DNA of 64,000 bases from Escherichia phage ECML-134. This document shows positions 1 through 64,000 of this stretch, piece after piece (the stretch's first letter is position 1; every line of letters begins with the position of its first letter). The position numbers and the translations under genes were made by a program. The DNA is taken from sequence record JX128259. One strand, given 5' to 3'. A model generated the notes under the pieces. That model saw nothing but the letters and a program-made list of their open reading frames with translations, had not been told where the DNA came from and did no database searches.

Positions 1-379
1 TTCCGATAAGCTGTTCAAATTCTGCTTGGAAATCTTTACTGCTGGCAGATTCATTAAGACGTGTACCGTTAACGGTGATTTCAAAAACGTTCGGTTTTTG
101 TCCTCTTTTGATATAGTACTTTTTCTCATCATATTCCATCCACAGTTCAACTAAAAGTTCTTTCTTATTTGTGCTGTTTATTAATTGGCCTTTCTTTACA
201 TCACGAAATGGCTTGCCAAAAAGCCCAAATGTGATGGCTTCTAACATAGTAGACTTACCACCGCCATTTCGTCCAGTAATAAGAGTTTTTTGAACCTTAT
301 CTAATTGAATGTCAACTCCATTTTGACCAACTGACATTATATTTTTATATTTTACTCTATTAAGTTTAAATGATTTCAT
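1..379 (-). CDS. 46: Recombination endonuclease subunit gp46 (Rad50/SbcC-like ATPase), N-terminal part; gene continues past window start
   Basis: Reverse-strand translation from ATG at 377-379 reads MKSFKLNRVKYKNIMSVGQNGVDIQLDKVQKTLITGRNGGGKST (Walker A); matches recalled T4 gp46 N-terminus; adjacent to gene 47. Confidence 0.85.
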   Translation of the reverse strand, partial: MKSFKLNRVKYKNIMSVGQNGVDIQLDKVQKTLITGRNGGGKSTMLEAITFGLFGKPFRDVKKGQLINSTNKKELLVELWMEYDEKKYYIKRGQKPNVFEITVNGTRLNESASSKDFQAEFEQLIG

Positions 380-394
380 TTTGTATCCAATTGT

Positions 395-1249
395 TCACAA
401 TGAAGAAAATTCTTTAACTAAAGCCTGTAATGAAGCCTCTATTGGATATCCATTCTTAACTAACATTTTCCTAAACATCACATGTTTAGGACGATTATAT
501 GATATCCACAATTCATACAATTTATCTTTATTATCCCAATGATAGCCTTTTCGTCTAGATGCTATATGAGCTTTTCTAATCTCCGGATTTTTCCAACTAG
601 CAGCTACTGAATTTGATATAGCTATTTTATATTCAGGTTTTGATAAAGCAGCACGAACAGCCTTTTGGTGTTTAATTTTATTTTCTTCGTTATTAAACCA
701 TTCCCTTGAAGCCATTGAAATTTTTTGTTTTGTTTTAAAATTATTTAATCTTTCTTTGTTATCTTTCCTATTTTTTGCTACTGAAAAATATTTTAATGCC
801 CTTTCTCTAGCAGCATTTCTATTTTGCGGATTTGAATAATACTGTTGAAGCCTTTTTGATATTGTGTCACTTACATCTCGTTTTATAAAACTATATTCAG
901 CAGCTATTAAATCAACTTCGGCTAAAGATAAATTTTTATATGTTTTTCCTGACATCATTCTATTTAAAGCATTTAGCATTTTTCCATTTTTACCTTTTGC
1001 TAATAAGAAGTGTGCTTTAAAATGATTAAAATGACTTAAATTAACTAAATTCCATGTAGATTTTAAATATTCAGGAAATATTGATTTAGGAAGCACGTGG
1101 TGTGCTTCCGTTTTACCTGGAGTTTTAACAGTTGAATTCATAGAAATAAAATTAATGTAAGACTTGGCGTCTTCTTCACTCAACGCTAATTTTTCAACTA
1201 ATTCCTTTATTAAAAATTCATCATTAATGTCAAGTTTAAAATTCTTCAC
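395..1249 (-). CDS. Free-standing HNH homing endonuclease (Mob-like) with C-terminal basic DNA-binding region
   Basis: 284 aa ORF; HNH core EAHHVLPKS...NLVNLSHFNHFKAH as in T4 Mob-type endonucleases; lysine/arginine-rich C-terminal half; lies between genes 46 and 47. Confidence 0.7.
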   Translation of the reverse strand: MKNFKLDINDEFLIKELVEKLALSEEDAKSYINFISMNSTVKTPGKTEAHHVLPKSIFPEYLKSTWNLVNLSHFNHFKAHFLLAKGKNGKMLNALNRMMSGKTYKNLSLAEVDLIAAEYSFIKRDVSDTISKRLQQYYSNPQNRNAARERALKYFSVAKNRKDNKERLNNFKTKQKISMASREWFNNEENKIKHQKAVRAALSKPEYKIAISNSVAASWKNPEIRKAHIASRRKGYHWDNKDKLYELWISYNRPKHVMFRKMLVKNGYPIEASLQALVKEFSSL

Positions 1250-1461
1250 AAAAGATTCCTTTTAATGTATCTTTTAGACCATTCTATCATATCATCATAA
1301 TCTAAAAAGTATTCATCAAATTCAGCCATGCAAACAACACCTTGTGCTGTTTTTGATGTAATATAAATTATTCCAACATATCTAGAATCTTCTTCGGTAT
1401 AATCAATGTTTGCTATGAATTCATCATTAATGTCAAATGTCGAAAACTTCACAGTATGCAT
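1246..1461 (-). CDS. Hypothetical small protein (46.1-like position); likely start at internal Met of the 1246..1509 ORF
   Basis: ORF track 1246..1509; N-terminal motif FDINDEF shared with the HNH ORF; 4-nt overlap with HNH start. Confidence 0.4.
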   Translation of the reverse strand: MHTVKFSTFDINDEFIANIDYTEEDSRYVGIIYITSKTAQGVVCMAEFDEYFLDYDDMIEWSKRYIKRNLL

Positions 1462-1696
1462 CCTTAATACAAGATACAGCCATATCTCGTAATGATTTAG
1501 GTGTGTCATTATCTAAAATGTTGAAGTTAAAAGATATAGCCCAGTCAGTGCAAACTGTAACCTTTTTAATATAATTATCTTCAACTTCTAGTGGTTCAAA
1601 CCAGTATTCAATAATTTCTTTATGACCAATATCATCTTTTACTTCGCATTCAAAATGCTGACTCATCATAACATTTTTAAATTCATCAAAAGTCAT
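1433..1696 (-). CDS. Hypothetical protein (46.2-like position)
   Basis: 87 aa ORF immediately downstream of gene 47 with 4-nt overlap at its start; acidic, Cys-containing. Confidence 0.45.
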   Translation of the reverse strand: MTFDEFKNVMMSQHFECEVKDDIGHKEIIEYWFEPLEVEDNYIKKVTVCTDWAISFNFNILDNDTPKSLRDMAVSCIKDAYCEVFDI

Positions 1697-2712
1697 TGTG
1701 TTGCCTCTACATATAGCTGATTTGCATATTGAATAAGTGCTTCACGGTCAGAATCAGTGATGTCTGGAATTGCATTAATGTATTCTTCCATCAATGTCTG
1801 AAGCGATTGAACTTCAACCTCTTCGCTGTCATCTGACTCGACAGAGTTATCAATCTTTGACACAACTCGTAATGAATGCACAACTTTCTCTAGTTCAGAT
1901 TCGAACTTCGTCAGATTTTTGTCTACTTCAGTTACTATAACACGTACTGATAGATTTGTAAAATCTTTATAGTCAATTTTTCCTTTAAATGGATAATGAA
2001 TTCTACGATGCCAGGTAGTGTTGTTTGGAATAAATTCCATTCGTTCTGTTTCTGTATCAAACATCCAGAACCCACGAGGGTCATTCTCGTCACCTGCAGT
2101 TAGTGTCCATGGTGTCCCAATATATCTGACGTTAGCAGCCTCAGAGATAGTATGGAAGTGACCAGACCACACCTCTTTATAAGTCTTAAGGAAATCAGGT
2201 TCAAGACCGTGAGATTTCATTCCTTTATAAAAATAAAATCCATTCAGTTCCCAGTGACCAACACAAAAAGAAGCAGATGAAGTTTTGATGTGCTCAAGAA
2301 TTTCACCAGTATTTTCTTCACACATCCAAGGAATTAAATCAATCAAACATCCGTCAAAATCTACTGTAGTAGGCTTATCATATACTTTAACATTAGGATA
2401 TTTAGCCAAAAGCTCAGTAGAAGCATTTGGAGTTAAAGTATTTTTAAAGTGCATATCATGGTTTCCTACAACAGTATGCAGGGTAATACCAGCATCATCA
2501 AGCATTTGAACTATTTCACGAGCAAACTCCATAGTTTTATGCGTGATTGCTTTTCGCACATCAAAAATATCGCCGTATTGAATCCAGGTAGTAATTCCAT
2601 TTTTCTTAGAATATTCTATCGCTTGCTTAATTCCATCCAACTGAATGGATTGAACCCACTCATCATCGGCTTTAACGCCTAGATGCCAATCACCTAAATT
2701 TAAAATTTTCAT
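1693..2712 (-). CDS. 47: Recombination endonuclease subunit gp47 (Mre11/SbcD-like phosphoesterase)
   Basis: 339 aa; calcineurin-like phosphoesterase motifs (GDWHLG, GDIFD, GNHD, GHFH); length and sequence match recalled T4 gp47. Confidence 0.9.
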   Translation of the reverse strand: MKILNLGDWHLGVKADDEWVQSIQLDGIKQAIEYSKKNGITTWIQYGDIFDVRKAITHKTMEFAREIVQMLDDAGITLHTVVGNHDMHFKNTLTPNASTELLAKYPNVKVYDKPTTVDFDGCLIDLIPWMCEENTGEILEHIKTSSASFCVGHWELNGFYFYKGMKSHGLEPDFLKTYKEVWSGHFHTISEAANVRYIGTPWTLTAGDENDPRGFWMFDTETERMEFIPNNTTWHRRIHYPFKGKIDYKDFTNLSVRVIVTEVDKNLTKFESELEKVVHSLRVVSKIDNSVESDDSEEVEVQSLQTLMEEYINAIPDITDSDREALIQYANQLYVEATQ

Positions 2713-2849
2713 ATATCAAGAACCGTCATTGAAATGCAAAATAAAATTATTGAAATAAATCCATCTGGAGTGCTAAAGAACCCAATCCAACATGCTCTAG
2801 TGAATAGATAAAATGCAAGAAAAAGTATCACATATCCAAGAAATATCAT
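2709..2849 (-). CDS. Small hydrophobic peptide (46 aa), translationally coupled to gene 47 (ATGA overlap)
   Basis: Own reverse-strand reading: MIFLGYVILFLAFYLFTRACWIGFFSTPDGFISIILFCISMTVLDI; below the ORF-track size cutoff; stop overlaps the gene 47 ATG. Confidence 0.3.
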   Translation of the reverse strand: MIFLGYVILFLAFYLFTRACWIGFFSTPDGFISIILFCISMTVLDI

Positions 2850-2888
2850 TATATCAAACTCCGTATAAAGCTAAAGGGCCGAAGCCCT

Positions 2889-4091
2889 TTATTTTGTAAT
2901 AATGTCAAACTGTTCTTTAAAGCAGAAGCTTGAATCTTGATGCTGATACAAAAATTCATATGCTTTTTCTCGCTCACGGTCATAAAGAGCTCGGTCAGAT
3001 GACAGTTCTTTAATACGCTCGAATGTTGATTCCATGTCATTTTCATCAAACCAAATGATACCGCTATCATGCGAGGTCAAAGGAGTATTATCAACACGGA
3101 ATTTTAAATTTTCGCCAGTAGATTTCCAAAATACCGGAATTGTTCCACAAGCACCAAGCTCGAGATGAGTATATTCTAAAGAACGTTGTAGATATTTTTT
3201 GTCCAACTTACTCAACTGATAACCAAATCCGGATTTACTCATGCGTTCAAGCATTTCGCTATTTACATAACGGTCAAGAATTTGCGTTGGCAAATTAGGA
3301 GCAATTTTAATTTGGTCTACTTGATGAAGACGATAATACTCATATGGAATTCCTTTTTCTTTAATAGGAATGAACGCTGGAGAACGTTCCAGACCTTCCA
3401 TAATAGTACTTAGTCCTGCAGGTTTAAGATGTTTTTCGTGAAAATCAAACATCTGATAAAAGCCTTTCCATGTAGTAGTACGACCAATCCAACGGTTGAT
3501 ATTCATGTTAATTTCAGAAACATCTTTCCAGTAGGTTGATCTAACCTTCGCAATATCCATAGGAGGCTGAAAGTTATATACTGTCGGCGCTTCTTCAATA
3601 TCATCAAACAAAGAAACTGTTTCAGGATACCATTCTTTCATCAGAACTTTATTAAAATCGCCATTATCAGAATGACTAAAAATAACATCAGCTCGACGAA
3701 CAGTTTCTTCTAATCCCAAATTTCGACGCAAAGAAAGAGAAGAATGGTCATGTTGATAAACTACAACACGAACCGAAGGTTTAATGTTATCAATAATTTT
3801 TTTATAGTTATTAATAGTGTCTTCTTCAACTGAAGTAGCAGGAACTGAATTGATAATTAGAATATCACAATCATTTACCAGCTTAAGTGTTTTATCGTAT
3901 TCTTTTGCCAATAAAACCGGAATTGAAAATGATTTATAATCATGCGCACAGTTACGAGTAAATGATTTATCTTTAGCATAAACCAAAGTTACTTCATGAC
4001 CATTTTTAATAAACCAATCACGCTGCTCAAGAGAAAATTTAGTTACACCGCAACCTTCAAGACCTCGAGCCATAAAAATACATACTTTCAT
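2889..4091 (-). CDS. a-gt: DNA alpha-glucosyltransferase
   Basis: 400 aa; sequence (CIFMARGLEGCGVTKFSLEQRDWFIKNGHEVTLVYAKDKSF...) matches recalled T4 a-gt; correct position relative to 47 and 55. Confidence 0.9.
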   Translation of the reverse strand: MKVCIFMARGLEGCGVTKFSLEQRDWFIKNGHEVTLVYAKDKSFTRNCAHDYKSFSIPVLLAKEYDKTLKLVNDCDILIINSVPATSVEEDTINNYKKIIDNIKPSVRVVVYQHDHSSLSLRRNLGLEETVRRADVIFSHSDNGDFNKVLMKEWYPETVSLFDDIEEAPTVYNFQPPMDIAKVRSTYWKDVSEINMNINRWIGRTTTWKGFYQMFDFHEKHLKPAGLSTIMEGLERSPAFIPIKEKGIPYEYYRLHQVDQIKIAPNLPTQILDRYVNSEMLERMSKSGFGYQLSKLDKKYLQRSLEYTHLELGACGTIPVFWKSTGENLKFRVDNTPLTSHDSGIIWFDENDMESTFERIKELSSDRALYDREREKAYEFLYQHQDSSFCFKEQFDIITK

Positions 4092-4334
4092 TTAATATCC
4101 TCATTGTTTTGGTTTATTTTACCAAAAATTTATAAAGCAATATAGGAGCCGAAGCTCCTATCCGCATAATACGCCATACAAAGGCTCGTTAGAGCTTCTA
4201 AATTTTATACACTTATATGTTATAGTTCCTTCTGCTTTAGCTTTATCATGAGACTCTTTAAAGCGTCTCATCATTTCCTCTTTAGAGGAACGAATTTTAT
4301 TATAATCTATTTCAGAAGTCTGGGTGTTCATCTT

Positions 4335-4541
4335 TCACAGTTGCCACCATTTTTTGACTTGGTAAGAATCAACCCACACTTTCATATTAGGGTCTGCTCT
4401 TACAATAGGAGGATTAACTTCTTTAATTGAACTATCGTGGTATTCTTTTTCAGAAATTTTCACACAAAGATGACCATTCAAAGATTCAGTAAATCCTGCA
4501 TTAATTTTAAGACGCTTGAATTTTACGTGTGTAAGCATCAA
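4335..4541 (-). CDS. Hypothetical small protein
   Basis: 68 aa ORF between a-gt and 55; start overlaps the stop region of the upstream ORF. Confidence 0.35.
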   Translation of the reverse strand: MMLTHVKFKRLKINAGFTESLNGHLCVKISEKEYHDSSIKEVNPPIVRADPNMKVWVDSYQVKKWWQL

Positions 4542-4824
4542 TCATATCCTCAATCTGCGATCTAGTAGTCTTCCAAAGAATACTGATGAGTTCATCGTTA
4601 TATGGCTGTTTTAGAATATCCCGACTTTTCTTGATAGCATATTCGTATTGAGCAAAATTATTGTTTTCAGCTGCAATCTGAGCGTGCTTATAAAGACGAT
4701 TCAGTTCGCGTTTGTTTTTAGACAATAACTTATTTGCTTTTCTTTCTGCTTCAAGACGGTTCTTTTCTTCAATAGAAGAAATAAGCTTTTCCACTTCATC
4801 ATTAATTTCGGGTTTATCAGTCAT
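4507..4824 (-). CDS. Hypothetical protein, predicted helical/coiled-coil
   Basis: 105 aa ORF, charged and helical-looking; tight packing with flanking ORFs. Confidence 0.5.
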   Translation of the reverse strand: MTDKPEINDEVEKLISSIEEKNRLEAERKANKLLSKNKRELNRLYKHAQIAAENNNFAQYEYAIKKSRDILKQPYNDELISILWKTTRSQIEDMIDAYTRKIQAS

Positions 4825-4825
4825 A

Positions 4826-5044
4826 TTATTTCTCTAATATAAAATAAAAATCATCATCTGTTAAATGATACCGATAGTTTAATTCTACACCATTAGATTT
4901 AAAAGCGGTATCATACGGATTTTCTGGATCAATATCAATGTCAAGAGCTAAAACTTCCCTGAGATACATTTTAAGTAAATAGGGAATAGCTTCAACTTCA
5001 GGTATTTCTTCCAAGAATCCGGAGAGGTTAATCGTTAGCCTCAT
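4826..5044 (-). CDS. Hypothetical protein
   Basis: 72 aa ORF directly downstream of gene 55, overlapping its stop. Confidence 0.5.
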
Positions 5045-5585
5045 ATAAAAAATCCAAACTAGGAGAATCGTCTACAACACTTTTCTTTTCAGCCCCCGGT
5101 GTTCTATAGGTTGATTCTTCGTAATGCGTCATTTTATCGTAGATGTCTTGAATAAAAGTTTCATCTACTAACGCAACCATATCGTCGTCACGGCTGTCAT
5201 AGACATTGTGAACGAAGTAACTATATTTCTTTGCAACTTCCTTACGTTCTTTTTTAATACGTTGGACGAATGCATTAAAACAAGCTTGAGTTATATACGC
5301 ATGTGGGTTTTTATATTTCGTTTCATCAAAATTGTGAAGCCCCTTAATAGAAGCTTCTATACCATCTGCAATCATTTCTTGTTTCCAAGACTGGGTGTAT
5401 CCTGAAAAGTTGAAACGTTTAGATAAGCCTTCTGCAATAAGCATAATGGCTAATCCGATAGTATCATTCTGACGAACTACTTTATTTGGGTCTTTATTAT
5501 TTGCTAATTCTGTTTTCCAATCAATAATAGCTTGTAAAAGCTCTTTATTGTTTACGTAATTATATTTAGGCTTAGTTTCTGACAT
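5028..5585 (-). CDS. 55: Late-transcription sigma factor gp55
   Basis: Start at third codon of the 187 aa ORF gives 185 aa [53 protein letters not shown]..., matching recalled T4 gp55. Confidence 0.9.
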
Positions 5586-5663
5586 TTTCACCTCTTAGCT
5601 CAATTCATAGATCTATTATATCATAATATTTGAAGATCTATCTTAAAGCATAGAGGATATCAG

Positions 5664-5933
5664 TTATCTAAGTAAGCAGTATGCTTGGAATACTTTCTCC
5701 ATCATCTTTTTAAATTCATGAATATCTATATAATGACTAGTTAGATCAGCATGATATAAAAAGTCTAAAAACTTTTCATGTGTGCTAACATATTCGCTTT
5801 CATTTAATTCAGAAACATGACTTTCCCAATATCCAACACCAGTCTTATTTGGGAAAAATGAAATTTTCATGCATTGATCAACATAGAAAATGCCATAATT
5901 TTCAATAGTAATAGAAATATTAATAAATTTCAT
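5664..5933 (-). CDS. Hypothetical protein
   Basis: 89 aa ORF in a minus-strand small-gene run. Confidence 0.45.
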   Translation of the reverse strand: MKFINISITIENYGIFYVDQCMKISFFPNKTGVGYWESHVSELNESEYVSTHEKFLDFLYHADLTSHYIDIHEFKKMMEKVFQAYCLLR

Positions 5934-6145
5934 ACATTCATCAACTTAGCCGCTTCAAGAGCTGCATCTAGTGAATCAAATTGGTCAACATATTCAATCA
6001 ATTCGCCGTAATTGGCATATAACCACCATTGGCTAAATTCATACTCAAGGATGAATCCATTTCCTTCAATTTGAGTTAAACCAATGCCATTTGTATTTAC
6101 TTCATATCCAGCAAGACGCAAATCGTTAATAAGAGCTTCGTTCAT
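5930..6145 (-). CDS. Hypothetical protein
   Basis: 71 aa ORF, 4-nt overlap with downstream ORF. Confidence 0.45.
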   Translation of the reverse strand: MNEALINDLRLAGYEVNTNGIGLTQIEGNGFILEYEFSQWWLYANYGELIEYVDQFDSLDAALEAAKLMNV

Positions 6146-6147
6146 AA

Positions 6148-6474
6148 TTATACCTTAGCAATTTTCAGGTCTGCAAATTTTTTCTTGCGTTGATTTTTCA
6201 TGCGACGAATAGTCTTATCGGAAATTTCATGCTTTTGATAAGCTTTAGATTCTACACCAAAAGCTTTAACATCAAATTCTGACAAGATATATTGAACCAG
6301 CAATTCACGGACAGTATTGCGTCCAATCTTCTGATCATTCTGTTTCATCGTCTGATGAAGCTCTTTTTCCCATTTATCCAAAATTTGAGGAGTTACAATA
6401 TCGCCTTTTTCTAGCAAAGAAACTACTTTATCATATGCGTAAGAATTAATGACGTTTTTAATTTGAATAGTCAT
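6148..6474 (-). CDS. Hypothetical protein
   Basis: 108 aa ORF; basic C-terminus. Confidence 0.45.
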   Translation of the reverse strand: MTIQIKNVINSYAYDKVVSLLEKGDIVTPQILDKWEKELHQTMKQNDQKIGRNTVRELLVQYILSEFDVKAFGVESKAYQKHEISDKTIRRMKNQRKKKFADLKIAKV

Positions 6475-6526
6475 ACATTATCCTCAATTACGTTAAAATT
6501 TTATTATCCAAAAAGGGCCGAAGCCC

Positions 6527-6727
6527 TTAGCTAAACTTTTTGGCACCCTTCCAGCCTTCGTACATCATTGCGACTGACAATGACAAAGCTCCTTCACATG
6601 CTGCATACTTATTATTCCAGAACCAATTTAGAAAAACTTCATCCTCAATACCATTGTGTTTCATGTTCTGGAAAAATTTGGCGCGTTCTTCAGCAATTCG
6701 CTGCGATAATTTAGATTCAGGATTCAT
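6527..6727 (-). CDS. Hypothetical protein
   Basis: 66 aa ORF preceded downstream by a GC hairpin (6511-6527). Confidence 0.4.
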   Translation of the reverse strand: MNPESKLSQRIAEERAKFFQNMKHNGIEDEVFLNWFWNNKYAACEGALSLSVAMMYEGWKGAKKFS

Positions 6728-6943
6728 TTAAATTTCCCAATTACCATTTTCATCAATAAATTTAATCCAGTCATTTACTGACCACTTGGTCGTATCACCT
6801 TTTGGAGTAACATTTAAAGTGTATAGCCCTTGCTTAAAAAGCATTCGTTTGATATTCATATTTTCCTCAGCTGTAACGATAACACTCGTTTGATTTACGT
6901 TTAGCAACTCGTTGAGAAGTATTATAATCAAAATCATCATCAA
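6728..6943 (-). CDS. Hypothetical small protein; true start probably the internal Met near 6859
   Basis: ORF track; N-terminal 28 codons overlap the upstream ORF and look like non-coding leader. Confidence 0.35.
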   Translation of the reverse strand: MMMILIIILLNELLNVNQTSVIVTAEENMNIKRMLFKQGLYTLNVTPKGDTTKWSVNDWIKFIDENGNWEI

Positions 6944-7205
6944 TGTAAACTGATTTTTTCAACTTTCTTACTTCACTGCGTAATTGGCGATTTAGCTCAT
7001 CTTTAACTTCTGAATCAATGCCTTTCATTCTACGCCATTTATCTGAGCGAAAAATGTTTTCAACCATATCTTTATGACTTACACCATCAGGAGCTTTACG
7101 CTTTCCGAAATAGTCATAATCACGCACTTTCAAGTCTTTACGACGATACGTTTTACCCATGGAGTTTAATTTCCTTAGCAACTGAACTAAATACAGCACG
7201 GTCAC
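6867..7205 (-). CDS. Hypothetical basic protein
   Basis: 112 aa ORF, Lys/Arg-rich. Confidence 0.4.
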   Translation of the reverse strand: MTVLYLVQLLRKLNSMGKTYRRKDLKVRDYDYFGKRKAPDGVSHKDMVENIFRSDKWRRMKGIDSEVKDELNRQLRSEVRKLKKSVYIDDDFDYNTSQRVAKRKSNECYRYS

Positions 7206-7335
7206 AAATCATGTGTTTATGTAACTTAAGTATAAGATAATAAACATCATAACCATTTACGTAAGTAACGCGAACAGCATTACCATTAATAAGATAATAC
7301 TGTCCCTTTTTAATTTCTTTATCAATCATAACCAT
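7153..7335 (-). CDS. Hypothetical protein; first gene after an early promoter
   Basis: 60 aa ORF; early-promoter-like motif at 7361-7400 upstream. Confidence 0.4.
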   Translation of the reverse strand: MVMIDKEIKKGQYYLINGNAVRVTYVNGYDVYYLILKLHKHMICDRAVFSSVAKEIKLHG

Positions 7336-7360
7336 ATCAATTCCTCAAAGGCAATTCATG

Positions 7361-7400
7361 TGTTAATAATACCACAGTTTGAGCTCGCTGTAAACAACTT
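7361..7400 (-). promoter_or_regulatory. Early (sigma70-like) promoter
   Basis: Reverse strand carries GTTTACA -35-like box with A/T-rich upstream element and -10-like hexamer; precedes gene start at 7335. Confidence 0.4.
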
Positions 7401-7493
7401 TGTGAAAATTATTTTAGGGAATGATAAGAAGGGAACGATAGCTTAGAATGGTAATATACAGAATGTAAGAAAGAAAGGCCCAGAGGGCCCGTC

Positions 7494-7802
7494 TTAGTCT
7501 TCTATGATATCCCTATCATATCCAAGTGAAATGAGAGTTTCTTTGAAGTGTTTAATGTTCTTTTGTCTAGAATCATTAATGAAAATGACTGGATAACGAA
7601 TGTTAAGAGATGTGAATCCAGCGCGTTTAGCAAGAGATACAATCAGTGGACGATCATACTCAATCTTACCGTTATTTGTAAGAACTTTATAGAAAGTAAA
7701 AGGAGCATTAAGCTCCTTTAGAAGTTTTGTAACTGATTGACATCCAGGACAACGACCTACTTCATCTGGAATTCCATAGACTTCAATCTTATTTTGTTTC
7801 AC
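7494..7802 (-). CDS. nrdH: Glutaredoxin-like protein NrdH
   Basis: 102 aa; CPGC redox motif near N-terminus; position upstream of nrdG/nrdD as in T4. Confidence 0.75.
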   Translation of the reverse strand: MKQNKIEVYGIPDEVGRCPGCQSVTKLLKELNAPFTFYKVLTNNGKIEYDRPLIVSLAKRAGFTSLNIRYPVIFINDSRQKNIKHFKETLISLGYDRDIIED

Positions 7803-7804
7803 AA

Positions 7805-8017
7805 CTATTCCTTACTAAGAGCAGCATTCAGCTTGTTAGTAATTTTATCCAGACGCTCATTAAACTCACTAGAAGATAAGCCCTTTTCTGGAGAAATCAA
7901 ACTAATCACGAAAAATATAGCAATAAAAGGAATAAGGAAAATAGCTCCAACTGCCATAAACAGAAAGAATGTTACAGTTGTAAGAAAATCAGCTAAACCT
8001 TTACGAAATTTATACAT
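7805..8017 (-). CDS. Hypothetical membrane protein
   Basis: 70 aa ORF with a long hydrophobic segment (VTFFLFMAVGAIFLIPFIAIFFVISLI). Confidence 0.45.
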   Translation of the reverse strand: MYKFRKGLADFLTTVTFFLFMAVGAIFLIPFIAIFFVISLISPEKGLSSSEFNERLDKITNKLNAALSKE

Positions 8018-8135
8018 TTACATTTACCTTTAATTGATTAACCAAGCATTGATAAGCACTAAACTATATTGGGAATAAAATTCTGGACCAAAATGAAAAA
8101 TCATATCATTTATAGTATCCATAATGTAATTCAAT

Positions 8136-8606
8136 TTAATCATGTTTCCACACCCCATCGGTATTTGACCAAAGCCGCTGATTATCTGATCCTCGCCACA
8201 GCTTTTTGGTCGGAAGATTTTTCTCATACTTCCCATCAATAATAACATCAACATATTTAAGCATTTCTAGTTGTTTAATATCTTCAAACTTATATCCTGT
8301 CCACAACCAAATGCTTTTATTGGGATAAAGATTTTTTACTGTTTGAACAATGCAATGAATAACATCTCGGTTATCAGGATAGAGAGGGTCACCTCCAGTT
8401 ATAGTCAATCCTTCTATATAATCATTATTCAAACATTCAATTAATTGTTCTAGTGTTTCACCAGTGAATGGAATACCATTTCTAGCATTCCATGTTGATT
8501 TATTATAACACCCTTCACATTTATGCAAACAACCTGTAACGAAAAGAACGGTCCTGCAGCCAGGACCATTAATAAAATCGCAAGGATAAAATCTATCATA
8601 ATTCAT
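8136..8606 (-). CDS. nrdG: Anaerobic ribonucleotide reductase activating protein (radical SAM)
   Basis: 156 aa; CxxxCxxC cluster motif (GCLHKCEGCYN); 4-nt overlap with nrdD. Confidence 0.9.
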   Translation of the reverse strand: MNYDRFYPCDFINGPGCRTVLFVTGCLHKCEGCYNKSTWNARNGIPFTGETLEQLIECLNNDYIEGLTITGGDPLYPDNRDVIHCIVQTVKNLYPNKSIWLWTGYKFEDIKQLEMLKYVDVIIDGKYEKNLPTKKLWRGSDNQRLWSNTDGVWKHD

Positions 8607-10420
8607 TGGTGTTTAACCCTATGCATGATTTCTTTATTTTTGCCGAGATTAAATCCGCGTTCGTTCGGATTTCCCAAATAACCACACGTTCTTCTTATTG
8701 TGTTCATCTTTTTAGGATCAGTTTCTCCACAGATAGAACAAACAAATCCGTTTTCAGTAGGAGTCATTTCATGGGTGCTTCCGCATGTAAAACATTTATC
8801 TACTGGCATATTAACACCAAAATAATCTAAATGTTGTGCAGCATAATCCCATACAGCCTCAAGGCCTTTTAGGTTATTTTTCATATCAGGAAGTTCAACA
8901 TAAGAAATGTGACCACCTGTCGCAATGAAATGATATGGCGCTTCACGAGAAATCTTTTCAAACGGAGTAACATTTTCTTCTACTGAAACGTGGAAACTGT
9001 TAGTGTACCAGCCTTTATCGGTAACATCTTTTACGCTTCCATATTTTTCTGTATCAAGTTTACAGAAGCGATAACAAAGGTTTTCAGCAGGAGTCGAATA
9101 TAAACTAAAAGCAAATCCAGTTCTTTCAGTCCACTGTTTAAGATGAGCATTCATTTTAGTTAAAATTTCTCGTCCAATATCACGACCGACAAGAATATTC
9201 AATTCGTGAATACCAATGTATCCTAGGGACACTGAACTTCTACCGTTTTTAAATAACTCAATTATGTCGTCATCAGGTTTAAGACGAACCCCGAATGCAC
9301 CTTCTTGGTAAAGAATAGGAGCAACAGTAGCTTTAACTCCTTTTAAGGAACTAATTCTACACATCAAAGCTTCAAAACACAAATCCATACGTTCATTGAA
9401 TAATTCAACAAATTTCTGTTCGTTAAATTGTGTTCCAATATAAGAATCTAATGCAATGCGAGGAAGATTCAGTGTTACAACACCAAGATTATTACGTCCA
9501 TCAAGAATTTCATTACCAGTCGAATCTTTCCATACGCTCAAGAAACTACGGCAACCCATTGGAGAAACAGGAATAGATGAACCGGTGATAGCTTTATTAT
9601 TCTTAACTGAAATAATATCAGGATACATCCTTTTGCTTGCACACTCTAGAGCAAGCTGCTTAATATCATAGTTCGGATCGTCTTTATAAAGATTAACGCC
9701 TTCTTCAACGAACATAACAAGTTTAGGAAAAATAGGAGTTATCCCATCACGACCAAGACCTTTAATACGATTTTTCAGAATTGCTTTCTGAATCATTCGT
9801 TCAGTCCAGTCAGTTCCCGTACCAAATGTAATTGTTACAAAAGGAGTCTGTCCGTTTGAACTAAAGAGAGTATTTACTTCATATTCATAAGCTTGGAATG
9901 CATCGTATACGTCTTTTTCTGTTTTAGATTGAGCATAATTCAACGCATCAGCGATTTGCCATTTTTCTGCATCCTCAATATGTTTTGCATAGGTGCGTTT
10001 AACATAAGGAGAAAGTACTTTATCTACATTCGCAAAAGTCGTTCCGCCATATTGATGGGAAGCAACCTGTGCAGTAATTTGTGCCATAATTGCAGTAGCA
10101 ACACCGATTGATTTAGGAGTTTCAATCTGTGCATTACCGAGCTTAAATCCGTTCTCAAGCATTCCTTTTAAATCTACTAAACAGCAATTAGTAAATGGAA
10201 GAGCAGGGGAATAATCAATATCGTGCACGTGAATAATTCCGCTTTCATGCGCTTTCATAATAAAAGACGGGACCATATTTTTGGCAATGTGTTTAGACAC
10301 AATACCAGCCATAAGGTCCCGTTGAGTTGGAAAAACACGAGAATCTTTATTAGCATTCTCGTTTAAAAGGTCTTTATTAGTTTTATGAATCAATCCTTCA
10401 ATTTCTTTTTCAATTGTCAT
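8603..10420 (-). CDS. nrdD: Anaerobic ribonucleoside-triphosphate reductase (class III), uninterrupted
   Basis: 605 aa continuous ORF; C-terminal glycyl-radical motif RRTCGYLG and zinc-ribbon cysteines; no intron interruption visible. Confidence 0.9.
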   Translation of the reverse strand: MTIEKEIEGLIHKTNKDLLNENANKDSRVFPTQRDLMAGIVSKHIAKNMVPSFIMKAHESGIIHVHDIDYSPALPFTNCCLVDLKGMLENGFKLGNAQIETPKSIGVATAIMAQITAQVASHQYGGTTFANVDKVLSPYVKRTYAKHIEDAEKWQIADALNYAQSKTEKDVYDAFQAYEYEVNTLFSSNGQTPFVTITFGTGTDWTERMIQKAILKNRIKGLGRDGITPIFPKLVMFVEEGVNLYKDDPNYDIKQLALECASKRMYPDIISVKNNKAITGSSIPVSPMGCRSFLSVWKDSTGNEILDGRNNLGVVTLNLPRIALDSYIGTQFNEQKFVELFNERMDLCFEALMCRISSLKGVKATVAPILYQEGAFGVRLKPDDDIIELFKNGRSSVSLGYIGIHELNILVGRDIGREILTKMNAHLKQWTERTGFAFSLYSTPAENLCYRFCKLDTEKYGSVKDVTDKGWYTNSFHVSVEENVTPFEKISREAPYHFIATGGHISYVELPDMKNNLKGLEAVWDYAAQHLDYFGVNMPVDKCFTCGSTHEMTPTENGFVCSICGETDPKKMNTIRRTCGYLGNPNERGFNLGKNKEIMHRVKHQ

Positions 10421-10890
10421 TTTAAACTCTTTCTAAGCTGCTTCTTAAATGAAGCTATTAATTGTGTTTTGGTGTCAGATTCATTATATTCAAATCCTCT
10501 TTGAAGCATCTCGGCCATCATTTCCTCTTTTCCTAAACGAGAAAATTCCTTTGATTTATCTCCAACAAAGTTAGGGTGAATATTATTTTGGGTGTAATCG
10601 GATTTTAAATAAGTAAGTAAATTTTCTAACCATTCAAGATAATCAACCCCTTGTCCCTTTAAGCCAGAACGATTAAATTTGTGCTTCATTTGACCTTCTG
10701 CGGCATTGCAAAGATTACAAAGCAATCCACGCACCTTTCCTGCTTTTGGTCCATTTAATTCATGGTCATGGTCGAGGTGATTAGCTTGAACATCAGGATT
10801 TAGTTCTCGTTGGCAAATTAAGCATTTACCATTTTGTGCATCATAAAATTTCTGTTTTTCTTCTTTATATAATTTGCCAGTCAATAACAT
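10417..10890 (-). CDS. 49: Endonuclease VII (Holliday junction resolvase)
   Basis: 157 aa; sequence MLLTGKLYKEEKQKFYDAQNGKCLICQREL... matches recalled T4 gp49. Confidence 0.9.
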   Translation of the reverse strand: MLLTGKLYKEEKQKFYDAQNGKCLICQRELNPDVQANHLDHDHELNGPKAGKVRGLLCNLCNAAEGQMKHKFNRSGLKGQGVDYLEWLENLLTYLKSDYTQNNIHPNFVGDKSKEFSRLGKEEMMAEMLQRGFEYNESDTKTQLIASFKKQLRKSLK

Positions 10891-10931
10891 AATAAACCCT
10901 TACCTTAAATAGATAAGGGTATTTATTATTT

Positions 10932-11417
10932 TCAAGTATTATAAAACATTTGATGCAATCGCTTATATTGCCGAATCATTTGGTCAGAAAAAGAAATTTG
11001 AGTTTCAAGCCATTCAATGTATTCTGCGGCAGCTTGCATCAGGTTACCTTCATAGCCATCGTTATTTTCTTGTGCAGCTAATTTAGCTAATGCGTATGAA
11101 ATACGTTCACCTTGAAAAGCGGCTTTAGGCTTCTGAACAACTTGATTAGTTCTCTCTACAACTTCTTCAATTTCGCCGTTTTCGACTGATTCAGTATTCC
11201 ACAAACACCAATACGTAATTGGCTTATCATAGATATTAATAATCTTTCCGTCGGAAAGTTCAATTTCAATAATTCCAGTATCAGGTTCTATATCATCTTC
11301 ACATTCTTTTGCAAGTTCACGAACTTTAAAGACAGTACCTGCACTAAGTTCCGGCCAGTAATTACATAGCCCTGTATCAACACGATTAATTCTAAACCAC
11401 TTATCTACTGTAATCAT
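10932..11417 (-). CDS. pin: Protease inhibitor Pin-like protein
   Basis: 161 aa from the internal Met of the 167 aa ORF; position after gene 49 and size agree with T4 pin. Confidence 0.55.
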   Translation of the reverse strand: MITVDKWFRINRVDTGLCNYWPELSAGTVFKVRELAKECEDDIEPDTGIIEIELSDGKIINIYDKPITYWCLWNTESVENGEIEEVVERTNQVVQKPKAAFQGERISYALAKLAAQENNDGYEGNLMQAAAEYIEWLETQISFSDQMIRQYKRLHQMFYNT

Positions 11418-11539
11418 GTCCCATCTCCATATCAATTAAGTCATTTATTGTAGGTTCATTATATACTGTTTCTTCATCAGTGTAAACCGGTTCTTCCGGC
11501 TCTGGCTCTACAGTTTCCCATCTAACCGCCCACCAGGGT

Positions 11540-11710
11540 TTAACCCCGAAGCTTATTAAGTTCTTCATAATCAATCCAGGATTCTAATCCTGATGGCAAA
11601 TCAGATTCAATTTCCCAAAGAAGTTCTTCAATTTTATGAAGACGATCTAGTTCTTTAGCAGGAATAGTAACCATTGACGGAGCTCTTGCTACATTAATAT
11701 CGTAAATCAT
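11540..11710 (-). CDS. Hypothetical small protein
   Basis: ORF 11540..11749 with probable internal start; abuts upstream ORF. Confidence 0.35.
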   Translation of the reverse strand: MIYDINVARAPSMVTIPAKELDRLHKIEELLWEIESDLPSGLESWIDYEELNKLRG

Positions 11711-11712
11711 AT

Positions 11713-11928
11713 TTACCCCAGTTTGACCATACAATCGCCGTATTTCCACTTAGAAATAGACTTTTCACCATTAGAATAATAAACTTCAAGTTTAGCACGA
11801 TTATTTTTAATTTGAATAACCTTTGCTGTCATCAAAGTTCCATACCCATAGTAAACTGCAACTTCATCACCTACATATACCGCGCTTCCACGATAATCAT
11901 GGATATAATCAGTTCCTTCGAGCGTCAT
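11713..11928 (-). CDS. Hypothetical protein
   Basis: 71 aa ORF; 4-nt overlap with nrdC stop. Confidence 0.45.
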   Translation of the reverse strand: MTLEGTDYIHDYRGSAVYVGDEVAVYYGYGTLMTAKVIQIKNNRAKLEVYYSNGEKSISKWKYGDCMVKLG

Positions 11929-12188
11929 TTAAAGTATTCCCGCAATTGGTCAAATCCACCAATATGACTTCCATCAGGAGCAAATACCTGAGGCATTGTT
12001 AAGCCGATTTGAGTATCACGACCTAGTTTCGTCAGAAGCTCAGCAATTTTCTCATCATCAAAAACACCTTTTTCCGGCATAATGTTGATAAATTCAAACG
12101 GCTGTTTCTTCACGGTCAAAAGACGTTTTGCATTATCGCAGTACACACATTTGTGGATGTTGCTATCATAACCATATACTTTAAACAT
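11925..12188 (-). CDS. nrdC: Thioredoxin/glutaredoxin NrdC
   Basis: 87 aa; CVYC active-site motif; length matches T4 nrdC. Confidence 0.8.
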   Translation of the reverse strand: MFKVYGYDSNIHKCVYCDNAKRLLTVKKQPFEFINIMPEKGVFDDEKIAELLTKLGRDTQIGLTMPQVFAPDGSHIGGFDQLREYFK

Positions 12189-12189
12189 A

Positions 12190-12432
12190 TTATTCCTTAA
12201 TTCCTAGTACTTGTTTAAAAGTCTCGTCGTAATCAAGACTTTGGCCCGTTTGTTCTTTATGTTTGTACATAATATCACTTACTTCTGATAGCATATTTTT
12301 ATATGAACGAGTTAAAGCAGATTTAAGCACGCTGTATCTATCAGGAAATTTACCATGTTCATTATAATAAGCTATTACTAATTCACGGACTGCCTTTTCA
12401 GCAGTCTCCATATATTCTTTACGCTTGGTCAT
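12190..12432 (-). CDS. Hypothetical protein (nrdC.1-like position)
   Basis: Start moved to internal Met ([13 protein letters not shown]...) of the 133 aa ORF; upstream part overlaps the preceding gene. Confidence 0.4.
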
Positions 12433-12736
12433 TTTCTTCTCGGTCAAATCGGTGTTTACAATGACGACATTTATAACGAAGATTACTAGTCTGCCAATGG
12501 ACCAATTGCACCTGTTCAGTTCCACATTCAGGGCAATTAGGAACGTTTTTAGAAGCCCTTTCACGACGTTCAACCATAACCATAATGGCATCCCAAGCAG
12601 GAGGTTTAAAGTCTAAATCGTCACAACCATGAATCTTTCCACGCATTTCCAAATCGTCTTCTTCACCAGCCATAATAATTTTAATTAGACTAGAATTACT
12701 TGAAGCTGCAATGTCTTCTAATAGACGCTTTTTCAT
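12419..12736 (-). CDS. Hypothetical zinc-ribbon protein
   Basis: 105 aa; C-terminal CPECG...CRHCKH four-cysteine motif. Confidence 0.5.
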
Positions 12737-13662
12737 TTCAATACCTCAATAGCATTACGTAAACCATTTGCTTTTGCATTAAGAGCTTTTAACAATTTGG
12801 TGTGTTCTGCAATTTGGGCTTCAACTTCAATCAAACGAGCATTGAGATATTCGCGTTCTTCACTCAGATTATCAACCTTTTCTACTTTAGGCTCTTTTAC
12901 AACTGTCTTATATGTATTAGGGTTCTTCAGTTTAATTAGAATGCGTGAACTGTATAACATTGAACCATTATTTTCGGTTTCGTCATACATTTCTACTACA
13001 TCCATAATTTTTAACATCATGCGGAGTTTATAAGACAACGAACGAATAGTTTTGTTGTGCTTATTAATTTCTTTAGCTGTCATGGTGCCGAGATTACGTG
13101 AGTAATAATAAGGAACCTGGATATTAATTAATACTGATGAACCACCTGGCTTGTGTGTTACTTCATCAGCAATAACCCAGTCCTTAACATGAACTGTATT
13201 TGTACGGTCATCACCCGCGGTAAACAGTTTGCGAGCATGCTTAAAAAGCATATTCACTTGGTCATTGAATTGACAAGCAAATTTATCAGCAAATTTAGTT
13301 TCAGGAATGGTAGATAACCAATCAGCCAAATGAGTCTTTTTAACATCGTTAACAATAGTAAATTCAACCAAATCGGTTATAGATGTCTCAGATTTAATAA
13401 AGCTCGGCTTCATAAAGTTTTTAATGTTATCGTGAGCTACAGTAGAAGATAACATACGAGAACGTTTAAACCATTCAAGCAAATTACCTAACGAATGAGA
13501 ATAAGCGTTTTGAGTATCTTTACAGATATGATTTTCCTGGCCAACATATTGAAGGAAATCACGAAGAATATTATTGATTACTGCTCTGTGTCCGATCTGA
13601 TAATTACGGTGTTTAGTAATAAGACTGTCAAAATAATCAATATAATGTTTACGAGTTTTCAT
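12733..13662 (-). CDS. Hypothetical protein with C-terminal coiled coil (array member 1 of 4)
   Basis: 309 aa; last ~45 aa have heptad-like charged/Leu pattern ([42 protein letters not shown]). Confidence 0.6.
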   Translation of the reverse strand: MKTRKHYIDYFDSLITKHRNYQIGHRAVINNILRDFLQYVGQENHICKDTQNAYSHSLGNLLEWFKRSRMLSSTVAHDNIKNFMKPSFIKSETSITDLVEFTIVNDVKKTHLADWLSTIPETKFADKFACQFNDQVNMLFKHARKLFTAGDDRTNTVHVKDWVIADEVTHKPGGSSVLINIQVPYYYSRNLGTMTAKEINKHNKTIRSLSYKLRMMLKIMDVVEMYDETENNGSMLYSSRILIKLKNPNTYKTVVKEPKVEKVDNLSEEREYLNARLIEVEAQIAEHTKLLKALNAKANGLRNAIEVLK

Positions 13663-13716
13663 GTTCTTCTCACTTGGTTAATGATTTATACTCCGAGCCA
13701 TCCTTGGCTTTAAATT

Positions 13717-14718
13717 TTACTTAATTAACTGTAAAGCTTGTTCAAGACGATCAAGACGATTAACAGATTCTTCCCAAATCTTTTTAGCCTGCTCATATTC
13801 TTTCTGCGCTTTATTAGAAATTTCTAGAACTTCCTTATAAGCTTTTTCTAATGCAATAACTTCTGGACGAATTTCTACCGGTTCAGGTGAATCATCAAGA
13901 TTATCCATTAGTTCCTCAAGGGTAGTTTCTTCTTTAGGAGTATTCACAATTTCATCACATTTTTGTTGGTAAATTTCTTTATCAGTAGGTGAATAAGCAC
14001 ATTTCACTTCACGAAGGCTAATTACGAGTTTATATCCTTCCCAACCGCATATATTCTTAAAAGGATATGTATGAATATTTTCTACTGTTTCCATACAAAG
14101 TAATGCGGTCTCTAATTGACGAGTTATAGTGCTAGCAATTGAGAAAAATTTATTAATATTCTTTTGGTTAGTTTCTGGTGTAAAAAATCCATAATTCACA
14201 AAAATAGATACTTTATTTTTATCAAGTTCATATTCTTTTATGATAATCATATCAGAAGCCAAAGGATGAATTTGACGATAATCGCCATAACATAATTTAG
14301 AAGCTGATTTTAGAATCTGTCCTTTGAAAAGTCTGAAATTACTAATCCAACGACGAGTAAAAATATTCTCAGGGTCTTCTTTGACATTAAGATGATAAGA
14401 ATTAACATCACCGAACCAATTATATCCTACTACATCTTTGGTTCGTTTAATTTCTTTCCCAAAATTACCAAGAATATCCCGATTAACCAAATATGAAAGA
14501 AGACGAGACTCTTTAAAGGTTTTCTTGATAACATCTTTATCTACACGGCTAGAAATTTTACGAATTTCATGAATAAATTTAGTAGAAGAAACAATACTTG
14601 CATCAACACTATTGAGCCATTGATTGATAATAGAAAGAACTATATTTTGGCCAAACATCGGTATAGCTTTATCATCAATAACGCTATTGAATGATTTGAT
14701 ATATTCGTTACGAGTCAT
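13717..14718 (-). CDS. Hypothetical protein with C-terminal coiled coil (array member 2 of 4)
   Basis: Start at MTRNEY after RBS gaggag; the first 10 codons of the track ORF overlap the promoter; C-terminal coiled coil. Confidence 0.6.
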   Translation of the reverse strand: MTRNEYIKSFNSVIDDKAIPMFGQNIVLSIINQWLNSVDASIVSSTKFIHEIRKISSRVDKDVIKKTFKESRLLSYLVNRDILGNFGKEIKRTKDVVGYNWFGDVNSYHLNVKEDPENIFTRRWISNFRLFKGQILKSASKLCYGDYRQIHPLASDMIIIKEYELDKNKVSIFVNYGFFTPETNQKNINKFFSIASTITRQLETALLCMETVENIHTYPFKNICGWEGYKLVISLREVKCAYSPTDKEIYQQKCDEIVNTPKEETTLEELMDNLDDSPEPVEIRPEVIALEKAYKEVLEISNKAQKEYEQAKKIWEESVNRLDRLEQALQLIK

Positions 14719-14749
14719 ATTAATCTCCTCAGTAGAAAGTAAGAACATT

Positions 14750-14782
14750 ATACCACATCCTTGTGGAAAAGTAAACTAGTTC
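14750..14782 (-). promoter_or_regulatory. Early promoter with spacer stem-loop
   Basis: Reverse strand GTTTAC-ttttccacaaggatgtgg-TATAAT; hairpin ccaca-tcct-tgtgg in the spacer. Confidence 0.55.
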
Positions 14783-15798
14783 AGTGCATTTAGTGCATTG
14801 TTCAGTTTAGAACGTTGCTTCGTAAGATTTTTGACTTTTTCTTGAGCTTTTTCCAGCATCTTTTCAGCTTCTAACACTTCATTAGTTGCTTTAACAAGTT
14901 CATCATCTACTGCCTTGATAGACTTCTCAATCGCATCCGCGTGCCATTTTTCAACAGGTTTAAGACTCGGATTTTCAATAGGAAGAAAATTCACTTTATT
15001 GAATTTCCATGCATCTTTATTACCTGAGCTATACATCCAAAATTTAGGATCGTTTGATGAGCAATTAGATAAATTTAAGTTATCTTGCACTTCCTGCTTT
15101 TTCTCTTGCGGGACTTCATCCTTTCTCAAAAAATCATATTTAAATGAAACGATCATATCAAGTTCATACGTTGTTGTATGTTCCCAATTTCGCTCAAAAT
15201 GAGGTAAAATCTTAGACTGAACTGCAGCAACAACATCCATATACTTAAATGCTTCTGTCAACTGCGATTTAAGGCATTCGCAAATTGAAAGAGAATTTTT
15301 TGTATTAGGTTTAAAGCTAATTCGTGCAGTTCTATTATTTTCTTTTAACGGTCTTACTTCCATCTGAAGAGTATAACCATCAAATTTCAGGTTCTTTAAG
15401 TTAATGTCAGAACCTTTTAATCGACTAGCCGTCGACAAAATTTGCTTTAATTGTTTACGGAATAGAGCAATAAATCTCCATTCAATACGATAATGATTTG
15501 GATTGAAAAATCCAGATGATAAATCGACCTTACTCTGACCAACACCTTGAACAAATAGAGGATTTTTATAATCAATAGTTTTACAGAAATCGGTGAGCTG
15601 CTCACGAGCAGTCATTTGTGTAATATATCCTGCTTCGCTAAAATTACGCACCCATTCGCTGCTGTTCAAATGTTTAAAGGCATGAATTGAACAATTAACT
15701 TTACCAAGGTCTAAATTATTTTCACACAAAAATGTCATAGCATCACGAGTATAGCTGGCATTACGAACCATATCTTCAATTTGAGAACGAGTTTTCAT
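14776..15798 (-). CDS. Hypothetical protein with C-terminal coiled coil (array member 3 of 4)
   Basis: 340 aa; N-terminus MKTR like member 1; C-terminal coiled coil. Confidence 0.6.
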   Translation of the reverse strand: MKTRSQIEDMVRNASYTRDAMTFLCENNLDLGKVNCSIHAFKHLNSSEWVRNFSEAGYITQMTAREQLTDFCKTIDYKNPLFVQGVGQSKVDLSSGFFNPNHYRIEWRFIALFRKQLKQILSTASRLKGSDINLKNLKFDGYTLQMEVRPLKENNRTARISFKPNTKNSLSICECLKSQLTEAFKYMDVVAAVQSKILPHFERNWEHTTTYELDMIVSFKYDFLRKDEVPQEKKQEVQDNLNLSNCSSNDPKFWMYSSGNKDAWKFNKVNFLPIENPSLKPVEKWHADAIEKSIKAVDDELVKATNEVLEAEKMLEKAQEKVKNLTKQRSKLNNALNALN

Positions 15799-15806
15799 GG
15801 TGTTCC

Positions 15807-16694
15807 TTAAGATTTAAGTAAATCAACAATTTTAATTAACTTTTCACGCTCAGATTTAGCTTTACTACTCAGTCCAGATAGTCTGAAAATTTCATCGTCA
15901 TATTGTTGAATAGAAATATTCAGCTCTTCAATCTGTTTATTAAAATAATCAATTTGTTCAGAATGTTTTTCGTTACTACGAACTGGTGCAGGTTTTGTAG
16001 GCAATTTAGTTGAACTGGATTTATCCGGGCGATAAATTAAAATGCAATTTGAACCAATCGGGCATTTAGCACCAGATGAATATTCTAACGTTCCAGCTTC
16101 TTTTAAAACTTCAAAAGCTAAACAGAGATGATGCCCCATATTAACATAATCCGTAGAGCGAGCTCTGACGTAATAATCATCTCCACGAGTACTAAATTTA
16201 AAGCATTTAAGGTCTTCTGTATTATTAGTTTTAAAAATCATTTGTTTATCTAGACCTTTAGCTAATCGAGCGCCTAATGCTAATAATCGTCGTTGATTTT
16301 CCCACAAATCCGCAATCATTTGGTCGAATGATAATTTTGGCATTAGTCGGCCATAAAGGTCATATCCTTTATTATAATTACGAAGGATTTCACTCGCGTT
16401 AATACGAGACAACGCTCCAATTTTATTAAGGGCTTTCATGATGCGATTAGATAAACCCATTCCAGACCCGTTTGTTCGTTGTAAATGTTTTTCTAATCCA
16501 AACCCAATATCAACTTTAAACTTATCTAAAATTTCTGCATGAACATCTCTGTCAATAACATTCAAATCCAAAGTTGGGTTAAATCTATGAAAAAATTTAT
16601 CCGGCTCTCCACGACGAAGTACAGTCCATTCATTCAATTTTTTATTAACTAAAGATTTAATTACTGCATTGACATTATTAATTACTACTGACAT
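15807..16694 (-). CDS. Hypothetical protein with C-terminal coiled coil (array member 4 of 4)
   Basis: Start at MSVVINN after gagtgagg RBS; C-terminal coiled coil. Confidence 0.55.
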   Translation of the reverse strand: MSVVINNVNAVIKSLVNKKLNEWTVLRRGEPDKFFHRFNPTLDLNVIDRDVHAEILDKFKVDIGFGLEKHLQRTNGSGMGLSNRIMKALNKIGALSRINASEILRNYNKGYDLYGRLMPKLSFDQMIADLWENQRRLLALGARLAKGLDKQMIFKTNNTEDLKCFKFSTRGDDYYVRARSTDYVNMGHHLCLAFEVLKEAGTLEYSSGAKCPIGSNCILIYRPDKSSSTKLPTKPAPVRSNEKHSEQIDYFNKQIEELNISIQQYDDEIFRLSGLSSKAKSEREKLIKIVDLLKS

Positions 16695-16701
16695 ATTTTC
16701 C

Positions 16702-17103
16702 TCACTCAATTTTACCAATTACGCGGAATAAGATTGAACAAACTATATAAGTACCACATATAGATTGAACTAATGCCATTCCAAAGAACCAAACAATATT
16801 ATCAAACCATGTCTGTTTTACGTCGAAAGGACGTAAACTTACAGTAATATTATCACCTTTTTCTATTGAAGAATACATCTCTGGTGAAATATATTCGCTA
16901 AATCTATAACCGTCTTTGAGTTCATATACGGCAATAAACGATAAACTAGATCCCTTTCCTTGAGTTCCTGTAAAGGTATTAACTACAGTAACATCATAAT
17001 CTTTATAATGCATATAATCATTAATTGCGTAATAACCATATGCAATTACTATACATAAACAACATATCAATAAATTCAATCTTTTAATTATCAACTGTTT
17101 CAT
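16702..17103 (-). CDS. Hypothetical membrane protein
   Basis: 133 aa; two hydrophobic segments at N- and C-termini. Confidence 0.5.
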   Translation of the reverse strand: MKQLIIKRLNLLICCLCIVIAYGYYAINDYMHYKDYDVTVVNTFTGTQGKGSSLSFIAVYELKDGYRFSEYISPEMYSSIEKGDNITVSLRPFDVKQTWFDNIVWFFGMALVQSICGTYIVCSILFRVIGKIE

Positions 17104-17158
17104 AATAATCTCAATTAAAAGGGCTTAGAACCATTATACCATCCTTGGTATAAAGCGG

Positions 17159-17686
17159 TTATGCGAGTACCGTCTTTAACCGTTCTTCAAATTTCCGAAG
17201 AGTATTCTGGCGTTCAGCTCTTTGCTTTTTGTAAGTTTCAATACGCTCTGAAATGAGAGTGTATCGTTCATTTACTGATTCTTTCATAAAATCAGGAATT
17301 TCACGAGAAGCTTTAATCTCATCAAATTTATCAATAACAGCTTGCTCTTCAGCAATTAAGTTATCATACATCAAAATATCTTTCTTGATGAACTCAATAT
17401 CTTCTTGAGTTACACGAGATAACTTAGATGCTTTATCCTTTTTGTACTGTTCGTTAGTATCACGAGACCAGTGTAATGTACGATTTTTATTCGTATTTTT
17501 GTAAATTTCTACAATACCAATCTCATCGATAATAACGATCCAATTCCAACGAGATTTGTAAATTTGCCCTCCGTCAACCGTGATTTCACCTCCGATTGAG
17601 ATGTCATTAAAGAACTTGCTTTGTGCTTCAGATTTAAATTTACCATCGTTGTAATTTACCAGGTTGAAAATATCTTTAGCGTTCAT
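17159..17686 (-). CDS. Hypothetical protein with coiled-coil C-terminus
   Basis: Start at MNAKDIF; the first 20 codons of the track ORF are the reverse read of the promoter. Confidence 0.5.
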   Translation of the reverse strand: MNAKDIFNLVNYNDGKFKSEAQSKFFNDISIGGEITVDGGQIYKSRWNWIVIIDEIGIVEIYKNTNKNRTLHWSRDTNEQYKKDKASKLSRVTQEDIEFIKKDILMYDNLIAEEQAVIDKFDEIKASREIPDFMKESVNERYTLISERIETYKKQRAERQNTLRKFEERLKTVLA

Positions 17687-17704
17687 TTTGTGTTCCTCCG
17701 TAGT

Positions 17705-17750
17705 TGATAGTTGTATAGTACCACAGAGGAACGGTCTTGTAAACAACTAA
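17705..17750 (-). promoter_or_regulatory. Early promoter
   Basis: tgtaaaca at 17738-17745 on plus strand (rc GTTTACA) with gatagttgtatagtaccac -10 region. Confidence 0.5.
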
Positions 17751-18061
17751 AAGAAACTTCTTTCACAATTTTTTCCACTGAACCAAGCGCTCACTGCTTT
17801 CTTAGTCTCAGGAGCGGTGTTATCCATAAACCATTCAAAGGCAGCCTTTTTATGATTCTGGAGGGCTTCTCGGGCTTTAATCTGCTCACGGTCTATTAAC
17901 ACTAACATATGAGCCTTTCTTGTCACCATGGGCTTCTTATGATTTTTTGAATATTCCCAATCATTTGTCCAGCGCATCGTTGTTGCGAATTGAAGTACAG
18001 CTTCTTTAATCTTAGTTTCGTAAATTTCACGAGCCTTTGAGTATAACATCATTACCTCCAT
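17747..18061 (-). CDS. Hypothetical protein
   Basis: 104 aa ORF. Confidence 0.45.
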   Translation of the reverse strand: MEVMMLYSKAREIYETKIKEAVLQFATTMRWTNDWEYSKNHKKPMVTRKAHMLVLIDREQIKAREALQNHKKAAFEWFMDNTAPETKKAVSAWFSGKNCERSFF

Positions 18062-18150
18062 TTACCAGTTTAATTCTAGTCATCTTTTTAATGGCAGTCC
18101 ATATAATCTATTTCTGAACTGCCTTTTGTCTTAGAAGTCCTCTTATGAAT

Positions 18151-19119
18151 TTATTTCAGAAGAGTAACCGTAGCAATTTCTTCCCAATGATTTTTGTCGG
18201 TCATAATAAAGTCAGCAAGATAAAGAGCAGTACGCAGTGAAACATTGCGTAAACGGTTAACATTGACTTTCATCCATGATAATGCTTTATAAGTTTCTTC
18301 ATCAGAAAGACCGCGCTTTTGCATCATGTCGGTTGAAAGAATAACATCTTCAACCCTGACCATAATTTCTTCATTAGTGTGAACACCCAAATCCAAATAA
18401 ACTGAGCGGGACACTAATGCTTGTAAATGTGGAGCAAGTTTAGTACCACGGTCTAATTCGCGGTCAATATCAACGTTTGTGATAAAAACAATCGTTCCTT
18501 TAAATTCAAACTCACGCTCAATGCCTTTTTCTTCTAAGTAAGAAGATGCGGTGCTCCAGCAGACTTTACGGGTCTCTCCAGTGTCCAGAGCAGCTTTCAG
18601 AAGATTAAGAATGTCCATATCAGAGAAAACATCCACATCATCAATCAAAAGGACAGAATTCTCTTCACGATTATTCCAAAGCTGTTCATAAAGACCGATA
18701 CCAGAGATTTTACCATTAATGCTTTTATACTCAATGTATCCAATATCATTTGCTTTATTTAAAGCTTTATCTAAAGAATACGTTTTACCAATACCCGCCG
18801 CACCAGAGATAATTAATGAACGAATGTTTCCGTTAATAATACCATTCGTCATCATTCCCATAACATTAAATCTTTTATTAATGCGGGTTTTCATATCTTC
18901 ATATGATTCTTTAACTTCTTCAACTTTTACACCATCATATGAAATGTCTGATTTGTAAACCCAAACACCGCGACGCTTACCGTCAATTTCAACAAAAACT
19001 TTACCATCTCCTTGTGCATCTACCGGAGCATTATCTGGGAACCATTCACCTAAGAGCTCAAAAGTTCCAGAGATTTCTTTACCGAAGTAGATACCCTTAT
19101 TGATAGTTACAGTTTTCAT
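18151..19119 (-). CDS. P-loop NTPase (AAA-like ATPase)
   Basis: Walker A SGAAGIGKTYS and Walker B VLLIDDVD; start at MKTVTIN after ggagaataaa RBS. Confidence 0.65.
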   Translation of the reverse strand: MKTVTINKGIYFGKEISGTFELLGEWFPDNAPVDAQGDGKVFVEIDGKRRGVWVYKSDISYDGVKVEEVKESYEDMKTRINKRFNVMGMMTNGIINGNIRSLIISGAAGIGKTYSLDKALNKANDIGYIEYKSINGKISGIGLYEQLWNNREENSVLLIDDVDVFSDMDILNLLKAALDTGETRKVCWSTASSYLEEKGIEREFEFKGTIVFITNVDIDRELDRGTKLAPHLQALVSRSVYLDLGVHTNEEIMVRVEDVILSTDMMQKRGLSDEETYKALSWMKVNVNRLRNVSLRTALYLADFIMTDKNHWEEIATVTLLK

Positions 19120-19166
19120 TTTATTCTCCAATCTCACATTTGTTTTGATAGGGTAATAGTATCACA
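19111..19166 (-). repeat. Promoter-leader cassette, copy A (about 55 nt, near-identical to 39065-39119)
   Basis: ttttcattttattctccaatctcacatttgttttgatagggtaatagtatcac versus the same string with one mismatch at 39065-39119. Confidence 0.7.
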
Positions 19167-19195
19167 CTACTACCCTTCTGTAAACAATTTATTTT
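19145..19195 (-). promoter_or_regulatory. Early promoter with stem-loop, upstream of the ATPase gene
   Basis: tgtaaaca at 19179-19186; -10 region inside hairpin gggtaatagt...actactaccc. Confidence 0.5.
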
Positions 19196-19452
19196 AACGT
19201 TCGCCAAATTTTTACTGCTTCACGGCGAGATACTTCTACAGCTCCAAGTTCTACAGCTTTTTGGCGTCGGCGAGCGTGTAAGTCATAATGTTTAATGCGT
19301 TTATCTTGAAACCAAGAACGTTTCATTCCTATTGCTTCTGCCATTTCATGAAGCTCTTCAATATCTCCATCAGTGAACATATGACAATTTTTAGTTGGAT
19401 GACCGCGAAGTTTCCATCCATGATTCATTAAAACATCTACGTAAACTGTCAT
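19189..19452 (-). CDS. Hypothetical conserved small protein
   Basis: 87 aa ORF with His/Cys residues (HGW...CHMF); 4-nt overlap with upstream ORF. Confidence 0.45.
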   Translation of the reverse strand: MTVYVDVLMNHGWKLRGHPTKNCHMFTDGDIEELHEMAEAIGMKRSWFQDKRIKHYDLHARRRQKAVELGAVEVSRREAVKIWRTLK

Positions 19453-19598
19453 TGATTCTTCTCCAAATAAGTTTCGATAATTTTCTGAGCGAGATAAACT
19501 GCATTATCTTCAGTTGCATCTTCTAAGAAACTTTCAAAACACTCTGAAATTTCTTCTGTGTCAATCAACTTTTTTACTTCAATTGGTGTAATTTTCAT
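19449..19598 (-). CDS. Hypothetical small acidic protein
   Basis: Start at MKITPIEVKK after an early promoter at 19625-19672. Confidence 0.35.
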   Translation of the reverse strand: MKITPIEVKKLIDTEEISECFESFLEDATEDNAVYLAQKIIETYLEKNQ

Positions 19599-19624
19599 TT
19601 TGTTTTTCCGTTTAAGTGTTTGTT

Positions 19625-19672
19625 TTGATAGTTGTATAGTACCATAAAGCTTTATGCTTGTAAACAATTTTG
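19625..19672 (-). promoter_or_regulatory. Early promoter
   Basis: tgtaaaca at 19659-19666 plus gatagttgtatagtacca. Confidence 0.5.
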
Positions 19673-19689
19673 TGAAAAATTTTTGAAAT

Positions 19690-19713
19690 AAAAAAGGGAG
19701 CCCGAAGGCTCCC
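19690..19713 (-). terminator. Intrinsic terminator after the nucleotidyltransferase gene
   Basis: Reverse strand GGGAGCC-ttcg-GGCTCCC followed by TTTTTT. Confidence 0.6.
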
Positions 19714-19715
19714 TA

Positions 19716-20729
19716 TCATTTATAATAACTTCGGTGGTTTTCAAGATAAACCCTCTCAAGGAAGTCATCCCAGAAACCCATGTCTACTTTTTGCTGCATA
19801 CCGTTCTTAGAAGCTTCAGTAGATGCTGCTTCTACTTGATCGACCACATCTTCCAAAAACTCTTGAACTGTTTTAAATGGATGTTTACCCAACTTCACGT
19901 CGAGAATAAATGGAGCATCTTGAAGTGGATAAACCAAGTCACCAGTTTTGTAAATTTCCAATAGTTGGAGTCCACCACGGCAAGCATGACTCAAAGCTTT
20001 CCAGTCAATACCTTCATTGGCTTCGGCCTTACGAGCGCGTTCACCATATTCAGCATCTAATTTGTTCAGTGACTGCTTAAGCTCAATAAGAGAAAGAGTT
20101 GTCTGATATTTACGACCCAACACAGTGTAGAACGTTTGTGGGCCTGTTTTCTCATGATTATGGAACACCCATTCACAGAATTCGTTTTCTGGAAGACGAT
20201 GCTTAATATCTTCAACTTTAGTACGACGCTGCTTAATGGAACCGTCTTCTTGGTAATCAACCCATTGCTCAGGGATTTGATTAACTACTTTCAATACATC
20301 ACGTAATGCAGCCAAACGAGAACCCTTGACGCCGTATTTAGAAGCTTGCTTGCGGACATATCCTAAATATGATTTCATGTTAGTCGTATAAAAACGAGAA
20401 CGGTTGTCTTGAATAAACTTCCACACATCAGGCAAATCAGATTTAACCACCAGTTCAGGTGGAGTGTGAAGCATATCCAATGCTACAGTTTCACCATCTG
20501 CTGCTAATTTAAAGAAATACTTAAGACTATACAATTCGTGGTCAATATCATCTTTAGTGTTTTTAGATGATGTGTTGTTGGTGTTTTTACTCATGTGCTC
20601 TTTGACATTTCCGATAAGAATATCGCGAGCAGGAGGAACAAAAATTTCTTTAAAATCTACATCAGATTCTGGAGTAGAAGTTCCATAAAGATGACTACCA
20701 AAATAGCTTTTCATTACTGTTTTCATCAT
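19716..20729 (-). CDS. Pol-beta superfamily nucleotidyltransferase, function unknown
   Basis: 337 aa; N-terminal GS-x11-DVD motif (YFGSHLYGTSTPESDVDF) and downstream acidic strand (VALDMLH); helical C-terminal region; ATGA overlap with upstream gene. Confidence 0.6.
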   Translation of the reverse strand: MMKTVMKSYFGSHLYGTSTPESDVDFKEIFVPPARDILIGNVKEHMSKNTNNTSSKNTKDDIDHELYSLKYFFKLAADGETVALDMLHTPPELVVKSDLPDVWKFIQDNRSRFYTTNMKSYLGYVRKQASKYGVKGSRLAALRDVLKVVNQIPEQWVDYQEDGSIKQRRTKVEDIKHRLPENEFCEWVFHNHEKTGPQTFYTVLGRKYQTTLSLIELKQSLNKLDAEYGERARKAEANEGIDWKALSHACRGGLQLLEIYKTGDLVYPLQDAPFILDVKLGKHPFKTVQEFLEDVVDQVEAASTEASKNGMQQKVDMGFWDDFLERVYLENHRSYYK

Positions 20730-21187
20730 TCAGCCTTATATTCAATAACAGGACATACTTTAGCTTTACGGGCTTTTAAAAATTCGACGATAATAGATTT
20801 CTTGGGTTGAATAGGAGGTAAACCTTTATACGCCCTATCAATATTTTCTACATGTAAAGCATAATCCTTTTTCCATTTATAATCTTTATATTTTTCATGC
20901 AGTTGTGCAGGAATAACAAATGAACCAATAATAAGTAAAACAAGCAAAATGGCAAATATAAATGCTGATGGAATAAGAGTCCATAAACTACCAAAAATAA
21001 TCCATTTCTGTATGATTTCTGCGCAGATGATAGTTAGACCTGTGAGTATAGTACATCCGAAAAAAGAAACGAAAAATGTAGGGATAACAATAGACCAAAA
21101 GTATGCACACAGTGTCTTAGGTCGTTTCCATTCATCATTAAACAGTTTGAATAATTTATAGTGCCAAGAGTTTTCATTAATAATCAT
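20726..21187 (-). CDS. Hypothetical integral membrane protein
   Basis: 153 aa; about three hydrophobic helices; coupled to the nucleotidyltransferase gene. Confidence 0.55.
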   Translation of the reverse strand: MIINENSWHYKLFKLFNDEWKRPKTLCAYFWSIVIPTFFVSFFGCTILTGLTIICAEIIQKWIIFGSLWTLIPSAFIFAILLVLLIIGSFVIPAQLHEKYKDYKWKKDYALHVENIDRAYKGLPPIQPKKSIIVEFLKARKAKVCPVIEYKAE

Positions 21188-21189
21188 AA

Positions 21190-21711
21190 TTATCCTTTCA
21201 TTGAAGGTGTAACAGTTGTTAAATACTTAATCATAGCTTCAGCTTCTGATTTTGATAATGAAATTTCTCCATTGTTTTGACGAATAGAAATAAAATCCGG
21301 ATGACGGTCACCACCAGCTTTTAAAACACACATATAAGTATCAGTTTCATCTTCAATATCTGAAATGATTGAAGCAGTTCCACATGAATGTGGTTTTTGA
21401 TAAATCAATACAGCTTTTCTTCCACCGTTTGACTGTTCATAAACTTTTAACACATCAAACAAATCGCTTCTTTTATCAATAGCTAAGATGTTGTTTTCAT
21501 CTTCAATATTAAATCCTTCGGATACTTCATAAAGTGTCACCCATAAATCACCTATATCGATAGTAGCATTTCCTTTTCCACGACTTTCAAGAATATGACA
21601 AATTTTCTTGATTTCGTCATAACTCATTTTAATAATATCATCTCCTTGAATAAGGAAGATGTCATTTTTAAATTCAACATGAATTAAACCACTTCCACTT
21701 GAAATAAACAT
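21190..21711 (-). CDS. Hypothetical protein, paralog of 21718..22275
   Basis: 173 aa; C-terminal ISIRQNNGEISLSKSEAEAMIKYLTTVTPSM resembles the neighbour's C-terminus. Confidence 0.55.
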   Translation of the reverse strand: MFISSGSGLIHVEFKNDIFLIQGDDIIKMSYDEIKKICHILESRGKGNATIDIGDLWVTLYEVSEGFNIEDENNILAIDKRSDLFDVLKVYEQSNGGRKAVLIYQKPHSCGTASIISDIEDETDTYMCVLKAGGDRHPDFISIRQNNGEISLSKSEAEAMIKYLTTVTPSMKG

Positions 21712-21717
21712 ATTTCC

Positions 21718-22275
21718 TCACTTTGAAATCATAGTTGGAATGACAGAATCAAGATAAGTCTTTAGCGCAATAGCTTCGTCTTTGGTAAATGTGACAATAT
21801 GCGATCGAAAATCATCAATTTGACGAATAGTTAAGACATCACCATCTTCATAGCATTTTGATACGTTTAAAACAGTTTCATCATTTTGATTGCAAGCGTT
21901 AGTAATAATAGCATTGCAATTTTTGAGCCATTTTAAACTATGTTTTCTTTCATTAGAATAATAAAAATATTTAATCTTATCTATAAAACTATCCCAATGG
22001 ATAACTGATAAACACATTGACTCACTTTTAATATTAAATCCTGGGCATGAAGAATAAAAATGAATTTTGTGCTCATCATTGATGCTTACTATTTTATCAG
22101 TATAAGGATATTCAATTTGGGTTAAATGAATGATTTCGCTAGGAGTAAAATATAGCATATCGTCTTCTTGTGTCAAACGATACATATTATTTACTTTTTC
22201 TATAGCTAATTCACCAAAAAGCGGACTAACTTCTAATACTAATCGTTTCATATTGATTCTCTTCGACTCACTCAC
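21718..22275 (-). CDS. Hypothetical protein, paralog of 21190..21711
   Basis: 185 aa; C-terminal LTIRQIDDFRSHIVTFTKDEAIALKTYLDSVIPTM; first gene after promoter region 22276-22440; track start codon may be GTG. Confidence 0.5.
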   Translation of the reverse strand: MSESKRINMKRLVLEVSPLFGELAIEKVNNMYRLTQEDDMLYFTPSEIIHLTQIEYPYTDKIVSINDEHKIHFYSSCPGFNIKSESMCLSVIHWDSFIDKIKYFYYSNERKHSLKWLKNCNAIITNACNQNDETVLNVSKCYEDGDVLTIRQIDDFRSHIVTFTKDEAIALKTYLDSVIPTMISK

Positions 22276-22404
22276 AATTACATACTCCTTTGAATAATAT
22301 CAATAATGTTGTTCACCAGATTATAAGTAAACATTGGATAATTATATTGAATCATCACATACACAACAAACAAAACTTTCATTCTCTTCTCCTTGGCAGT
22401 TGAC

Positions 22405-22445
22405 AAGATTACTATATCATAACCTTGCCAACTTGTAAACCATTA
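22405..22445 (-). promoter_or_regulatory. Early promoter upstream of the four-gene operon
   Basis: Reverse strand GTTTACA -17 nt- TATAGT (plus coordinates 22434-22440 and 22411-22416). Confidence 0.5.
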
Positions 22446-22616
22446 AATGACGTTTTCAATAAAATTCTGAAGCTTTGGGTGAGCATCAACCATGATTTTC
22501 ATTTCTTCCTTTGCGAAAGCTGTACCTCTTTCCCTAGCAGAATACTCATAGTCAGAAACTGCATTAGCATATTCTTCAATTAGCTTCATTAAAAACATCT
22601 GCTTTTCAGTTTTCAT
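22443..22616 (-). CDS. Small hypothetical protein (57 aa)
   Basis: Own reading: MKTEKQMFLMKLIEEYANAVSDYEYSARERGTAFAKEEMKIMVDAHPKLQNFIENVI; below ORF-track cutoff. Confidence 0.3.
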   Translation of the reverse strand: MKTEKQMFLMKLIEEYANAVSDYEYSARERGTAFAKEEMKIMVDAHPKLQNFIENVI

Positions 22617-22800
22617 TATTCCACCTAATCATTTCAAGATATTGAACTAACTTAGCTTTGGATTTATCCAAATCCTTTTTAGCTGCTTCTATACCATCGT
22701 ATGAGTATCCTTCACAATGCTCAACTGCTAATTGGTATGAATCTATTTCAATATCACGTGCTAATTTAATGATTTTTTCAAACTGTTCACTTGTCAGCAT
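22606..22800 (-). CDS. Hypothetical small protein
   Basis: 64 aa acidic ORF. Confidence 0.4.
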   Translation of the reverse strand: MLTSEQFEKIIKLARDIEIDSYQLAVEHCEGYSYDGIEAAKKDLDKSKAKLVQYLEMIRWNNEN

Positions 22801-22802
22801 AC

Positions 22803-23006
22803 TTAAACTCTCGTATTATGATCGATAATTTCATCAAGAAACATATCTAAAGCTTCTACAGCATTATCAACTTTAGCTTCAAGTTCTTCAGCGCCTTTAT
22901 TTGCAATGCCTGCCGAAAACCAAGCAAAGTCACTAAGTTCCTCATCTGCTTTGCGAATTAAAGCTACCAATTCTTTAATTTTATCTGCTTGTTCAATGCT
23001 AGTCAT
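22803..23006 (-). CDS. Hypothetical small acidic protein
   Basis: Internal start MTSIEQ gives a TAATG junction with the upstream ORF. Confidence 0.4.
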   Translation of the reverse strand: MTSIEQADKIKELVALIRKADEELSDFAWFSAGIANKGAEELEAKVDNAVEALDMFLDEIIDHNTRV

Positions 23007-23194
23007 TATTCCACCACATATGAAAGAGAGAATATTGCACACGCCATATGAGTTGCAGCTTCATCACACATATCATAACTTTCCTTAAGAAGTTCTACAA
23101 GTTCTTCACTAGTAACTTCATCCATGTCGACGAAAAAATCACCATTAATGATGACGTAGATATTTCCTTCTTGATTAAGTGCTTCAATTTTCAT
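23006..23194 (-). CDS. Hypothetical small acidic protein
   Basis: Start MKIEALNQ after aagaggag RBS; early promoter at 23215-23255. Confidence 0.4.
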
Positions 23195-23214
23195 GATGTT
23201 CTCCTCTTTATCCG

Positions 23215-23255
23215 ATAGTTGTATAGTATCACAGCTCAAATGGAAAGTAAACCGG
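23215..23255 (-). promoter_or_regulatory. Early promoter
   Basis: gtaaac at 23247-23252 and atagtatcac -10 region. Confidence 0.5.
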
Positions 23256-23261
23256 TAAAAT

Positions 23262-23284
23262 GAAAAAAGTCTCCCGAAGGAGAC
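23262..23284 (-). terminator. Intrinsic terminator
   Basis: Reverse strand hairpin GTCTCC-ttcg-GGAGAC followed by TTTTTT. Confidence 0.55.
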
Positions 23285-23289
23285 TAATG

Positions 23290-23676
23290 TTATTCGAGGG
23301 AAAGAAGATATTTACTCTGGTAAAACATCCCAGTAATATCATCTATCGTGCTTTGAATGGCTGGAGGCATTTCTTTATAAATGCTGTTAGATTGGTCTAG
23401 TATGCGATCAATCATTTTAATTGTGTCGGTAGGAAGTTTACTGGCATCTGGAATAGAAGGCGTGTATTTTCTACCAGAATACCCCAAATATTGCTCACCA
23501 AATTTATCAATCAAATCTGGCAACTCAGAGAAAATAAAATCGTATGCTTTGTGTCTAGCATAACTTTTAGTTTCAAAATGCGCAGAATGAAAATAAGCTT
23601 GTGCAGCCATTAATAAACCTAAGTATTCATCTGCCTTTGAAGGTTTTCCACTTTGTGAAAAGTCGCTGAATTTCAT
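23290..23676 (-). CDS. Hypothetical protein (rI.-1-like position)
   Basis: 128 aa; 4-nt overlap with rI; terminator hairpin downstream. Confidence 0.5.
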
Positions 23677-23966
23677 TCAGTCTCCAATTTAATGTTCATA
23701 ATTCTAGCGTATGATTGTGCCATCTCCGCGCCTCGCTCTATACATTCAAAATCGGAAGAGCACGGGTCATTTTTATAAGTCGTTCGCATAAAACTATAGA
23801 ACTGTTCAGATGATTCTACGCTTTTATTTTCAAAAAGCATATAAACGTGTCTAATACCAGATTCCATAAATTTATCAAAATGAGGATCGACATTCGCTTC
23901 AATTGGTGGAGATAAAGCAAACGCTAATCCTAGCATGGCAAATAGTGCCGTTGCTTTTAAGGCCAT
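23673..23966 (-). CDS. rI: Lysis-inhibition regulator rI
   Basis: 97 aa; N-terminal signal-anchor MALKATALFAMLGLAFALS; matches recalled T4 rI in sequence and length. Confidence 0.75.
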   Translation of the reverse strand: MALKATALFAMLGLAFALSPPIEANVDPHFDKFMESGIRHVYMLFENKSVESSEQFYSFMRTTYKNDPCSSDFECIERGAEMAQSYARIMNIKLETE

Positions 23967-23978
23967 AAAGGCCTCCTA

Positions 23979-24191
23979 TCATTTTTGTCCTGTATTTACT
24001 TTATGCCGATGCACGGCCTTAACTTTATCAAGGTATTTTTCAAAATTTCGCAATCTAGTATAGTCTGCCGGAGATTGGTTGAGTGATACTTCTCGACGCA
24101 AAGCTGAAATGATATTTCCAACTTCCCTACGAATTTCATCTAATTGAAGAACAGTAAGATTGCGAAGTTGCTTTTCAGTTAATTGTAGCAT
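23979..24191 (-). CDS. Hypothetical protein (rI.1-like position)
   Basis: 70 aa basic ORF between tk and rI. Confidence 0.45.
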
Positions 24192-24233
24192 ATATACCCC
24201 TTTAGTTAGATAAACCTATTTATAACTTTTGCA

Positions 24234-24815
24234 CTAACCGAGCTTTTTAGTTAATTCATTCCAATGTTTTCTACACAAAGAAACATAAATTTCATCACCA
24301 ATACAGATTTGATTACCTTCTTTAACTGGTGTTCCATCTTCCATTAATCGAGCTGTCATAATCGCTTTTTTGCCACAATGACAAACTGCTTTTAGTTCAA
24401 TAAGTTTATCTGCAATCGCCAAAAGTTCTTTAGAACCTTCAAATAATTTTCCAGCGAAATCAGTCCTTAGTCCATAAGCCATAACAGGAACATTATATGT
24501 ATCAACAATTCGGCTTAATTGATGCACCTGTTTAGTTTTTAAAAACTGGGCTTCATCTACAAATACACAATGAATATCTTTTTGTGCTTCAGCCCATTTA
24601 TAGAACTCAAAAATATCCATATCATCCGTAATAATATTCGCTTCCTGCTTAATTCCAATGCGAGAAACGACTTCACAGACAGAATCACGAGTATCAATAG
24701 CAGGCTTAAGAACTAATACACCCATTCCGCGTTCTTTATAATTATGTGCAGCAGTCAAAAGAGAAGCAGATTTTCCAGCATTCATTGCTGCGTAAGTAAA
24801 AATTAAACTCGCCAT
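24234..24815 (-). CDS. tk: Thymidine kinase
   Basis: 193 aa; P-loop MNAGKS and C-terminal zinc motif CHCGKKA...C; matches T4 tk length. Confidence 0.9.
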   Translation of the reverse strand: MASLIFTYAAMNAGKSASLLTAAHNYKERGMGVLVLKPAIDTRDSVCEVVSRIGIKQEANIITDDMDIFEFYKWAEAQKDIHCVFVDEAQFLKTKQVHQLSRIVDTYNVPVMAYGLRTDFAGKLFEGSKELLAIADKLIELKAVCHCGKKAIMTARLMEDGTPVKEGNQICIGDEIYVSLCRKHWNELTKKLG

Positions 24816-24824
24816 ATCACCTTC

Positions 24825-25010
24825 TTAAAGCGTATTCACATAAGCTATTAATTCGTTTTCTTTCTTATCAAACCGATCAGCAAATTCTTCTTGCTGATCG
24901 GGAGATAGCGGGCCATATTCATCATAAAAGGTGTTTGCTTCTGTATGCTCATCTAGAAGTTCATGGATAAGCTCAAACAATTTATCTTTTTGTTCTTTAC
25001 TCAGACTCAT
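24825..25010 (-). CDS. Hypothetical small acidic protein
   Basis: 61 aa ORF. Confidence 0.4.
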   Translation of the reverse strand: MSLSKEQKDKLFELIHELLDEHTEANTFYDEYGPLSPDQQEEFADRFDKKENELIAYVNTL

Positions 25011-25180
25011 ATATTAATTTCCAGGAGTTTTAAAATAATTCTCTTTTGCTTAAATATTTCCATAGTTAAATGATCAGTATCTTTTTGACCAATTCCAATA
25101 GCAAAACCTTTATTAGCAGCGAGTTCAATTAAATTATCAAGTTCACGTGACACTTCATATTGTAACTCAGAACTATTCAT
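25007..25180 (-). CDS. Small hypothetical protein (57 aa)
   Basis: Own reading: MNSSELQYEVSRELDNLIELAANKGFAIGIGQKDTDHLTMEIFKQKRIILKLLEINI; ATGA-type overlaps at both ends. Confidence 0.35.
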   Translation of the reverse strand: MNSSELQYEVSRELDNLIELAANKGFAIGIGQKDTDHLTMEIFKQKRIILKLLEINI

Positions 25181-25404
25181 TTCGGTTTACCTTCTTTAAC
25201 GAAATCTGGATAAGGATAAAATCCCGAATAAAATCCTTCACCTTTATGATTGATGCATCCTTTATTAGAACAATAGCACCAATAATCGAAATCACAAGCC
25301 ATTTCATCATTACATAAAGCAAAAACAACCGGCCATTTACACTTTTCACAATGGGCATTTTTAAGAATACTAGTTTGGCTCATAACCATGTAACCTTTAA
25401 ACAA
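25177..25404 (-). CDS. Cys-rich small protein (putative zinc-binding)
   Basis: 75 aa with 9 Cys/His in CxxC-like spacing; preferred over the overlapping 25173..25358 frame. Confidence 0.4.
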   Translation of the reverse strand: MFKGYMVMSQTSILKNAHCEKCKWPVVFALCNDEMACDFDYWCYCSNKGCINHKGEGFYSGFYPYPDFVKEGKPK

Positions 25405-25607
25405 TATTCTTCTACATGTTGTTTACGACCTTTCTTATCAATAAAGGTATATTCAACGAATGTTCCAATATAGTCTTTATCTACATCATGTGGACTATTA
25501 ATTGGACATTTAGTACGGCAAATGCGTTCCCATTGACGAATAATTTCCACTTTGTTTTTAGGATCAAACGGATGCGGGTAATGTATATTCATAATAACGG
25601 TTCCCAA
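25380..25607 (-). CDS. Hypothetical protein
   Basis: 75 aa ORF. Confidence 0.4.
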   Translation of the reverse strand: MGTVIMNIHYPHPFDPKNKVEIIRQWERICRTKCPINSPHDVDKDYIGTFVEYTFIDKKGRKQHVEEYCLKVTWL

Positions 25608-26056
25608 TCAACAATCACAATTTCTAATTTAGAGGAATATGTATCTAAAATATCTTTAATAATATCCCAGTTCCCTTTACCTATGCCTGCACCAATCCTA
25701 GGCATATAGATTGTAGGTTTAATCAGTTTATTTTCGCCAAACTCATTTAATTCTAACATACAATTCATTAAAGCGGAATACTCAAAATTTGGCCCTGGTT
25801 GAAATTGAGTATAAAGATTAAAGCAGTAAGCTTTATGAGTCCTAAAGTACTTTTCATAGACTGAGTAAGAACCGAGTTTAGTTACATCACCCCATTCAGT
25901 CTGTAATTTATCAACTTCTAGAATTTTAGGGAAAGCTTTAGTTAATTGACCTGCGACTCCAGCTTTCATCGCGTGAAAACAATTGCATCCATGCGCAATA
26001 TTTTTACCTTCAGCGAAAAGGGCGACAATATCGCCCTTGATATATTTTACAATCAT
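25589..26056 (-). CDS. Macro-domain (ADP-ribose-binding/processing) protein
   Basis: 155 aa; IKGDI...AHGCNCF...AGVAGQL...IGAGIGKG resembles macro-domain signature blocks. Confidence 0.55.
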   Translation of the reverse strand: MIVKYIKGDIVALFAEGKNIAHGCNCFHAMKAGVAGQLTKAFPKILEVDKLQTEWGDVTKLGSYSVYEKYFRTHKAYCFNLYTQFQPGPNFEYSALMNCMLELNEFGENKLIKPTIYMPRIGAGIGKGNWDIIKDILDTYSSKLEIVIVDWEPLL

Positions 26057-26400
26057 CTAGTACTCAATCCTCGATTATAAGAATCTACCAAACGGTCAAC
26101 CATTGAATGACAAGCGGCTTTATCTTTCTCCTCCGCAACTGAACATTCTAAGGTATTCCACTTTTTAGCATATCGTTTTAATAATGTATCGTTTTTGTAT
26201 CTGCTTGATTTATCTCTTTCTCCGTCTTTATATGCATATATTAATTTCTGTGCAAATTCAGCTTGGCATGCTTTATTTTTCCCACAATAATCTGCCGCAG
26301 TGCGGTTTACATATTCTCTAATTTCAGTATATGATGTATCTGCTGACGCAGAAGCAGAAAATGAAATTAATCCTATACATAAAACCAAAATTTTAGTCAT
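26053..26400 (-). CDS. vs: Secreted small protein; position and 115 aa length match T4 vs
   Basis: N-terminal signal peptide MTKILVLCIGLISFSASASA; symbol assigned from synteny and length only. Confidence 0.4.
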   Translation of the reverse strand: MTKILVLCIGLISFSASASADTSYTEIREYVNRTAADYCGKNKACQAEFAQKLIYAYKDGERDKSSRYKNDTLLKRYAKKWNTLECSVAEEKDKAACHSMVDRLVDSYNRGLSTR

Positions 26401-26938
26401 TTACTATTTCCAAAAGTTTATTATTTTTAAGGTAATTAGCCTTTTCTAGGACTTCAGAAGCATATTTAGAACCAGCTTTAACATTCCATCCCGAATTATA
26501 AGAGGATATTGCTTTTCTTATATCGCCCTTATGTATATTTAACCAATAAGAAAGTTCAATGTACGCCCAGGAAGCTGAATTGGATCGTTTATTCAACATT
26601 CTTTTTATTTCAGCATCGGTCATATTATAACCAAGTTCCTTAACTCTTGCTCGCATAGTAGGCAAATAATTTTGGAACATTCCGTAGGCGTGATGCTTTG
26701 GTTTAGATTTTAAATTAACTCCGCCAGAGCTTTCTTGCCATAAAATAGCAGCCATTATATGACCTAATCCGCTCTTGTGGATATTTTTGTGTGTTTTATA
26801 TTTTCCATCCTTAGAAAATTGTTCCCCGAATTGATACGCGTAACGCATGTTATCGAGTTGGACATTACTGAAAGTATGCTCGGAGCTATGTGCCATCATT
26901 GAAATGGCCAATAGACCAGCGAGTAGTGCTTTTCTCAT
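26393..26938 (-). CDS. Periplasmic lytic-transglycosylase-like protein (SLT domain)
   Basis: Signal peptide MRKALLAGLLAISMMAHS; ILWQESSGG...YGMFQ resembles the SLT catalytic E-S / GLMQ block. Confidence 0.55.
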   Translation of the reverse strand: MRKALLAGLLAISMMAHSSEHTFSNVQLDNMRYAYQFGEQFSKDGKYKTHKNIHKSGLGHIMAAILWQESSGGVNLKSKPKHHAYGMFQNYLPTMRARVKELGYNMTDAEIKRMLNKRSNSASWAYIELSYWLNIHKGDIRKAISSYNSGWNVKAGSKYASEVLEKANYLKNNKLLEIVND

Positions 26939-26945
26939 GCTTACC

Positions 26946-27407
26946 TCATTGAGTTTTAATTACTGCTTTAGAAGCCTTTCCTGGTAAACGACGACTGTTA
27001 ATAATTGCCATCCTACATTGGAGTGACGGGTCTTTGAACTTCTCATTAGGTTTACAAACTGTAAATCCAAGCCAAAGATTTCCATCTGTGATTTCTAAAC
27101 GTCCAGGACGATATTCAATCCCATCAATAAAATCCTCATCGATATCAGGACGCGGAGGCATACTCAGGAATTCATTAACTTCTAAAACATGGTCTTTTAT
27201 TTTATGGAATAATTCAAAAACATATGTCTCATCAATCTCCCGTTGAATTGCGCGATCAAGAAGATGCTGAGAATATTTTAGATGAAACGATGAGACTCCT
27301 GCTGCTTTTGATGCCTCACGAATCTCATTGTTAATTTGACGAAACTCCGACTCAAAGTGACGACGAAGCTTATTTCGACGGATAAAAACTTCTGTATTGA
27401 TAGTCAT
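26946..27407 (-). CDS. regB: Endoribonuclease RegB
   Basis: 153 aa; matches recalled T4 RegB sequence and length; early promoter at 27423-27470. Confidence 0.75.
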   Translation of the reverse strand: MTINTEVFIRRNKLRRHFESEFRQINNEIREASKAAGVSSFHLKYSQHLLDRAIQREIDETYVFELFHKIKDHVLEVNEFLSMPPRPDIDEDFIDGIEYRPGRLEITDGNLWLGFTVCKPNEKFKDPSLQCRMAIINSRRLPGKASKAVIKTQ

Positions 27408-27422
27408 GTTATTCTCCTCTTA

Positions 27423-27470
27423 ACTGATAGAAAAATTATACCACAGTTAAGAGGAAAAGTAAACAGTTAT
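27423..27470 (-). promoter_or_regulatory. Early promoter with stem-loop upstream of regB
   Basis: gtaaac at 27459-27464; inverted repeat taactg/cagtta flanks the -10. Confidence 0.5.
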
Positions 27471-27745
27471 TCTTTAAATCTAATCAATTTATTCATAGAC
27501 TTTGAAACTTCTGCACGAACCTCATGTAGATTTTTGAGCTGTTCAAGACGCTGCGTATAGTAAGCAATTTCATCTTCTTCGAGACAGTCCTGTGAATCTT
27601 CTTTAAGATAACGTGCATAGTCCTGGAAAGCGTTACGGACTACTTCCTGGAAGTCATCAAGACTTTGAATTTTCTTAGGAGCAACAGATACACGACGAGG
27701 GGCAGTATAATACTCATAACCAAACCCTGCGCTTAATTGAGCCAT
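27467..27745 (-). CDS. Hypothetical protein (vs.3-like position)
   Basis: Internal start MAQLSAGF gives a TAATG junction. Confidence 0.4.
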
Positions 27746-28011
27746 TAGTATTTTTCCTCTGGTTGGAACACTGCACGACAAGCCCACATACTGGCTTCTT
27801 TGAGTTTCGTTTTAGCAATAGTTAACTGATCGAGGCTTTCAGCATAATTCTTCGCGAATTCACAGTCTTCACAATTATCTAGTGCTTCCCAGAATTCATC
27901 GTATAAAGCGTCAAAGATAAGTCCTAAACGAATTTCAGCGTCTTTGATAGCATTCACTTTACCGATTTTCTCTTCAGTATGCGGCTTATAACCTTTAATG
28001 TCTTCAATCAT
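27745..28011 (-). CDS. Hypothetical small protein at the vs.4 position (Acb2 candidate by synteny only)
   Basis: About 88 aa from start MIEDIKGY; T4 vs.4 is the described anti-CBASS sponge Acb2; no sequence comparison possible here. Confidence 0.35.
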
Positions 28012-28225
28012 ATTTGACTTCCTCACCAGTACATAAATCATATTCAACTAAACGAATAGGTTCATGAATGCCATATCCCTGAACAGAAATTTCTGTCGTA
28101 GGATAAATTCCATCAATATCGCCCATATTCCACGCTTCATTAAATTGCTGTTCGCCTGAATTACTAAACCACTCGGCGAAAGCATTTAGCACATCTTCAG
28201 AACCTTCAATAATTATCTTTGCCAT
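28004..28225 (-). CDS. Hypothetical acidic protein
   Basis: 73 aa ORF. Confidence 0.4.
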   Translation of the reverse strand: MAKIIIEGSEDVLNAFAEWFSNSGEQQFNEAWNMGDIDGIYPTTEISVQGYGIHEPIRLVEYDLCTGEEVKYD

Positions 28226-28587
28226 TACAAACTCTCGGTAAAGGTACGAGCGATAACGTCGCGCTGCTGTTCCGGAGTCAGAGAGTTAAAGCGAACTGCA
28301 TAACCGGATACACGGATGGTCAGCTGCGGATATTTTTCCGGATGCTTAACTGCATCTTCCAGAGTTTCACGACGCAGAACGTTAACGTTCAGGTGTTGAC
28401 CACCTTCAATTTTAACTGTAGGCTGTGGCTCAATTTCAATTTCACGGGCATGCAAACCATAGAAAATTTCTGGGTCTACAAAAGAGTCCTCTTTAAAGGT
28501 TTTAGAGACAATAATTCGTGCTTGAATACCATCTTCAAAATAAATAGTACCTTTATGTGTGCCTTCAAGAATTTGATATGCTTTCAT
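28225..28587 (-). CDS. Autonomous glycyl-radical cofactor (GrcA/YfiD-like; T4 Y06I-like)
   Basis: 120 aa; C-terminal [60 protein letters not shown] carries the RVSGY glycyl-radical motif and matches my recollection of E. coli GrcA. Confidence 0.85.
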
Positions 28588-28594
28588 ATAAACC

Positions 28595-28924
28595 TCAATT
28601 AGAAAATAAATTTATCCAAGATTGTTCTTTAATTAAAAACGGCTCAGAATCATATGCCATTAAACTTTGCGTAATTAATCCTTTAAAAGGTCCATCAATA
28701 AATTCCATGGTAAAATATGGAATTTTATTCATTAGCCGTGCATTAGGAGCAGTGCACAAAACTCTGCATCCTTTGAATACGCCTTTTTGTAATTTGTATT
28801 GCTTAGGATAAAATTCGCTCAAAATGTTATTGTTTGCTAAAATTTCAAAATGATTCACCAATTTATTTTTAATAGTTTTTGGCGAAAAATAAAGATATTC
28901 GAAAAGCTGAGTGTCTGTCATCAT
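28595..28924 (-). CDS. Hypothetical protein
   Basis: Start at [10 protein letters not shown]; overlaps stop of upstream P-loop gene. Confidence 0.4.
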
Positions 28925-29460
28925 TGCATTCCGATTACGAAAAACTGCGGACGAGTAATACCACCAATGCAACAGTTAATATTACAGCAGTGGTGTACAG
29001 TGTCAATATGGACACTATAAATCTTATCCATATCAGGAGATTTGACAGGCTCATCAATTATATACAAAATTCGCGAAAGCGATAAACCTCTGAACTTGCT
29101 TCCTTTATTACCAATAAAACTGCGTACAGAATCAGTAAATAAACGAAAACGTATATCATCATTAGAATAACGCGAAAATTCCTTTTTAATGTTATTTGCA
29201 GAAATTTTAGCGTAAGCTGAAGTATTAGAAAGAACAATAACTGTTCCACCGTCATACAACCAATTAGCGGCAAAATTAGTTACTGCAGTTGATTTACCGG
29301 ATTGACGTCCACCATCTAGTCGAAGTGTGCAATACTGCTTAAGTAAGTCTTCAAATGGCGGGATATATTCGTTTTTACAAATTTCTTCTACTCTAGCGTC
29401 AGAATGGTGTGTAAAAGCATTCATCAGGGATAGATAAGGACCAGTTAAAAATGTTCTCAT
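28921..29460 (-). CDS. Small P-loop NTPase with Cys/His-rich C-terminus
   Basis: Walker A GGRQSGKST, Walker B ILYIIDEP, C-terminal HHCCNINCC; start MRTFLTG after agagagaataaa RBS; sits where denV is in T4. Confidence 0.5.
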   Translation of the reverse strand: MRTFLTGPYLSLMNAFTHHSDARVEEICKNEYIPPFEDLLKQYCTLRLDGGRQSGKSTAVTNFAANWLYDGGTVIVLSNTSAYAKISANNIKKEFSRYSNDDIRFRLFTDSVRSFIGNKGSKFRGLSLSRILYIIDEPVKSPDMDKIYSVHIDTVHHCCNINCCIGGITRPQFFVIGMQ

Positions 29461-29494
29461 TTTATTCTCTCTAAATTTGGGCCATTCCATGGCG

Positions 29495-29530
29495 CATGAA
29501 TTGTCCATTTCTGTATTTACCCATTACCGC
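29495..29530 (-). repeat. About 34-nt repeat, copy 1
   Basis: catgaattgtccatttctgtatttacccattacc versus catgaattgtccatttctatatttacccattacc at 30144-30178. Confidence 0.6.
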
Positions 29531-29613
29531 ACTTGGGCTCGACCTTATTACAGGTTGGCGGGAATCCCTCACAGAATCATGAGGTCCAGCTTGTTCCCAT
29601 ATTTCTTATTTGC

Positions 29614-30087
29614 TTATTTGAATGATTTAACGTACTGAATAGAGCCTTTACTATTCACGAAAGCGATTTTACCATTTTTATTATACATGGTAGCAGTACG
29701 CTGATAGCCATAAGTTTGCTTACCAGATTGATAACCAACTAATGCAAAATTATCTTCACCCATTTTATTCTGTTTAGCACGAATACGTTCATGACCATGT
29801 GCCATAAGAACTTTAGCATCACCAGTTGCAATGGATCTACGAGTTTTTTCATCTTCAACTGTATTAACAAAATCGTCAAATGAATCAAATTTAGCATGTG
29901 ATTTATTATACAGTTTTCCATCTACTGCATAATTATATCCTTGTACATCCATCTCAACTTCTGTACCATCATCTAATACAGCAGTAATTTTCTGTCCTTT
30001 TTTAAATTTCAAAAGATCAGTAAAAGATTCAGCAATAATTTGAGAATTAATAGCTGCTTCAGTAATAAATTCTTGATATGTTTTCAT
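29614..30087 (-). CDS. Internal-protein-like capsid-targeted protein
   Basis: N-terminal MKTYQEFITEA matches the T4 internal-protein capsid targeting sequence; 157 aa. Confidence 0.6.
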   Translation of the reverse strand: MKTYQEFITEAAINSQIIAESFTDLLKFKKGQKITAVLDDGTEVEMDVQGYNYAVDGKLYNKSHAKFDSFDDFVNTVEDEKTRRSIATGDAKVLMAHGHERIRAKQNKMGEDNFALVGYQSGKQTYGYQRTATMYNKNGKIAFVNSKGSIQYVKSFK

Positions 30088-30143
30088 GTATATCCTTTAA
30101 ATGTAAATAGTGTTATTATTTAAGTTTTGGACAATTCACACAC

Positions 30144-30178
30144 ATGAATTGTCCATTTCTATATTTACCCATTACCAG
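30144..30178 (-). repeat. About 34-nt repeat, copy 2, adjacent to perfect hairpin tgaattgtcca/tggacaattca
   Basis: See copy 1; the hairpin at about 30128-30160 has an 11-bp stem. Confidence 0.6.
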
Positions 30179-30195
30179 GTTCGAACTCGGCTTTA

Positions 30196-30777
30196 TTAAG
30201 AATTACCGCGGGCTGCATTAGCAACAGCGTAAGCGTACTGAACATTAGCGTCTTTAAACGTACCTTTAGAGGTATCTAGTTCTGCCTTAAAGCCGCCTTT
30301 AGTCATAACCTCGGCGAATTCTTTACGGAAAGCCATTGCATCAAGGCTTCTCCATGACGATTTGTGCTTGGCGAATTCAAGACCAGCGTAGTTGACAGCC
30401 TTAGCTAATTTATTATCAATAACCCATTTACCAGCTTTAGGCACAAACACCGGGCCTTTCTGTTTAGAGAATAGTTTTAAATTCCAGCGACGAAGGTCAC
30501 CGTCAGCTTTAACAAAAGCTGCGTCCAAGTTACTAGCAACAACATCTTGAATATGGCCAAATTTAAGCCCATCAACTTCAATATTTAAATCTGTACGCCA
30601 GCGAAGTCCTTCCCAAGCGAAAGCTTTAAAGTCAGAAGCTTTTGTAGCTAAGTATCGTTCAATAGGGGCTGTTTTAGGGTCAAAGCCGTTTCCCGATCGG
30701 TAGGTCCACTCATCTTTATTAATGCCTTTGGCCTTTTCCACAGAAGCTTCAGCGATAAATTCTTTATACGTTTTCAT
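30196..30777 (-). CDS. ipIII: Internal protein III-like
   Basis: 193 aa; N-terminal MKTYKEFIAEA targeting sequence; position just before e as in T4; size close to T4 IPIII. Confidence 0.65.
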   Translation of the reverse strand: MKTYKEFIAEASVEKAKGINKDEWTYRSGNGFDPKTAPIERYLATKASDFKAFAWEGLRWRTDLNIEVDGLKFGHIQDVVASNLDAAFVKADGDLRRWNLKLFSKQKGPVFVPKAGKWVIDNKLAKAVNYAGLEFAKHKSSWRSLDAMAFRKEFAEVMTKGGFKAELDTSKGTFKDANVQYAYAVANAARGNS

Positions 30778-30807
30778 GTGTTTCCTTTAAATATTTTAAT
30801 TAGTAAC

Positions 30808-30848
30808 TGTGAATATACTATCACAGTTTTAGGAGAAAGTAAACAACT

Positions 30849-30850
<2 letters not shown>
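30808..30850 (-). promoter_or_regulatory. Early promoter with stem-loop upstream of ipIII
   Basis: gtaaaca at 30839-30845; inverted repeat actgtga/tcacagt flanks the -10. Confidence 0.5.
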
Positions 30851-31379
<529 letters not shown>

Positions 31380-31380
<1 letters not shown>

Positions 31381-31835
31381 TAAAAGAGGCTGTTCATTAT
31401 TCGGTAAAGTGAAGGACCCATCACATATTGCCACTGAGTACGAGGAATAAGAGCAAAAGCGTCCATCTCTGGAATCATAACGCCATCTTTATTTTCAAAA
31501 TAAGACTTGCAGCGGCAATTTCTAAACATCTCATGCTCTACTGGAATCGTATAATAAAATAACTGTAGGTCTTTATTACTAGAATATTTAAATACACCTA
31601 GGTCTTCTAGAAGGTCTGGATTATAATTGCTAAAACCAGTCTCTTCTAAACATTCTCTTCGTGCTGCATCTAATGCGCTTAAATCAGAATTTTCTACACG
31701 ACCTTTTGGAATATCCCAACGATGTGCCATCGTTCCAGGCTTACGAGAACCAGTAACCCGACCCATAAATAAATCTTTATCTTCTGTCATAAAGATAATA
31801 CCAGCTGATAGTGTTTTCATTTTAATTTCCTGCAT
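31380..31835 (-). CDS. nudE: Nudix hydrolase NudE
   Basis: Nudix box GRVENSDLSALDAARRECLEETG; 151 aa; start may instead be the ATGA-coupled Met at 31820. Confidence 0.8.
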
Positions 31836-32305
31836 TCAGTGATAAAGTTATTTAAATTTTGAGCATATTTCTTTTCATCAAAAATCTTTTGCTGTCTGCG
31901 TAAACGCCATGGCATTTCAATGAACATGCGCCATATTCCTGATAATACTGCTGCTGTAAAAATATTAACAAGTATAGTTAAAAGAACCCAATCTCCTATT
32001 CTGTCCATTGGATTTTTTATAAAAAAGTAAAATACGAACGATGATATAGGAAGACTAATGATATACCACAGAAGAACCTTCTTATCTGTGAACCAATCAG
32101 CATTCGTTAACTTAGCGCGACCATTTTGAATACACACGAATTTATCATCTGTTACAGTAAATGGCTTAGTTACTTGATATCCCATTCTAAACTCCCTAAT
32201 TAATCGTTTCTTTGTATCTTCGGAACAACCATTCCAGTCAACTCTATCAACTGAAATGCCATCATCCCCATCATCTAAATCATACCAGCGAGTTTTTAAA
32301 ATCAT
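31817..32305 (-). CDS. Hypothetical membrane protein
   Basis: 162 aa; two hydrophobic helices; C-terminal FITECRKLK. Confidence 0.5.
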   Translation of the reverse strand: MILKTRWYDLDDGDDGISVDRVDWNGCSEDTKKRLIREFRMGYQVTKPFTVTDDKFVCIQNGRAKLTNADWFTDKKVLLWYIISLPISSFVFYFFIKNPMDRIGDWVLLTILVNIFTAAVLSGIWRMFIEMPWRLRRQQKIFDEKKYAQNLNNFITECRKLK

Positions 32306-32664
32306 TTAATTTTCCTGCAATCACTCACAAACTCTTTCATTGCTTCATTTTCAATATAAGAAATGTAGCTATTATATTCTTTTAATTGTATTTTGTAATC
32401 CTTTTTTCTTTGCCAATTTATTTTAAAATTATCATAATGAAAATATAAAATGATACCAAAGAATGAAAACAATGAAATAATTTTAGTATAACAAAGCTCA
32501 CTCCAAACTTCTATTATATCTACTGTACCACTGATTTTTAAAATAAAACAGTCAATTAATAGTCCAATAAGACTACCTGTAAGAGCTGCAGCCAACGCCA
32601 CAGCAAAAATTAAAAATGACTCAGGAAGCGAATATTTGACTTTATTTAGTTTTGGCTTTTGCAT
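32302..32664 (-). CDS. Hypothetical membrane protein
   Basis: 120 aa; hydrophobic helices; C-terminal FVSDCRKIK. Confidence 0.5.
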   Translation of the reverse strand: MQKPKLNKVKYSLPESFLIFAVALAAALTGSLIGLLIDCFILKISGTVDIIEVWSELCYTKIISLFSFFGIILYFHYDNFKINWQRKKDYKIQLKEYNSYISYIENEAMKEFVSDCRKIK

Positions 32665-33059
32665 CGTGATTCCTTAACAAATTTCATAATTTCATTAAAT
32701 TCATACTCAGCAAGTTTAATCTGGTGTTCCTTTTTAATGTTTTTGCACTGTGCTTTCCAATCACGTACGCGTTTACGATAATGTCTTCCTTGATACCAGT
32801 ATCCTACCCAATTTACGGGTACTAATAAAAGTGGAACTATTAATGGAAGAATTAGCATTAACACAAGTATTTCGCCAGAATCAATATCAGTCATAACATC
32901 TAAAACACCTCCAATAATCAATAGAATTACAAATGATATGAGTATAACAGGACCTATTAACACATCAGTAGAAATTATCTGACGCTTTAATTCATACTTC
33001 AACGGTTTACTTGGAAGGTATAGTGATGGTTTTGACATATTCTCTACATTCCTTAACAA
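32646..33059 (-). CDS. Hypothetical membrane protein
   Basis: 137 aa; hydrophobic helices; C-terminal KFVKESRCKSQN. Confidence 0.5.
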   Translation of the reverse strand: MLRNVENMSKPSLYLPSKPLKYELKRQIISTDVLIGPVILISFVILLIIGGVLDVMTDIDSGEILVLMLILPLIVPLLLVPVNWVGYWYQGRHYRKRVRDWKAQCKNIKKEHQIKLAEYEFNEIMKFVKESRCKSQN

Positions 33060-33615
33060 ATTTTTCTAGTAATAAATCACTTTCAAAATTAGGATTTTCC
33101 ACTAATTTATCAAAAAGATCATCAACAATAGTTAAGATATTCTTTTTACTAAGAATACGTTTATTTTCATGCTTCGTTTCAGAATCAACTATAAGAGTAA
33201 AGAAATATTTCTTTCCCTGAAATTTTACAGTAGTATCAATATAAAATAAATTTGACTTTTGTAAATTACGTTTAAACCATGCGTCACTTAAACTATAAAC
33301 ACCGAGATAATCAAAATCGTCGTTTAAATAACAAACTGTCCATTCAGGAGAAATGAAATCAGTAAATTCAACATCAAAATCGCATGTCAATGAATAAATT
33401 GATTCAATACTGTTAATAAGTATTCCAGGACGTATTAAAGACTTTTTACCTCTGGAAAATCTTCCAGAAAGACTTTCATCAGTTTCATATGAAGAACCCC
33501 AATAATAATTACGTCCTTCTGCCATACGTTTAAGAGCATTTAGCAATTGGTCTGGAACATCAACCTGTCTTTGGAACTCTTCAAACATTGAATTGAAATC
33601 ACTTTGCATTTTCAT
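33007..33615 (-). CDS. Hypothetical protein
   Basis: 202 aa; C-terminal KFVKECREYVKT. Confidence 0.5.
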   Translation of the reverse strand: MKMQSDFNSMFEEFQRQVDVPDQLLNALKRMAEGRNYYWGSSYETDESLSGRFSRGKKSLIRPGILINSIESIYSLTCDFDVEFTDFISPEWTVCYLNDDFDYLGVYSLSDAWFKRNLQKSNLFYIDTTVKFQGKKYFFTLIVDSETKHENKRILSKKNILTIVDDLFDKLVENPNFESDLLLEKFVKECREYVKTITIPSK

Positions 33616-33656
33616 TCCTATTTACTCCAAGTAATAGGGGCCGAAGCCCCTTATCA

Positions 33657-34250
33657 TTATTTCAGAGAATTAATGTATTCCTGAACATCGGCAGAGGTAG
33701 TTTCAACCCCAGAAATATTACCATTAAAGGTTTCAACTCGAGCAAGAGTATCTTCAATATCAACCTTAGTCAGCGCTGCAATTTCAACTACATCATCGGC
33801 AGTACTAATTCCAAGGGCATTCGCTGCACGAGTTTCACGGATATATTCCAATTTAACTGCAAGTTCTTGGCGAGCATCATCTAACTCAACTACTTTCTTA
33901 GCGATTTCAATTCGCATTTCAGCATAACCATCAGCTTTAGTAGTCAGCTGTTCAGCTGTTCGACGATATAGCAAACCGAGTTTAGCATGCATTGTTACAT
34001 CTTGACCTTCGGAAAGAAGCTTGCGAATTTCACGCTCTTTTGATTCAGCCTGTTTATTCTTTTCAACAATAAGTTCACGAATACGTTTTTCTTCATTAAT
34101 AGATTTAACAGAAGCAGTTTTTAGGTCTTTAATTTTATCAAGCAGTTTTGCTGCTGCGACAGTATACTGTTCTTCAACAGATAGATTTTTAGCCATAGCA
34201 GAACCAAGTTTAGTGCGAATAAACTCAACAATTTTCTTCAGTGTGTTCAT
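33657..34250 (-). CDS. PspA/IM30-like coiled-coil protein (tentative)
   Basis: 197 aa, all-helical composition; local matches to E. coli PspA as recalled (R-x-AAN block, LARVETF vs MARFESF). Confidence 0.45.
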
Positions 34251-34357
34251 AGTATTTCCTTAGGTTGATTAAGATTTAAAATCCGTGAGAGTATTAGTAT
34301 TATACTCTATCTTCAAGTTATGGGCTCATAATATCTCAATCATGAGCCCGTGTAAAC

Positions 34358-34621
34358 TTATTTCATATTATTGAAATATTCTTCTACGATTTCATCGTTA
34401 TCATGGTAAACTTTAGAAGACAGTTTAACATAACCTTCAGCAGTGAACATGTTAATCACAACCTTTACAGTATACCACTGACCGTCTTCATTACCCATTA
34501 CTGCATAGGTTTCAAACATCGGATGGTCAGGACCGATAACTTTAATATCATTCACTGTACGACCAAAATCTTCTGAAACACATTTCATAAAGAAGTTGAA
34601 CAGTTCGCCGTAATTATCCAT
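34358..34621 (-). CDS. Hypothetical small protein
   Basis: Start at MDNYGELFNFF after an early promoter at 34660-34705. Confidence 0.45.
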   Translation of the reverse strand: MDNYGELFNFFMKCVSEDFGRTVNDIKVIGPDHPMFETYAVMGNEDGQWYTVKVVINMFTAEGYVKLSSKVYHDNDEIVEEYFNNMK

Positions 34622-34659
34622 TTCGTTCTCCAAGTTGTTTTTCTGTATCAGTAGTTGAT

Positions 34660-34705
34660 AGTTGTATAGTACCATGGAAGAACAGGGATGTAAACAGTTT
34701 TGTGA
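34660..34705 (-). promoter_or_regulatory. Early promoter
   Basis: tgtaaaca at 34689-34696 with gatagttgtatagtacca. Confidence 0.5.
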
Positions 34706-34825
34706 AAAAATTTTTAAAAAGTTTTGGGGAATTCTAGGGCGGGGAGGGGCAATTAAAGGATAGGATAATATATTATAAAGGGTATAAACTAAATGATGCC
34801 TAGAGAGGTCCAGAAAGGCCTAGAT

Positions 34826-34852
34826 ACCAAAAAGCCCTATCATTTAGATAGG
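34826..34852 (-). terminator. Intrinsic terminator after internal-protein-like gene
   Basis: Reverse strand hairpin CCCTATC-taaat-GATAGGG followed by CTTTTT. Confidence 0.5.
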
Positions 34853-34861
34853 GATTTAAAA

Positions 34862-35425
34862 TTATTTACCTAGTTTAGTTATTATAGCTTCTGCAGCAGC
34901 TTTTAGCTTAGATGCAGTGTTAATACGATTTTTAATTTCAGTATACGCATCGCCAAGAACATCAAGGCTATCAGAATAAACACTTACACTATTGCGTTCG
35001 CTATTTGAAATAGAACCTTTAGTTTTACGATCAAAATCGGTGTACACGTCTTGAAGATCGCGGGCTGCCTTCTTTGCATCATCCAATGCATCAAGAGCTT
35101 TATTCAAAGCATTGACATATTTTTTAGTGTCAAACATATTCTTAGAAATTTTAACAGGTACACGTTCAGGAGTAGCTAATGCAGATTTAGGAACCTGAGC
35201 GCCAGATGCCAATTTCTTAGAAATTTTGAAAAATGCTTTATTAAAACTATTTTCTTGGCTCATCGTAAAAGAACTGTTATCGATGTTATACATTTCAATA
35301 GCTTTAGCTTTCCACTTAAGAAAATCGCCGCGGTCTTTTGGGTCCAAGTGGAAGAATACTTTAGTAAGATCTGCTTCAGATGGTAATTTTGCTGCTTCGG
35401 TTAAAAATTCTGCATAGGTTTTCAT
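34862..35425 (-). CDS. Internal-protein-like capsid-targeted protein
   Basis: N-terminal MKTYAEFLTEA; 187 aa; terminator hairpin downstream. Confidence 0.55.
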   Translation of the reverse strand: MKTYAEFLTEAAKLPSEADLTKVFFHLDPKDRGDFLKWKAKAIEMYNIDNSSFTMSQENSFNKAFFKISKKLASGAQVPKSALATPERVPVKISKNMFDTKKYVNALNKALDALDDAKKAARDLQDVYTDFDRKTKGSISNSERNSVSVYSDSLDVLGDAYTEIKNRINTASKLKAAAEAIITKLGK

Positions 35426-35518
35426 TTAAAATCCTTGAAATAATCTATCGGTTGGTTATTAATTATTTATTACTTTGTTATTATCCGTAACAGCGTTATC
35501 CGAGTGATTCAAACTAAA

Positions 35519-35541
35519 AAGCCCCAACCTTTCGGCTGGGG
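35519..35541 (-). terminator. Intrinsic terminator
   Basis: Reverse strand hairpin GCCCCAGCC-gaaa-GGTTGGGGC followed by TTTTT. Confidence 0.55.
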
Positions 35542-35550
35542 CTAAGAATG

Positions 35551-36024
35551 TTATTTGATTTGTTTAGCAGACCAAATGCGGTCTTTAATAATTTTTTGGA
35601 TGTCTTCAACATACTCAAGAGAGTGAGCATGTGGGTTATCTTTGAAACTATAAGCACGAGCTAGCTTTTGACCTTCGGTTTTGATTACTAAAAGCTCTTT
35701 AAGGATAGCTTCATATTTAGCGATAATTCCTTTAACGATATTTTTTTCTTGTGCAGCTTTAGGATCTGCTTTAGGAGCAGGTTTACCCGAAGCCTTTGCA
35801 AAAGCAGCGCCAGTAGCAACTAGACTTTTCCAGGCCATACTAACCGCATTTCCTGTAAATCCTTCTGCTTTCATGTCACGAGCAAATTGGAATCGCGATT
35901 CGTCAGAAGCATCTTTATAAGAATATTTACCCGCTGCAATGGCTGCTTTTGCGACAGCTTGAATTTCGGTGCTAGATGCTTCATTTAACACCGCTTCATT
36001 TAAAAATTGAGTATATGATTTCAT
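35551..36024 (-). CDS. Internal-protein-like capsid-targeted protein
   Basis: N-terminal MKSYTQFLNEA; 157 aa; late-promoter motif and terminator upstream. Confidence 0.55.
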   Translation of the reverse strand: MKSYTQFLNEAVLNEASSTEIQAVAKAAIAAGKYSYKDASDESRFQFARDMKAEGFTGNAVSMAWKSLVATGAAFAKASGKPAPKADPKAAQEKNIVKGIIAKYEAILKELLVIKTEGQKLARAYSFKDNPHAHSLEYVEDIQKIIKDRIWSAKQIK

Positions 36025-36064
36025 CTTATTTCCTGTTTTAATTCGTGGATTTAATATACTACTA

Positions 36065-36072
36065 TATTTATA
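36065..36072 (-). promoter_or_regulatory. Late promoter motif upstream of internal-protein-like gene
   Basis: Reverse-strand TATAAATA about 40 nt upstream of start at 36024. Confidence 0.5.
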
Positions 36073-36079
36073 CCAAAAA

Positions 36080-36102
36080 GCCCCAACCTTTCGGTCGGGG
36101 CT
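36080..36102 (-). terminator. Intrinsic terminator closing the tRNA/stable-RNA unit
   Basis: Reverse strand hairpin GCCCCGACC-gaaa-GGTTGGGGC followed by TTTTT; near-duplicate of 35519-35541. Confidence 0.55.
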
Positions 36103-36150
36103 AAGCCTTGCGGCAACCTTGTCGGGGTTCCACCTGCTAAGGCAAGTGTT

Positions 36151-36245
36151 TGTACGAAACGCCGGGATTCGAACCCGGTTATTAAGTAGTTGACGCTACT
36201 CAATATTTTTAAAAGGCCATATCTCGACCATATCCGAACGTTCCG
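36151..36245 (-). ncRNA. tRNA-like stable RNA candidate (non-canonical; possibly a T4 RNA C/D analogue)
   Basis: Reverse strand has a canonical T-arm CCGGGTTCGAATCCCGG and a 7-bp acceptor-like helix CGGAACG/CGTTTCG, but no standard D or anticodon arm. Confidence 0.3.
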
Positions 36246-36249
36246 TCAA

Positions 36250-36418
36250 AAACGCTACTCGGCTTATGGCAAAGATATTTCCTCGAATCGATAATTCGGT
36301 GCGCCGTTTCTGCTGTGATATAAGGGGGCATTAACAAAACATAAAGATTTATTAATGCCAGTCCTTAAACAGGGAACATCAGTCCGACGACTTGCCGGTA
36401 GCGACCCGGCTTCTTGTC
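36250..36418 (-). ncRNA. Possible second structured stable RNA between tRNA-Arg and the terminator
   Basis: No ORF; hairpins cgaatcgataattcg and gccggtagcgacccggc; co-transcribed position. Confidence 0.15.
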
Positions 36419-36494
36419 TGGTCGAGGCAGTAGGGATCGAACCTACGACCCAGGACTTAGAAGGTCCTTGCTCTTCCTTCTGAGCTATGCCTCG
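36419..36494 (-). tRNA. tRNA-Arg (anticodon UCU)
   Basis: Manual fold of reverse strand: acceptor CGAGGCA/TGCCTCG, D-stem GCTC/GAGC, anticodon stem AGGAC/GTCCT with loop CTTCTAA, T-arm GTAGG-TTCGATC-CCTAC, encoded CCA. Confidence 0.8.
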
Positions 36495-36498
36495 TATT

Positions 36499-36573
36499 TG
36501 GCGGACGTGATAGGATTCGAACCTATAACCAATCGCTTAACAGGCGATCGCTCTGCCATTGAGCTACACATCC
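36499..36573 (-). tRNA. tRNA-Asn (anticodon GUU)
   Basis: Manual fold: acceptor GGATGTG/CACGTCC, anticodon stem ATCGC/GCGAT with loop CTGTTAA, T-loop GGTTCGAATCC, encoded CCA. Confidence 0.75.
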
Positions 36574-36577
36574 AAAT

Positions 36578-36664
36578 TGGTGGGGAGTGGTGGAGTCGAA
36601 CCACCCGAGTCGCAATGACAATGGATTTACAGTCCACACCGCTACCTCTACGGGATAACTCCCC
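36578..36664 (-). tRNA. tRNA-Tyr (anticodon GUA), class II with long variable arm
   Basis: Manual fold: acceptor GGGGAGT/ACTCCCC, anticodon stem GTGGA/TCCAT with loop CTGTAAA, T-arm GGTGG-TTCGACT-CCACC, 87 nt, encoded CCA. Confidence 0.7.
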
Positions 36665-36673
36665 AAATTAATT

Positions 36674-36748
36674 TGGTGGCCCTGGGTGGAATTGAACCAC
36701 CATCTGGCGATTATGAGTCGCTTGCTTGAACCTTCCAGCTACAGGGCC
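36674..36748 (-). tRNA. tRNA-Ile/Met (anticodon CAU)
   Basis: Manual fold: acceptor GGCCCTG/CAGGGCC, anticodon loop CTCATAA, T-loop GGTTCAATTCC; one nt from tRNA-Thr (Thr-Ile dimer as in T4). Confidence 0.75.
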
Positions 36749-36749
36749 T

Positions 36750-36825
36750 TGGTGCTGATTGACGGAATCGAACCGCCGACCTTCTCATTACAAGTGAGTT
36801 GCTCTACCTACTGAGCTAAATCAGC
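36750..36825 (-). tRNA. tRNA-Thr (anticodon UGU)
   Basis: Manual fold: acceptor GCTGATT/AATCAGC, D-arm AGCTCAGTAGGTAGAGC, anticodon loop CTTGTAA, T-loop GGTTCGATTCC, encoded CCA. Confidence 0.8.
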
Positions 36826-36830
36826 AAAAC

Positions 36831-36920
36831 TGGCGGAGGCGATAGGATTTGAACCTATGAGTCGCCGGAGCGACTTCCGGTTTTCAAGACCGGTGCATTA
36901 AACCACTCTGCCACGCCTCC
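36831..36920 (-). tRNA. tRNA-Ser (anticodon UGA), class II
   Basis: Manual fold: acceptor GGAGGCG/CGCCTCC, anticodon stem CCGGT/ACCGG with loop CTTGAAA, long variable arm, 90 nt, encoded CCA. Confidence 0.8.
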
Positions 36921-36926
36921 AAATAT

Positions 36927-37535
36927 TTATATATTGTTAATTTGATTTAGAATTCTTTTTGCTTGAGTATGACTTACGCCAATATGCTTAGCATATTTAG
37001 ATAATTCACCACGTTTAGAAAAATCATATAATTTAGAAATTTCTATTCTTCTTTTTCTTTCATCCGCAGAAACTTTTGCTTCGTTTGCTTTTGCTATTTT
37101 ACGTTTAGCTTCTTGAGAATGAGTTTTACCAGCAAAGCCATTCTTCATTAATCCATTTGAAGACCATCCTTTTAATTTTCCGTTAGAATGTGCCTTTTTA
37201 ACACCCAATGAAATTAATTCGCGTTGCTGGTCTGTCATAGGATAATTATTTATATGATCCCATCCACCTTCACCGCCAAGTTTTAAATTATACACATCTG
37301 GTCTATTTAAAAACTCTTCTGTAACAATATTTTTCTCGGCTTTAAGCATAGATTCTTTATCATCAAAATACTCTAATATTTCTTTAGAAAAATTTTCTAT
37401 GCCATACTTATCTTGGGCTCTTTTTAATAATTTACCAGAACCCATATATCCATCATCTAAATTTTCGGTAGAATGCACACCAATATAAATTTTATTATTA
37501 ATTTTATTTGTTATTTTATAAAGATAAAAATGCAT
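36927..37535 (-). CDS. segB: GIY-YIG homing endonuclease SegB-like, embedded in the tRNA cluster
   Basis: GIY-YIG motifs FYLYKITNKINNKIYIGVH...YMGSG near the N-terminus; start MHFYLYK after aggga RBS; between tRNA-Gly and tRNA-Ser. Confidence 0.8.
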   Translation of the reverse strand: MHFYLYKITNKINNKIYIGVHSTENLDDGYMGSGKLLKRAQDKYGIENFSKEILEYFDDKESMLKAEKNIVTEEFLNRPDVYNLKLGGEGGWDHINNYPMTDQQRELISLGVKKAHSNGKLKGWSSNGLMKNGFAGKTHSQEAKRKIAKANEAKVSADERKRRIEISKLYDFSKRGELSKYAKHIGVSHTQAKRILNQINNI

Positions 37536-37581
37536 ATCAGTCCCTAATAAAGAACTGAGCGTCTCACGACGAGTCATAAAT

Positions 37582-37655
<74 letters not shown>

Positions 37656-37660
37656 AAATT

Positions 37661-37747
37661 TGGTGCGAGAAGTGGGACTCGAACCCACAAGGAAATCATT
37701 CCGCAGCATTTTAAGTGCTGTGCCTTTACCAATTTGACCATTCTCGC
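37661..37747 (-). tRNA. tRNA-Leu (anticodon UAA), class II
   Basis: Manual fold: acceptor GCGAGAA/TTCTCGC, anticodon stem CAGCA/TGCTG with loop CTTAAAA, long variable arm, 87 nt, encoded CCA. Confidence 0.8.
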
Positions 37748-37748
37748 G

Positions 37749-37821
37749 CTGGGAATAAAGGACTCGAACCTTTGCATCCTGGAATCAAAATCCAGTGCCT
37801 TACCAACTTGGCTAATTCCCA
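37749..37821 (-). tRNA. tRNA-Gln (anticodon UUG), CCA not encoded; two nt from tRNA-Leu (Gln-Leu dimer)
   Basis: Manual fold: acceptor TGGGAAT/ATTCCCA, anticodon stem CTGGA/TCCAG with loop TTTTGAT, T-loop GGTTCGAGTCC. Confidence 0.75.
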
Positions 37822-37918
37822 ATTATTAACAAAGGCTCTCTAACAAGAACCCTTGATGATAGAGGGTATTAATCAGTGCGGTATGAGTTAATAATAACAA
37901 ATAATTCTTAAAGCATAT

Positions 37919-38206
37919 TTACCATTTATGATAATACGTATTTACGATACATTCAAGACTTAAAGGATTCTTGAAAATATCATATTCAAGAGGACCTTTT
38001 TCTGTTTCAATAAAGAAATCAAAATTTACTGTATTAAATTTACGGTCTTCCTTCACTAATTTAACCTGAGAAGATGAACGGTCAATGTAAACCTTTTCAA
38101 CTTCAAAACATGTTAAAATGCCATAATCATCAATCAAGGCTTTAGCTGCTTCTTGATCATATTTATATCCATTTTCAACGGATGATACTTTCGCATAAAG
38201 AATCAT
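37919..38206 (-). CDS. Hypothetical protein
   Basis: 95 aa ORF downstream of the tRNA cluster. Confidence 0.45.
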   Translation of the reverse strand: MILYAKVSSVENGYKYDQEAAKALIDDYGILTCFEVEKVYIDRSSSQVKLVKEDRKFNTVNFDFFIETEKGPLEYDIFKNPLSLECIVNTYYHKW

Positions 38207-38208
38207 TA

Positions 38209-38592
38209 TCAGCCTTCATCAACAATAGTATGAGTATGGGCATTTACGATTTGCCACCAATCAAAGCGATTAGAACCATACATCGGTTTGTTTTCATTTT
38301 CTTTGATAATATCACGGAGTTCATCTTCGGTAGCGGCTTTCGCGATTAAATCAGCATATCCACCACGAGGATAATAATTATCACCTGCAAAAAGTAAAAA
38401 ATTTGGTGTAATATTATTGAACTCTTCAAGAGTAATAACTGTTCCTGATGGTAGTTGAACAATCTCTACATAGTTATATCCTAATTTTTGAGCAGCATCT
38501 ACTGCTTCAAGCAGAGTATCATGAGCCCGTCCTATTTGGCAATTTGGCTTTTTAGATGGATTAGCCTGATAATCCGCGTACACTTTATACAT
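38209..38592 (-). CDS. Hypothetical protein
   Basis: Start at MYKVYADYQ; about 127 aa. Confidence 0.45.
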   Translation of the reverse strand: MYKVYADYQANPSKKPNCQIGRAHDTLLEAVDAAQKLGYNYVEIVQLPSGTVITLEEFNNITPNFLLFAGDNYYPRGGYADLIAKAATEDELRDIIKENENKPMYGSNRFDWWQIVNAHTHTIVDEG

Positions 38593-38593
38593 T

Positions 38594-38779
38594 CTATTCA
38601 CCTTTAGAAATTTTATCCATAGCAATAGCAATTAAACCAATTAAAAATGCTACTACAAGTGAAAACACATTTTCTGCTGTAGTTAATAATCCGCATATAA
38701 ATCCAACAAACATTGAAAAACTAAAAGCGGAAGCAGAAATTGCAATAGCAACATTTCGAATTAATTCACAGCGTTTCAT
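38594..38779 (-). CDS. Small hydrophobic membrane peptide
   Basis: 61 aa; two hydrophobic helices; early promoter with stem-loop at 38800-38842. Confidence 0.45.
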   Translation of the reverse strand: MKRCELIRNVAIAISASAFSFSMFVGFICGLLTTAENVFSLVVAFLIGLIAIAMDKISKGE

Positions 38780-38799
38780 TTTATTCTCCTCAGTAGTTG

Positions 38800-38842
38800 A
38801 TAGGGTAATAGTATCACTACCCTATCTAAAAGTAAACTTATT
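38800..38842 (-). promoter_or_regulatory. Early promoter with perfect stem-loop
   Basis: gatagggta-atagtatcac-taccctatc hairpin around the -10; gtaaac at 38832-38837. Confidence 0.5.
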
Positions 38843-39071
38843 TTTTACGAAAAATTGATTTATTTTCTGCTGCCCATTTTTCAATAACTGCAGCAGGACC
38901 AGTAACAACAATTTTATCACCGTAATCTTCTGCAGCGAGTTGACCGAAATTATCTAATGCATCACGAAGAACTCCATGAGGCATTTCGCCCATTTTATCT
39001 TTCTTGCCAATGTAAATAAACTCAACTTTTACATCAGCAGCTTCAGCAATAAATTCTTGATACGTTTTCAT
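38838..39071 (-). CDS. Internal-protein-like capsid-targeted protein (ipI position)
   Basis: Start MKTYQEFIAEA (exact T4 targeting sequence) after ggagaataaa RBS; about 77 aa. Confidence 0.6.
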   Translation of the reverse strand: MKTYQEFIAEAADVKVEFIYIGKKDKMGEMPHGVLRDALDNFGQLAAEDYGDKIVVTGPAAVIEKWAAENKSIFRKK

Positions 39072-39119
39072 TTTATTCTCCAATTTCACATTTGTTTTGA
39101 TAGGGTAATAGTATCACTA
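39065..39119 (-). repeat. Promoter-leader cassette, copy B
   Basis: See copy A; includes RBS, start codon and -10 region of the downstream gene. Confidence 0.7.
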
Positions 39120-39150
39120 CTAAAACCCCGTGTAAACAACTTTGTGAAAT
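39100..39150 (-). promoter_or_regulatory. Early promoter upstream of the ipI-position gene
   Basis: tgtaaaca at 39131-39138; gatagggtaatagtatcactac -10 region; A/T-rich upstream element. Confidence 0.5.
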
Positions 39151-39156
39151 TGTTTA

Positions 39157-39447
39157 TTACAAAAGATTTTTAGCAATAATCTTGAGATGTGCTGCAGAAA
39201 TGTGTTTAGCTTTAAACAACGCAGTTTCTTCGGCAGGAGAGATAACGATTGTAGCACCATCCTTTTTAGCAGACCACCCATCACCTAGGTAAACAGTACC
39301 TTTGATTTCTTCGCCATCAACCAGACTAATCATTGGTTTACCTTCTCGTCCTTTATTTGCTTTAATAACTTCAGAAGTAAGAGTAGCTTCGGTAATGGTA
39401 GAAACCGGGGTAGTTGTAGTAGAAGTAAATTCTTTAAATGTTTTCAT
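39157..39447 (-). CDS. Hypothetical protein with degenerate internal-protein-like N-terminus
   Basis: 96 aa; MKTFKEFTSTTTTP...; early promoter with perfect stem-loop at 39470-39520. Confidence 0.5.
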   Translation of the reverse strand: MKTFKEFTSTTTTPVSTITEATLTSEVIKANKGREGKPMISLVDGEEIKGTVYLGDGWSAKKDGATIVISPAEETALFKAKHISAAHLKIIAKNLL

Positions 39448-39469
39448 TTTTATTTTCCTAATTAATTTT

Positions 39470-39520
39470 GATGAGGTAATAGTATCACTACCTCATCAGT
39501 ATGTAAACAACTTTGTGAAA
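39470..39520 (-). promoter_or_regulatory. Early promoter with perfect stem-loop
   Basis: gatgaggta-atagtatcac-tacctcatc hairpin; tgtaaaca at 39502-39509. Confidence 0.5.
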
Positions 39521-40217
<697 letters not shown>

Positions 40218-40218
<1 letters not shown>

Positions 40219-40943
40219 TATAGTACCTTTAGTGTATTTTTAATTTTAGAAAAAAGTTCTTCAAGAGAACCATCGTTTGTAATTACTAAATCGCCATCAC
40301 GAATTGGCAATCCAGCTTCTGTAATATGTGTATCATTGGATTTTTGACCAGGACGAACTACATGAATTACTGTAGCACCCATCGCCCTAGCCGCATCCAT
40401 TTCATGATCTTGACGGGTATCAGGAACGATATAATAATCATAACCTGAGTTAAATTTATCAAGATAATCTAAAGCAAATAATTTTACCCAGTACATGCGG
40501 TCGAAGTTATTAACAATCAAATCCGTACCTAGGGCTTGCATCAGACGACGGACTGACCATTGATCTTCAATATTATTTATAACGTCAGTAATTTTGTTAA
40601 ATGCTACGAAATTAACTGATTCTTTTCCTTCGTCATCAAAAACAAACACACCTTTAATTGGGCTTTTACCATTAAGATAGCAAAATGCTTGTTCCATAAT
40701 CGTGATTACTTCTAATTTAGTCAGATTTAAATTAGTCTCACGATCATAGTCAATTCCTTCAAACTCTTTACGAGTTAAGCAAGGATAGTCAGTGTTTGCT
40801 GCAAATACTCCCCATGCATAAGCCAATGCATCCTTAATAGGACCAGCAAGTTGGTATTTAACTGCAGAATAATTGCTCATGATAAAATCGGCAGTAGTAT
40901 CTTTTCCACTACGCTTTACACCGCTTAAAAAGATTAGTTTCAT
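40218..40943 (-). CDS. 1: Deoxynucleoside monophosphate kinase gp1
   Basis: Start MKLIFLSGVKRSGKDTTADF (P-loop) gives 241 aa, matching T4 gp1. Confidence 0.85.
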
Positions 40944-40992
40944 GTGTTTCTCCTCAAATTTAATTAAGATTATAACACACAAAACTGAAGCA

Positions 40993-41523
40993 TTAAACTT
41001 CTGCTATAATTTTTCCATCTTTTTCTACTTGAAAATAGGTGTAAGGAATCGTAGCTGTACATACTAAAGCCGGGTCTGAATCTTCCGTATAGCTAAATTC
41101 TACTTCAGATAGGTCAGAAACCCAAGGCTTATAAAAATTTATTGACATCACGATTTCAGTTTTGCTATTATCTAAGATGTAAAGCGTAATGTACTCAGGA
41201 CCTGTTTTTTGGGCAGTATTTTCACCTGTAAGATAGTTGCTAGTTCCTAGCATCCATTCATACATTCCTATCCATGACTTAAGTTCTTCATCAACTATAA
41301 ATCTCACAATGAGTGGATCGTACTCAAATGTAGCACCCGGTCGTTGTGCTCGACCTAGTCCAAACGGCCCAGTCACGGTATCAGTAACAGGTATTCTAAT
41401 TCCCGGAATAGGAACTGACTGAGCATTTAAAGTAAAAGCAGATGTAGTATTACTATGTGGTATTGATACTACAAAGTTAGTTGTATTTGCTTGGTTAAAA
41501 ATTTGTTGCAGAGCTTGCGACAT
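40993..41523 (-). CDS. 3: Tail completion / sheath stabiliser gp3
   Basis: Start MSQALQQIF gives 176 aa, matching T4 gp3. Confidence 0.8.
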   Translation of the reverse strand: MSQALQQIFNQANTTNFVVSIPHSNTTSAFTLNAQSVPIPGIRIPVTDTVTGPFGLGRAQRPGATFEYDPLIVRFIVDEELKSWIGMYEWMLGTSNYLTGENTAQKTGPEYITLYILDNSKTEIVMSINFYKPWVSDLSEVEFSYTEDSDPALVCTATIPYTYFQVEKDGKIIAEV

Positions 41524-41629
41524 ATATTCCTCATAATGCTTTATAATTGTTGGTGGTATAATGGGTCTAAGTCCCTTCCATTCAATTCCATTTAGAACAA
41601 ACAACAGAAAAGAATGGAAGATAATAGAA

Positions 41630-42454
41630 TTAGATATTTGACCAGACTTTGTTTGCAGAGAAACGTTTTCCTTTTGAAACGAACTGCTGAAGTGGCATCA
41701 ACACAACGTTCGCCCAGTCTTTCGGGGCGATTTCAACAAGGCTACCCATAATATTACCAGGTATATATGCCTTAATCATTTGGTCTGCACCCCTAAATCC
41801 TTTCACTTGACTCCAATCAATTTTTAATTTCGTTTTATTAGTAATAGTAGGTGTATTTGCATATTGCTTTAAAAGCTCTTCTAGAAACTGTTGACGAGCT
41901 TTAGGTGGAATATAGTGCAAGTTTAATCCGTACATTAAATTATGCTTACCTAAACCAAGGTAAATTATCAAAGGAAATTTATCCCAGTAAGGAAGAGTTT
42001 CCTTGCGTTTAGCATCATAAGCAAAAGCATATATTCGTCCCGGCTGCGGGCGAACAACTTTATGTCCTTTTACTTGCTTAATAGTTTCAGCAAACCATTT
42101 TCTGGTTTTATTATTAATTGCTGCACCTTCATTACGAATTTTATCGCGCAATGTTTGTCTGAATGAATTTATCATAAGCAGTTGTCTTTCTTGCTTATTG
42201 AGTTTATTCATTGGTTTTGATTCAAGCTTTTGAATCTTTTCAGCTGTTTTAATTCCTGAAGCATATTTTGACATTGCCGAAGTAAACGTAGAATATTTAA
42301 TTCCTCTTTCTTCAGCAAATTGCTTTCCTGTCATTCCTTTTGCTTTGGCCTTTTTGTATTCAAGACCTATCTGAATCCATTTCTTTTCGTTTAATGATTG
42401 CTTAACCTTTGGAACTTGGGGAGTGCTTTCATTAATTATTTGAAAAATAGCCAT
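41630..42454 (-). CDS. 2: DNA end protector gp2
   Basis: 274 aa, basic; position between genes 3 and 4; matches T4 gp2 length. Confidence 0.85.
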
Positions 42455-42906
42455 TATGCCCCCTTAAAGCCAAGAGCTCGTAATCCATCTTCTGTTAGAA
42501 TTCTAAATTTTATTCCACGCTTTTCAGCTAAAGATTGCGCTGCTTTCCATTTGTCAGTATTAACTGAATATGTATAAATTTCATTCATAAATCTTTTCTT
42601 CGCTGCGGTTGTTAGATGTGCTGGTTTAACCGGTGGTTGTGTTTCTTTTTTAGGTTTTATTTCAATAAAAAATTCTTGTCCAGAAGAATCTTTCATCCAA
42701 ATATCCATGAAGTATCTACGTTTTTTCCCTTCTGCATTACAAAAATAAGGAATTACTGCTGTTTCACTACCCCATGCAATAATTTCTGGATTTTTATCTA
42801 ACCATTCAAAAAAGAATTTTTCCCAATTTGATCTATACGTAATTTTTTTAGGGTCACCTCTATACTTTGATATATTTTTAGGAACCCATTTTCCAGAATA
42901 TGCCAT
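42454..42906 (-). CDS. 4: Head completion protein gp4
   Basis: 150 aa; 1-nt overlap with gene 2; late promoter motif upstream. Confidence 0.85.
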
Positions 42907-42917
42907 TGGATTCTCCT

Positions 42918-42925
42918 TATAAATA
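42918..42925 (+). promoter_or_regulatory. Late promoter for gene 53
   Basis: Exact TATAAATA 29 nt upstream of the gene 53 ATG. Confidence 0.6.
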
Positions 42926-42932
42926 GATAATA

Positions 42933-42940
42933 TATTTATA
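42933..42940 (-). promoter_or_regulatory. Late promoter for gene 4 (divergent)
   Basis: Reverse-strand TATAAATA about 27 nt upstream of the gene 4 start at 42906. Confidence 0.55.
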
Positions 42941-42953
42941 AACAGGAGGGCCC

Positions 42954-43544
42954 ATGCTCTTTACATTTTTTGATCCGATTGAATATGCGGCCAAAACGGT
43001 GAATAAAAACGCGCCGACTATTCCTATGACAGATATTTTTAGAAACTATAAAGACTATTTTAAACGCGCTCTTGCGGGATACCGCTTACGTACTTATTAT
43101 ATTAAAGGTTCACCACGCCCGGAAGAATTAGCAAATACTATATATGGAAATCCACAGTTGTATTGGGTTTTATTGATGTGTAATGATAATTATGATCCAT
43201 ATTATGGATGGATTACTTCGCAAGAAGCTGCTTATCAAGCATCTATACAAAAATACAAAAATGTAGGTGGAGACCAAATAGTATATCATGTGAATGAGAA
43301 CGGTGAAAAATTTTATAATTTAATATCATACGATGACAATCCATATGTTTGGTATGACAAAGGTGATAAAGCTAGAAAATATCCTCAATATGAAGGAGCA
43401 CTTGCTGCGGTCGATACGTATGAAGCTGCTGTTCTTGAAAATGAAAAACTTCGTCAAATAAAAATAATAGCAAAATCAGACATCAATTCATTTATGAACG
43501 ACCTTATACGTATAATGGAGAAATCTTATGGAAATGATAAGTAA
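42954..43544 (+). CDS. 53: Baseplate wedge protein gp53
   Basis: 196 aa; first plus-strand late gene; late promoter TATAAATA at 42918-42925. Confidence 0.85.
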   Translation: MLFTFFDPIEYAAKTVNKNAPTIPMTDIFRNYKDYFKRALAGYRLRTYYIKGSPRPEELANTIYGNPQLYWVLLMCNDNYDPYYGWITSQEAAYQASIQKYKNVGGDQIVYHVNENGEKFYNLISYDDNPYVWYDKGDKARKYPQYEGALAAVDTYEAAVLENEKLRQIKIIAKSDINSFMNDLIRIMEKSYGNDK

Positions 43545-45255
43545 TAACCTTAATTGGTTTGTTGGTGTTGTTGAAGATAGAATGGACCCATTAAAATTAG
43601 GTCGTGTTCGTGTTCGTGTGGTTGGTTTGCATCCACCTCAAAGAGCACAAGGTGATGTAATGGGTATTCCAACTGAAAAATTACCATGGATGTCAGTTAT
43701 TCAACCTATAACTTCTGCAGCAATGTCAGGAATTGGAGGTTCTGTTACAGGACCAGTAGAAGGAACTAGAGTTTATGGTCATTTTTTAGACAAATGGAAA
43801 ACTAACGGAATTGTCCTTGGCACGTATGGTGGAATAGTTCGCGAAAAGCCTAATAGACTTGAAGGATTTTCTGACCCAACTGGGCAGTATCCTAGACGTC
43901 TAGGAAATGATACTAACGTATTAAACCAAGGCGGAGAAGTAGGATATGATTCGTCTTCTAATATTATCCAAGATAGTAATCTAGACACTGCAATAAATCC
44001 CGATGATAGACCACTATCAGAAATTCCAACTGATGATAATCCAAATATGTCAATGGCTGAAATGCTTCGCCGCGATGAAGGATTAAGACTAAAAGTTTAT
44101 TGGGATACCGAAGGATATCCGACAATTGGTATTGGTCATCTTATCATGAAGCAGCCAGTTCGTGATATGGCTCAAATTAATAAAGTTTTATCAAAACAAG
44201 TTGGTCGTGAAATTACAGGAAATCCGGGTTCTATTACAATGGAAGAAGCGACGACTTTATTTGAGCGTGATTTGGCTGATATGCAACGGGACATTAAATC
44301 ACATTCTAAAGTAGGACCAGTCTGGCAAGCTGTTAACCGTTCTCGTCAAATGGCGTTAGAAAATATGGCATTTCAGATGGGTGTTGGTGGTGTAGCTAAA
44401 TTTAACACAATGTTAACTGCTATGTTAGCAGGAGATTGGGAAAAAGCATATAAAGCCGGTCGTGATTCATTGTGGTATCAACAAACAAAAGGCCGTGCAT
44501 CCCGTGTTACCATGATTATTCTTACGGGGAATTTGGAATCATATGGTGTTGAAGTGAAAACCCCAGCTAGGTCTCTATCAGCAATGGCTGCTACTGTAGC
44601 TAAATCTTCTGACCCTGCTGACCCTCCTATTCCAAATGACTCGAGAATTTTATTCAAAGAACCAGTTTCTTCATATAAAGGTGAATATCCTTATGTGCAT
44701 ACAATGGAAACTGAAAGCGGACATATTCAGGAATTTGATGATACCCCTGGGCAAGAACGATACAGATTAGTTCATCCAACTGGAACTTATGAAGAAGTAT
44801 CACCGTCAGGAAGAAGAACAAGAAAAACTGTTGATAATTTGTATGATATAACCAACGCTGATGGTAATTTTTTGGTAGCCGGTGATAAAAAGACTAACGT
44901 CGGTGGATCAGAAATTTATTACAACATGGATAATCGTCTTCACCAGATAGATGGAAGCAATACAATATTTGTGCGTGGCGATGAAACTAAGACGGTTGAA
45001 GGTAATGGAACTATCCTAGTTAAAGGTAATGTTACTATTATAGTTGAAGGCAATGCTGACATTACAGTTAAAGGAGATGCTACCACTTTAGTTGAAGGTA
45101 ATCAGACTAATACAGTAAATGGAAATCTTTCTTGGAAAGTTGCTGGGACAGTTGATTGGGACGTTGGTGGTGATTGGACAGAAAAAATGGCATCTATGAG
45201 TTCTATTTCATCCGGTCAATACACAATTGATGGATCGAGGATTGACATTGGCTAA
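43528..45255 (+). CDS. 5: Baseplate hub / tail lysozyme gp5
   Basis: 575 aa; lysozyme domain (MAEMLRRDEGLRLKVYWDTEGYPTIGIGHL) and C-terminal beta-helix VxGxxxxxV repeats. Confidence 0.95.
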   Translation: MEMISNNLNWFVGVVEDRMDPLKLGRVRVRVVGLHPPQRAQGDVMGIPTEKLPWMSVIQPITSAAMSGIGGSVTGPVEGTRVYGHFLDKWKTNGIVLGTYGGIVREKPNRLEGFSDPTGQYPRRLGNDTNVLNQGGEVGYDSSSNIIQDSNLDTAINPDDRPLSEIPTDDNPNMSMAEMLRRDEGLRLKVYWDTEGYPTIGIGHLIMKQPVRDMAQINKVLSKQVGREITGNPGSITMEEATTLFERDLADMQRDIKSHSKVGPVWQAVNRSRQMALENMAFQMGVGGVAKFNTMLTAMLAGDWEKAYKAGRDSLWYQQTKGRASRVTMIILTGNLESYGVEVKTPARSLSAMAATVAKSSDPADPPIPNDSRILFKEPVSSYKGEYPYVHTMETESGHIQEFDDTPGQERYRLVHPTGTYEEVSPSGRRTRKTVDNLYDITNADGNFLVAGDKKTNVGGSEIYYNMDNRLHQIDGSNTIFVRGDETKTVEGNGTILVKGNVTIIVEGNADITVKGDATTLVEGNQTNTVNGNLSWKVAGTVDWDVGGDWTEKMASMSSISSGQYTIDGSRIDIG

Positions 45256-45289
45256 TATACTTCCAATGAGCGCTGATTTAGGAGAATCC

Positions 45290-45784
45290 ATGGAAGGTTC
45301 TTCTATCGACGTCACCTTTACCGCTCAATTAGAAACAGGTGAAACGTTAGTATCTATAAATATAACTAGTTATGAAGAAACTCCTGGGGTTTTAGTAGAA
45401 GAAAATCGCTTATATGGAACATATGAATCTGTATTTGGTTTCGGAAATGACGCGTTGAAATATCGTTTAGGCGATGAATTTAAAACTGCTGCTTCATGGG
45501 AAGAACTTCCTACTGATTCTGATACTCAGTTGTATTTGTGGAAAGCTCCTCAGAATCTCCAGAAGACATTCACTTACGAAGTAACATTAATATATGACTA
45601 TCAAGAACAAAGTGAATCTGGAGGTTCTGGTAGTAATTCTAGGTCATCTTCTGATACTACTGAACCGACGGATCCTCCTGCTCCAGTGAGAAAAACTCTC
45701 GTTAAAAATTATACTAAAACTATAGTTGGAAATTGGAGTCGTTGGGCTAATAAATTAAGAAGCTATGTGTATGAGAGGCCATAA
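45290..45784 (+). CDS. Baseplate-associated protein 5.1-like
   Basis: Start [10 protein letters not shown] after aggag RBS; Ser/Gly-rich linker. Confidence 0.5.
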
Positions 45785-46078
45785 ATGTCAGGATTAAGTT
45801 ATGATAAGTGTGTTACTGCTGGCCATGAAGCGTGGCCTCCAACAGTTGTGAATGCTACGCAAAGTAAAGTATTCACTGGAGGAATTGCTGTTCTCGTAGC
45901 AGGCGATCCAATTACAGAACATACAGAAATTAAAAAGCCGTATGAAACACATGGCGGAGTGACACAACCTCGAACTTCTAAGGTATATGTCACTGGAAAG
46001 AAAGCTGTTCAAATGGCTGATCCAATATCATGCGGTGATACTGTGGCTCAGGCATCATCTAAAGTATTCATTAAATAG
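45785..46078 (+). CDS. 5.4: PAAR-repeat spike-tip protein gp5.4
   Basis: 97 aa; position after gene 5 and size match T4 gp5.4. Confidence 0.75.
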
Positions 46079-46086
46079 GATTTAAA

Positions 46087-48069
46087 ATGGCAAATACCCC
46101 TGTAAATTATCAATTAACAAGAACAGCAAATGCTATTCCCGAGATATTCGTCGGGGGTACGTTTGCTGAAATAAAACAAAACCTCATTGAATGGCTTAAT
46201 GGCCAAAATGAATTTTTGGATTATGATTTTGAAGGCTCAAGATTAAACGTTCTGTGTGACCTTTTAGCTTATAATACATTATACATTCAGCAGTTTGGTA
46301 ATGCTGCTGTGTATGAAAGCTTTATGCGTACTGCTAACTTACGAAGTTCAGTTGTTCAAGCTGCGCAAGATAACGGATATTTACCTACTTCAAAATCCGC
46401 TGCGCAGACCGAAATTATGTTAACATGCACCGACGCATTGAATAGGAATTACATTACTATTCCTCGCGGAACTCGCTTTTTAGCATATGCAAAAGATACT
46501 TCTGTTAATCCATATAACTTCGTTTCTACCGAAGACGTTATTGCTATTCGTGATAAAAATAACCAATATTTTCCGCGTTTAAAATTGGCCCAGGGACGTA
46601 TAGTAAGAACTGAAATCATTTATGATAAATTAACACCTATTATCATTTATGATAAAAATATTGATAGAAACCAGGTTAAATTATATGTTGATGGAGCGGA
46701 ATGGATTAACTGGACGAGAAAGTCAATGGTTCATGCTGGTTCAACATCAACGATTTACTATATGCGTGAAACTATTGATGGAAACACTGAATTCTATTTT
46801 GGTGAAGGTGAAATTTCTGTTAATGCTTCTGAAGGAGCTTTGACCGCTAATTATATCGGAGGTCTTAAACCTACTCAGAACTCTACGATTGTCATTGAGT
46901 ACATCAGTACTAATGGTGCTGACGCGAACGGAGCAGTCGGATTTTCATACGCAGATACATTAACAAATATAACTGTCATCAATATTAATGAAAATCCAAA
47001 CGATGACCCAGATTTTGTTGGGGCAGATGGCGGCGGTGATCCAGAAGATATTGAGCGTATTCGCGAATTGGGTACTATTAAACGCGAAACCCAGCAACGC
47101 TGCGTAACTGCAACTGACTATGATACATTCGTTTCAGAGAGATTTGGTTCTATTATTCAAGCTGTTCAAACTTTCACTGATTCTACTAAACCTGGGTATG
47201 CATTCATTGCTGCTAAACCTAAATCAGGTCTGTATTTAACTACCGTACAGCGTGAAGATATTAAAAATTATCTCAAAGACTATAATTTAGCTCCTATTAC
47301 GCCATCAATTATTTCTCCTAATTATCTTTTTATTAAGACTAATTTAAAAGTCACATATGCTTTAAATAAACTGCAAGAATCCGAACAGTGGCTTGAAGGT
47401 CAAATAATTGATAAAATTGATCGCTATTATACCGAAGATGTAGAAATTTTTAACTCGTCTTTCGCTAAATCTAAGATGTTGACATATGTAGATGATGCAG
47501 ATCATTCTGTCATTGGTTCATCAGCGACTATTCAAATGGTTCGTGAAGTACAAAACTTCTATAAAACGCCTGAAGCGGGTATTAAATACAATAATCAAAT
47601 AAAAGACCGTTCTATGGAATCTAATACGTTTTCATTTAATTCTGGACGAAAGGTTGTAAATCCTGATACTGGTTTAGAAGAAGATGTATTATATGACGTT
47701 CGTATAGTATCAACAGACCGAGATTCTAAAGGAATTGGTAAAGTTATTATTGGTCCATTTGCTTCTGGCGATGTTACAGAAAATGAAAACATTCAGCCGT
47801 ATACAGGCAACGATTTTAACAAATTAGCAAATTCTGATGGACGCGACAAATACTATGTTATCGGTGAAATAAATTATCCAGCTGATGTGATTTATTGGAA
47901 TATCGCTAAAATTAATTTAACATCTGAAAAATTTGAAGTTCAGACCATTGAATTATATTCTGACCCAACTGATGATGTTATCTTTACTCGCGATGGTTCA
48001 CTGATTGTATTTGAAAATGACTTACGTCCACAATACTTAACTATCGATTTGGAGCCTATATCACAATGA
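46087..48069 (+). CDS. 6: Baseplate wedge protein gp6
   Basis: 660 aa, same as T4 gp6; synteny. Confidence 0.9.
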   Translation: MANTPVNYQLTRTANAIPEIFVGGTFAEIKQNLIEWLNGQNEFLDYDFEGSRLNVLCDLLAYNTLYIQQFGNAAVYESFMRTANLRSSVVQAAQDNGYLPTSKSAAQTEIMLTCTDALNRNYITIPRGTRFLAYAKDTSVNPYNFVSTEDVIAIRDKNNQYFPRLKLAQGRIVRTEIIYDKLTPIIIYDKNIDRNQVKLYVDGAEWINWTRKSMVHAGSTSTIYYMRETIDGNTEFYFGEGEISVNASEGALTANYIGGLKPTQNSTIVIEYISTNGADANGAVGFSYADTLTNITVININENPNDDPDFVGADGGGDPEDIERIRELGTIKRETQQRCVTATDYDTFVSERFGSIIQAVQTFTDSTKPGYAFIAAKPKSGLYLTTVQREDIKNYLKDYNLAPITPSIISPNYLFIKTNLKVTYALNKLQESEQWLEGQIIDKIDRYYTEDVEIFNSSFAKSKMLTYVDDADHSVIGSSATIQMVREVQNFYKTPEAGIKYNNQIKDRSMESNTFSFNSGRKVVNPDTGLEEDVLYDVRIVSTDRDSKGIGKVIIGPFASGDVTENENIQPYTGNDFNKLANSDGRDKYYVIGEINYPADVIYWNIAKINLTSEKFEVQTIELYSDPTDDVIFTRDGSLIVFENDLRPQYLTIDLEPISQ

Positions 48070-51000
48070 CAGTAAAAGCACCTTCAGTCACTAGTCTCAG
48101 AATTTCCAAGTTATCCGCAAATCAGGTGCAAGTACGCTGGGATGACGTTGGTGCTAATTTCTACTATTTTGTAGAAATCGCTGAGACAAAAACAAACTCG
48201 GGGGAAAAACTCCCGAGTAATCAATATCGTTGGATTAATTTAGGATATACAGCAAATAATAGTTTCTTTTTTGATGATGCTGATCCATTAACAACATACA
48301 TTATTAGAGTAGCCACAGCTGCGCAAGATTTTGAGCAGTCTGATTGGATTTATACCGAAGAGTTTGAAACTTTTGCTACAAATGCTTATACATTTCAAAA
48401 CATGATTGAAATGCAATTAGCCAATAAATTCATTCAGGAAAAATTTACTCTTAATAATTCTGATTATGTTAATTTTAATAATGATACTATAATGGCTGCA
48501 TTGATGAATGAATCATTCCAATTCAGCCCATCGTATGTTGATGTTTCATCAATAAGTAATTTTATTATTGGTGAAAATGAGTATCATGAAATACAAGGTT
48601 CTATTCAGCAAGTATGTAAGGATATTAATCGAGTTTATTTGATGGAATCAGAAGGAATTCTATATCTTTTTGAGCGCTATCAACCTGTAGTTAAAGTATC
48701 CAATGATAAAGGACAAACCTGGAAAGCTGTAAAGCTCTTCAATGACCGTGTAGGATATCCTTTATCTAAGACAGTATATTACCAATCTGCGAACACAACA
48801 TACGTTCTAGGATACGACAAGATTTTCTATGGCCGCAAATCTACTGATGTTAGATGGTCAGCCGATGATGTCAGATTTAGTTCTCAGGATATAACATTTG
48901 CTAAACTTGGCGACCAATTACATCTAGGATTTGATGTAGAAATTTTTGCCACTTACGCGACTTTACCAGCGAATGTATACCGCATTGCAGAAGCTATTAC
49001 TTGCACCGATGATTACATTTACGTTGTCGCCAGAGACAAAGTTAGATACATAAAAACGAGTAATGCACCTATAGATTCTGATCCATTATCTCCAACATAT
49101 TCGGAAAGACTTTTTGAACCTGATACCATGACTATAACCGGAAATCCTAAAGCAGTATGCTATAAAATGGATTCTATCGGTGATAAAGTTTTTGCTCTTA
49201 TTATTGGTGAAGTTGAAACATTAAATGCTAATCCTAGAACATCAAAAATAATTGATTCCGCTGATAAAGGAATATATGTTTTAAATCATGACGAAAAAAC
49301 ATGGAAAAGAGTTTTTGGTAATACCGAAGAAGAAAGAAGACGTATTCAACCCGGATATGCGAATATGTCAACTGACGGTAAATTAGTTTCTCTGTCTTCG
49401 AGCAATTTTAAATTTTTAAGTGATAATGTTGTTAATGACCCTGAAACTGCAGCAAAATATCAGTTAATTGGTGCTGTCAAATATGAATTTCCTCGTGAAT
49501 GGTTAGCTGATAAGCATTATCATATGATGGCATTTATAGCGGATGAAAAATCTGATTGGGAAACTTTTACGCCTCAGCCAATGAAATACTACGCAGAACC
49601 GTTCTTTAACTGGTCTAAAAAATCTAACACACGTTGTTGGATAAACAACTCTGATAGAGCTGTAGTAGTTTATGCTGATTTAAAATACACTAAAGTTATA
49701 GAAAATATTCCGGAAACATCACCAGATAGATTAGTTCATGAATACTGGGATGATGGTGATTGCACTATAGTAATGCCAAATGTCAAATTCACTGGATTTA
49801 AAAAATATGCATCTGGGATGCTTTTCTATAAAGCCTCCGGTGAAATAATTTCTTACTATGATTTTAACTATCGTGTGAGAGATACAGTAGAAATTATTTG
49901 GAAGCCAACTGAAGTATTTTTAAAAGCATTTTTACAAAACCAAGAGCATGAGACTCCTTGGTCACCAGAAGAAGAGCGTGGATTAGCTGACCCCGATTTA
50001 AGGCCATTAATTGGCACAATGATGCCTGATTCTTATTTGTTACAGGATTCGAATTTTGAGGCATTTTGCGAAGCATATATTCAATATCTTTCTGATGGAT
50101 ATGGAACTCAGTATAACAATTTACGAAATTTAATTCGTAATCAGTATCCTAGAGAAGAGCATGCATGGGAATATTTGTGGTCAGAGATATATAAAAGAAA
50201 CATTTATTTAAATGCTGATAAACGCGATGCTGTTGCGAGATTCTTTGAATCACGTAGCTATGATTTTTATTCTACTAAAGGAATTGAAGCATCATACAAG
50301 TTTCTTTTTAAAGTTCTTTATAATGAAGAAGTTGAAATTGAAATTGAATCTGGGGCTGGTACTGAATATGATATAATCGTTCAATCTGATTCTTTGACTG
50401 AAGACTTAGTAGGACAAACGATTTATACGGCAACAGGAAGATGTAATGTTACTTATATAGAAAGAAGCTATTCTAATGGTAAATTGCAATGGACCGTAAC
50501 TATTCATAATCTTTTGGGACGATTAATTGCTGGTCAAGAAGTTAAAGCAGAAAGACTTCCTAGTTTTGAAGGCGAAATTATTCGTGGGGTTAAAGGAAAG
50601 GATTTGCTTCAAAACAATATAGACTATATTAATAGAAGTAGATCATACTATGTAATGAAAATTAAATCCAATTTACCTTCTTCCCGCTGGAAATCTGACG
50701 TTATTCGTTTTGTTCATCCAGTAGGATTTGGATTTATAGCAATTACTCTTTTAACAATGTTTATTAATGTTGGTTTAACTCTTAAACATACAGAGACTAT
50801 AATTAATAAATACAAAAACTATAAATGGGATTCTGGATTGCCTACTGAATATGCCGACAGAATAGCTAAATTAACTCCAACCGGTGAAATTGAGCATGAT
50901 TCAGTAACAGGCGAAGCAATTTATGAGCCTGGCCCAATGGCTGGTGTAAAATATCCTCTTCCTGATGACTATAATGCTGAAAATAATAATTCAATATTTC

Positions 51001-51164
51001 AAGGTCAATTGCCGTCTGAACGACGTAAATTAATGAGTCCTTTATTTGATGCATCTGGAACAACATTTGCGCAATTTAGAGATTTAGTTGATAAACGTCT
51101 AAAAGATAATATAGGAAATCCAAGAGACCCTGAAAATCCAACACAGGTTAAAATAGATGAATGA
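48066..51164 (+). CDS. 7: Baseplate wedge protein gp7
   Basis: 1032 aa, same as T4 gp7; synteny. Confidence 0.9.
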   Translation: MTVKAPSVTSLRISKLSANQVQVRWDDVGANFYYFVEIAETKTNSGEKLPSNQYRWINLGYTANNSFFFDDADPLTTYIIRVATAAQDFEQSDWIYTEEFETFATNAYTFQNMIEMQLANKFIQEKFTLNNSDYVNFNNDTIMAALMNESFQFSPSYVDVSSISNFIIGENEYHEIQGSIQQVCKDINRVYLMESEGILYLFERYQPVVKVSNDKGQTWKAVKLFNDRVGYPLSKTVYYQSANTTYVLGYDKIFYGRKSTDVRWSADDVRFSSQDITFAKLGDQLHLGFDVEIFATYATLPANVYRIAEAITCTDDYIYVVARDKVRYIKTSNAPIDSDPLSPTYSERLFEPDTMTITGNPKAVCYKMDSIGDKVFALIIGEVETLNANPRTSKIIDSADKGIYVLNHDEKTWKRVFGNTEEERRRIQPGYANMSTDGKLVSLSSSNFKFLSDNVVNDPETAAKYQLIGAVKYEFPREWLADKHYHMMAFIADEKSDWETFTPQPMKYYAEPFFNWSKKSNTRCWINNSDRAVVVYADLKYTKVIENIPETSPDRLVHEYWDDGDCTIVMPNVKFTGFKKYASGMLFYKASGEIISYYDFNYRVRDTVEIIWKPTEVFLKAFLQNQEHETPWSPEEERGLADPDLRPLIGTMMPDSYLLQDSNFEAFCEAYIQYLSDGYGTQYNNLRNLIRNQYPREEHAWEYLWSEIYKRNIYLNADKRDAVARFFESRSYDFYSTKGIEASYKFLFKVLYNEEVEIEIESGAGTEYDIIVQSDSLTEDLVGQTIYTATGRCNVTYIERSYSNGKLQWTVTIHNLLGRLIAGQEVKAERLPSFEGEIIRGVKGKDLLQNNIDYINRSRSYYVMKIKSNLPSSRWKSDVIRFVHPVGFGFIAITLLTMFINVGLTLKHTETIINKYKNYKWDSGLPTEYADRIAKLTPTGEIEHDSVTGEAIYEPGPMAGVKYPLPDDYNAENNNSIFQGQLPSERRKLMSPLFDASGTTFAQFRDLVDKRLKDNIGNPRDPENPTQVKIDE

Positions 51165-52161
51165 TTCAAGTGTTATCTATCGTGCGATAGTTACTTCAAA
51201 ATTTAGAACAGAAAAAATGTTGAATTTTTATAATTCAATTGGAAGTGGTCCGGATAAAAACACTATCTTTATCACATTTGGAAGATCAGAACCATGGTCA
51301 TCAAATGAAAATGAGGTGGGCTTTGCCCCACCTTATCCAACCGATTCTGTATTAGGCGTAACTGACATGTGGACGCATATGATGGGAACCGTAAAGGTTC
51401 TTCCATCAATGCTTGATGCAGTTATTCCTCGTCGAGATTGGGGAGATACTAGATATCCGGATCCGTATACATTTAGAATTAACGATATTGTAGTGTGTAA
51501 CTCAGCTCCTTACAACGCTACTGAATCAGGCGCAGGCTGGTTAGTATATCGTTGTTTAGATGTTCCTGATACCGGAATGTGCTCAATAGCATCTTTAACT
51601 GATAAGGATGAATGCCTTAAATTAGGCGGAAAATGGACACCTTCTGTTAGGTCAATGACTCCTCCTGAAGGTCGAGGAGATGCTGAAGGAACAATTGAAC
51701 CTGGGGACGGGTATGTATGGGAATATCTATTTGAGATTCCACCCGATGTATCTATAAATAGATGCACGAATGAATATATCGTGGTTCCTTGGCCTGAGGA
51801 ATTAAAAGAAGACCCGACTAGATGGGGATATGAAGATAATCTCACTTGGCAACAAGATGATTTTGGATTAATTTACCGTGTTAAGGCAAATACTATCCGT
51901 TTTAAAGCATATTTAGATTCAGTTTATTTTCCTGAGGCTGCATTGCCGGGAAATAAAGGATTTAGACAAATATCAATAATCACGAATCCTCTTGAAGCTA
52001 AAGCTCATCCAAATGACCCAAACGTTAAAGCTGAAAAGGATTATTATGACCCAGAAGATTTAATGAGGCATTCGGGTGAAATGATTTATATGGAAAATAG
52101 GCCACCTATTATTATGGCAATGGATCAAACAGAAGAAATCAATATTCTGTTTACATTTTAA
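51157..52161 (+). CDS. 8: Baseplate wedge protein gp8
   Basis: 334 aa, same as T4 gp8; followed by terminator and late promoter. Confidence 0.9.
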   Translation: MNDSSVIYRAIVTSKFRTEKMLNFYNSIGSGPDKNTIFITFGRSEPWSSNENEVGFAPPYPTDSVLGVTDMWTHMMGTVKVLPSMLDAVIPRRDWGDTRYPDPYTFRINDIVVCNSAPYNATESGAGWLVYRCLDVPDTGMCSIASLTDKDECLKLGGKWTPSVRSMTPPEGRGDAEGTIEPGDGYVWEYLFEIPPDVSINRCTNEYIVVPWPEELKEDPTRWGYEDNLTWQQDDFGLIYRVKANTIRFKAYLDSVYFPEAALPGNKGFRQISIITNPLEAKAHPNDPNVKAEKDYYDPEDLMRHSGEMIYMENRPPIIMAMDQTEEINILFTF

Positions 52162-52165
52162 ATTA

Positions 52166-52183
52166 AGGGAGCCCATGGGCTCC
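52166..52183 (+). terminator. Intrinsic terminator after gene 8
   Basis: Hairpin gggagccc-atg-ggctccc followed by tttttc. Confidence 0.6.
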
Positions 52184-52191
52184 CTTTTTCT
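52184..52191 (+). promoter_or_regulatory. Late promoter for gene 9
   Basis: Exact TATAAATA right after the gene 8 terminator, 34 nt upstream of gene 9. Confidence 0.6.
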
Positions 52192-52224
52192 TTATAAATA
52201 CTATAAACTCATAAGGAAACCGCT

Positions 52225-53091
52225 ATGTTCATTCAAGAACCAAAGAAATTGATTGATACCGGCGAAATTGGTAACGCTTCTACTGGTGATATCTTATTCG
52301 ACGGTGGTAATAAAATTAATAGTGATTTTAACGCAATTTATAATGCGTTTGGCGATCAGCGTAAAATGGCAGTAGCAAATGGCACTGGAGCAGATGGTCA
52401 AATTATCCATGCTACTGGATATTATCAAAAACACTCTATTGCGGAGTACGCAACTCCAGTAAAAGTTGGCACTAGACATGATATTGATACCTCTACTGTA
52501 GGTGTTAAAGTTATCATTGAAAGAGGCGAACTTGGCGACTGCGTTGAATTTATTAATTCAAATGGATCTATATCAGTTACTAATCCTTTAACAATTCAAG
52601 CTATTGATTCAATTAAAGGTGTTTCGGGTAATTTAGTAGTAACTAGTCCATATAGTAAAGTAACTTTACGCTGTATTTCATCTGATAATTCTACATCGGT
52701 TTGGAATTATTCTATTGAAAGTATGTTTGGGCAAAAGGAATCACCAGCTGAAGGTACATGGAATATTTCTACGTCCGGATCAGTTGATATTCCACTATTT
52801 CATCGCACTGAATATAATATGGCTAAATTGCTAGTTACGTGCCAATCGGTAGATGGAAGAAAAATTAAAACGGCAGAAATAAATATTCTTGTAGATACTG
52901 TTAATTCAGAAGTCATTTCTTCTGAATATGCTGTCATGCGAGTTGGAAATGAAACAGAAGAAGACGAAATCGCTAATATTGCATTTAGTATTAAAGAAAA
53001 TTATGTAACGGCAACTATAAGTTCTTCAACTGTCGGTATGAGAGCAGCAGTTAAAGTTATCGCTACGCAGAAAATCGGGGTGGCTCAATAA
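52225..53091 (+). CDS. 9: Baseplate long-tail-fibre connector gp9
   Basis: 288 aa, same as T4 gp9. Confidence 0.9.
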   Translation: MFIQEPKKLIDTGEIGNASTGDILFDGGNKINSDFNAIYNAFGDQRKMAVANGTGADGQIIHATGYYQKHSIAEYATPVKVGTRHDIDTSTVGVKVIIERGELGDCVEFINSNGSISVTNPLTIQAIDSIKGVSGNLVVTSPYSKVTLRCISSDNSTSVWNYSIESMFGQKESPAEGTWNISTSGSVDIPLFHRTEYNMAKLLVTCQSVDGRKIKTAEINILVDTVNSEVISSEYAVMRVGNETEEDEIANIAFSIKENYVTATISSSTVGMRAAVKVIATQKIGVAQ

Positions 53092-54896
53092 TGAAACAAA
53101 ATATTAATATCGGTAATGTTGTAGATGATGGTACCGGTGACTACCTGCGTAAAGGTGGTATAAAAATAAATGAAAACTTTGATGAGCTTTATTACGAGCT
53201 TGGTGATGGAGATGTTCCATATTCAGCCGGTGCCTGGAAAACTTATAATGCTTCATCAGGACAAACATTAACAGCAGAATGGGGAAAATCATATGCCATT
53301 AATACTTCGTCTGGAAGAGTAACTCTACAACTTCCTAAAGGAACTGTTAATGATTACAACAAGGTAATTAGAGCTAGAGACGTATTCGCTACATGGAACA
53401 TCAATCCAGTTACACTAGTAGCTGCTTCCGGAGATACAATTAAAGGGTCGTCATCGTCAGTTGAAATTAATATTCAATTTAGTGATTTAGAGCTCGTTTA
53501 TTGCGCTCCAGGACGCTGGGAGTATGTCAAAAATAAGCAAATTGATAAAATTATTAGTTCAGACATTAGTAATGTAGCTCGTAAAGAATTTTTAGTCGAA
53601 GTTCAAGGGCAAACAGACTTTTTAGATGTTTTTAATGGAACTAGTTATAATGCCAATAACATCAGAGTAAAACATCGTGGTAACGAATTGTATTACGGTG
53701 ATGTATTTAGCGAAAACAGTGACTTTGGCTCTCCGGGCGAAAATGAAGGCGAATTAGTTCCTCTTGATGGATTTAATATTCGATTAAGACAGCCTTGTAA
53801 TATTGGTGACACCGTTCAAATTGAAACATTTATGGATGGTGTATCACAATGGAGAAGTTCATATACAAGACGCCAAATAAAAGTACTGGATTCAAAACTA
53901 ACGTCAAAAACTTCTTTAGAAGGAAGTATTTACGTTACTGATTTATCAACAATGAAATCAATTCCATTCTCTGCATTTGGATTAATTCCTGGAGAACCCA
54001 TTAATCCTAACTCTCTTGAGGTTCGTTTTAATGGAATTTTACAGCAGCAGGCTGGAACAGCTGGATATCCTCTGTTTTTGTGTGAAGGCGCTAATTCAGA
54101 TACGCAAGAAGGATGTATATCTCTTGGTGGCGAATGGAAAGAATCAAACACCGATTATTCTATAGAATATGAAGACGGAAAACCTATCAGTCTTTTATTT
54201 GATAGAAAATTTGAATCCGGTGACATTATCGTTATAACATGGTTCAATAATGATTTAGGAACTCTTTTAGAAAAAGATGACATCATTGAATTGACTGATG
54301 ATCGTTATGTTAGTAAAGGATCATCTACTGAAGTTACTGGTGATGTGGCCTTAACAGATTTTGATAAAATCGGTTGGCCAAATGTTGAAAAAGTTGATTC
54401 TTATACTAGAACGTATAATTCAATATCATCTATTTTCGACAGCATTTATCCTGTTGGTTCAATTTATGAAAATGCTATAAACCCAAATAATCCGGTGACT
54501 TATATGGGATTTGGTTCATGGAAATTATTTGGTAAAGGACAAGTTTTAGTAGGATGGAATGATGATGTTACGGATCCAAACTTTGCTTTAAACAATAATG
54601 ATTTAGATTCTAGCGGAAATCCTTCACATACTGCCGGTGGAACGGTTGGAACAACATCAGTAACGCTTGAAAACGCAAATCTTCCTGCAACTAAAACCGA
54701 CGAAAGAGTTTTAATTGAAGACGAAAATGGATCGGTTATTATTGGAGGTTGCCAATATGACCCAGATGAAACTGGTCCTATATATACAAAATATCGTGAA
54801 GACTACGCAACAACAAACTCTTCACATACTCCTCCTGCTAATATTAGTAATATTCAACCGTCTATTACTGTATACCGTTGGATAAGGATTGCATAA
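53091..54896 (+). CDS. 10: Baseplate wedge / short-fibre attachment protein gp10
   Basis: 601 aa; synteny. Confidence 0.9.
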
Positions 54897-55555
54897 TGAG
54901 TTTACTTAATAATAAAGCGGGAGTTATTTCCCGCTTAGCAGATTTTCTTGGTTTTAGAACTAAGAAAAATGATATTTCGGTTATGAATAATCAGCCAGTA
55001 GGCGCTGTGACAATTTCACAAATAGCAAAAGGTTTTTATGACCCAAATGTAGAATCTGCTATTAATGATGTTAGAAATATGGCAGAGCAACAGGTTGGAG
55101 CTGTATTAGTTAATATAAGCGGCGTATCTCCTACTGGCGTGCAGCAGACAGACTATTGGTCATTTGAAGGAACTGTTACTGATACTTCAGCCAAACCAGG
55201 TGACCCAGTTATTGTTAACATGTTTGGTATTCCAGTTAAAGCTACTAATGGAATGACTTCAATCGAATTCACAAGTGCCGTTAGAACAGCTCTACAGGAA
55301 ATGGTTGCAAAATTTATTGCAATTGATTCATTTGAAGACCATCCTACCATAGGAAATAAAATACAAGTTAAGTATTTAGATAACCAAGAACATATCTTAG
55401 AACAATACTCCGATAAAGGAATTACTTTCAAACAAGAAATAATTTCTCCTTCTAAACCTGGATATGGAACTTGGCAATTATTGGGTGCGCAAACTGTTAC
55501 GCTAGATAGTCACACACAACCTACAGTATTTTATTATTTTGAGAGAATAGCATGA
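54896..55555 (+). CDS. 11: Baseplate wedge protein gp11
   Basis: Start MSLLNNKAG gives 219 aa, matching T4 gp11. Confidence 0.85.
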
Positions 55556-57102
55556 GTAATAATACATATCAGCACGTATCAAATGAATCAAAATATGTTA
55601 AATTCGATCCAGTAGGATCGAATTTTCCTGACACTGTTACGACAGTGCAGTCTGCATTATCAAAAATAAGTAATATTGGCGTAAATGGTATTCCTGATGC
55701 AACTATGGAAGTTAAAGGAATAGCAATGATTGCGTCAGAGCAAGAGGTTTTAGATGGAACTAATAATTCTAAAATCGTTACACCCGCTACATTAGCAACA
55801 AGATTATTGTATCCAAATGCTACTGAAACTAAATATGGTTTAACACGCTATTCAACAAATGAAGAAACGTTAGAAGGCTCAGATAATAATTCATCAATAA
55901 CACCACAAAAACTGAAATACCACACTGACGATGTGTTCCAAAATAGATATTCGTCTGAGTCGTCAAACGGGGTTATTAAAATATCATCTACACCTGCAGC
56001 TTTGGCTGGAGTTGATGATACTACGGCAATGACTCCATTAAAAACCCAAAAACTTGCAATAAAATTAATTTCACAAATAGCTCCTTCCGAAGATACTGCA
56101 TCAGAATCTGTGAGAGGTGTAGTTCAATTATCTACTGTTGCGCAAACTCGTCAAGGAACTCTCCGCGAAGGATATGCAATTTCTCCGTATACCTTTATGA
56201 ATTCTGTTGCAACACAAGAATATAAGGGTGTTATACGTTTAGGAACACAATCGGAAATTAACAGTAATTTAGGAGATGTTGCAGTAACAGGTGAAACATT
56301 AAATGGTCGAGGAGCTACTGGTTCTATGCGTGGAGTAGTTAAATTAACGACGCAAGCCGGTATTGCCCCCGAAGGTGATGGCTCTGGAGCATTAGCATGG
56401 AACGCAGATGTAATTAATACTCGCGGTGGACAAACTATTAACGGTTCTTTAAATTTAGACCATCTTACAGCAAATGGAATTTGGTCACGCGGCGGTATGT
56501 GGAAAAATGGCGATCAACCTGTTGCCACTGAAAGATATGCGTCCGAAAGGGTTCCAGTTGGAACTATTATGATGTTTGCGGGTGATTCTGCACCTCCAGG
56601 TTGGATTATGTGTCATGGTGGAACTGTGTCAGGAGACCAATATCCTGATTATAGAAACACAGTTGGAGCAAGATTTGGTGGTGATTGGAATAACCCCGGC
56701 ATTCCTGATATGAGAGGTCTTTTCGTTAGAGGAGCTGGAACAGGCGGTCATATTTTAAATCAACGAGGACAAGATGGTTACGGGAAGGATAGACTTGGCG
56801 TAGGATGTGACGGAATGCATGTTGGTGGTGTCCAGGCACAACAAATGTCATACCATAAACACGCTGGTGGATGGGGAGAATACCAAAGACATGAAGCTCC
56901 ATTTGGCGCGTCCGTTTATCAAGGATATCTTGGAACTAGAAAATATTCCGACTGGGATAATGCTTCATACTTCACTAATGATGGATTTGAATTAGGTGGA
57001 CCGAGAGATGCCCTTGGTACACTTAATCGTGAAGGATTAATTGGTTATGAAACTAGACCATGGAATATATCATTAAACTATATTATTAAAATTCATTACT
57101 AA
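55552..57102 (+). CDS. 12: Short tail fibre gp12
   Basis: 516 aa; repetitive N-terminal fibre region and C-terminal receptor-binding domain. Confidence 0.9.
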
Positions 57103-57111
57103 GGATTACAA

Positions 57112-58569
57112 ATGATTGAATTAAAAGATTTACCTTTTGTTGATAGCGTTCCTGGCGAAGGTCAGGAACGTATTTCATGGATTAAAAATGGTGAAGAAAT
57201 ACTAGGAGCTAGTACTAAGTATGGAAACGATGGATCAATGAATAGACCAACTGTTTCTGTGTTTAAAAACGTCGAGGTTCTTGATGAAAATGTGGGAATT
57301 CTTAAAACTGCCATTGAAACATCGCAGAAAGATATTAAAACAATTCAAGGAGTTTTAGATGTATCAGGAGATATAGAAGCACTATCGCAGATCAGTGTTA
57401 ATAAAAATGACATATCAAATTTAAAGACACTTACTAATGAACACACTGATATATTAACTGGAACTAATAATACAGTTGACAAAATTATTGCTGATATAGG
57501 TCCATTTAATGATGAAGAAAATTCTGTTTATAGAACAATTAGAAATGATTTATTGTGGATTAAACAGGAATTAGGACAATATTCTGGCCAAGATATTAAC
57601 GGTCTTCCTGTTGTTGGTAATGCTAGCACAGGAATGAAACACAGAATAATAACAAATAGTACATTATTATCTTCACAAGGCATTCGTTTAAGCGAATTAG
57701 AAAATAAATTTACTGAATCTGACGTAGGATCATTAACTGTTGAAGTTGGTAAATTACGTGATGAACTTGGTAATAAACCGGTAGATTTTGGACCAAATAT
57801 TTATAATAGATTAAACACTATAGATGATAAACAAACTTTAATAAATTCTGATATAGCAGAAATTAAATCTTCTATTGGATACCCAGAAAATGTTTCTATA
57901 ATAACAGAAATTAATAATAACAAAAGTAGCATTGAATCTATTAATAATGAATTAAATCAGAGTGAAGGTGTTAAACAGCGCTTAACGGCTATTGAAACTT
58001 CTATAGGTTCAGATGATATTCCTTCTAGTATTAAAGGAAAAATTAAAAATCACACAACTTCTATTGAGTCTTTAAACGGAATTGTTGGTGAAAACACTTC
58101 GTCTGGTTTAAGAGCGAATGTTTCGTGGTTAAATCAAATTGTTGGAACTGACTCCAGCGGAGGACAACCGTCTCCTTCTGGATCTCTATTAAATAAAGTT
58201 TCAGTGCTTGAAGGAGAAGTTTCAGTTTTAAACAATAATGTTCAAAATATACAAGTTGAAATAGGAAATAATAGAACAGGAATTAAAGGTCAAGTTATTG
58301 AACTTACTTCACTTATAAATGGAAATAATCCTGACGGATCAACTGTTGAAGAACGAGGATTAACTAATTCTGTAAAAACGAATGAAACCAACATTGCGGC
58401 AGTCACACATGAAGTAAATACAGCTAAAGACAATATATCCTCTTTACAGAGCAGCGTTCAAGCTCTACAAGAAGCAGGTTATATTCCTGAAGCTCCAAAA
58501 GATGGCCAAGCTTACGTTCGTAAAGACGGCGAATGGGTACTACTTTCTACCTTTTTATCACCAGCATAA
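57112..58569 (+). CDS. wac: Fibritin (whisker) Wac
   Basis: 485 aa coiled coil ending in the foldon [27 protein letters not shown]. Confidence 0.95.
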
Positions 58570-58570
58570 C

Positions 58571-58590
58571 ATGGGGCCGCAAGGCCCCAA
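58571..58590 (+). terminator. Stem-loop after wac (terminator or RNA stability element)
   Basis: Hairpin ggggcc-gcaa-ggcccc immediately after the wac stop; no clear T-tract. Confidence 0.4.
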
Positions 58591-58600
58591 AGGATTTTAA

Positions 58601-60302
<1,702 letters not shown>

Positions 60303-60343
60303 TAAATATTATAAACTAATTAAAGCCCAGATTAGGAGAAATC

Positions 60344-63481
<3,138 letters not shown>

Positions 63482-63512
63482 ATATATTAAAGCATATTAA
63501 AGAGGATTAAAA

Positions 63513-64000
63513 ATGACTTTATTATCTCCGGGCATTGAGCTCAAAGAAACTACGGTTCAAAGCACCGTGGTTAATAACTCTACTGGTACAGCAGCTTTGG
63601 CCGGTAAATTCCAGTGGGGTCCTGCTTTTCAGATTAAACAGGTTACAAATGAAGTAGATTTAGTTAATACTTTTGGTCAACCAACCGCTGAAACTGCTGA
63701 CTATTTTATGTCTGCGATGAATTTCTTGCAGTACGGAAATGACTTACGAGTAGTTCGTGCTGTTGATAGAGATACCGCTAAAAACTCATCACCAATTGCT
63801 GGTAATATTGAATACACAATTTCTACCCCAGGTAGTAACTACGCGGTTGGAGATAAAATCACGGTCAAATATGTTTCAGACGATATTGAAACTGAAGGTA
63901 AAATTACTGAAGTAGACGCAGATGGAAAAATTAAGAAAATTAATATTCCTACTGCAAAAATTATCGCTAAAGCGAAAGAAGTAGGTGAATACCCGGAATT
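63513..64000 (+). CDS. 18: Tail sheath protein gp18, N-terminal part; continues past window end
   Basis: In-frame reading MTLLSPGIELKETTVQSTVVNNSTGTAALAGKFQWGPAFQIKQVTNEVDLVNTFGQP... matches recalled T4 gp18 N-terminus. Confidence 0.9.
   Translation, partial: MTLLSPGIELKETTVQSTVVNNSTGTAALAGKFQWGPAFQIKQVTNEVDLVNTFGQPTAETADYFMSAMNFLQYGNDLRVVRAVDRDTAKNSSPIAGNIEYTISTPGSNYAVGDKITVKYVSDDIETEGKITEVDADGKIKKINIPTAKIIAKAKEVGEYPE

Follow-up and report, generated by a model that had tools for sequence, protein, structure and literature searches.

The 284-amino-acid open reading frame found directly upstream of gene 46 in a T6-like Tequatrovirus genome is probably a Mob-type HNH homing endonuclease gene, free-standing and without a promoter of its own, inserted in frame after codon 6 of that essential gene. 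The nuclease ORF has taken over the resident gene 46 ribosome binding site, its GTG start and its first six codons (MKNFKL), and a replacement start for gene 46 is supplied in return by the 3' end of the cassette, consisting of a TGA, a 15-nt spacer with GGA, an ATG and synonymously or near-synonymously recoded codons (MKSFKL). The window analyzed was a stretch of 64,000 nucleotides from Escherichia phage ECML-134 (JX128259), and the comparisons drew on T4, T6, T2 and other relatives.

Gene order around the nuclease ORF

All of the genes at the locus lie on the minus strand, in the order 47, 46.2, 46.1, the 284-aa HNH ORF and 46. Gene 47 (gp47, the Mre11/SbcD-like subunit), as placed by T4 and T6 RefSeq, spans 1693..2712 and is followed by gene 46.2 (1433..1696, 87 aa, assigned to the T4_Y03C family by Pfam) and gene 46.1 (1246..1452, 68 aa, DUF5487). 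The start of 46.1 was taken to be the GTG at 1452, because the Pfam DUF5487 match begins at residue 20 of the longer ORF and because T4 and T6 RefSeq place the start there. The HNH ORF occupies 395..1249, from the GTG at 1249..1247 to the TGA at 397..395. The 5' part of gene 46, encoding the Rad50/SbcC-like recombination nuclease subunit gp46, fills 1..379, with the ATG at 379..377 and the N-terminus MKSFKLNRVKYKN, as called from T6 RefSeq and alignment with T4 gene 46. The first-pass annotation had placed the nuclease between genes 46 and 47, and it does lie inside that interval, but it adjoins 46.1 and 46 rather than 47. RefSeq already labels the 284-aa gene a homing endonuclease; in several records gene 46 is annotated from an internal ATG.

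A Mob-type HNH endonuclease

The proposal that this ORF is a Mob-like HNH endonuclease gene is borne out by matches to PHROG 655, MobD and MobE, together with the invariant HNH residues. The match to PHROG 655 ("homing endonuclease") has an E value of 2.7e-45, while BLASTP aligns T4 MobD at 30% identity over 243 aa (E 2e-17), spanning residues 47-281 of the ORF and including a C-terminal HW(D/Q)...LY.LWI..NRPK...GYP block, and hhalign matches T4 MobE with a probability of 95.4% (E 1.9e-8). The catalytic core, residues 47-84 (TEAHHVLPKSIFPEYLKSTWNLVNLSHFNHFKAHFLLA; 998..1111, minus strand), was located by homologue alignment and hhalign, and H50, H51, N67, H76 and H80 are invariant among 8 homologues. 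As in the T4 Mob proteins, an N-terminal nuclease domain is followed by a distinct C-terminal region that is presumed to bind DNA. PHROGs, MobD and MobE thus provide the basis for placing the ORF in this family; searches of Pfam, NCBIfam and PDB sequences with the ORF returned no HNH match.

A large protein database yielded only 6 clusters of relatives, too few for a deep profile, and AlphaFold2 models built on alignments of only 5-6 sequences had a mean pLDDT of 57.5 at full length and 68.2 for residues 1-110. Foldseek searches of these low-to-moderate-confidence models against the PDB gave no match at E <= 0.001. In the literature searched, there was no report of a cleavage site, nicking or biased inheritance for the 284-aa protein, whose homing activity would be expected from its family. 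On that basis the protein would nick or cleave alleles that lack the HNH gene, at a site within or close to the 5' end of gene 46, and the cassette with short flanks would be copied during repair, as in intronless homing.

Takeover of the gene 46 start

Alignment with T-even relatives, T4, T2 and T6 among them, was the comparison by which the first-pass annotation had hoped to define the insertion boundaries, and it did so. Compared with T4 and ELT1, in which the site is empty, the window carries an 870-nt insert (362..1231, minus strand), in frame after gene 46 codon 6. In T4 the empty site reads ...AAAAGGAATCTTTTGTGAAGAATTTTAAACTT and continues directly with AATAGAGTAAAATAT; the window is the same as T4 up to CTT, then holds 870 nt ending ...CAAAATGAAATCATTTAAACTT, and then resumes with AATAGAGTAAAATAT. 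As TTTAAACTT stands at each end of the insert, its boundaries are defined only to within 9 nt. The flanks of the empty site in ELT1 are near-identical to those of the window, with 2 differences in 370 positions of gene 46 and 2 in 247 of 46.1.

The insert is bordered by an 18-nt imperfect direct repeat, the two copies of which match at 13 of 18 positions, with the 9 nt of TTTAAACTT exact. The left copy, GTGAAGAATTTTAAACTT (1232..1249, minus strand), was identified by comparison with T4 as the ancestral gene 46 codons 1-6, which now serve as codons 1-6 of the HNH ORF. Its GTG overlaps the TGA stop of 46.1 (GTGA), an arrangement that T4 shows at its gene 46 start, and it is preceded by AAGGA at a distance of 7 nt. 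The likeness of MKNFKL to the gp46 start, seen in the first pass, is more than a likeness, since the stretch that runs from the last part of 46.1 to the end of GTGAAGAATTTTAAACTT agrees at every base with the region around the gene 46 start in T4. As the insertion falls after codon 6, the nuclease uses the resident gene 46 AAGGA, GTG and GTGA overlap in situ, and with this region reused and the GTG overlapping the 46.1 stop, translation of the HNH ORF is presumably coupled to 46.1, as that of gene 46 is in T4.

The right copy, ATGAAATCATTTAAACTT (362..379, minus strand), represents the recoded gene 46 codons 1-6 from the cassette. Here the start codon is ATG and the peptide MKSFKL, as opposed to GTG and MKNFKL on the left, and the codons differ as well. 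Between the HNH stop and this ATG lies the 15-nt spacer ACAATTGGATACAAA (380..394, minus strand), with a weak GGA Shine-Dalgarno-like element 6 nt ahead of the ATG, so that the 3' end of the cassette reads GGA, 6 nt, then ATG AAA TCA TTT AAA CTT. A similar sequence (CGGATATTAAATG) is found where the HNH gene meets gene 46 in Salmonella phage SEA1. Because the 3' end of the cassette carries this second, diverged start, gene 46 is kept whole, and in the window it is intact except for Asn3Ser. The earlier view that an inserted endonuclease gene had copied the translation-initiation region of its neighbor thus holds for the insertion, which is polymorphic in T-evens, but the nuclease start was taken over in situ and not copied; the duplicated start is the diverged gene 46 copy at the 3' end of the cassette, not the start of the nuclease.

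Other kinds of insertion were considered. A transposon with a target-site duplication was rejected, as the flanking 18-mers match at only 13 of 18 positions and have different codons and start codons; the two resemble homologous starts of gene 46 taken from a pair of diverged genomes. An intein shares with this insert the in-frame position in an essential replication/recombination gene, but was likewise rejected, since the insert ends in a stop (397..395) and provides a new start (379), with no protein splicing, no Hint domain and no intein domain found by Pfam. The HNH gene is free-standing, being a separate ORF with its own TGA 15 nt before the gene 46 ATG, and no group I or group II intron or other relevant Rfam match was found within 1-3000.

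Within the same 3000 nt, searches found neither a T4 late promoter (TATAAATA) nor a MotA-type middle promoter, and a MotA-like TGCTTTA inside the HNH gene (650..644) fails the middle-promoter pattern. The pattern is itself enriched in the window (11 matches vs 2.5 expected), the match nearest to the locus being upstream of a-gt at 4116-4139. Scans for sigma-70 promoters and terminators gave chance-level results, and the HNH gene reads as a promoter-less cassette. RNA folds at both starts are unremarkable: the HNH start region has a z-score of -2.4, its start-proximal hairpin lying in sequence identical to T4, and the gene 46 start has one of +0.9.

A patch shared with gene 46.1

The first codons of the HNH ORF had been described as mosaic, and this description stands: the first 12 codons are made up of gene 46 and 46.1 sequence, with DINDEF common to the HNH ORF and the adjacent 46.1 and encoded by 19 identical nt. 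The repeat had been assigned to 1217-1235 and 1417-1435 and is real, but these positions were off by 1-2 nt, with AATTCATCATTAATGTCAA occurring at 1215-1233 and 1418-1436. On the minus strand the first of these copies reads TTGACATTAATGATGAATT and covers HNH codons 6-12 (L-DINDEF); the second, found by repeat search, covers 46.1 codons 6-12 (F-DINDEF), the numbering being the same in both ORFs because 46.1 starts at GTG 1452. The stop codon of 46.2 (TGA 1435..1433) falls within the 46.1 copy. The further partial identity that had been seen past the 19 nt extends to 45 nt at 78% (1206-1250 vs 1409-1453, spacing 203), which makes this the top direct repeat in 1-3000.

It is highly improbable that the 19-nt identity is without mechanistic meaning, whether as chance, as convergence of codon usage or as a native nuclease N-terminus. 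The region is AT-rich, and past the first 12 residues the 46.1 and HNH proteins have no significant similarity. In addition, a 30%-identical HNH protein at another locus begins MDINF, encoded by ATGGATATTAAT, and therefore part of DINDEF may be native to the nuclease. Against these points, the exact 19-mer occurs at just two sites in the 64-kb window, where 0.03 matches are expected by chance and two were reached in 0 of 100 shuffles, and both copies stand in the same register to a GTGAAG start, 203 nt apart. Moreover, the 42-43% identical homologues beside gene 46 have other N-termini, while 46.1 has the sequence in HNH-less phages such as T4, with a related motif, LDDEF, in the 83%-diverged phage P479. 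The patch is real and not chance; it is an event separate from the start takeover and is dispensable for explaining translation initiation.

The patch may have been copied from 46.1, 203 nt upstream, possibly by template switching, by short-patch conversion, or from a donor in which HNH was fused to codon 12 of 46.1. Such a fusion donor, 46.1(1-12)::HNH, was sought with a chimeric 293-nt query and was absent from the best 30 of 69 covering phage records, in which only two-piece matches 203 nt apart were found, and an exact 31-mer of the HNH 5' end had no match in IMG/VR or metagenome contigs. The idea that 46.1 is itself a nuclease remnant was rejected, as the BLASTP match (E 5e-4) is driven by the first 12 residues only.

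Distribution among T4-related phages

Of 516 records, 446 have the T4-type junction without interruption and 70 have it split, counts that are inflated by GenBank/RefSeq duplicates. The same ORF in all T-even relatives would have told against an insertion; instead it is polymorphic, being absent from T4 and about 446 of the 516 records, and its presence is sporadic, with a definable empty site in T4 and ELT1. It is common in T6-like phages. Seventy records cover the whole of 1-2800 of the window and 69 have the complete right junction. The window, T6, T2 and PhiZZ23 do not differ at either junction, and since every carrier examined has the same two junctions, a single ancestral event is indicated. 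Nucleotide diversity among these four carriers is 0.9% in the HNH gene vs 4.3% in gene 47, which speaks for a young insertion, and the carriers fall on two gene 47 haplotypes, each of which is also found in HNH-less phages. After its single origin, the cassette spread by recombination into different gene 47 backgrounds.

A further marker lies within gene 46 at 314..319 (minus strand), where record comparison shows GGAGTT in place of the GGGATT of T4 (Ile to Val). It is present in 69 of 69 complete HNH-bearing junctions, but also in about 3 HNH-less records, including ELT1, which weakens it as a strict immunity marker. A gene 46 29-mer searched against IMG/VR matched two contigs only, both HNH-less.

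The polarity of the event could also be the reverse, with the HNH gene ancestral at gene 46 and the T4-type junction produced by a deletion that ran precisely from one copy of the gene 46 start to the other, that is, by loss and not invasion. In phage F2 and Gelderlandvirus SEA1, gene 46 does have a homologue of 42-43% identity immediately ahead of it, with a different N-terminus and upstream neighbor, so the linkage to gene 46 is old. The flanking repeat, 9 nt exact within 13 of 18, would regenerate the exact T4 sequence and allow precise loss, and ELT1, HNH-less but with the GGAGTT of HNH-bearing phages, could be a revertant and not a naive site. In addition, 24 nt (TTTAAACTTAATAGAGTAAAATAT) are identical between SEA1 and the gene 46 start of the T4 type, from which the common RB3-type allele differs. 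Nevertheless, this reading is judged unlikely, as the N-terminus of the nuclease consists of codons 1-6 of gene 46, which have kept their connection to the 46.1 stop, a structure that requires a pre-existing T4-type 46.1/46 junction. The RB3-type 5' allele of gene 46 is present in 360 records with no trace of a cassette, the diversity of the HNH gene is low next to that of gene 47, and the ancestral Ile is retained in T4, RB3 and SEA1 (ATT) and in F2 (ATC), whereas HNH-bearing phages have the derived GTT.

Some copies have decayed. The HNH gene is frameshifted in T2 by a 2-nt deletion and in Ac3 (RB51-like) by a 1-nt deletion, as expected for the homing-endonuclease life cycle. With gene 46 intact in both phages, the persistence of these copies means that the cassette is tolerated and retained without full-length protein, and as clean loss needs a precise deletion, the cassette is partly locked in. 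It could then be argued that the ORF is no longer mobile, being either a relic kept for the gene 46 translation signals or a nuclease domesticated against co-infecting phages or for another role; the 5-11 nucleotide differences between the copies compared are too few to show purifying selection. This seems decidedly improbable for an ORF that is intact in the window with all catalytic residues present, that belongs to an intact 284-aa cluster with 85 member sequences and to a family conserved at the same locus across genera (42-43% identity), and that is carried on different flanking haplotypes.

Relation to known mobile elements of T4

Invasion by a homing endonuclease gene remains the preferred reading, and much of the locus is familiar from T4. 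The Mob enzymes of T4 nick their targets, and free-standing homing endonuclease genes in many cases lack a promoter and overlap an upstream stop codon, with UAAUGA at the start of MobE and a predicted GUG start for MobA (PMC2988022). The window gene shares with T4 MobD and MobE the core xxHHxxP...N...H...AH, the free-standing, promoter-less arrangement and the start overlapping an upstream stop, and with MobD a full-length similarity that includes the C-terminal region. It is only 30% identical to MobD, however, its first 12 codons are borrowed from neighboring genes, and it is situated at 46.1/46, where T4 has no endonuclease gene.

Insertion of an HNH gene into the reading frame of an essential gene in a viable phage has precedents in T4 mobA, which splits the topoisomerase gene (39/60), and in mobE of Aeh1, which splits nrdA (PMC2988022). 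In those cases the host gene yields two polypeptides that must reassemble, whereas only six codons lie upstream of the present insert and these are duplicated, so that gene 46 is still complete as one ORF and the nuclease has the upstream copy for its N-terminus. SegF and SegG, for which intronless homing with co-conversion and marker exclusion is described (PMC2988022), are similar in being free-standing endonuclease genes beside essential genes with presence/absence polymorphism among T-evens, and in the co-inheritance of a short flanking haplotype, here the recoded start and GGAGTT 45-50 nt downstream of the junction. They differ in that they are GIY-YIG enzymes with mapped cleavage sites, encoded between genes, while the window enzyme is a predicted HNH nuclease encoded inside a start region.

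As to how the cassette arrived, the left junction may have come from illegitimate, microhomology-mediated repair. If the donor HNH gene was already directly upstream of donor gene 46, the right side would have recombined homologously, and such one-sided homologous repair would explain the duplicated gene 46 start. In T4, as summarized in PMC2988022, double-strand breaks are known to be repaired illegitimately, from one side, at microhomologies. The acquisition of a T4 intron (Parker et al. 1999, as described there) likewise had one junction homologous and the other at a microhomology. Repair of this kind would give the structure seen in the window, homologous on the gene 46 side and with TT or the 19-nt microhomology on the left, although the work of Parker et al., as it is described there, used engineered substrates and the mechanism proposed here is drawn from junction sequences only.

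Implications

A more general route can tentatively be proposed, though with more doubt than confidence, in which a free-standing homing endonuclease gene invades the 5' end of an essential ORF harmlessly by swapping starts. Fusion to the resident initiation region would tie nuclease expression to the translational coupling of the host gene and limit it by the same means, and the spare recoded host start would also destroy or alter the nuclease's own target. The 19-nt patch from 46.1 would be left over from a template switch made while a break was repaired illegitimately from one side. Among HNH-less phages, T4-type and RB3-type alleles are separated by a dense cluster of substitutions in the first ~55 nt of gene 46, and this cluster would reflect an arms race in which the cleavage site was at stake.

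The locus is a neat though not unusual instance of a mobile element of a known type, and no new kind of system. Its value lies in being a precisely defined natural case of a selfish nuclease gene residing inside the start of an essential gene without damage, with empty and filled sites that differ by the 870-nt insert only. The annotation is corrected in that the nuclease begins at what used to be the start of gene 46. Tractable crosses, of T6 or this phage with T4 or ELT1 and with the frameshifted copy of T2, could place a further Mob-type target on the map, in the recombination nuclease region of genes 46 and 47, and the locus could serve to test translational coupling from a GTG start.

Gene order and identity of the nuclease

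ECML-134 is a T6-like Tequatrovirus, with window positions 1-2800 being 99.8% identical to the Escherichia phage vB_EcoM_SCS4 and 98.5% identical to T6. All genes of the region lie on the minus strand and are transcribed from high to low coordinates, in the order gene 47 (2712..1693), 46.2 (1696..1433), 46.1 (1452..1246; 68 aa, GTG start), the 284-aa nuclease ORF (1249..395) and gene 46 (from 379). Gene 46.1 is the shorter, 68-aa part of an ORF listed with 87 aa at 1246..1509, since Pfam DUF5487 begins at residue 20 of that ORF, a GTG, and the same start is used in the T4 and T6 RefSeq records. The long 87-aa ORF is also given for 46.1 in AR1. In AR1, RB3 and ime09, the gene 46 annotation begins at an ATG inside the gene (codon 14, ATGTCAGT; locus 1843), and the GTG start overlapping the 46.1 stop was overlooked. 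The T6 records (L001, NC_054907.1, 1933-2196, equal to window 1433-1696) name 46.2 "XhlA hemolysin", which looks like annotation carry-over; the one Pfam family that 46.2 is assigned to is T4_Y03C (E 2.4e-42), whose function is unknown.

The first-pass annotation of the ORF as a Mob-like HNH endonuclease of 284 aa agrees with the matches obtained here: PHROG 655, "homing endonuclease", covers it end to end (E 2.7e-45), T4 MobD shares 30% identity with it over residues 47-281 (E 2e-17), and a profile built from eight homologues finds the HNH core of T4 MobE at 95.4% probability. Residues H50, H51, N67, H76 and H80 are invariant among the homologues. Sequence searches of Pfam, NCBIfam and PDB were negative, and two structure predictions from shallow alignments were too weak to match anything in the PDB, so that it is sequence on which the gene was assigned to its family. 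The gene is free-standing, with no intron-like RNA nearby. It is a known kind of element that has been annotated before: RefSeq already labels it a homing endonuclease, and the one "other HNH" gene reported for each of T2 and T6 (Petrov et al. 2010, Table 5; PMC2993671) is probably this gene adjoining gene 46.

Insertion boundaries

Gene 46 of T4 begins with a GTG that overlaps the 46.1 stop (...AAAAGGAATCTTTTGTGAAGAATTTTAAACTT AATAGAGTAAAATAT...). The window matches T4 without change through GTGAAGAATTTTAAACTT, then carries an 870-nt insert (1231..362) with GACATTAATGATGAATTT as its first and TTGTGAACAATTGGATACAAAATGAAATCATTTAAACTT as its last bases, and picks up the T4 sequence again at AATAGAGTAAAATAT. 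The MKNFKL of the nuclease, noted earlier as resembling the start of gp46, is therefore no mere look-alike but the ancestral gene 46 start itself, and it retains the ancestral AAGGA ribosome-binding site and the GTGA overlap with the 46.1 stop. The present gene 46 start is a second copy, 870 nt downstream, where the nuclease's TGA is followed by 15 nt of spacer that include GGA, and then by ATG AAA TCA TTT AAA CTT (MKSFKL). The old and new 18-mers match at 13 of 18 positions (9 nt exact) and differ in the start codon and in the codons for residues 2 and 3; the two look like gene 46 starts of two diverged genomes and not like a target duplication of the transposition type. The observation behind the first-pass annotation is confirmed, and its interpretation is partly right. 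This junction anatomy is neat, and no description of it was found in the literature searched.

At some empty sites the cassette may have been lost instead of never gained, for example at that of ELT1, whose flanks are almost the same as in the window (gene 46 differs at 2/370 positions and 46.1 at 2/247). As the origin of the arrangement loss is unlikely, since the nuclease N-terminus presupposes an earlier T4-type 46.1/46 junction. ELT1 (MZ892903.1, L019, 1046-1280) also has a truncated 46.2 ORF, annotated at 1046-1153 and followed by an unannotated gap, and is an HNH-less phage with the GGAGTT marker (window 314..319 (-), in gene 46; GGGATT in T4) otherwise seen in HNH-bearing phages.

A patch shared with 46.1

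The 64 kb of the window contain the 19-mer AATTCATCATTAATGTCAA at two places and no others, 1215-1233 and 1418-1436, 1-2 nt away from where this repeat had first been placed. Chance identity was rejected, as shuffles gave 0.03 expected matches and 0/100 reached two. Partial identity past the 19 nt had also been noted: the pair can be extended to 45 nt (78% identity; spacing 203 nt), and no direct repeat in 1-3000 is stronger. The GTG-to-GTG distance is likewise 203 nt, so that in 46.1 (F-DINDEF) as in the nuclease ORF (L-DINDEF) the repeat fills codons 6-12. This is the DINDEF recognized at first pass as common to the two, and its register relative to the shared GTGAAG is identical. Past residue 12, the two proteins have no significant similarity.

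HNH-less T4 has the 19-nt sequence in its 46.1 and the 83%-diverged phage P479 has a related LDDEF, so the motif is native to 46.1 and copying from 46.1 into the nuclease gene is likely. The patch may have come from the copy 203 nt upstream, by a template switch or by short-patch conversion, or from a donor that carried the nuclease fused to codon 12 of 46.1. No such fusion was seen among the best 30 of 69 records covering a chimeric query, and IMG/VR and metagenome contigs held no exact match of the element. A 30%-identical homologue at another locus starts with MDINF, coded by ATGGATATTAAT, and pre-existing microhomology may thus have helped the patch to form.

Distribution among phages

Of 516 phage records matching a 401-nt probe of the T4 junction, 446 have it without interruption and 70 have it split; window 1-2800 is covered by 70 records, and the complete right junction is present in 69. 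Both junctions are identical in the window, T6, T2 and PhiZZ23, which points to a single origin of the cassette; T2 has one silent C-to-T change within the 19-nt patch. Nucleotide diversity among these four carriers is 0.9% in the nuclease gene, 4.3% in gene 47 and 3.0% in 46.2. The carriers have two gene 47 haplotypes, each also found in HNH-less phages, so the cassette has passed from one background to another and taken only short flanks along.

The reading frame is broken by a 2-nt deletion in T2 (window 638-639) and a 1-nt deletion in the RB51-like record Ac3 (window 726). As such frameshifted copies persist, a gene that has become inactive or domesticated is a possible, though improbable, reading. 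The cluster of the intact 284-aa protein counts 85 sequences. Ac3 (OK040907.1, L010; locus 1801 to at least 3417, equal to window 1249 down to 1) is about 97-99% identical to the window upstream of the HNH start. At exactly that codon, GTG having become GTT, identity falls to 64-82%, and it stays there across the nuclease ORF and gene 46. The substitutions are synonymous and bring in codons in the style of E. coli (e.g., CTG, GGC, CGT), and this looks like an engineered or recoded segment, or a chimeric assembly, and not natural divergence.

Expression and neighbouring endonuclease genes

Neither a T4 late promoter nor a MotA-type middle promoter was found within 1-3000, making the cassette promoter-less, as are several T4 endonuclease genes (PMC2988022), and RNA structure at the nuclease and gene 46 starts was not notable. 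The MotA-type pattern TGCTTYA-N11-13-TANNNT is enriched in the window (11 matches, 2.5 expected), with the match nearest to the cassette at 4116-4139 (-), just upstream of a-gt, and 10 at other sites. By analogy with the family (PMC2988022), translation of the nuclease from its GTG would be coupled to 46.1, which should hold its levels low, and the protein would nick alleles that lack the HNH gene, close to the 5' end of gene 46. The filled allele would then serve as the template for repair, with short flanks co-converted, and the original left junction may have arisen by one-sided illegitimate repair.

T4 carries the 795-nt mobB between a-gt and a-gt.2 (L003, 4886-5680). In the window, a-gt (2889..4091) is followed by 66 nt (4092-4157) and an a-gt.2-like ORF (4158..4331); mobB is absent from this interval, whereas the gene 46-adjacent HNH gene is present. 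The Citrobacter phage PhiZZ23 (NC_054901.1, L011, 337-960) has a second annotated HNH gene directly upstream of gene 47, in the place of T4 47.1, so that its gene 46/47 operon is flanked or interrupted by two endonuclease genes.

Gene 46 as a possible target

At its 5' end, gene 46 of HNH-less phages comes in two alleles, the T4-type, exact in 67 records, and the RB3-type, in 360 records, with 12 differences within nt 8-54 past the junction and few in the next 300 nt. This localized divergence (window about 316-362; L012-L015) adjoins the endonuclease insertion site.

Among non-identical homologues, those of Escherichia phage F2 and of Salmonella phage SEA1 (Gelderlandvirus) are nearest, at 42-43% identity by protein alignment; they directly precede gene 46 and overlap its start. 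The F2 homologue is preceded by a 46.2-like gene and that of SEA1 directly by gene 47; both phages are without 46.1, and each homologue has a different N-terminus. The right junction of the window, TGGATACAAAATGAAATCATTTAAACTTAATAGAGTAAAATAT, is closely like that of SEA1, CGGATATTAAATGAAAACCTTTAAACTTAATAGAGTAAAATAT. Together with the position of the homologues, this suggests that the nuclease gene moves as one unit with the start of gene 46 that follows it, and the comparison further suggests that this nuclease family targets the gene 46 5' end.

Follow-up and report, generated by a model that had tools for sequence, protein, structure and literature searches.

The stretch of Escherichia phage ECML-134 that we analyzed (64,000 nt; hereafter the window) comes from a Tequatrovirus, or T4-like, genome. 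The motif GTTTAC-N18-TAnnnT has 16 matches in the window, every one of them on the minus strand, while 0.96 ± 1.0 matches were expected and the highest count in 100 shuffles was 4. Fourteen of the 16 matches are intergenic with an ORF downstream, and the downstream genes are early genes. The initial annotation had claimed at least twelve minus-strand early promoters with a GTTTACA-type -35 box, and our count bears this out. Eleven of the 14 lie within 19111-39520 and the other three are at 17744, 14776, and 7395. All promoters, hairpin arms, and genes given below are on the minus strand.

An extended -10 (TGn) is present in 13 of the 14 promoters. Twelve have a near-identical counterpart in T4, at the equivalent position and with the same early gene downstream. 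P19185 and P38837 have no counterpart because T4 has a single chimeric promoter at each of these two sites. Also, the three equivalent gaps of the ipI locus in fPS-65 were independently annotated by its authors as containing a "predicted early promoter".

We propose that these elements are sigma-70-dependent early promoters of the strong class, with the UP/-35/TGn/-10 arrangement that was reviewed by Hinton (2010). Each has a region rich in A/T upstream, GTTTAC(A) as its -35 box, a spacer of 17 bp (as counted in E. coli), TGn, and TAnnAT as its -10 box; an A-rich leader, a GGAG or GAGG Shine-Dalgarno sequence, and the ATG follow. Going by what is known for T4, host RNA polymerase would use these promoters at once after infection; their start sites are likewise predicted from T4.

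Two variable loci bracketed by promoter cassettes

At the ipI/trna.4 locus, there are three promoters. P39508 (39445..39508, with the -35 at 39508-39503 and the -10 at 39484-39479) extends through the leader to the ATG of ipI, whose product matches Pfam IPI_T4, and T4 has an identical promoter at 73939. P39137 (39064..39137) includes the leader and the ATG (39071) of an extra internal-protein gene (38838..39071). This gene encodes a 77-aa protein with the N-terminus MKTYQEFIAE, matches phrog_8111 ("internal virion protein"), and is missing from T4; the layout with this gene is common to only 19 of 610 phage records. P38837 (38777..38837) includes the leader and the ATG of trna.4, and the upstream stop codon abuts its -35. 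The internal-protein genes at the locus all encode the conserved N-terminus MKTYQEFIAE, early-promoter repeats containing AT-rich stem-loops bracket each of them, and the gene content of the locus differs in almost every relative. (Similar genes are also found at a third site in this phage, where they are bracketed by terminators, not promoters.)

The other locus lies between nrdC.11 and nrdC.10, where a 49-aa ORF (phrog_6888) and a gene for an 87-aa DUF4031 protein (together 19189..19598) occur in 135 of 556 phage records but not in T4. P19665 (19596..19665) precedes the 49-aa ORF, which comes first in the insert, and has a canonical terminator (19714-19695) shortly upstream. P19185 (19112..19185) includes the leader and the ATG (19119) of nrdC.10, whose protein has weak P-loop/AAA matches that are under the Pfam cut-off. 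The labels first given to these genes, ATPase for nrdC.10 and internal protein for the 77-aa ORF, are therefore reasonable. Both loci are highly polymorphic among phage records.

P19185 and P39137 share a nearly identical block, which had been described as 55 nt long and which we find to be 54 nt with one mismatch. Copy A (19112-19165) is the leader of nrdC.10 and copy B (39064-39117) is the leader of the extra internal-protein gene. The block has a sharp left edge that coincides exactly with the TGn/-10 core: the two leaders are identical at 34 of 35 positions (median of 14/35 for other promoter pairs, 25/35 for the next best), and only 4 of 14 positions are identical in their spacers. The two copies have independent distributions across the pan-genome and occur together in about 20 records. 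The block may be a transplanted half-cassette, from the -10 to the start codon, that is now ahead of two unrelated genes.

We compared cassettes across T4, T2, fPS-65, and a Mosigvirus. At both empty sites, T4 has one promoter where the window has two direct-orientation cassettes bracketing a gene set. The single T4 promoter at 73572 consists of the upstream half of P39137 and the downstream half of P38837, and 44 nt of T4 at this site align to both of the window's cassettes. The T4 leader of nrdC.10 is not a simple recombinant of P19665 and P19185. One T2 promoter is chimeric, its mismatched arms coming from two different cassettes. More broadly, spacer and leader halves re-assort: 19 spacer types are each found with multiple leader types, and all four combinations occur in two four-gamete sets.

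Judging from these alignments, recombination probably produced the mosaics. Because 40-90 nt of similar sequence recurs in direct orientation ahead of many small early genes, these repeats are possible substrates for homologous recombination. The crossovers would fall in the invariant TGnTAnnnT core, and they would delete, insert, or swap the intervening genes. Alternatively, the cassettes might resemble each other because they share optimal promoter and initiation signals, with each gene bringing its own promoter (as a moron would) and with the repeats not being recombinogenic. A consensus leader (ATCAAAACAAATGAGGAAAATAAAATG) does recur in many unrelated T4-like promoters. Also, promoters are found at 5 of 31 breakpoints, which is similar to our rough estimate that about 14% of all gene boundaries carry a promoter anyway, so enrichment at breakpoints is not compelling. 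However, shared signals would not readily account for the 34/35 identity of the two leaders with a sharp edge at the -10, for the mismatched arms in T2, for the four-gamete re-assortment, or for the 44 nt in T4 that align to both flanking cassettes, so we consider this explanation unlikely. The proposal that cassettes flank variable ORFs and mediate modular shuffling is thus supported by the mosaics in T4 and T2, by the two bracketed gene sets, and by the re-assortment of halves. Cassettes are, however, at the edges of only 3 of the 16 gene-content gaps relative to T4, and the rest involve homing endonucleases or other repeats.

Hairpins around the -10

We folded the RNA of each cassette and compared it to shuffled sequences. 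Eight of the 14 promoters folded far better than the shuffles (z ≤ -3; 39508, 38837, 34357, 30844, 27464, 22440, 19185, and 17744), and P39137 was marginal (-14.6 kcal/mol, z = -2.3), with a hairpin that is interrupted or degraded. The other five gave no hairpin signal. The initial annotation overstated the case in describing a hairpin shared by at least twelve promoters, and the hairpin is not a constant component of the cassette. The examples it quoted at 38800, 39470, and 30808 are right; the one at 14750 (ccaca/tgtgg) is only a 5-bp stem within a spacer.

P39508 pairs 39498-39489 with 39478-39469 (TGATGAGGTA/TACCTCATCA; -17.4 kcal/mol, z = -4.7), and P38837 pairs 38826-38818 with 38807-38799 (GATAGGGTA/TACCCTATC; -16.4 kcal/mol, z = -3.5). 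The hairpin of P19185 is AGGGTAGTAGT/ACTATTACCCT (-17.1 kcal/mol, z = -3.15). P34357 (34248..34357), the promoter of e.6, is the one without TGn, and its -35 abuts the stop codon of e.8. It pairs 34349-34342 with 34329-34322 (GGGCTCAT/ATGAGCCC; -19.1 kcal/mol, z = -5.0); at this site, T4 has an inserted gene (e.7) and a promoter with another hairpin (ATTAGA/TCTAAT). In P30844 (30775..30844), the promoter of ipIII, the arms at 30828-30821 and 30812-30805 (AACTGTGA/TCACAGTT; z = -3.1) place the -10 in an 8-nt loop, and the T4 orthologue (AATTGTGA/TCACAATT) has a compensatory change from C:G to T:A. P22440 (22380..22440; -19.0 kcal/mol, z = -4.4), the promoter of mobD.2, has a 9-bp hairpin (GTTGGCAAG/CTTGTCAAC) that includes one G.U pair on the sense strand, and the equivalent T4 stem is perfect (GTTGACAAG/CTTGTCAAC).

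In the promoters of regB and nrdC.8, the 5' arm precedes the predicted local start site, and the Shine-Dalgarno sequence is covered by the 3' arm. P27464 (27405..27464; -22.3 kcal/mol, z = -5.8) has a 12-bp stem (27455-27444 with 27426-27415) that pairs the spacer with regB's own Shine-Dalgarno sequence, and this stem is kept in T4 with one G.U pair. In P17744 (17684..17744; -19.4 kcal/mol, z = -5.1; identical in T4), the spacer at 17732-17726 pairs with the Shine-Dalgarno region of nrdC.8 at 17698-17692, and the helix reaches 13 bp in the RNA fold.

Folding against shuffles identified no embedded hairpin in P34695 (34619..34695, e.8; z = +0.5), P23252 (23192..23252, mobD.5; z = -0.6), P19665 (z = -0.7), or P7395 (7333..7395, 55.6; z = +0.5). 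Besides P19665, canonical terminators precede P34695 (34853-34835, 140 nt upstream), P23252 (23285-23268), and P7395 (7490-7476). P14776 (14716..14776, nrdC.4), which contains the 5-bp CCACA/TGTGG stem, folded no better than chance (z = -1.1).

Perfect stems of at least 7 bp that enclose the -10 are found in 6 of the 14 promoters (0.49 expected, maximum of 3 in 2000 shuffles). In 28.6% of 126 de-replicated promoters from T4-type phages, the -10 is surrounded by a stem of at least 7 bp, versus 5-6% in controls. In the main pairing register, 47.1% of cells pair (41.7 ± 1.1 in shuffles, 36-40% in slid controls) and covariation is 0.258 (0.185 when shuffled), and none of 500 shuffles reached the observed value for either measure. 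A second pairing register was no different from the slid controls. The Mosigvirus keeps the hairpin geometry with unrelated stems. Among close orthologues, arm positions and other free positions vary equally often, the stem is weakened by most single changes, and there is only one compensatory double change, so constraint on individual stems is weak.

The hairpin's presence is related to what lies upstream. It is found in 50% of promoters whose -35 is less than 15 nt from the upstream stop codon and in 11% of those with 30 nt or more between the two (P = 3e-5), and in 41% of promoters without an upstream terminator versus 14% of promoters with one (P = 0.036). Within the window, 8-9 of the 10 promoters without an upstream canonical terminator have a hairpin, versus 0 of 4 with one. 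P14776 breaks the rule: it lacks a hairpin even though it directly adjoins the upstream stop codon and no terminator precedes it.

These associations are compatible with the embedded stem-loops being true terminators of upstream transcription, which is the role given to them by the PeSL (promoter-early stem-loop) authors: they are at the end of the upstream cistron, they are anticorrelated with canonical terminators, and Arbiol et al. (2010) reported that the PeSL211/210 stem-loop lowered lacZ expression by as much as rrnB T1 did. We think that this is possible but rather doubtful. Of 33 embedded stems, not one has a U-tract after it (the mean is 1.8 T in the next 8 nt), and the arms are 43% GC. 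By contrast, 80% of the upstream hairpins with more room in these genomes have a U-tract, and such hairpins have UUCG loops. Furthermore, a scan for consensus terminators flagged none of the embedded hairpins, and in regB and nrdC.8 the 3' arm is the Shine-Dalgarno sequence itself.

Still less probable is that the inverted repeats act as DNA, either by extruding as cruciforms, with effects on promoter melting or early shut-off, or as binding sites for a dimeric protein. In favor of this, the -10 is in the loop with the arms flanking the melting region. But different promoters have stems of unrelated sequence, which makes a sequence-specific binding protein improbable, and a role intrinsic to the promoter does not predict that hairpins would track the upstream stop codon and terminator. 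Other phage lineages that share the -35/TGn/-10 motif do not have the hairpins. Wobble changes also lean towards G.U over A.C on the sense strand (6 versus 1, and 23 versus 13 in another set), although this bias alone is not significant.

Finally, the hairpins could be non-adaptive by-products of quasi-palindrome (template-switch) mutagenesis, which could perfect chance inverted repeats, or of recombination that juxtaposes them. Quasi-palindrome mutagenesis is well documented in T4, and the arms do evolve as fast as other free positions, with mostly disruptive changes. However, the stems are at a specific place around the -10, in a preferred register, they are anticorrelated with upstream terminators, and they are absent from the other lineages with the same motif. 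Also, recombinant promoters tend to break stems, not create them. We give this explanation the least credence of all.

We favor an RNA-level role, with the hairpin acting in read-through transcripts from upstream. The arms fill the promoter's only sequence-free positions (the spacer and the discriminator/start region), with the constrained TGn/-10 as the loop. The hairpin would most likely be an attenuator that lacks a U-tract, a structure that protects the 3' end of the upstream cistron, or both. In a minority of cases (regB and nrdC.8), it would instead mask the downstream Shine-Dalgarno sequence, and only in read-through RNA. Overall, we put a probability of roughly 80% on the combination of strong early promoters, recombination between cassettes, and an RNA-level hairpin.

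Relation to T4 early promoters and PeSLs

The window's promoters share the -35 (GTTTAC(A)), the spacing, TGn, the TAnnAT -10, and the A/T-rich upstream region with the T4 early promoters (Pe, the "uber" UP/-35/TGn/-10 class). Nothing essential differs. This phage lacks the T4 ipII promoter, and it has four cassettes at the two variable loci where T4 has two, because of its extra genes.

The repeats are real and mark sites of gene exchange, as is already known for T4-type phages, and they fit the published PeSL model (Arbiol et al. 2010, who also cite Repoila et al. 1994; Comeau et al. 2014). In effect, the initial annotation had arrived at this model, and the sequence comparisons agree with it. 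PeSLs were described in phi1/RB49 (Arbiol et al. 2010) and in PST/T4 and nt-1/KVP40 (Comeau et al. 2014). [quoted passage not shown] The PST/T4 consensus (TTTACW-N17-TAYWAT, with AGNA-loop-TCNT stems) matches the window. In RB49/phi1, the stems are rich in G/C, with termination demonstrated for one of them, whereas stems of the window's type are about 43% GC and never have a U-tract. Also, only 8-9 of the window's 14 promoters have any stem-loop, mainly where no canonical terminator precedes; this relationship between hairpins and terminators is a modest addition to the model.

The ipI locus fits the promoter-like repeats of T-even internal-protein loci, as Arbiol et al. summarize Repoila et al. 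(1994). Relative to the repeats in that summary, the same half-cassette is also found here outside of the internal-protein loci, at nrdC.10. Lastly, the regB and nrdC.8 promoters resemble the hairpins of T4 e, soc, 49, and I-TevI, which sequester the Shine-Dalgarno sequence and contain a promoter. As the 5' arm is upstream of the start site in regB and nrdC.8, only read-through transcripts could form the inhibitory helix. In the T4 genes, a late promoter inside the hairpin times translation, whereas the internal promoter of regB and nrdC.8 is early, and most of the window's embedded hairpins do not touch the Shine-Dalgarno sequence.

T4-type early promoters on the minus strand

Judging from its sequence, the window is part of a Tequatrovirus genome. 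Over the 4 kb that we compared, Escherichia phage vB_EcoM_SCS4 matches it at 99.7% identity and hundreds of T4-like phages at 95-98%. T4 proteins are colinear with the window: genes 46 through 4 are on the minus strand, and late genes follow on the plus strand.

The motif GTTTAC-N18-TAnnnT has 16 exact matches in the window, all on the minus strand, versus 0.96 ± 1.0 expected. Fourteen of these are intergenic, in short gaps 5' of an ORF with a Shine-Dalgarno (SD) sequence, and 12 of the 14 have a near-identical counterpart in T4 at the equivalent position, in the same direction, just 5' of an early gene. The initial annotation had proposed minus-strand early promoters with a GTTTACA box, and this holds up. 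(We name each promoter by the coordinate at which its -35 box starts.) The two promoters with no counterpart, P19185 (which starts nrdC.10) and P38837 (trna.4), are explained by the single, chimeric promoter that T4 has at either site.

The spacing from the -35 box, GTTTAC(A), to the TAnnnT -10 (TTTACA-N17) is that of a T4-type early (sigma-70) promoter. An extended -10 (TGn) is present in 13 of the 14 promoters, the exception being P34357 (e.6), and the -10 lies 27-44 nt from the ATG in 12 of the 13 promoters measured. An UP-like A/T-rich consensus (tttcacaaagtt) is visible 5' of the promoters, and this region is coding sequence wherever the upstream gene abuts the -35. The T4 early-promoter class has been described as UP/-35/TGn/-10 (Hinton 2010 review), and the depositors of fPS-65 annotated a "predicted early promoter" in the same three gaps of the ipI locus. 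The RefSeq and GenBank records for T4 contain no promoter features, and our literature search found no start-site data and no genome-wide mapping of T4 5' or 3' ends. We conclude that these elements are T4 early promoters; we infer their start sites and early timing from what is known of T4.

A scan of this AT-rich window with a generic sigma-70 consensus gave no enrichment (85 versus 84.5 in shuffles; 72 versus 59), and TGTAAAC by itself is barely enriched (18 versus 11). The generic scan is useless here, and only the T4-specific motif is informative. Two more exact matches (GTTTAC-N18-TATAAT) lie inside coding sequence, at 6921-6950 (55.5) and 11458-11487 (49.1). Both are kept in T4 and both lack TGn; the latter is about 40 nt 5' of pin and might act as a genuine internal promoter.

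Stem-loops around the -10

We call a hairpin embedded if its stem surrounds the -10, with arms in the spacer and in the discriminator/start region. A perfect stem of at least 7 bp is found around the -10 in 6/14 window promoters, versus a mean of 0.49 and a maximum of 3 in 2000 shuffles, and the mean stem length is 6.57 bp (4.57 ± 0.23 in shuffles). RNA folding gave z scores of -3.1 to -5.8 (-10 to -22 kcal/mol) for 8 of the 14 promoter regions; P39137, which starts an internal-protein gene, was marginal, and the other five showed nothing. If a promoter-early stem-loop (PeSL) is taken to be a stable stem-loop (z ≤ -3) together with an early promoter in a gap, then eight of the sites are PeSLs, one is marginal, and five are not. 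The initial annotation's statement that at least 12 promoters share the hairpin is therefore too strong: it stands for the eight that fold beyond chance. Its ccaca/tgtgg example is unsupported, and five promoter regions fold no better than chance. An Rfam search of the window found only tRNAs.

The hairpins are also frequent in other T4-like phages. We collected promoters from about 1 Mb of viral contigs of T4-like phages, with the motif as the sole criterion. After de-replication there were 126, and stems of 7 bp or longer occur in 28.6% of them, versus 5-6% in controls with swapped partners or shuffled sequence; for 8 bp or longer, the values are 18% and 1.5%. The 5' arm is in the spacer. 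The 3' arm begins immediately past the -10 hexamer and therefore spans the discriminator and the start region. Most loops have 8-12 nt; a minority have 26-32 nt, and their 3' arm reaches the SD. In the main register, 47.1% of cells are paired, versus 41.7 ± 1.1 in shuffles (0/500 reach this value) and 36-40% if the partner is slid, and covariation is 0.258 versus 0.185. A second fixed register (columns 9-16 with 29-36) was inseparable from slid controls.

The palindromes might instead be operators or other protein-binding sites, but we rejected this reading because the stem sequences are unrelated from promoter to promoter. At the ipI locus of a Mosigvirus, the geometry is kept and the stems are unrelated. 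Nor is the hairpin an automatic by-product of the promoter motif, since it is lacking (11%) in other phage lineages that share the -35/TGn/-10 motif and whose genes are packed just as tightly. Two further harvests of viral contigs, with the TGGTATAAT and TGTTATTAT variants, came mostly from other phage lineages and were used only as a negative control. In many environmental phage contigs of small size (loci L119-L198), GGGGTTTACA...TGGTATAAT promoters have no embedded hairpins and very short leaders (start codons only about 6-15 nt past the -10); these look like a different phage lineage with a similar -35.

Comparisons between orthologues gave mixed results. The stem of the ipIII promoter (P30844) is AACTGTGA/TCACAGTT in the window and AATTGTGA/TCACAATT in T4, which is a compensatory change, and the stems of regB and mobD.2 differ from those of T4 by sense-strand G.U pairs. 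We looked for purifying selection on the stems across 47 close pairs of orthologues and found none: changes are as frequent in the arms as at other free positions, and the majority weaken the stem. The constraint on the stems is therefore weak or short-lived. Wobble changes lean towards G.U rather than A.C on the sense strand (6 versus 1 in real stems, 16 versus 14 in controls; 23 versus 13 among the close pairs), which is suggestive only; the TGGTATAAT and TGTTATTAT harvests added no power to this test.

Re-assortment of promoter halves and gene content

The near-identical repeat claimed to span 55 nt is a 54-nt block with one mismatch, at 19112-19165 (copy A) and 39064-39117 (copy B). The block begins at the TGn, takes in the -10, leader, and SD, and ends at the third codon. 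Copy A starts nrdC.10 (ATG at 19119, minus strand). Copy B (ATG at 39071, minus strand) starts a 77-aa internal virion protein (IP) gene that is between ipI and trna.4 and is absent from T4. The leaders of this pair are identical at 34/35 positions; across all promoter pairs in the window, the median is 14/35 and the next-best pair has 25/35. The spacers of the two promoters (P19185 and P39137) match at only 4/14 positions, so the left edge of the block is at the -10 core. In public phage genomes, copy A travels with a DUF4031 insert before nrdC.10 (the insert is in 135/556 records) and copy B with one specific IP gene. Each copy has its own distribution, and about 20 records contain both, so the block is a circulating half-cassette and not a duplication private to this phage.

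The T4 promoter at ipI/trna.4 consists of the upstream half of P39137 and the downstream half of P38837; a 44-nt stretch of T4 at this site aligns to both window cassettes. In T2, one promoter combines the ATAGGGT arm with the ipI-type TACCTCATC arm, so that its stem is broken. Of the spacer types in T4-like genomes, 19 are found with two or more leader types, and in two sets all four combinations exist (four-gamete). The T4 junction, the T2 chimera, and the four-gamete sets are consistent with excision and insertion of the intervening ORF by recombination between cassettes. The mosaics would place the crossovers in the invariant TGnTAnnnT core, so promoter halves would re-assort like alleles across the pan-genome. 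If so, they are clean markers of modular exchange in T4-like phages.

The cassettes account for only part of the variation in gene content. Relative to T4, the early region has 16 gene-content gaps, of which three are edged by cassettes: a 49-aa ORF and the DUF4031 gene between P19665 and P19185, the extra IP gene between P39137 and P38837 (T4 has one promoter at each of these sites), and the e.7 site at P34357, as T4 gene e.7 is absent from the window. At these places (nrdC.10/11, ipI/trna.4, and e.7), promoters are clearly beside ORFs that vary among relatives. Of 31 breakpoints, five have a promoter within 60 bp (P = 0.008 versus random positions), but by our rough estimate a promoter is present at about 14% of all gene boundaries, a similar share, and we do not regard the enrichment as strong evidence. 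The other gaps involve homing endonucleases (mobB, mobC, I-TevII, and mobD, which are absent, and segB, which is partial) or other repeats, among them the 56-nt direct repeat and the repeated terminators described below. T4 genes 49.2/49.3 are also absent, and the window has a mob-like HNH ORF (400-1130) that separates gene 46 from 46.1.

At 29495-30198, a 157-aa IP-like gene (DUF7412, phrog_3155) takes the place of T4 denV and ipII. On either side of this gene is a copy of a 56-nt direct repeat (30198-30143 and 29550-29495; the copies are 82% identical), and the repeat includes the start of vs.8. T4 vs.8 aligns to 28921-29572 in two overlapping pieces, 29572-29477 (the first 32 residues) and 29508-28924 (the rest), which suggests that the start differs or that the frame changes where this repeat has its edge. 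An 11-bp hairpin with no promoter (30155-30128) is found where T4 has the ipII promoter with a 14-bp hairpin. A third IP-type site, bracketed by repeated terminators and not by promoters, is the 1.2-kb segment at 34862-36102, which is absent from T4. It contains two paralogous IP-like genes (phrog_2280; N-termini MKTYAEFLTEA and MKSYTQFLNEA), and near-identical canonical terminators (34853-34835, 35543-35520, and 36102-36079) bracket and separate them; a late-promoter-like box (TATAAATA) follows the terminator at 36.1 kb. Finally, Rfam identifies nine tRNA genes at 36422-37821 (T4 has eight), and one of these calls (36583-36662) is barely above threshold, at 30.3 bits.

Placement of the hairpins and a possible role in read-through RNA

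Arbiol et al. [quoted passage not shown] For PeSL-like AT-rich elements at T-even IP loci, they give credit to Repoila et al. 1994. The concept was later widened to PST/T4 by Comeau et al. 2014 (consensus TTTACW-N17-TAYWAT, with AGNA-loop-TCNT stems). Our search for newer functional work on PeSLs found none. Since both the composite and its proposed role are published, the finding is already known: the initial observation is real, if overstated for the hairpins, and its interpretation is supported, but confirming textbook T4 biology and the PeSL in one more Tequatrovirus adds little by itself. Our modest additions are that crossovers appear to map to the -10 core, that the constraint on individual stems is weak, that the embedded stem-loops are not canonical terminators, and that they appear where an upstream terminator, or the space for one, is absent.

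We compared 94 de-replicated promoters with an ORF on either side. An embedded stem is present in 50% of these when fewer than 15 nt separate the upstream stop codon from the -35 and in 11% when the distance is 30 nt or more (Mann-Whitney P = 3e-5), and at 30-60 nt 79% have a hairpin 5' of the -35 instead; these distance classes are noisy because our automatic upstream-stop finder picks spurious frames. The hairpins 5' of the -35 are canonical terminators, with UUCG loops, 54% GC, and a U-tract in 80%. A U-tract (at least 5 T in the 8-nt tail) follows 0/33 embedded stems (43% GC) and 16/20 upstream hairpins (P = 2e-8), and a scan for consensus intrinsic (Rho-independent) terminators flags no embedded hairpin. 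When the 150 nt upstream contain no terminator, 41% of promoters have an embedded stem, versus 14% when they contain one (P = 0.036). In the window, where our table was built on real gene ends, canonical terminators precede 4/5 hairpin-less promoters (19714-19695, 23285-23268, 7490-7476, and 34853-34835), and a hairpin is present in 8-9 of the 10 promoters with no terminator. Embedded hairpins behave as a counterpart to canonical terminators: they are found where the upstream gene runs right up to the -35 and a terminator is absent, and a U-tract is lacking in every case. These features call into question the label of "terminator" for PeSL stem-loops and suggest a testable role at the RNA level.

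We read the hairpin as an element of the read-through RNA that is set in the sole free positions of the promoter, and it most likely serves as an attenuator or as a 3' protective structure for the upstream cistron. We tentatively propose further, with a probability of about one in three, that the U-tract-less hairpins in early promoters are a distinct selected RNA element, set in the spacer and discriminator, that acts only in read-through transcripts and substitutes for a terminator under tight packing. If this further proposal is correct, then promoter DNA and RNA structure are dual-coded in the same 40 nt, and recombination inside the loop would repeatedly break the pairing, which would then be re-selected.

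In a long-range variant of this element, the role would be SD masking. Only two window promoters have a spacer that can pair with the gene's own SD: P27464 (regB), with a 12-bp stem that includes GAGGA, and P17744 (nrdC.8). The remaining window hairpins stop 15-25 nt short of the SD. The complementarity at regB (27415-27455, 12 bp) is kept in T4 with one G.U pair, and that at nrdC.8 (17692-17732, 7 bp, or 13 bp in the RNA fold) is also kept in T4. The SD of these two genes would be masked in read-through transcripts only. The SD-masking hairpins of T4 e, soc, 49, and I-TevI have the same design, with the 5' arm upstream of the start of an internal promoter and the 3' arm over the SD or start codon. 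In those T4 genes, however, the internal promoter is late (TATAAATA) and the arrangement times translation, while the internal promoters in the window are early, of the GTTTAC type.

Follow-up and report, generated by a model that had tools for sequence, protein, structure and literature searches.

Five genes lie on the minus strand between an early promoter and an intrinsic terminator in the window, as we call the whole 64,000-nucleotide stretch of Escherichia phage ECML-134 DNA (JX128259) that was analyzed (Table 1). An earlier reading made from the letters alone (the sequence-only reading) had described four of them, and these minus-strand ORFs of 185, 173, 153 and 337 aa were confirmed. 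The four-gene count itself was too low: the supposed promoter region (22276-22440) also holds the conserved 34-aa mobD.2 ORF, found in Mosigvirus FL18 as well, and the unit therefore has five genes. The tight coupling that had been claimed was also observed: successive genes are 6 nt or 2 nt apart, and the stop of the membrane protein gene overlaps the start of the nucleotidyltransferase gene in an ATGA (20726-20729). All ORFs of the unit matched phage protein families (E 1e-22 to 1e-137) and showed dN/dS values of 0.01-0.37 against a close relative, indicating that they are real genes and not chance ORFs. Plus-strand ORFs of the region were all of 76 aa or less.

Table 1. Features of the early transcription unit (positions in the window)
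Feature	Position	Strand	Description
Early promoter, T4-type	22411..22440	(-)	GTTTACA, 17-nt spacer with TGA before -10, TATAGT
mobD.2 orthologue, 34 aa	22278..22382	(-)	phrog_3515, E 6.5e-22; 91% identical to T4 mobD.2
MobD.1 orthologue, y05I-family, 185 aa	21718..22275	(-)	Predicted fold Pur-alpha/Whirly (PC4-like)
Second y05I paralog, 173 aa	21190..21711	(-)	RB32ORF097c; Pfam T4_y05I_N and T4_y05I_C
Small membrane protein, 153 aa	20726..21187	(-)	RB32ORF096c; phrog_944, 1.5e-49
NrdC.11, 337 aa, RlaP-family Pol-beta-type nucleotidyltransferase	19716..20729	(-)	PF10127; 99.1% identical to T4 NrdC.11
Intrinsic terminator	19685..19714	(-)	Stem AGGGAGCC, loop TTCG, stem GGCTCCCT, then TTTTTATTTC

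The promoter was found as previously proposed. It agrees with the early-promoter pattern of T4, GTTTAC-N16-18-TANNNT, for which the window has 18 matches, nearly all of them on the minus strand, against an expectation of 2.7. Neither the late (TATAAATA) nor the middle (MotA-box) promoter pattern was present within 19600-22500, and an Rfam search over 19000-23400 gave nothing above gathering scores. The unit had been described as bounded by terminators, which is correct for the 3' end, where an 8-bp GC-rich hairpin is followed by a T-run, but not for the 5' side. The next early promoter upstream lies at 23223-23252, and the interval from there to 22440 has no minus-strand terminator, so that read-through into the unit is likely. 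The locus is a T4 early transcription unit with an early promoter upstream and an intrinsic terminator downstream.

The window belongs to a Tequatrovirus, and phage SCS4 is 99.4% identical to it over the region. Counted as records with coverage of at least 80% of 2.9 kb, 427 or more deposited phage genomes have the same arrangement. The T4 map gives the same order, with mobD.2, mobD.1, mobD and nrdC.11. There the mobD cassette exactly takes the place of positions 20731-21692: where the window has the 173-aa and 153-aa genes, T4 has the homing endonuclease gene mobD, and it retains NrdC.11. The region represents the T4 mobD.2-mobD.1-[mobD]-nrdC.11 segment in an allele that lacks mobD. The sequence-only reading had matched none of its proteins to a characterised T4 protein and had proposed an undescribed module. 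Neither view survived the comparison: mobD.1 (86-87% identical) and nrdC.11 (99%) are T4 genes, and the remaining two were already catalogued as RB32ORF097c (so named in RB14, RB51 and T2) and RB32ORF096c, in the arrangement shared by these many genomes. That reading had set its proposal against ordinary T4 orthology combined with the absence of a nucleotidyltransferase fold; the orthology proved clear and the nucleotidyltransferase assignment stands. The locus is a common, catalogued T-even early gene cluster of putative function and not a new module.

The components of the cluster are lost independently. In T2 both y05I genes are fragmented, with the membrane gene and nrdC.11 intact, and the families differ in the number of phage records that contain them (1516 for NrdC.11, 909 for the membrane protein, and 727 and 468 for the y05I family, the last figure being that of the 173-aa paralog). 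The nrdC.11-mobD.3 segment of T4 can be deleted under laboratory conditions.

The 337-aa protein is a nucleotidyltransferase of the Pol-beta superfamily, as had been suggested: it scores 44.3 bits (E 2.4e-11) with PF10127 (RlaP), whose gathering cutoff is 23, and its catalytic residues are conserved. The reported GS...DVD motif was present and conserved, although its spacing is GS-x10-DVD and not x11, and the downstream acidic strand VALDMLH was likewise present and conserved. Among 11 homologues with identities as low as 29%, G11, S12, D23 and D25 did not vary and D85 was nearly invariant, being replaced by Glu in one Vibrio phage; all 11 of these diverse phage homologues matched PF10127 (best E 7.6e-15). 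Judged by a dN/dS of 0.01 against a close relative, NrdC.11 is under very strong purifying selection. The AF2 model, built on an alignment of 22 sequences that are all at least 78% identical, was poor, with a mean pLDDT of 55 and the N-terminal 120 residues unmodelled; the C-terminal half is predicted to be helical. Sequence and profile searches of the PDB returned no relative of NrdC.11. Nor was there a match to the models of AbiE/MenT/MNT-type defence or toxin nucleotidyltransferases, the NCBIfam MntA score of 13.2 bits falling short of its cutoff of 60.

The 185-aa and 173-aa proteins are true paralogs, as the sequence-only reading had proposed; they are 28% identical along their entire length (E 3e-9) and have two Pfam domains in common. 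The T4_y05I models (PF24449 and PF24448) scored 134 and 77 bits with the 185-aa protein and 111 and 83 bits with the 173-aa protein, both above the gathering cutoffs of 24.9 and 27. The family comprises 57 clusters and is confined to T-even relatives. From the predicted fold, these proteins are probably Pur-alpha/Whirly-like and would bind single-stranded nucleic acid. At 5-10% identity they show no sequence similarity to Pur-alpha, Whirly or other PC4-like proteins, including Borrelia Bpur and the PC4-like protein of phage T5, and the PurA and Whirly models of Pfam gave no match even at E up to 10. Searched with Foldseek, the y05I model, whose C-domain is of low confidence, gave nothing significant in the PDB, where the Pur-alpha/Whirly match was not reproduced, and found only the y05I family itself in BFVD. 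Alignment of the three putative y05I repeats with hhalign revealed no sequence-level repeat, and PDB sequence and profile searches found no relative of MobD.1.

The 153-aa protein belongs to a family of small inner-membrane proteins that is widespread in phages; this family forms 414 clusters at 50% identity, and Pfam has no entry for it. The sequence-only reading was right that it is a membrane protein, but the three helices it counted are doubtful. Crude hydropathy shows two long hydrophobic stretches, at 26-59 and 63-97, with basic tails at either end, suggesting that an even number of spans, two or four, is likelier than three. Conserved motifs lie in the N-terminal (SWHY...LCxYFW) and C-terminal (KAxKxKVCPxIEF) parts, which the predicted topology would place in the cytoplasm; W8, H9, C27, Y29, C145 and P146 are invariant.

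Published work on the RlaP family bears directly on NrdC.11. According to a preprint, the Pseudomonas enzymes PfRlaP and PaRlaP add one or two NMPs to RNA 3'-OH ends, an activity shown for these enzymes only, and in vitro addition occurs at many such ends with limited specificity; the phage enzyme is labelled there as an 'RlaP of unknown function'. RlaPs have been proposed as an antidote to RloC-type toxins, with T4 NrdC.11 named as a member. In published predictions, phage RlaPs put back, ahead of ligation, what RloC-type anticodon nucleases have removed; Iyer et al. (2021) predicted such a restoration of lost nucleotides for the phage enzymes. RNA end modification, one of the options listed in the sequence-only reading, agrees with this family assignment, by which NrdC.11 is predicted to add NMPs to RNA 3' ends.

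The genomic neighbours of NrdC.11-like genes were also analyzed. In this window no ligase, kinase or phosphoesterase was found in or adjoining the unit. T-even genomes do not have nrdC.11 beside pseT or rnlA, and in T4 these two lie at 134-137 kb, about 80 kb from nrdC.11 at 55 kb. In 51 viral loci that are not T4-like, on the other hand, the immediate neighbours were enriched for RNA-repair genes: HD proteins (9 plus 3), ATP-dependent ligase (4), Rnl1-type RNA ligase (2) and PF09414 RNA ligase (2), together with Ro60, PNKP and RtcB. At six loci RtcB was on the same strand within about 3 kb of the NrdC.11-like gene. CCA-adding enzymes adjoin the NrdC.11-like gene in Barbavirus-like contigs, the only ones with full CCA enzymes; a stand-alone neighbour cluster called 'CCA-adding enzyme' was discarded, being mostly HD-domain-only proteins. 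Genus-level counts showed that NrdC.11 tracks Pnk and Rnl1, a comparison that is confounded by shared ancestry.

We consider that the locus is a standard T-even early unit of independent accessory genes, anchored by an RlaP-family NrdC.11 that acts in RNA repair, and put the probability of this reading at roughly 65%. A sigma-70/T4 early promoter would drive five translationally coupled ORFs up to the intrinsic terminator, and the genes would be co-transcribed accessories, each with its own evolutionary distribution, and not parts of an obligate multi-protein system. By analogy with its family, NrdC.11 would hold two Mg2+ ions with D23, D25 and D85 and move one or two NMPs from NTPs to a broken RNA 3'-OH. 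It may in this way make good what host ribotoxins remove, for instance anticodon nucleases of the RloC type that excise the wobble nucleotide, after which Pnk and the RNA ligase, whose genes lie elsewhere in the phage genome, would reseal a functional tRNA.

The nucleotidyltransferase might instead work on RNA 3' ends in a process other than anticodon-loop repair, for example in the repair of tRNA 3'-CCA ends hit by MenT-, colicin- or exonuclease-type toxins, or in the tailing of host or phage RNA to alter its stability. The limited in vitro specificity of RlaP described in the preprint is consistent with this, and so is the finding that the commonest neighbours on non-T4 contigs are CCA-adding enzymes and stand-alone HD phosphohydrolases. 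Since ligases (RtcB, Rnl1, Rnl2-like and ATP-dependent) are frequent neighbours too, break repair is favoured over simple tailing, and we regard such another process as unlikely. It is distinctly improbable that the y05I paralogs are RNA-handling partners that present broken RNA ends to NrdC.11 in a self-contained end-repair cassette. Their co-transcription with nrdC.11 in this unit would agree with such a partnership, as would the Slopekvirus gene that overlaps the nrdC.11 start and encodes a phage ProQ-C-like protein (ProQ RNA-chaperone family). However, their nucleic-acid binding is a model-based prediction, the family is tiny and recorded in far fewer phages than NrdC.11, T2 keeps nrdC.11 intact with both y05I copies broken, and y05I is absent beside NrdC.11 in Aeromonas, Vibrio and Slopekvirus phages and in non-T4 contigs. 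Extending the cassette to the whole unit, so that y05I proteins capture the ends, NrdC.11 restores them, Pnk and Rnl1 reseal them and the membrane protein localises or regulates the process, is highly improbable. If it were true, T-even phages would possess a dedicated countermeasure against anticodon nucleases that excise nucleotides, RloC among them.

The coupling of a nucleotidyltransferase to a membrane protein had also been taken to resemble a signalling, abortive-infection or superinfection-exclusion module, in which the enzyme would either produce a nucleotide signal or modify some target, with the membrane protein as effector. The two genes share the ATGA overlap, and their order is kept in Tequatrovirus, Mosigvirus and Dhakavirus and, with one or two intervening genes, in Klebsiella and Acinetobacter T4-like phages. 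The conservation of this order (membrane gene, zero to two small genes, nrdC.11) within Tevenvirinae and the T4-like phages of Acinetobacter makes a functional link conceivable. Tight coupling is nevertheless usual throughout the neighbouring early genes of T4, and no protein of the unit matched a PADLOC model, CD-NTase included, at E up to 0.1. The enzyme is moreover an RlaP, a family whose characterised members work on RNA ends and not as cyclases, and T4 holds a 99%-identical NrdC.11 with no membrane gene. Co-occurrence and joint loss were not observed, since most viral loci have one gene and not the other: in viral contigs scanned with a narrow alignment of the membrane family, 61 of 80 loci had no RlaP within 5 kb; of 80 NrdC.11-like loci, 51 lay outside a T4-like context with no membrane gene nearby. 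We give the module reading hardly any credence.

With its predicted role in RNA repair, NrdC.11 is an obvious candidate for a phage counter-move, and among T4-like phages its occurrence is almost as general as that of Pnk and Rnl1. As the idea of RlaP-family repair is already in print (Burroughs and Aravind 2016, as cited in a later paper; Iyer et al. 2021; Carruthers et al. 2025), the locus offers a convenient test case and not a new concept. A smaller useful point is that the RB32ORF096c family, outside Pfam, is large and has invariant Cys/His positions. The y05I/MobD.1 family, if its predicted fold is right, may be a phage version of the Pur-alpha/Whirly-like nucleic-acid binders.

NrdC.11 shares with the RlaP family the catalytic set of G-S, DxD and third Asp, and its clade in other viruses adjoins RNA ligases, RtcB and HD enzymes, as described for RlaP. 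The crystal structure of PfRlaP has an N-terminal alpha/beta nucleotidyltransferase domain and a C-terminal helical domain with a cleft between them. NrdC.11 differs in having 337 aa, of which only residues 7-135 align with the 249-position Pfam model, a low-complexity insert at residues 36-65, and 200 clade-specific C-terminal residues with a conserved YGERARKAEANEGIDWKALSHAxRGG block. The unit resembles CBASS operons of CD-NTase and transmembrane effector in that the gene of a Pol-beta-superfamily nucleotidyltransferase adjoins that of a small membrane protein. However, the enzyme is not a CD-NTase, the pair is phage-encoded, the two genes are independent in most genomes, and the membrane family has its own predicted cytoplasmic Cys/His motifs and showed no resemblance to CBASS effectors in the searches made. 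A further comparison is with T4 Pnk (PseT) and Rnl1, which counter the PrrC anticodon nuclease: the presumed logic, repair of host-inflicted tRNA damage, is the same, and the genus-level distribution in the phage database is nearly identical. Pnk and Rnl1 mend a simple nick by healing and sealing it; the part of NrdC.11 would be to supply nucleotides that are missing.

The minus-strand early gene set at 19685-22440 had been described from the sequence alone as a terminator-bounded operon of four genes. The four ORFs were confirmed, but a fifth, encoding 34 aa (the T4 mobD.2 orthologue), lies at their 5' end, and only the 3' boundary stood, the 5' boundary being open. Strong phage protein family matches were obtained for all five ORFs, which are genuine genes. 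The four larger ones, encoding MobD.1 (185 aa), RB32ORF097c (173 aa), RB32ORF096c (153 aa) and NrdC.11 (337 aa), are separated by 6 nt, 2 nt and then an ATGA overlap. Compared with a 97.5%-identical relative, the NrdC.11 gene showed 25 synonymous changes and one non-synonymous change (dN/dS 0.01), against 0.17, 0.37 and 0.12 for the remaining three.

Features of the unit, its surroundings and the compared viral loci
Feature	Position	Strand	Assignment
Upstream early promoter	23223-23252	-	
Early promoter GTTTACA-17 nt-TATAGT	22411-22440	-	T4 early-promoter pattern GTTTAC-N16-18-TANNNT
34-aa ORF	22278-22382	-	phage protein family match
185-aa ORF (MobD.1)	21718-22275	-	phage protein family match; Pfam T4_y05I_N + T4_y05I_C
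173-aa ORF (RB32ORF097c)	21190-21711	-	phage protein family match; Pfam T4_y05I_N + T4_y05I_C
153-aa ORF (RB32ORF096c)	20726-21187	-	PHROG 944
337-aa ORF (NrdC.11)	19716-20729	-	Pfam PF10127
Terminator, 8-bp GC-rich hairpin then T-run	19685-19714	-	directly after last stop codon
Early promoter of DUF4031 gene and 50-aa ORF	19636-19665		
50-aa ORF	19449-19601		phrog_6888
87-aa ORF	19189-19452		DUF4031
NrdC.10 (328 aa)	18151-19137		P-loop ATPase
Tandem y05I paralogs (recombination and decay)	21190-22275; protein P0131; locus L015 2440-3519		
NrdC.11-like cassette	L117 4950-10687		NTase, HD, nuclease-like, RtcB, RNA ligase
NrdC.11-like cassette	L105 4992-9276		NTase, ligase, RtcB
Further non-T4 cassettes	L099 4977-6396; L134 3051-6517		
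Slopekvirus gene overlapping nrdC.11 start (Klebsiella phage phiKp_15)	L007 3627-4004		PF24203, E 1.2e-13

The proposed early promoter was also confirmed. The window contains 18 matches to its pattern, compared with 2.7 expected from shuffling; almost all of them lie on the minus strand and have a -10 region resembling TG(G/A)TA(C/T)TAT. Neither late (TATAAATA) nor MotA-box middle-promoter motifs were found within the unit, and an Rfam search returned no match above threshold. Since no minus-strand terminator was found between the unit and the next upstream early promoter, the unit is probably served by read-through transcription from upstream in addition to its own promoter.

The assignment of the 337-aa protein as a Pol-beta-type nucleotidyltransferase (NTase) held. 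NrdC.11 scored 44.3 bits (cutoff 23) for Pfam PF10127 (RlaP, "RNA repair pathway DNA polymerase beta family"), and 11 of 11 diverse phage homologues matched the family too. The GS...DVD motif is present, although with a spacing of x10 rather than x11; G11-S12, D23 and D25 are invariant in homologues down to 29% identity, and D85 is nearly so, being Glu in one Vibrio phage. The homologues also share a C-terminal block, YGERARKAEANEGIDWKALSHAxRGG. An AF2 model from a shallow alignment reached only pLDDT 55 and did not confirm the fold, and no sequence relative of NrdC.11 was found in the PDB. No CD-NTase or other PADLOC defence model matched, and NCBIfam returned only a sub-threshold MntA match.

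The unit is not undescribed, as had been supposed: all four larger proteins are catalogued, the names RB32ORF097c and RB32ORF096c coming from T2, RB14 and RB51 records. About 500 records of Tequatrovirus, Shigella and Yersinia phages contain the 2.9-kb segment at 90% identity or more, and 427 records cover at least 80% of it; its identity to Escherichia phage vB_EcoM_SCS4 is 99.4%. The T4 reference order at this place is mobD.2, mobD.1, mobD, nrdC.11, nrdC.10, and MobD has been listed as a free-standing HNH endonuclease between nrdC.11 and mobD.1. In direct comparison, an 808-bp mobD HNH homing-endonuclease cassette replaces window 20731-21692 (the 153-aa gene plus the 173-aa gene minus its first 18 nt) between flanks aligning at 92-97%. 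The window carries the common mobD-free allele and T4 is the exception. Identity to T4 is 86-87% for MobD.1 and 99.1% for NrdC.11, and T4 can lose the nrdC.11-mobD.3 block under laboratory conditions.

Between nrdC.11 and nrdC.10, the DUF4031 gene and the 50-aa ORF (window 19132-19624) have their own early promoter and are replaced in T4 by 11 bp. NrdC.10, with weak AAA_14, AAA_22 and nSTAND-like matches, remains downstream of nrdC.11 from Escherichia phages through Acinetobacter T4-like phages. Annotation artefacts are widespread in the public records that match window 18151-22275. "Thioredoxin" is the label given there to nrdC.x genes, the NTase among them, and [quoted passage not shown] the one given to MobD.1 and MobD.4. 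These labels appear to have been propagated from gene symbols without homology.

MobD.1 and RB32ORF097c are paralogs, as proposed (28% identity over the full length, E 3e-9), and both carry the two y05I domains ("putative transcription factor"). The y05I family is small, comprising 57 clusters, many of them fragments and all from T-even relatives. Its fold may be PC4-like, a class of single-stranded DNA and RNA binders (review PMC7549692); Foldseek did not reproduce this match, and no sequence-level signal for it was found in the y05I proteins. The tandem copies also decay: T2 has only fragments of both y05I genes, next to an intact nrdC.11 and an intact membrane gene. One metagenomic protein joins the N-half of MobD.1 to the C-half of RB32ORF097c, a chimera that points to recombination between the copies.

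The 153-aa protein, which has no Pfam family, belongs to a set of 414 clusters at 50% identity (exhaustive HMMER search), each of about 120-170 aa, with conserved N-terminal (M-x-I-N-x-N-S-W-H-Y...L-C-x-Y-F-W) and C-terminal (E-Y-I-K-A-K-K-x-K-V-C-P-x-I-E-F) motifs. A membrane protein of about three helices had been proposed; hydrophobicity was confirmed, but the two long hydrophobic blocks and net basic tails of most members suggest cytoplasmic termini and two or four spans. The invariant W8, H9, C27, Y29, C145 and P146 lie on the two presumably cytoplasmic tails, where they may bind a metal. Jumbo phages and many non-T4 contigs also carry members of this family.

The ATGA overlap had been read as a sign of a signalling or abortive-infection module. 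The membrane gene and nrdC.11 do keep a conserved order from Escherichia to Acinetobacter phages (membrane gene, 0-2 genes, nrdC.11, nrdC.10). However, they also occur apart, and phage record counts differ widely (1516 for NrdC.11 and 909 for the membrane protein, with 727 for MobD.1 and 468 for RB32ORF097c). T4, whose NrdC.11 is 99% identical, has neither the membrane gene nor the second y05I paralog, T2 has lost both y05I genes, and only 19 of 80 membrane-family viral loci have an RlaP gene within 5 kb, all on contigs of T4-like size. Since unrelated small genes precede nrdC.11 in Aeromonas, Vibrio, Slopekvirus and other phages, often overlapping its start codon likewise, the overlap belongs to the locus and does not signify a partnership. 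On this evidence the unit is not a module; the gene order is lineage-specific synteny within T4-like phages, which leaves a small residual probability of a functional link.

RNA end modification, also among the earlier options, fits the RlaP family. When IMG/VR was scanned using aligned distant NrdC.11-like proteins, 80 loci emerged, 29 in T4-like context and 51 outside. Among the 126 immediate neighbours in the latter, the commonest Pfam families were HD phosphohydrolases (nine, plus three HD_4), ATP-dependent ligases (four), T4 Rnl1-type RNA ligases (two), PF09414 RNA ligases (two) and single cases of Ro60 (TROVE/vWA), PNKP phosphatase and RtcB; at six loci RtcB lay on the same strand within about 3 kb. 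Some non-T4 contigs have compact cassettes in which the NrdC.11-like NTase gene overlaps that of an HD phosphohydrolase and is joined by RtcB and by ATP-dependent or RNA ligases; these are apparent phage RNA-repair operons. In Barbavirus-like contigs a complete CCA-adding enzyme is encoded two genes upstream of the NrdC.11-like gene. In Slopekvirus, the gene overlapping the nrdC.11 start codes for a phage ProQ C-terminal-like domain, which comes from a family of RNA chaperones. NrdC.11 is a near-core gene in T4-like phages, and its per-genus counts in the phage database nearly equal those of T4 Pnk and Rnl1, a comparison confounded by common descent: 607, 634 and 635 for Escherichia, 286, 286 and 287 for Klebsiella, 83 each for Shigella, 75, 77 and 77 for Aeromonas, and 69, 70 and 69 for Acinetobacter.

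With the three corrections (fifth ORF, x10 spacing, open 5' boundary) the sequence-only reading was essentially right in observation and partly right in interpretation. From family biochemistry and gene neighbourhood, the best-supported role is that NrdC.11 would assist phage RNA repair by adding nucleotides where RNA 3' ends are damaged, a mechanism already proposed in the literature. Iyer et al. predict that, ahead of ligation, phage RlaPs replace the nucleotides that were lost. A 2025 preprint, which explicitly places "T4NrdC.11" in the RlaP similarity network as a member of unknown function, shows that RlaPs from Pseudomonas (two were studied) extend RNA 3'-OH ends by one or two NMPs, favouring damaged RNA, and reports a crystal structure with three catalytic Asp. 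The same account proposes RlaP as an antidote to "smart" ribotoxins that cut and then remove a nucleotide, such as RloC. Elsewhere, excision of the wobble nucleotide by RloC has been described as damage that should thwart the repair enzymes of T4.

Follow-up and report, generated by a model that had tools for sequence, protein, structure and literature searches.

The Streptomyces coelicolor macrodomain SCO6735 (PDB 5E3B) hydrolyses thymidine-ADP-ribose on DNA at a higher rate than either DarG or TARG1, and it rescues DarT toxicity (PMC9411070). Its Q85A and Q85E variants are inactive, N27S is nearly inactive and G128E is impaired, and a lysine-free mechanism relying on a water molecule and the protein backbone has been proposed (PMC9411070). 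SCO6735 and Bt_1257 from Bacteroides (2FG1/2AFC) define a subclass characterized by a longer mobile loop, about five residues beyond that of DarG and TARG1, and this loop, with its two lysines, has been proposed as the reason for the efficiency of SCO6735 on DNA (PMC9411070). On nucleic acids, ADP-ribose linked to guanosine, to a 5'-phosphate or to a 2'-OH is not removed by SCO6735 (PMC11833690). Furthermore, SCO6735 and human TARG1/OARD1 (4J5R/4J5S) also remove uracil-linked ADP-ribose from RNA (PMC13036486), so that TARG1 clears both thymine- and uracil-linked ADP-ribose (PMC9411070, PMC13036486).

On the phage side, a HIDEN-SEQ transposon screen of T4 on a DarTG2 host returned tk.4 as the single significant hit, and a clean tk.4 knockout was DarTG2-sensitive, upon which the gene was named adfM (anti-DarT factor, macrodomain); tk.4 was not reported as a hit under the other conditions screened, and T5 served as the DarTG2-sensitive control (bioRxiv 10.1101/2025.11.20.689424). 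The authors point to the structural similarity of Tk.4 to the DarG macrodomain from Mycobacterium tuberculosis, write that enzymatic removal "seems likely", and do not discuss the lysine, the glutamine, SCO6735 or TARG1 (bioRxiv 10.1101/2025.11.20.689424). In the literature searched, this preprint of November 2025 was the only work on T4 Tk.4, and no biochemistry of the protein was found. A second protein named AdfM, from the chimallivirus PhiKZ, removes ADP-ribose from DarT2-modified DNA in vitro (Cell Rep 2026, PMC13309987), and the T4 gene 30.3 product, AdfN, erases the guanine marks left by DarT1 (PMC11825919).

The gene described here lies in a 64,000-nucleotide stretch of Escherichia phage ECML-134 (JX128259), hereafter the window. 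The original prediction, made from the letters alone, held that its product could reverse defence-imposed ADP-ribosylation of DNA by systems such as DarTG, and suggested plating a deletion mutant on DarTG hosts. The single screen hit and the sensitized deletion mutant of T4 agree with the first point, and the suggested plating has in effect been done, in T4, with a clean deletion that sensitized the phage (bioRxiv 10.1101/2025.11.20.689424). Since both the idea and its test match published work, the idea is right and the function, already published for the T4 orthologue, is not new; what the present analysis adds is the Gln-type active site. Altogether, we consider it highly probable that this gene is the orthologue of T4 tk.4/adfM and that it encodes a TARG1/ALC1-like macrodomain hydrolysing thymidine-ADP-ribose on DNA against DarTG2 by means of a lysine-less, SCO6735-type site.

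The tk.4 locus of ECML-134

The whole 64-kb window is Tequatrovirus DNA, and the 3.5-kb stretch around the gene is 97-98% identical to many Tequatrovirus genomes. The gene and its junctions are as follows.

25589..26056, minus strand: tk.4/adfM coding sequence, 155 aa, ATG start, single stand-alone macrodomain by prediction
26053..26056, minus strand: ATGA overlap of the vs stop and the tk.4 start, read from the sequence and arranged identically in T4
25589..25592, minus strand: ATGA overlap of the tk.4 stop and the tk.3 start, from the T4 alignment and the T4 annotation

The gene stands in the block tk–tk.3–tk.4–vs–vs.1–regB, in the same order as in T4, with vs upstream and tk.3 downstream; tk and tk.3 on one side and vs, vs.1 and regB on the other mark the place of this gene in Tequatrovirus genomes, where it is labelled tk.4, "phosphatase", "macro domain protein" or "Poa1p_like family protein with Macro domain". 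The T4 reference annotation (NP_049723) reads "phosphatase; contains A1pp phosphatase motif". The window protein and T4 Tk.4 are of equal length and identical at 149 of 155 residues (96%). By sequence, synteny and matching junctions, the gene is the orthologue of T4 tk.4.

The six substitutions, given from window to T4, are A29T, K31G, A32S, V48A, K134E and D135G. Four of them (29, 31, 32 and 48) fall in or near the substrate-binding loop after Asn25, every invariant residue of the family is kept in the window allele, and 9 of 106 family members likewise have Lys rather than Gly at position 31; the six differences presumably leave the activity of the window allele unchanged. At the nucleotide level, about 10 differences are packed within some 25 bases at codons 28-36 (25952..25975; HAMKAGVAG in the window, HTMGSGVAG in T4), four more occur at codons 134-135 (25652..25657; KD versus EG in T4), and the neighbouring vs gene is about 99% identical to that of T4. 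The crowding of changes after Asn25 suggests that this part of the substrate-binding loop is mosaic or evolving fast.

The tk-vs-regB block of T4 is prereplicative, and the placement of the gene "among early genes" in the original prediction fits this setting. From T4 biology, tk.4 would be transcribed as part of a polycistronic early unit, and the ATGA overlap with vs (26053..26056, minus strand) may provide translational coupling. A promoter and terminator scan of 24000..29500 gave no sign of a dedicated tk.4 promoter, as the 20 promoter-like sites counted do not exceed the 22 that chance alone would give. One sigma-70-like site, at 27435..27463 on the minus strand directly upstream of regB, has TTTACT, a 17-base spacer, TATAAT and an upstream TG; it makes the strongest promoter candidate for the regB-vs.1-vs-tk.4 unit, in a scan that overall does not rise above chance.

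A search of the 64-kb window with the family profile found no second macrodomain. The interval between tk.3 and tk differs from that of T4, where tk.2 directly follows tk.3: it holds a cysteine-rich ORF of 75 aa (25177..25404, minus strand) with a zinc-finger-like pattern, HCEKCKW...CNDEMAC...CYCSNKGCINH, and an ORF of 57 aa (25007..25180, minus strand).

Macrodomain fold and lysine-less active site

The four motifs on which the macrodomain call had been based are all in the translation, namely IKGDI (residues 6-10), AHGCNCF (21-27), AGVAGQL (32-38) and IGAGIGKG (121-128), and the call itself is correct: the Pfam search proposed at the outset gave PF01661 at 23.5 bits for a gathering score of 22, a narrow margin (E 5.6e-5), over profile positions 2-115 of 118 (114/118). 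The protein also matches PHROG 335, labelled "phosphatase", at 8e-64. A single-sequence search of PDB sequences returned the macrodomains of Bt_1257, Poa1p, TARG1 and DarG, with M. tuberculosis DarG at an E value of 0.57 only. With a family profile built from 39 homologues, the PDB macrodomains matched between 1e-20 and 9e-12, among them Bt_1257 at 1e-20, SCO6735 at 4e-16, TARG1 at 6e-16, Poa1p at 4e-15 and M. tuberculosis DarG at 7e-13. The AlphaFold2 model is confident (pLDDT 94.3, pTM 0.90) and predicts a three-layer alpha/beta/alpha macro fold, for which Foldseek returned macrodomains at TM 0.7-0.8, TARG1 being the top match (E 8e-10, TM 0.72-0.79). Resemblance of this order cannot plausibly be put down to chance. 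By its sequence, the protein is assigned as a stand-alone macrodomain of the TARG1/ALC1-like class, and from the conserved Asn25 and glycine-rich loops (G33, G122, G124) it is predicted to bind ADP-ribose.

Structural neighbours do not discriminate between activities, as the phosphatase Poa1p scores equally to DarG. The T4 GenBank note and the PHROG label would make the protein a phosphatase for a small metabolite, ADP-ribose 1''-phosphate, in the manner of Poa1p. His22 aligns with Poa1p His23 and is nearly invariant; the position of Poa1p Ser30 (residue 29) has Ala in the window allele, Thr in the T4 one, and any of A, T, V, I, S, Q, N and further residues elsewhere in the family, and Poa1p has Ser where the family has the invariant Gln84, the roles of the Poa1p residues being assumed from the titles of PDB mutant entries. 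We know of no source of ADP-ribose 1''-phosphate in T4 RNA repair. The term "phosphatase" is a historical and generic label for macrodomains, and the T4 phenotype is specific to DarTG2; a phosphatase of this type is thus a very improbable description of the protein.

The residues bearing on hydrolysis of thymidine-ADP-ribose were located by alignment and by their conservation, which was scored over 105 homologues from a first search and then over 246, including the best 150 cluster representatives. The predicted elements of the active site are as follows.

25952..25984, minus strand: codons 25-35 (NCFHAMKAGVA), Asn25 and the following loop, which corresponds to the loop that binds substrate in TARG1-like macrodomains
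25805..25819, minus strand: codons 80-84 (NLYTQ), the Gln84 site, from profile alignments
25673..25702, minus strand: codons 119-128 (PRIGAGIGKG), glycine-rich diphosphate-binding loop, from alignment and conservation

Gly8, Gly23, Asn25, Gly33, Ala35, Asn80, Gln84, Pro119, Ile121, Gly122 and Gly124 are essentially invariant. All 246 family members scored have Asn25, the counterpart of SCO6735 Asn27 and DarG Asn22; after it come Gly33 and Ala35, both invariant in the family alignment. Gln84, present in 106 of 106 and 245 of 246 members, sits on the catalytic lysine of TARG1 (K84), DarG (K80) and PhiKZ gp104 (K78), and is matched by a Gln in SCO6735 (Gln85) and in Bt_1257; its placement was obtained by three independent alignments, of the profile with PDB sequences, of the family with PhiKZ gp104 by hhalign and of all references by hmmalign. 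In the last element the family alignment shows no variation at P119, I121, G122 and G124; the counterparts of Gly122 and Gly124 in SCO6735 are Gly126 and Gly128, and TARG1 has Asp125 where Tk.4 has Gly126. Counting along the 5E3B chain gave an offset of 20 and hence Val25, Asn27, Gln85, Lys89, Gly126 and Gly128, in agreement with PMC9411070. Read from these alignments, the active site is of a lysine-less Gln type and not DarG-like.

The AH... and PRIGCG motifs are common to TARG1 and Tk.4, whereas the Lys84/Asp125 dyad of TARG1 is replaced by Gln84/Gly126 in Tk.4 and its Ser35 by Asn25. SCO6735 and Bt_1257 are the best sequence and structure matches of Tk.4; all three proteins have the AH-x-C-N, N-x-x-x-Q and PRIG-x-G motifs and a stand-alone build of about 155-160 aa with no paired DarT toxin, although SCO6735 and Bt_1257 are bacterial chromosomal proteins, Tk.4 is a phage protein, and identity is only about 24-27%. 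The glutamine in place of lysine, the locking asparagine and the phosphate-loop glycine that mark the SCO6735 subclass are present as Q84, N25 and G124. Other positions differ: Val25 of SCO6735 corresponds to Gly23 in Tk.4, and a Gly to Thr83, a Thr as in the "TK" of DarG and TARG1. The mobile loop after the Gln is 5-6 residues longer in SCO6735 and Bt_1257 than in the T4 family, where the loop after Gln84 has 8 residues in 86 of 106 members and is devoid of the two lysines of SCO6735. Because this longer loop is missing, the alignments place Tk.4 outside the plain SCO6735 subclass, yet it would work like SCO6735 at the catalytic centre.

These correspondences allow a mechanism to be proposed. 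Once triggered, DarTG2 would act through DarT2, which puts ADP-ribose on thymidine of single-stranded phage DNA, and replication would be blocked. Tk.4/AdfM would bind the ADP-ribose and hydrolyse the bond between thymine and ribose, restoring the DNA and releasing free ADP-ribose. Gln84, held by Asn25, would position the distal ribose, while the Gly122/Gly124 loop would hold the diphosphate; the likely nucleophile would be a water molecule activated via the backbone at residue 23 (Gly23, at the position of the SCO6735 Val25 backbone). The DarTG2 phenotype is that of T4, as described in the preprint, rather than that of ECML-134, and from it and the alignments we infer catalysis on thymidine-ADP-ribose DNA by the window protein.

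Relation to DarG and alternative modes of action

The likeness to DarG, noted in the T4 work, stops at the macrodomain fold. DarG of Thermus aquaticus (5M31/5M3E) and M. tuberculosis (5M3I) has a catalytic lysine (Lys80 in the T. aquaticus protein) where Tk.4 has Gln84, and its NTVN, FPTK and PPLG motifs read HGCN, LYTQ and PRIG in Tk.4. By comparison with the NCBIfam and PADLOC DarG models, the DarT-binding C-terminal domain is absent from the 155-aa protein: NCBIfam NF048014 gave 25.6 bits for a cut-off of 250 over profile positions 2-147 of 338, and the PADLOC model gave an E value of 8.8e-8 over positions 2-145 of 329, in both cases the macrodomain part only. There is no darT among the neighbours of tk.4, which are vs, vs.1, regB, tk.3 and tk. 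Capture of a DarG as an "orphan antitoxin" was considered as the origin of the T4 type and set aside, since neither the lysine nor the motifs of DarG are found in Tk.4.

Such an origin does hold for the other AdfM.

12518..13006 of the PhiKZ segment compared: PhiKZ gp104, the chimallivirus AdfM, of the DarG-like lysine type

PhiKZ gp104 is likewise a stand-alone phage macrodomain against DarTG2 and has the same name and proposed action as the T4 protein, but it is imported into the phage nucleus and it is DarG-type, as it matches M. tuberculosis DarG at 9e-25 and has an FPTK motif whose Lys78 aligns with Gln84 of Tk.4. Its identity to Tk.4 is about 20% (BLASTP E 0.015). Given this low identity and the Lys versus Gln type, the name AdfM covers two separate macrodomain lineages.

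The missing catalytic lysine of DarG and TARG1 could also be taken to mean that Tk.4 is a non-catalytic neutralizer, which would bind DarT2 itself, ADP-ribosylated DNA or ligands derived from NAD and block the toxin stoichiometrically with no hydrolysis. The published evidence in T4 is only genetic, and two other anti-DarT factors, AdfA and AdfB, do act by toxin binding (PMC11825919). On the other side, the residues that are invariant at the lysine site across 246 diverse homologues are precisely those required by SCO6735, a fast enzyme that has no lysine there, and the domain through which DarG binds DarT is absent. We regard a purely binding protein as quite unlikely, and favour hydrolysis of thymidine-ADP-ribose by the Gln-type site.

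The substrate could nevertheless be broader than thymidine-ADP-ribose or different from it. The activity of SCO6735 and TARG1 on uracil-linked ADP-ribose of RNA (PMC13036486) makes uracil-ADP-ribose RNA a plausible additional substrate of Tk.4. It is a further step to suppose that such RNA, Asp/Glu marks of proteins or the marks left by Alt, ModA and ModB are the main substrate and that DarT2 reversal is one facet, and here we see a small chance only. The spread of the family over 2,726 of 50,697 phage records and many host genera may exceed what DarTG2 pressure alone would account for. Against this, the DarTG2 host yielded tk.4 as its single hit, and the gene was not reported for the other conditions of the screen (bioRxiv 10.1101/2025.11.20.689424), SCO6735 does not act on the guanosine-, 5'-phosphate- or 2'-OH-linked marks (PMC11833690), and T4 is still sensitive to CmdTAC, an mRNA ADP-ribosyltransferase system, in a paper that contains nothing on phage macrodomains (PMC11618068).

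The original prediction had also invoked the ADP-ribosyltransferases of the phage itself, as well as degradation of ADP-ribose-derived signals as in Thoeris. T4 Alt, ModA and ModB modify arginine, while TARG1-class macrodomains are known to act on Asp/Glu-, thymine- and uracil-linked ADP-ribose and are not known to act on arginine, so that the first link finds no support. Nothing ties the gene to Thoeris or to any such signal; a degrader or sponge of immune signals such as gcADPR is favoured only by the ADP-ribose binding that is general among macrodomains and by weak matches to the macro domains of ThsA, and we hold it to be most improbable.

Distribution and implications

A homologue was detected by tblastn in 2,726 of 50,697 phage records (about 5%), the carriers being mostly large myoviruses of Escherichia, Klebsiella, Salmonella, Pseudomonas, Vibrio, Acinetobacter and Aeromonas. 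Among 1.84 billion cluster representatives, all scanned with HMMER, 1,137 matched at <=1e-30 and 9,895 at <=1e-10, mostly stand-alone proteins of 145-190 aa. The Tk.4 family is absent from T5, in keeping with the DarTG2 sensitivity of that phage: all its 121,750 bases were scanned (best score 7 bits), whereas the same profile search gave 215.6 bits for both the window gene and T4 tk.4. In T5, the 168-aa product of T5.105 (7588..8094 of the T5 segment), annotated "Sir2 (NAD-dependent deacetylase)", has no match to the Tk.4 profile; this annotation looks doubtful, the neighbouring T5.102 being a gene of real Sir2 length.

One homologue (P0056) came from contig JBOGAE010000741.1 of a Cetobacterium metagenome-assembled genome (69..3159 of the segment), where it is flanked by genes for an RNA ligase resembling T4 Rnl1 and a helicase resembling Dda, and a DUF4326 gene lies close by. 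The contig gives no evidence of a bacterial toxin partner; it looks T4-like and is probably a phage fragment binned into a bacterial genome.

Among 10 long homologues examined for domain fusions, one was informative, a Macro-NUDIX protein (P0150). In the window, a Nudix protein is encoded about 5 kb upstream of tk.4 (31380..31835, minus strand), beside the e lysozyme gene (30849..31343, minus strand); by its position and Nudix box we take it to be the orthologue of T4 nudE/e.1. T4 NudE has been reported to hydrolyse ADP-ribose. Together, the Nudix neighbour and the fusion hint at clearance of the ADP-ribose released by the macrodomain.

As a wider reading, which we put forward tentatively and with slightly less than even confidence, T4-type AdfM would represent a separate, Gln-type, short-loop TARG1-like lineage that arose with no captured DarG, uses an SCO6735-like mechanism and possibly serves as a general eraser of thymine-DNA and uracil-RNA marks, the loop after Asn25 being possibly a site of an arms race. 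If so, it may protect against ADP-ribosyltransferase defences beyond DarTG2.

For practical purposes, Tk.4 is mechanistically nearer to SCO6735 than to DarG, which makes Q84A or N25S the relevant inactive mutants; there is no lysine mutant to make, because the position of DarG Lys80 and TARG1 Lys84 is occupied by Gln84. The database label "phosphatase" is misleading and "anti-DarTG2 macrodomain" would describe the gene better, while the single name AdfM has come to designate two lineages of phage macrodomains in the literature of 2025-2026.

Defence against phages through DNA ADP-ribosylation by DarT is widespread, and both types of mark have their eraser in T-even phages, guanine marks being removed by AdfN and thymine marks, probably, by Tk.4/AdfM. 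AdfN follows the same strategy, that of a phage enzyme erasing the DarT mark from DNA, with an unrelated fold (NADAR), a guanine-linked substrate and a different locus, which lies outside the window. The presence of tk.4/adfM explains the indifference of T4-like phages to DarTG2.
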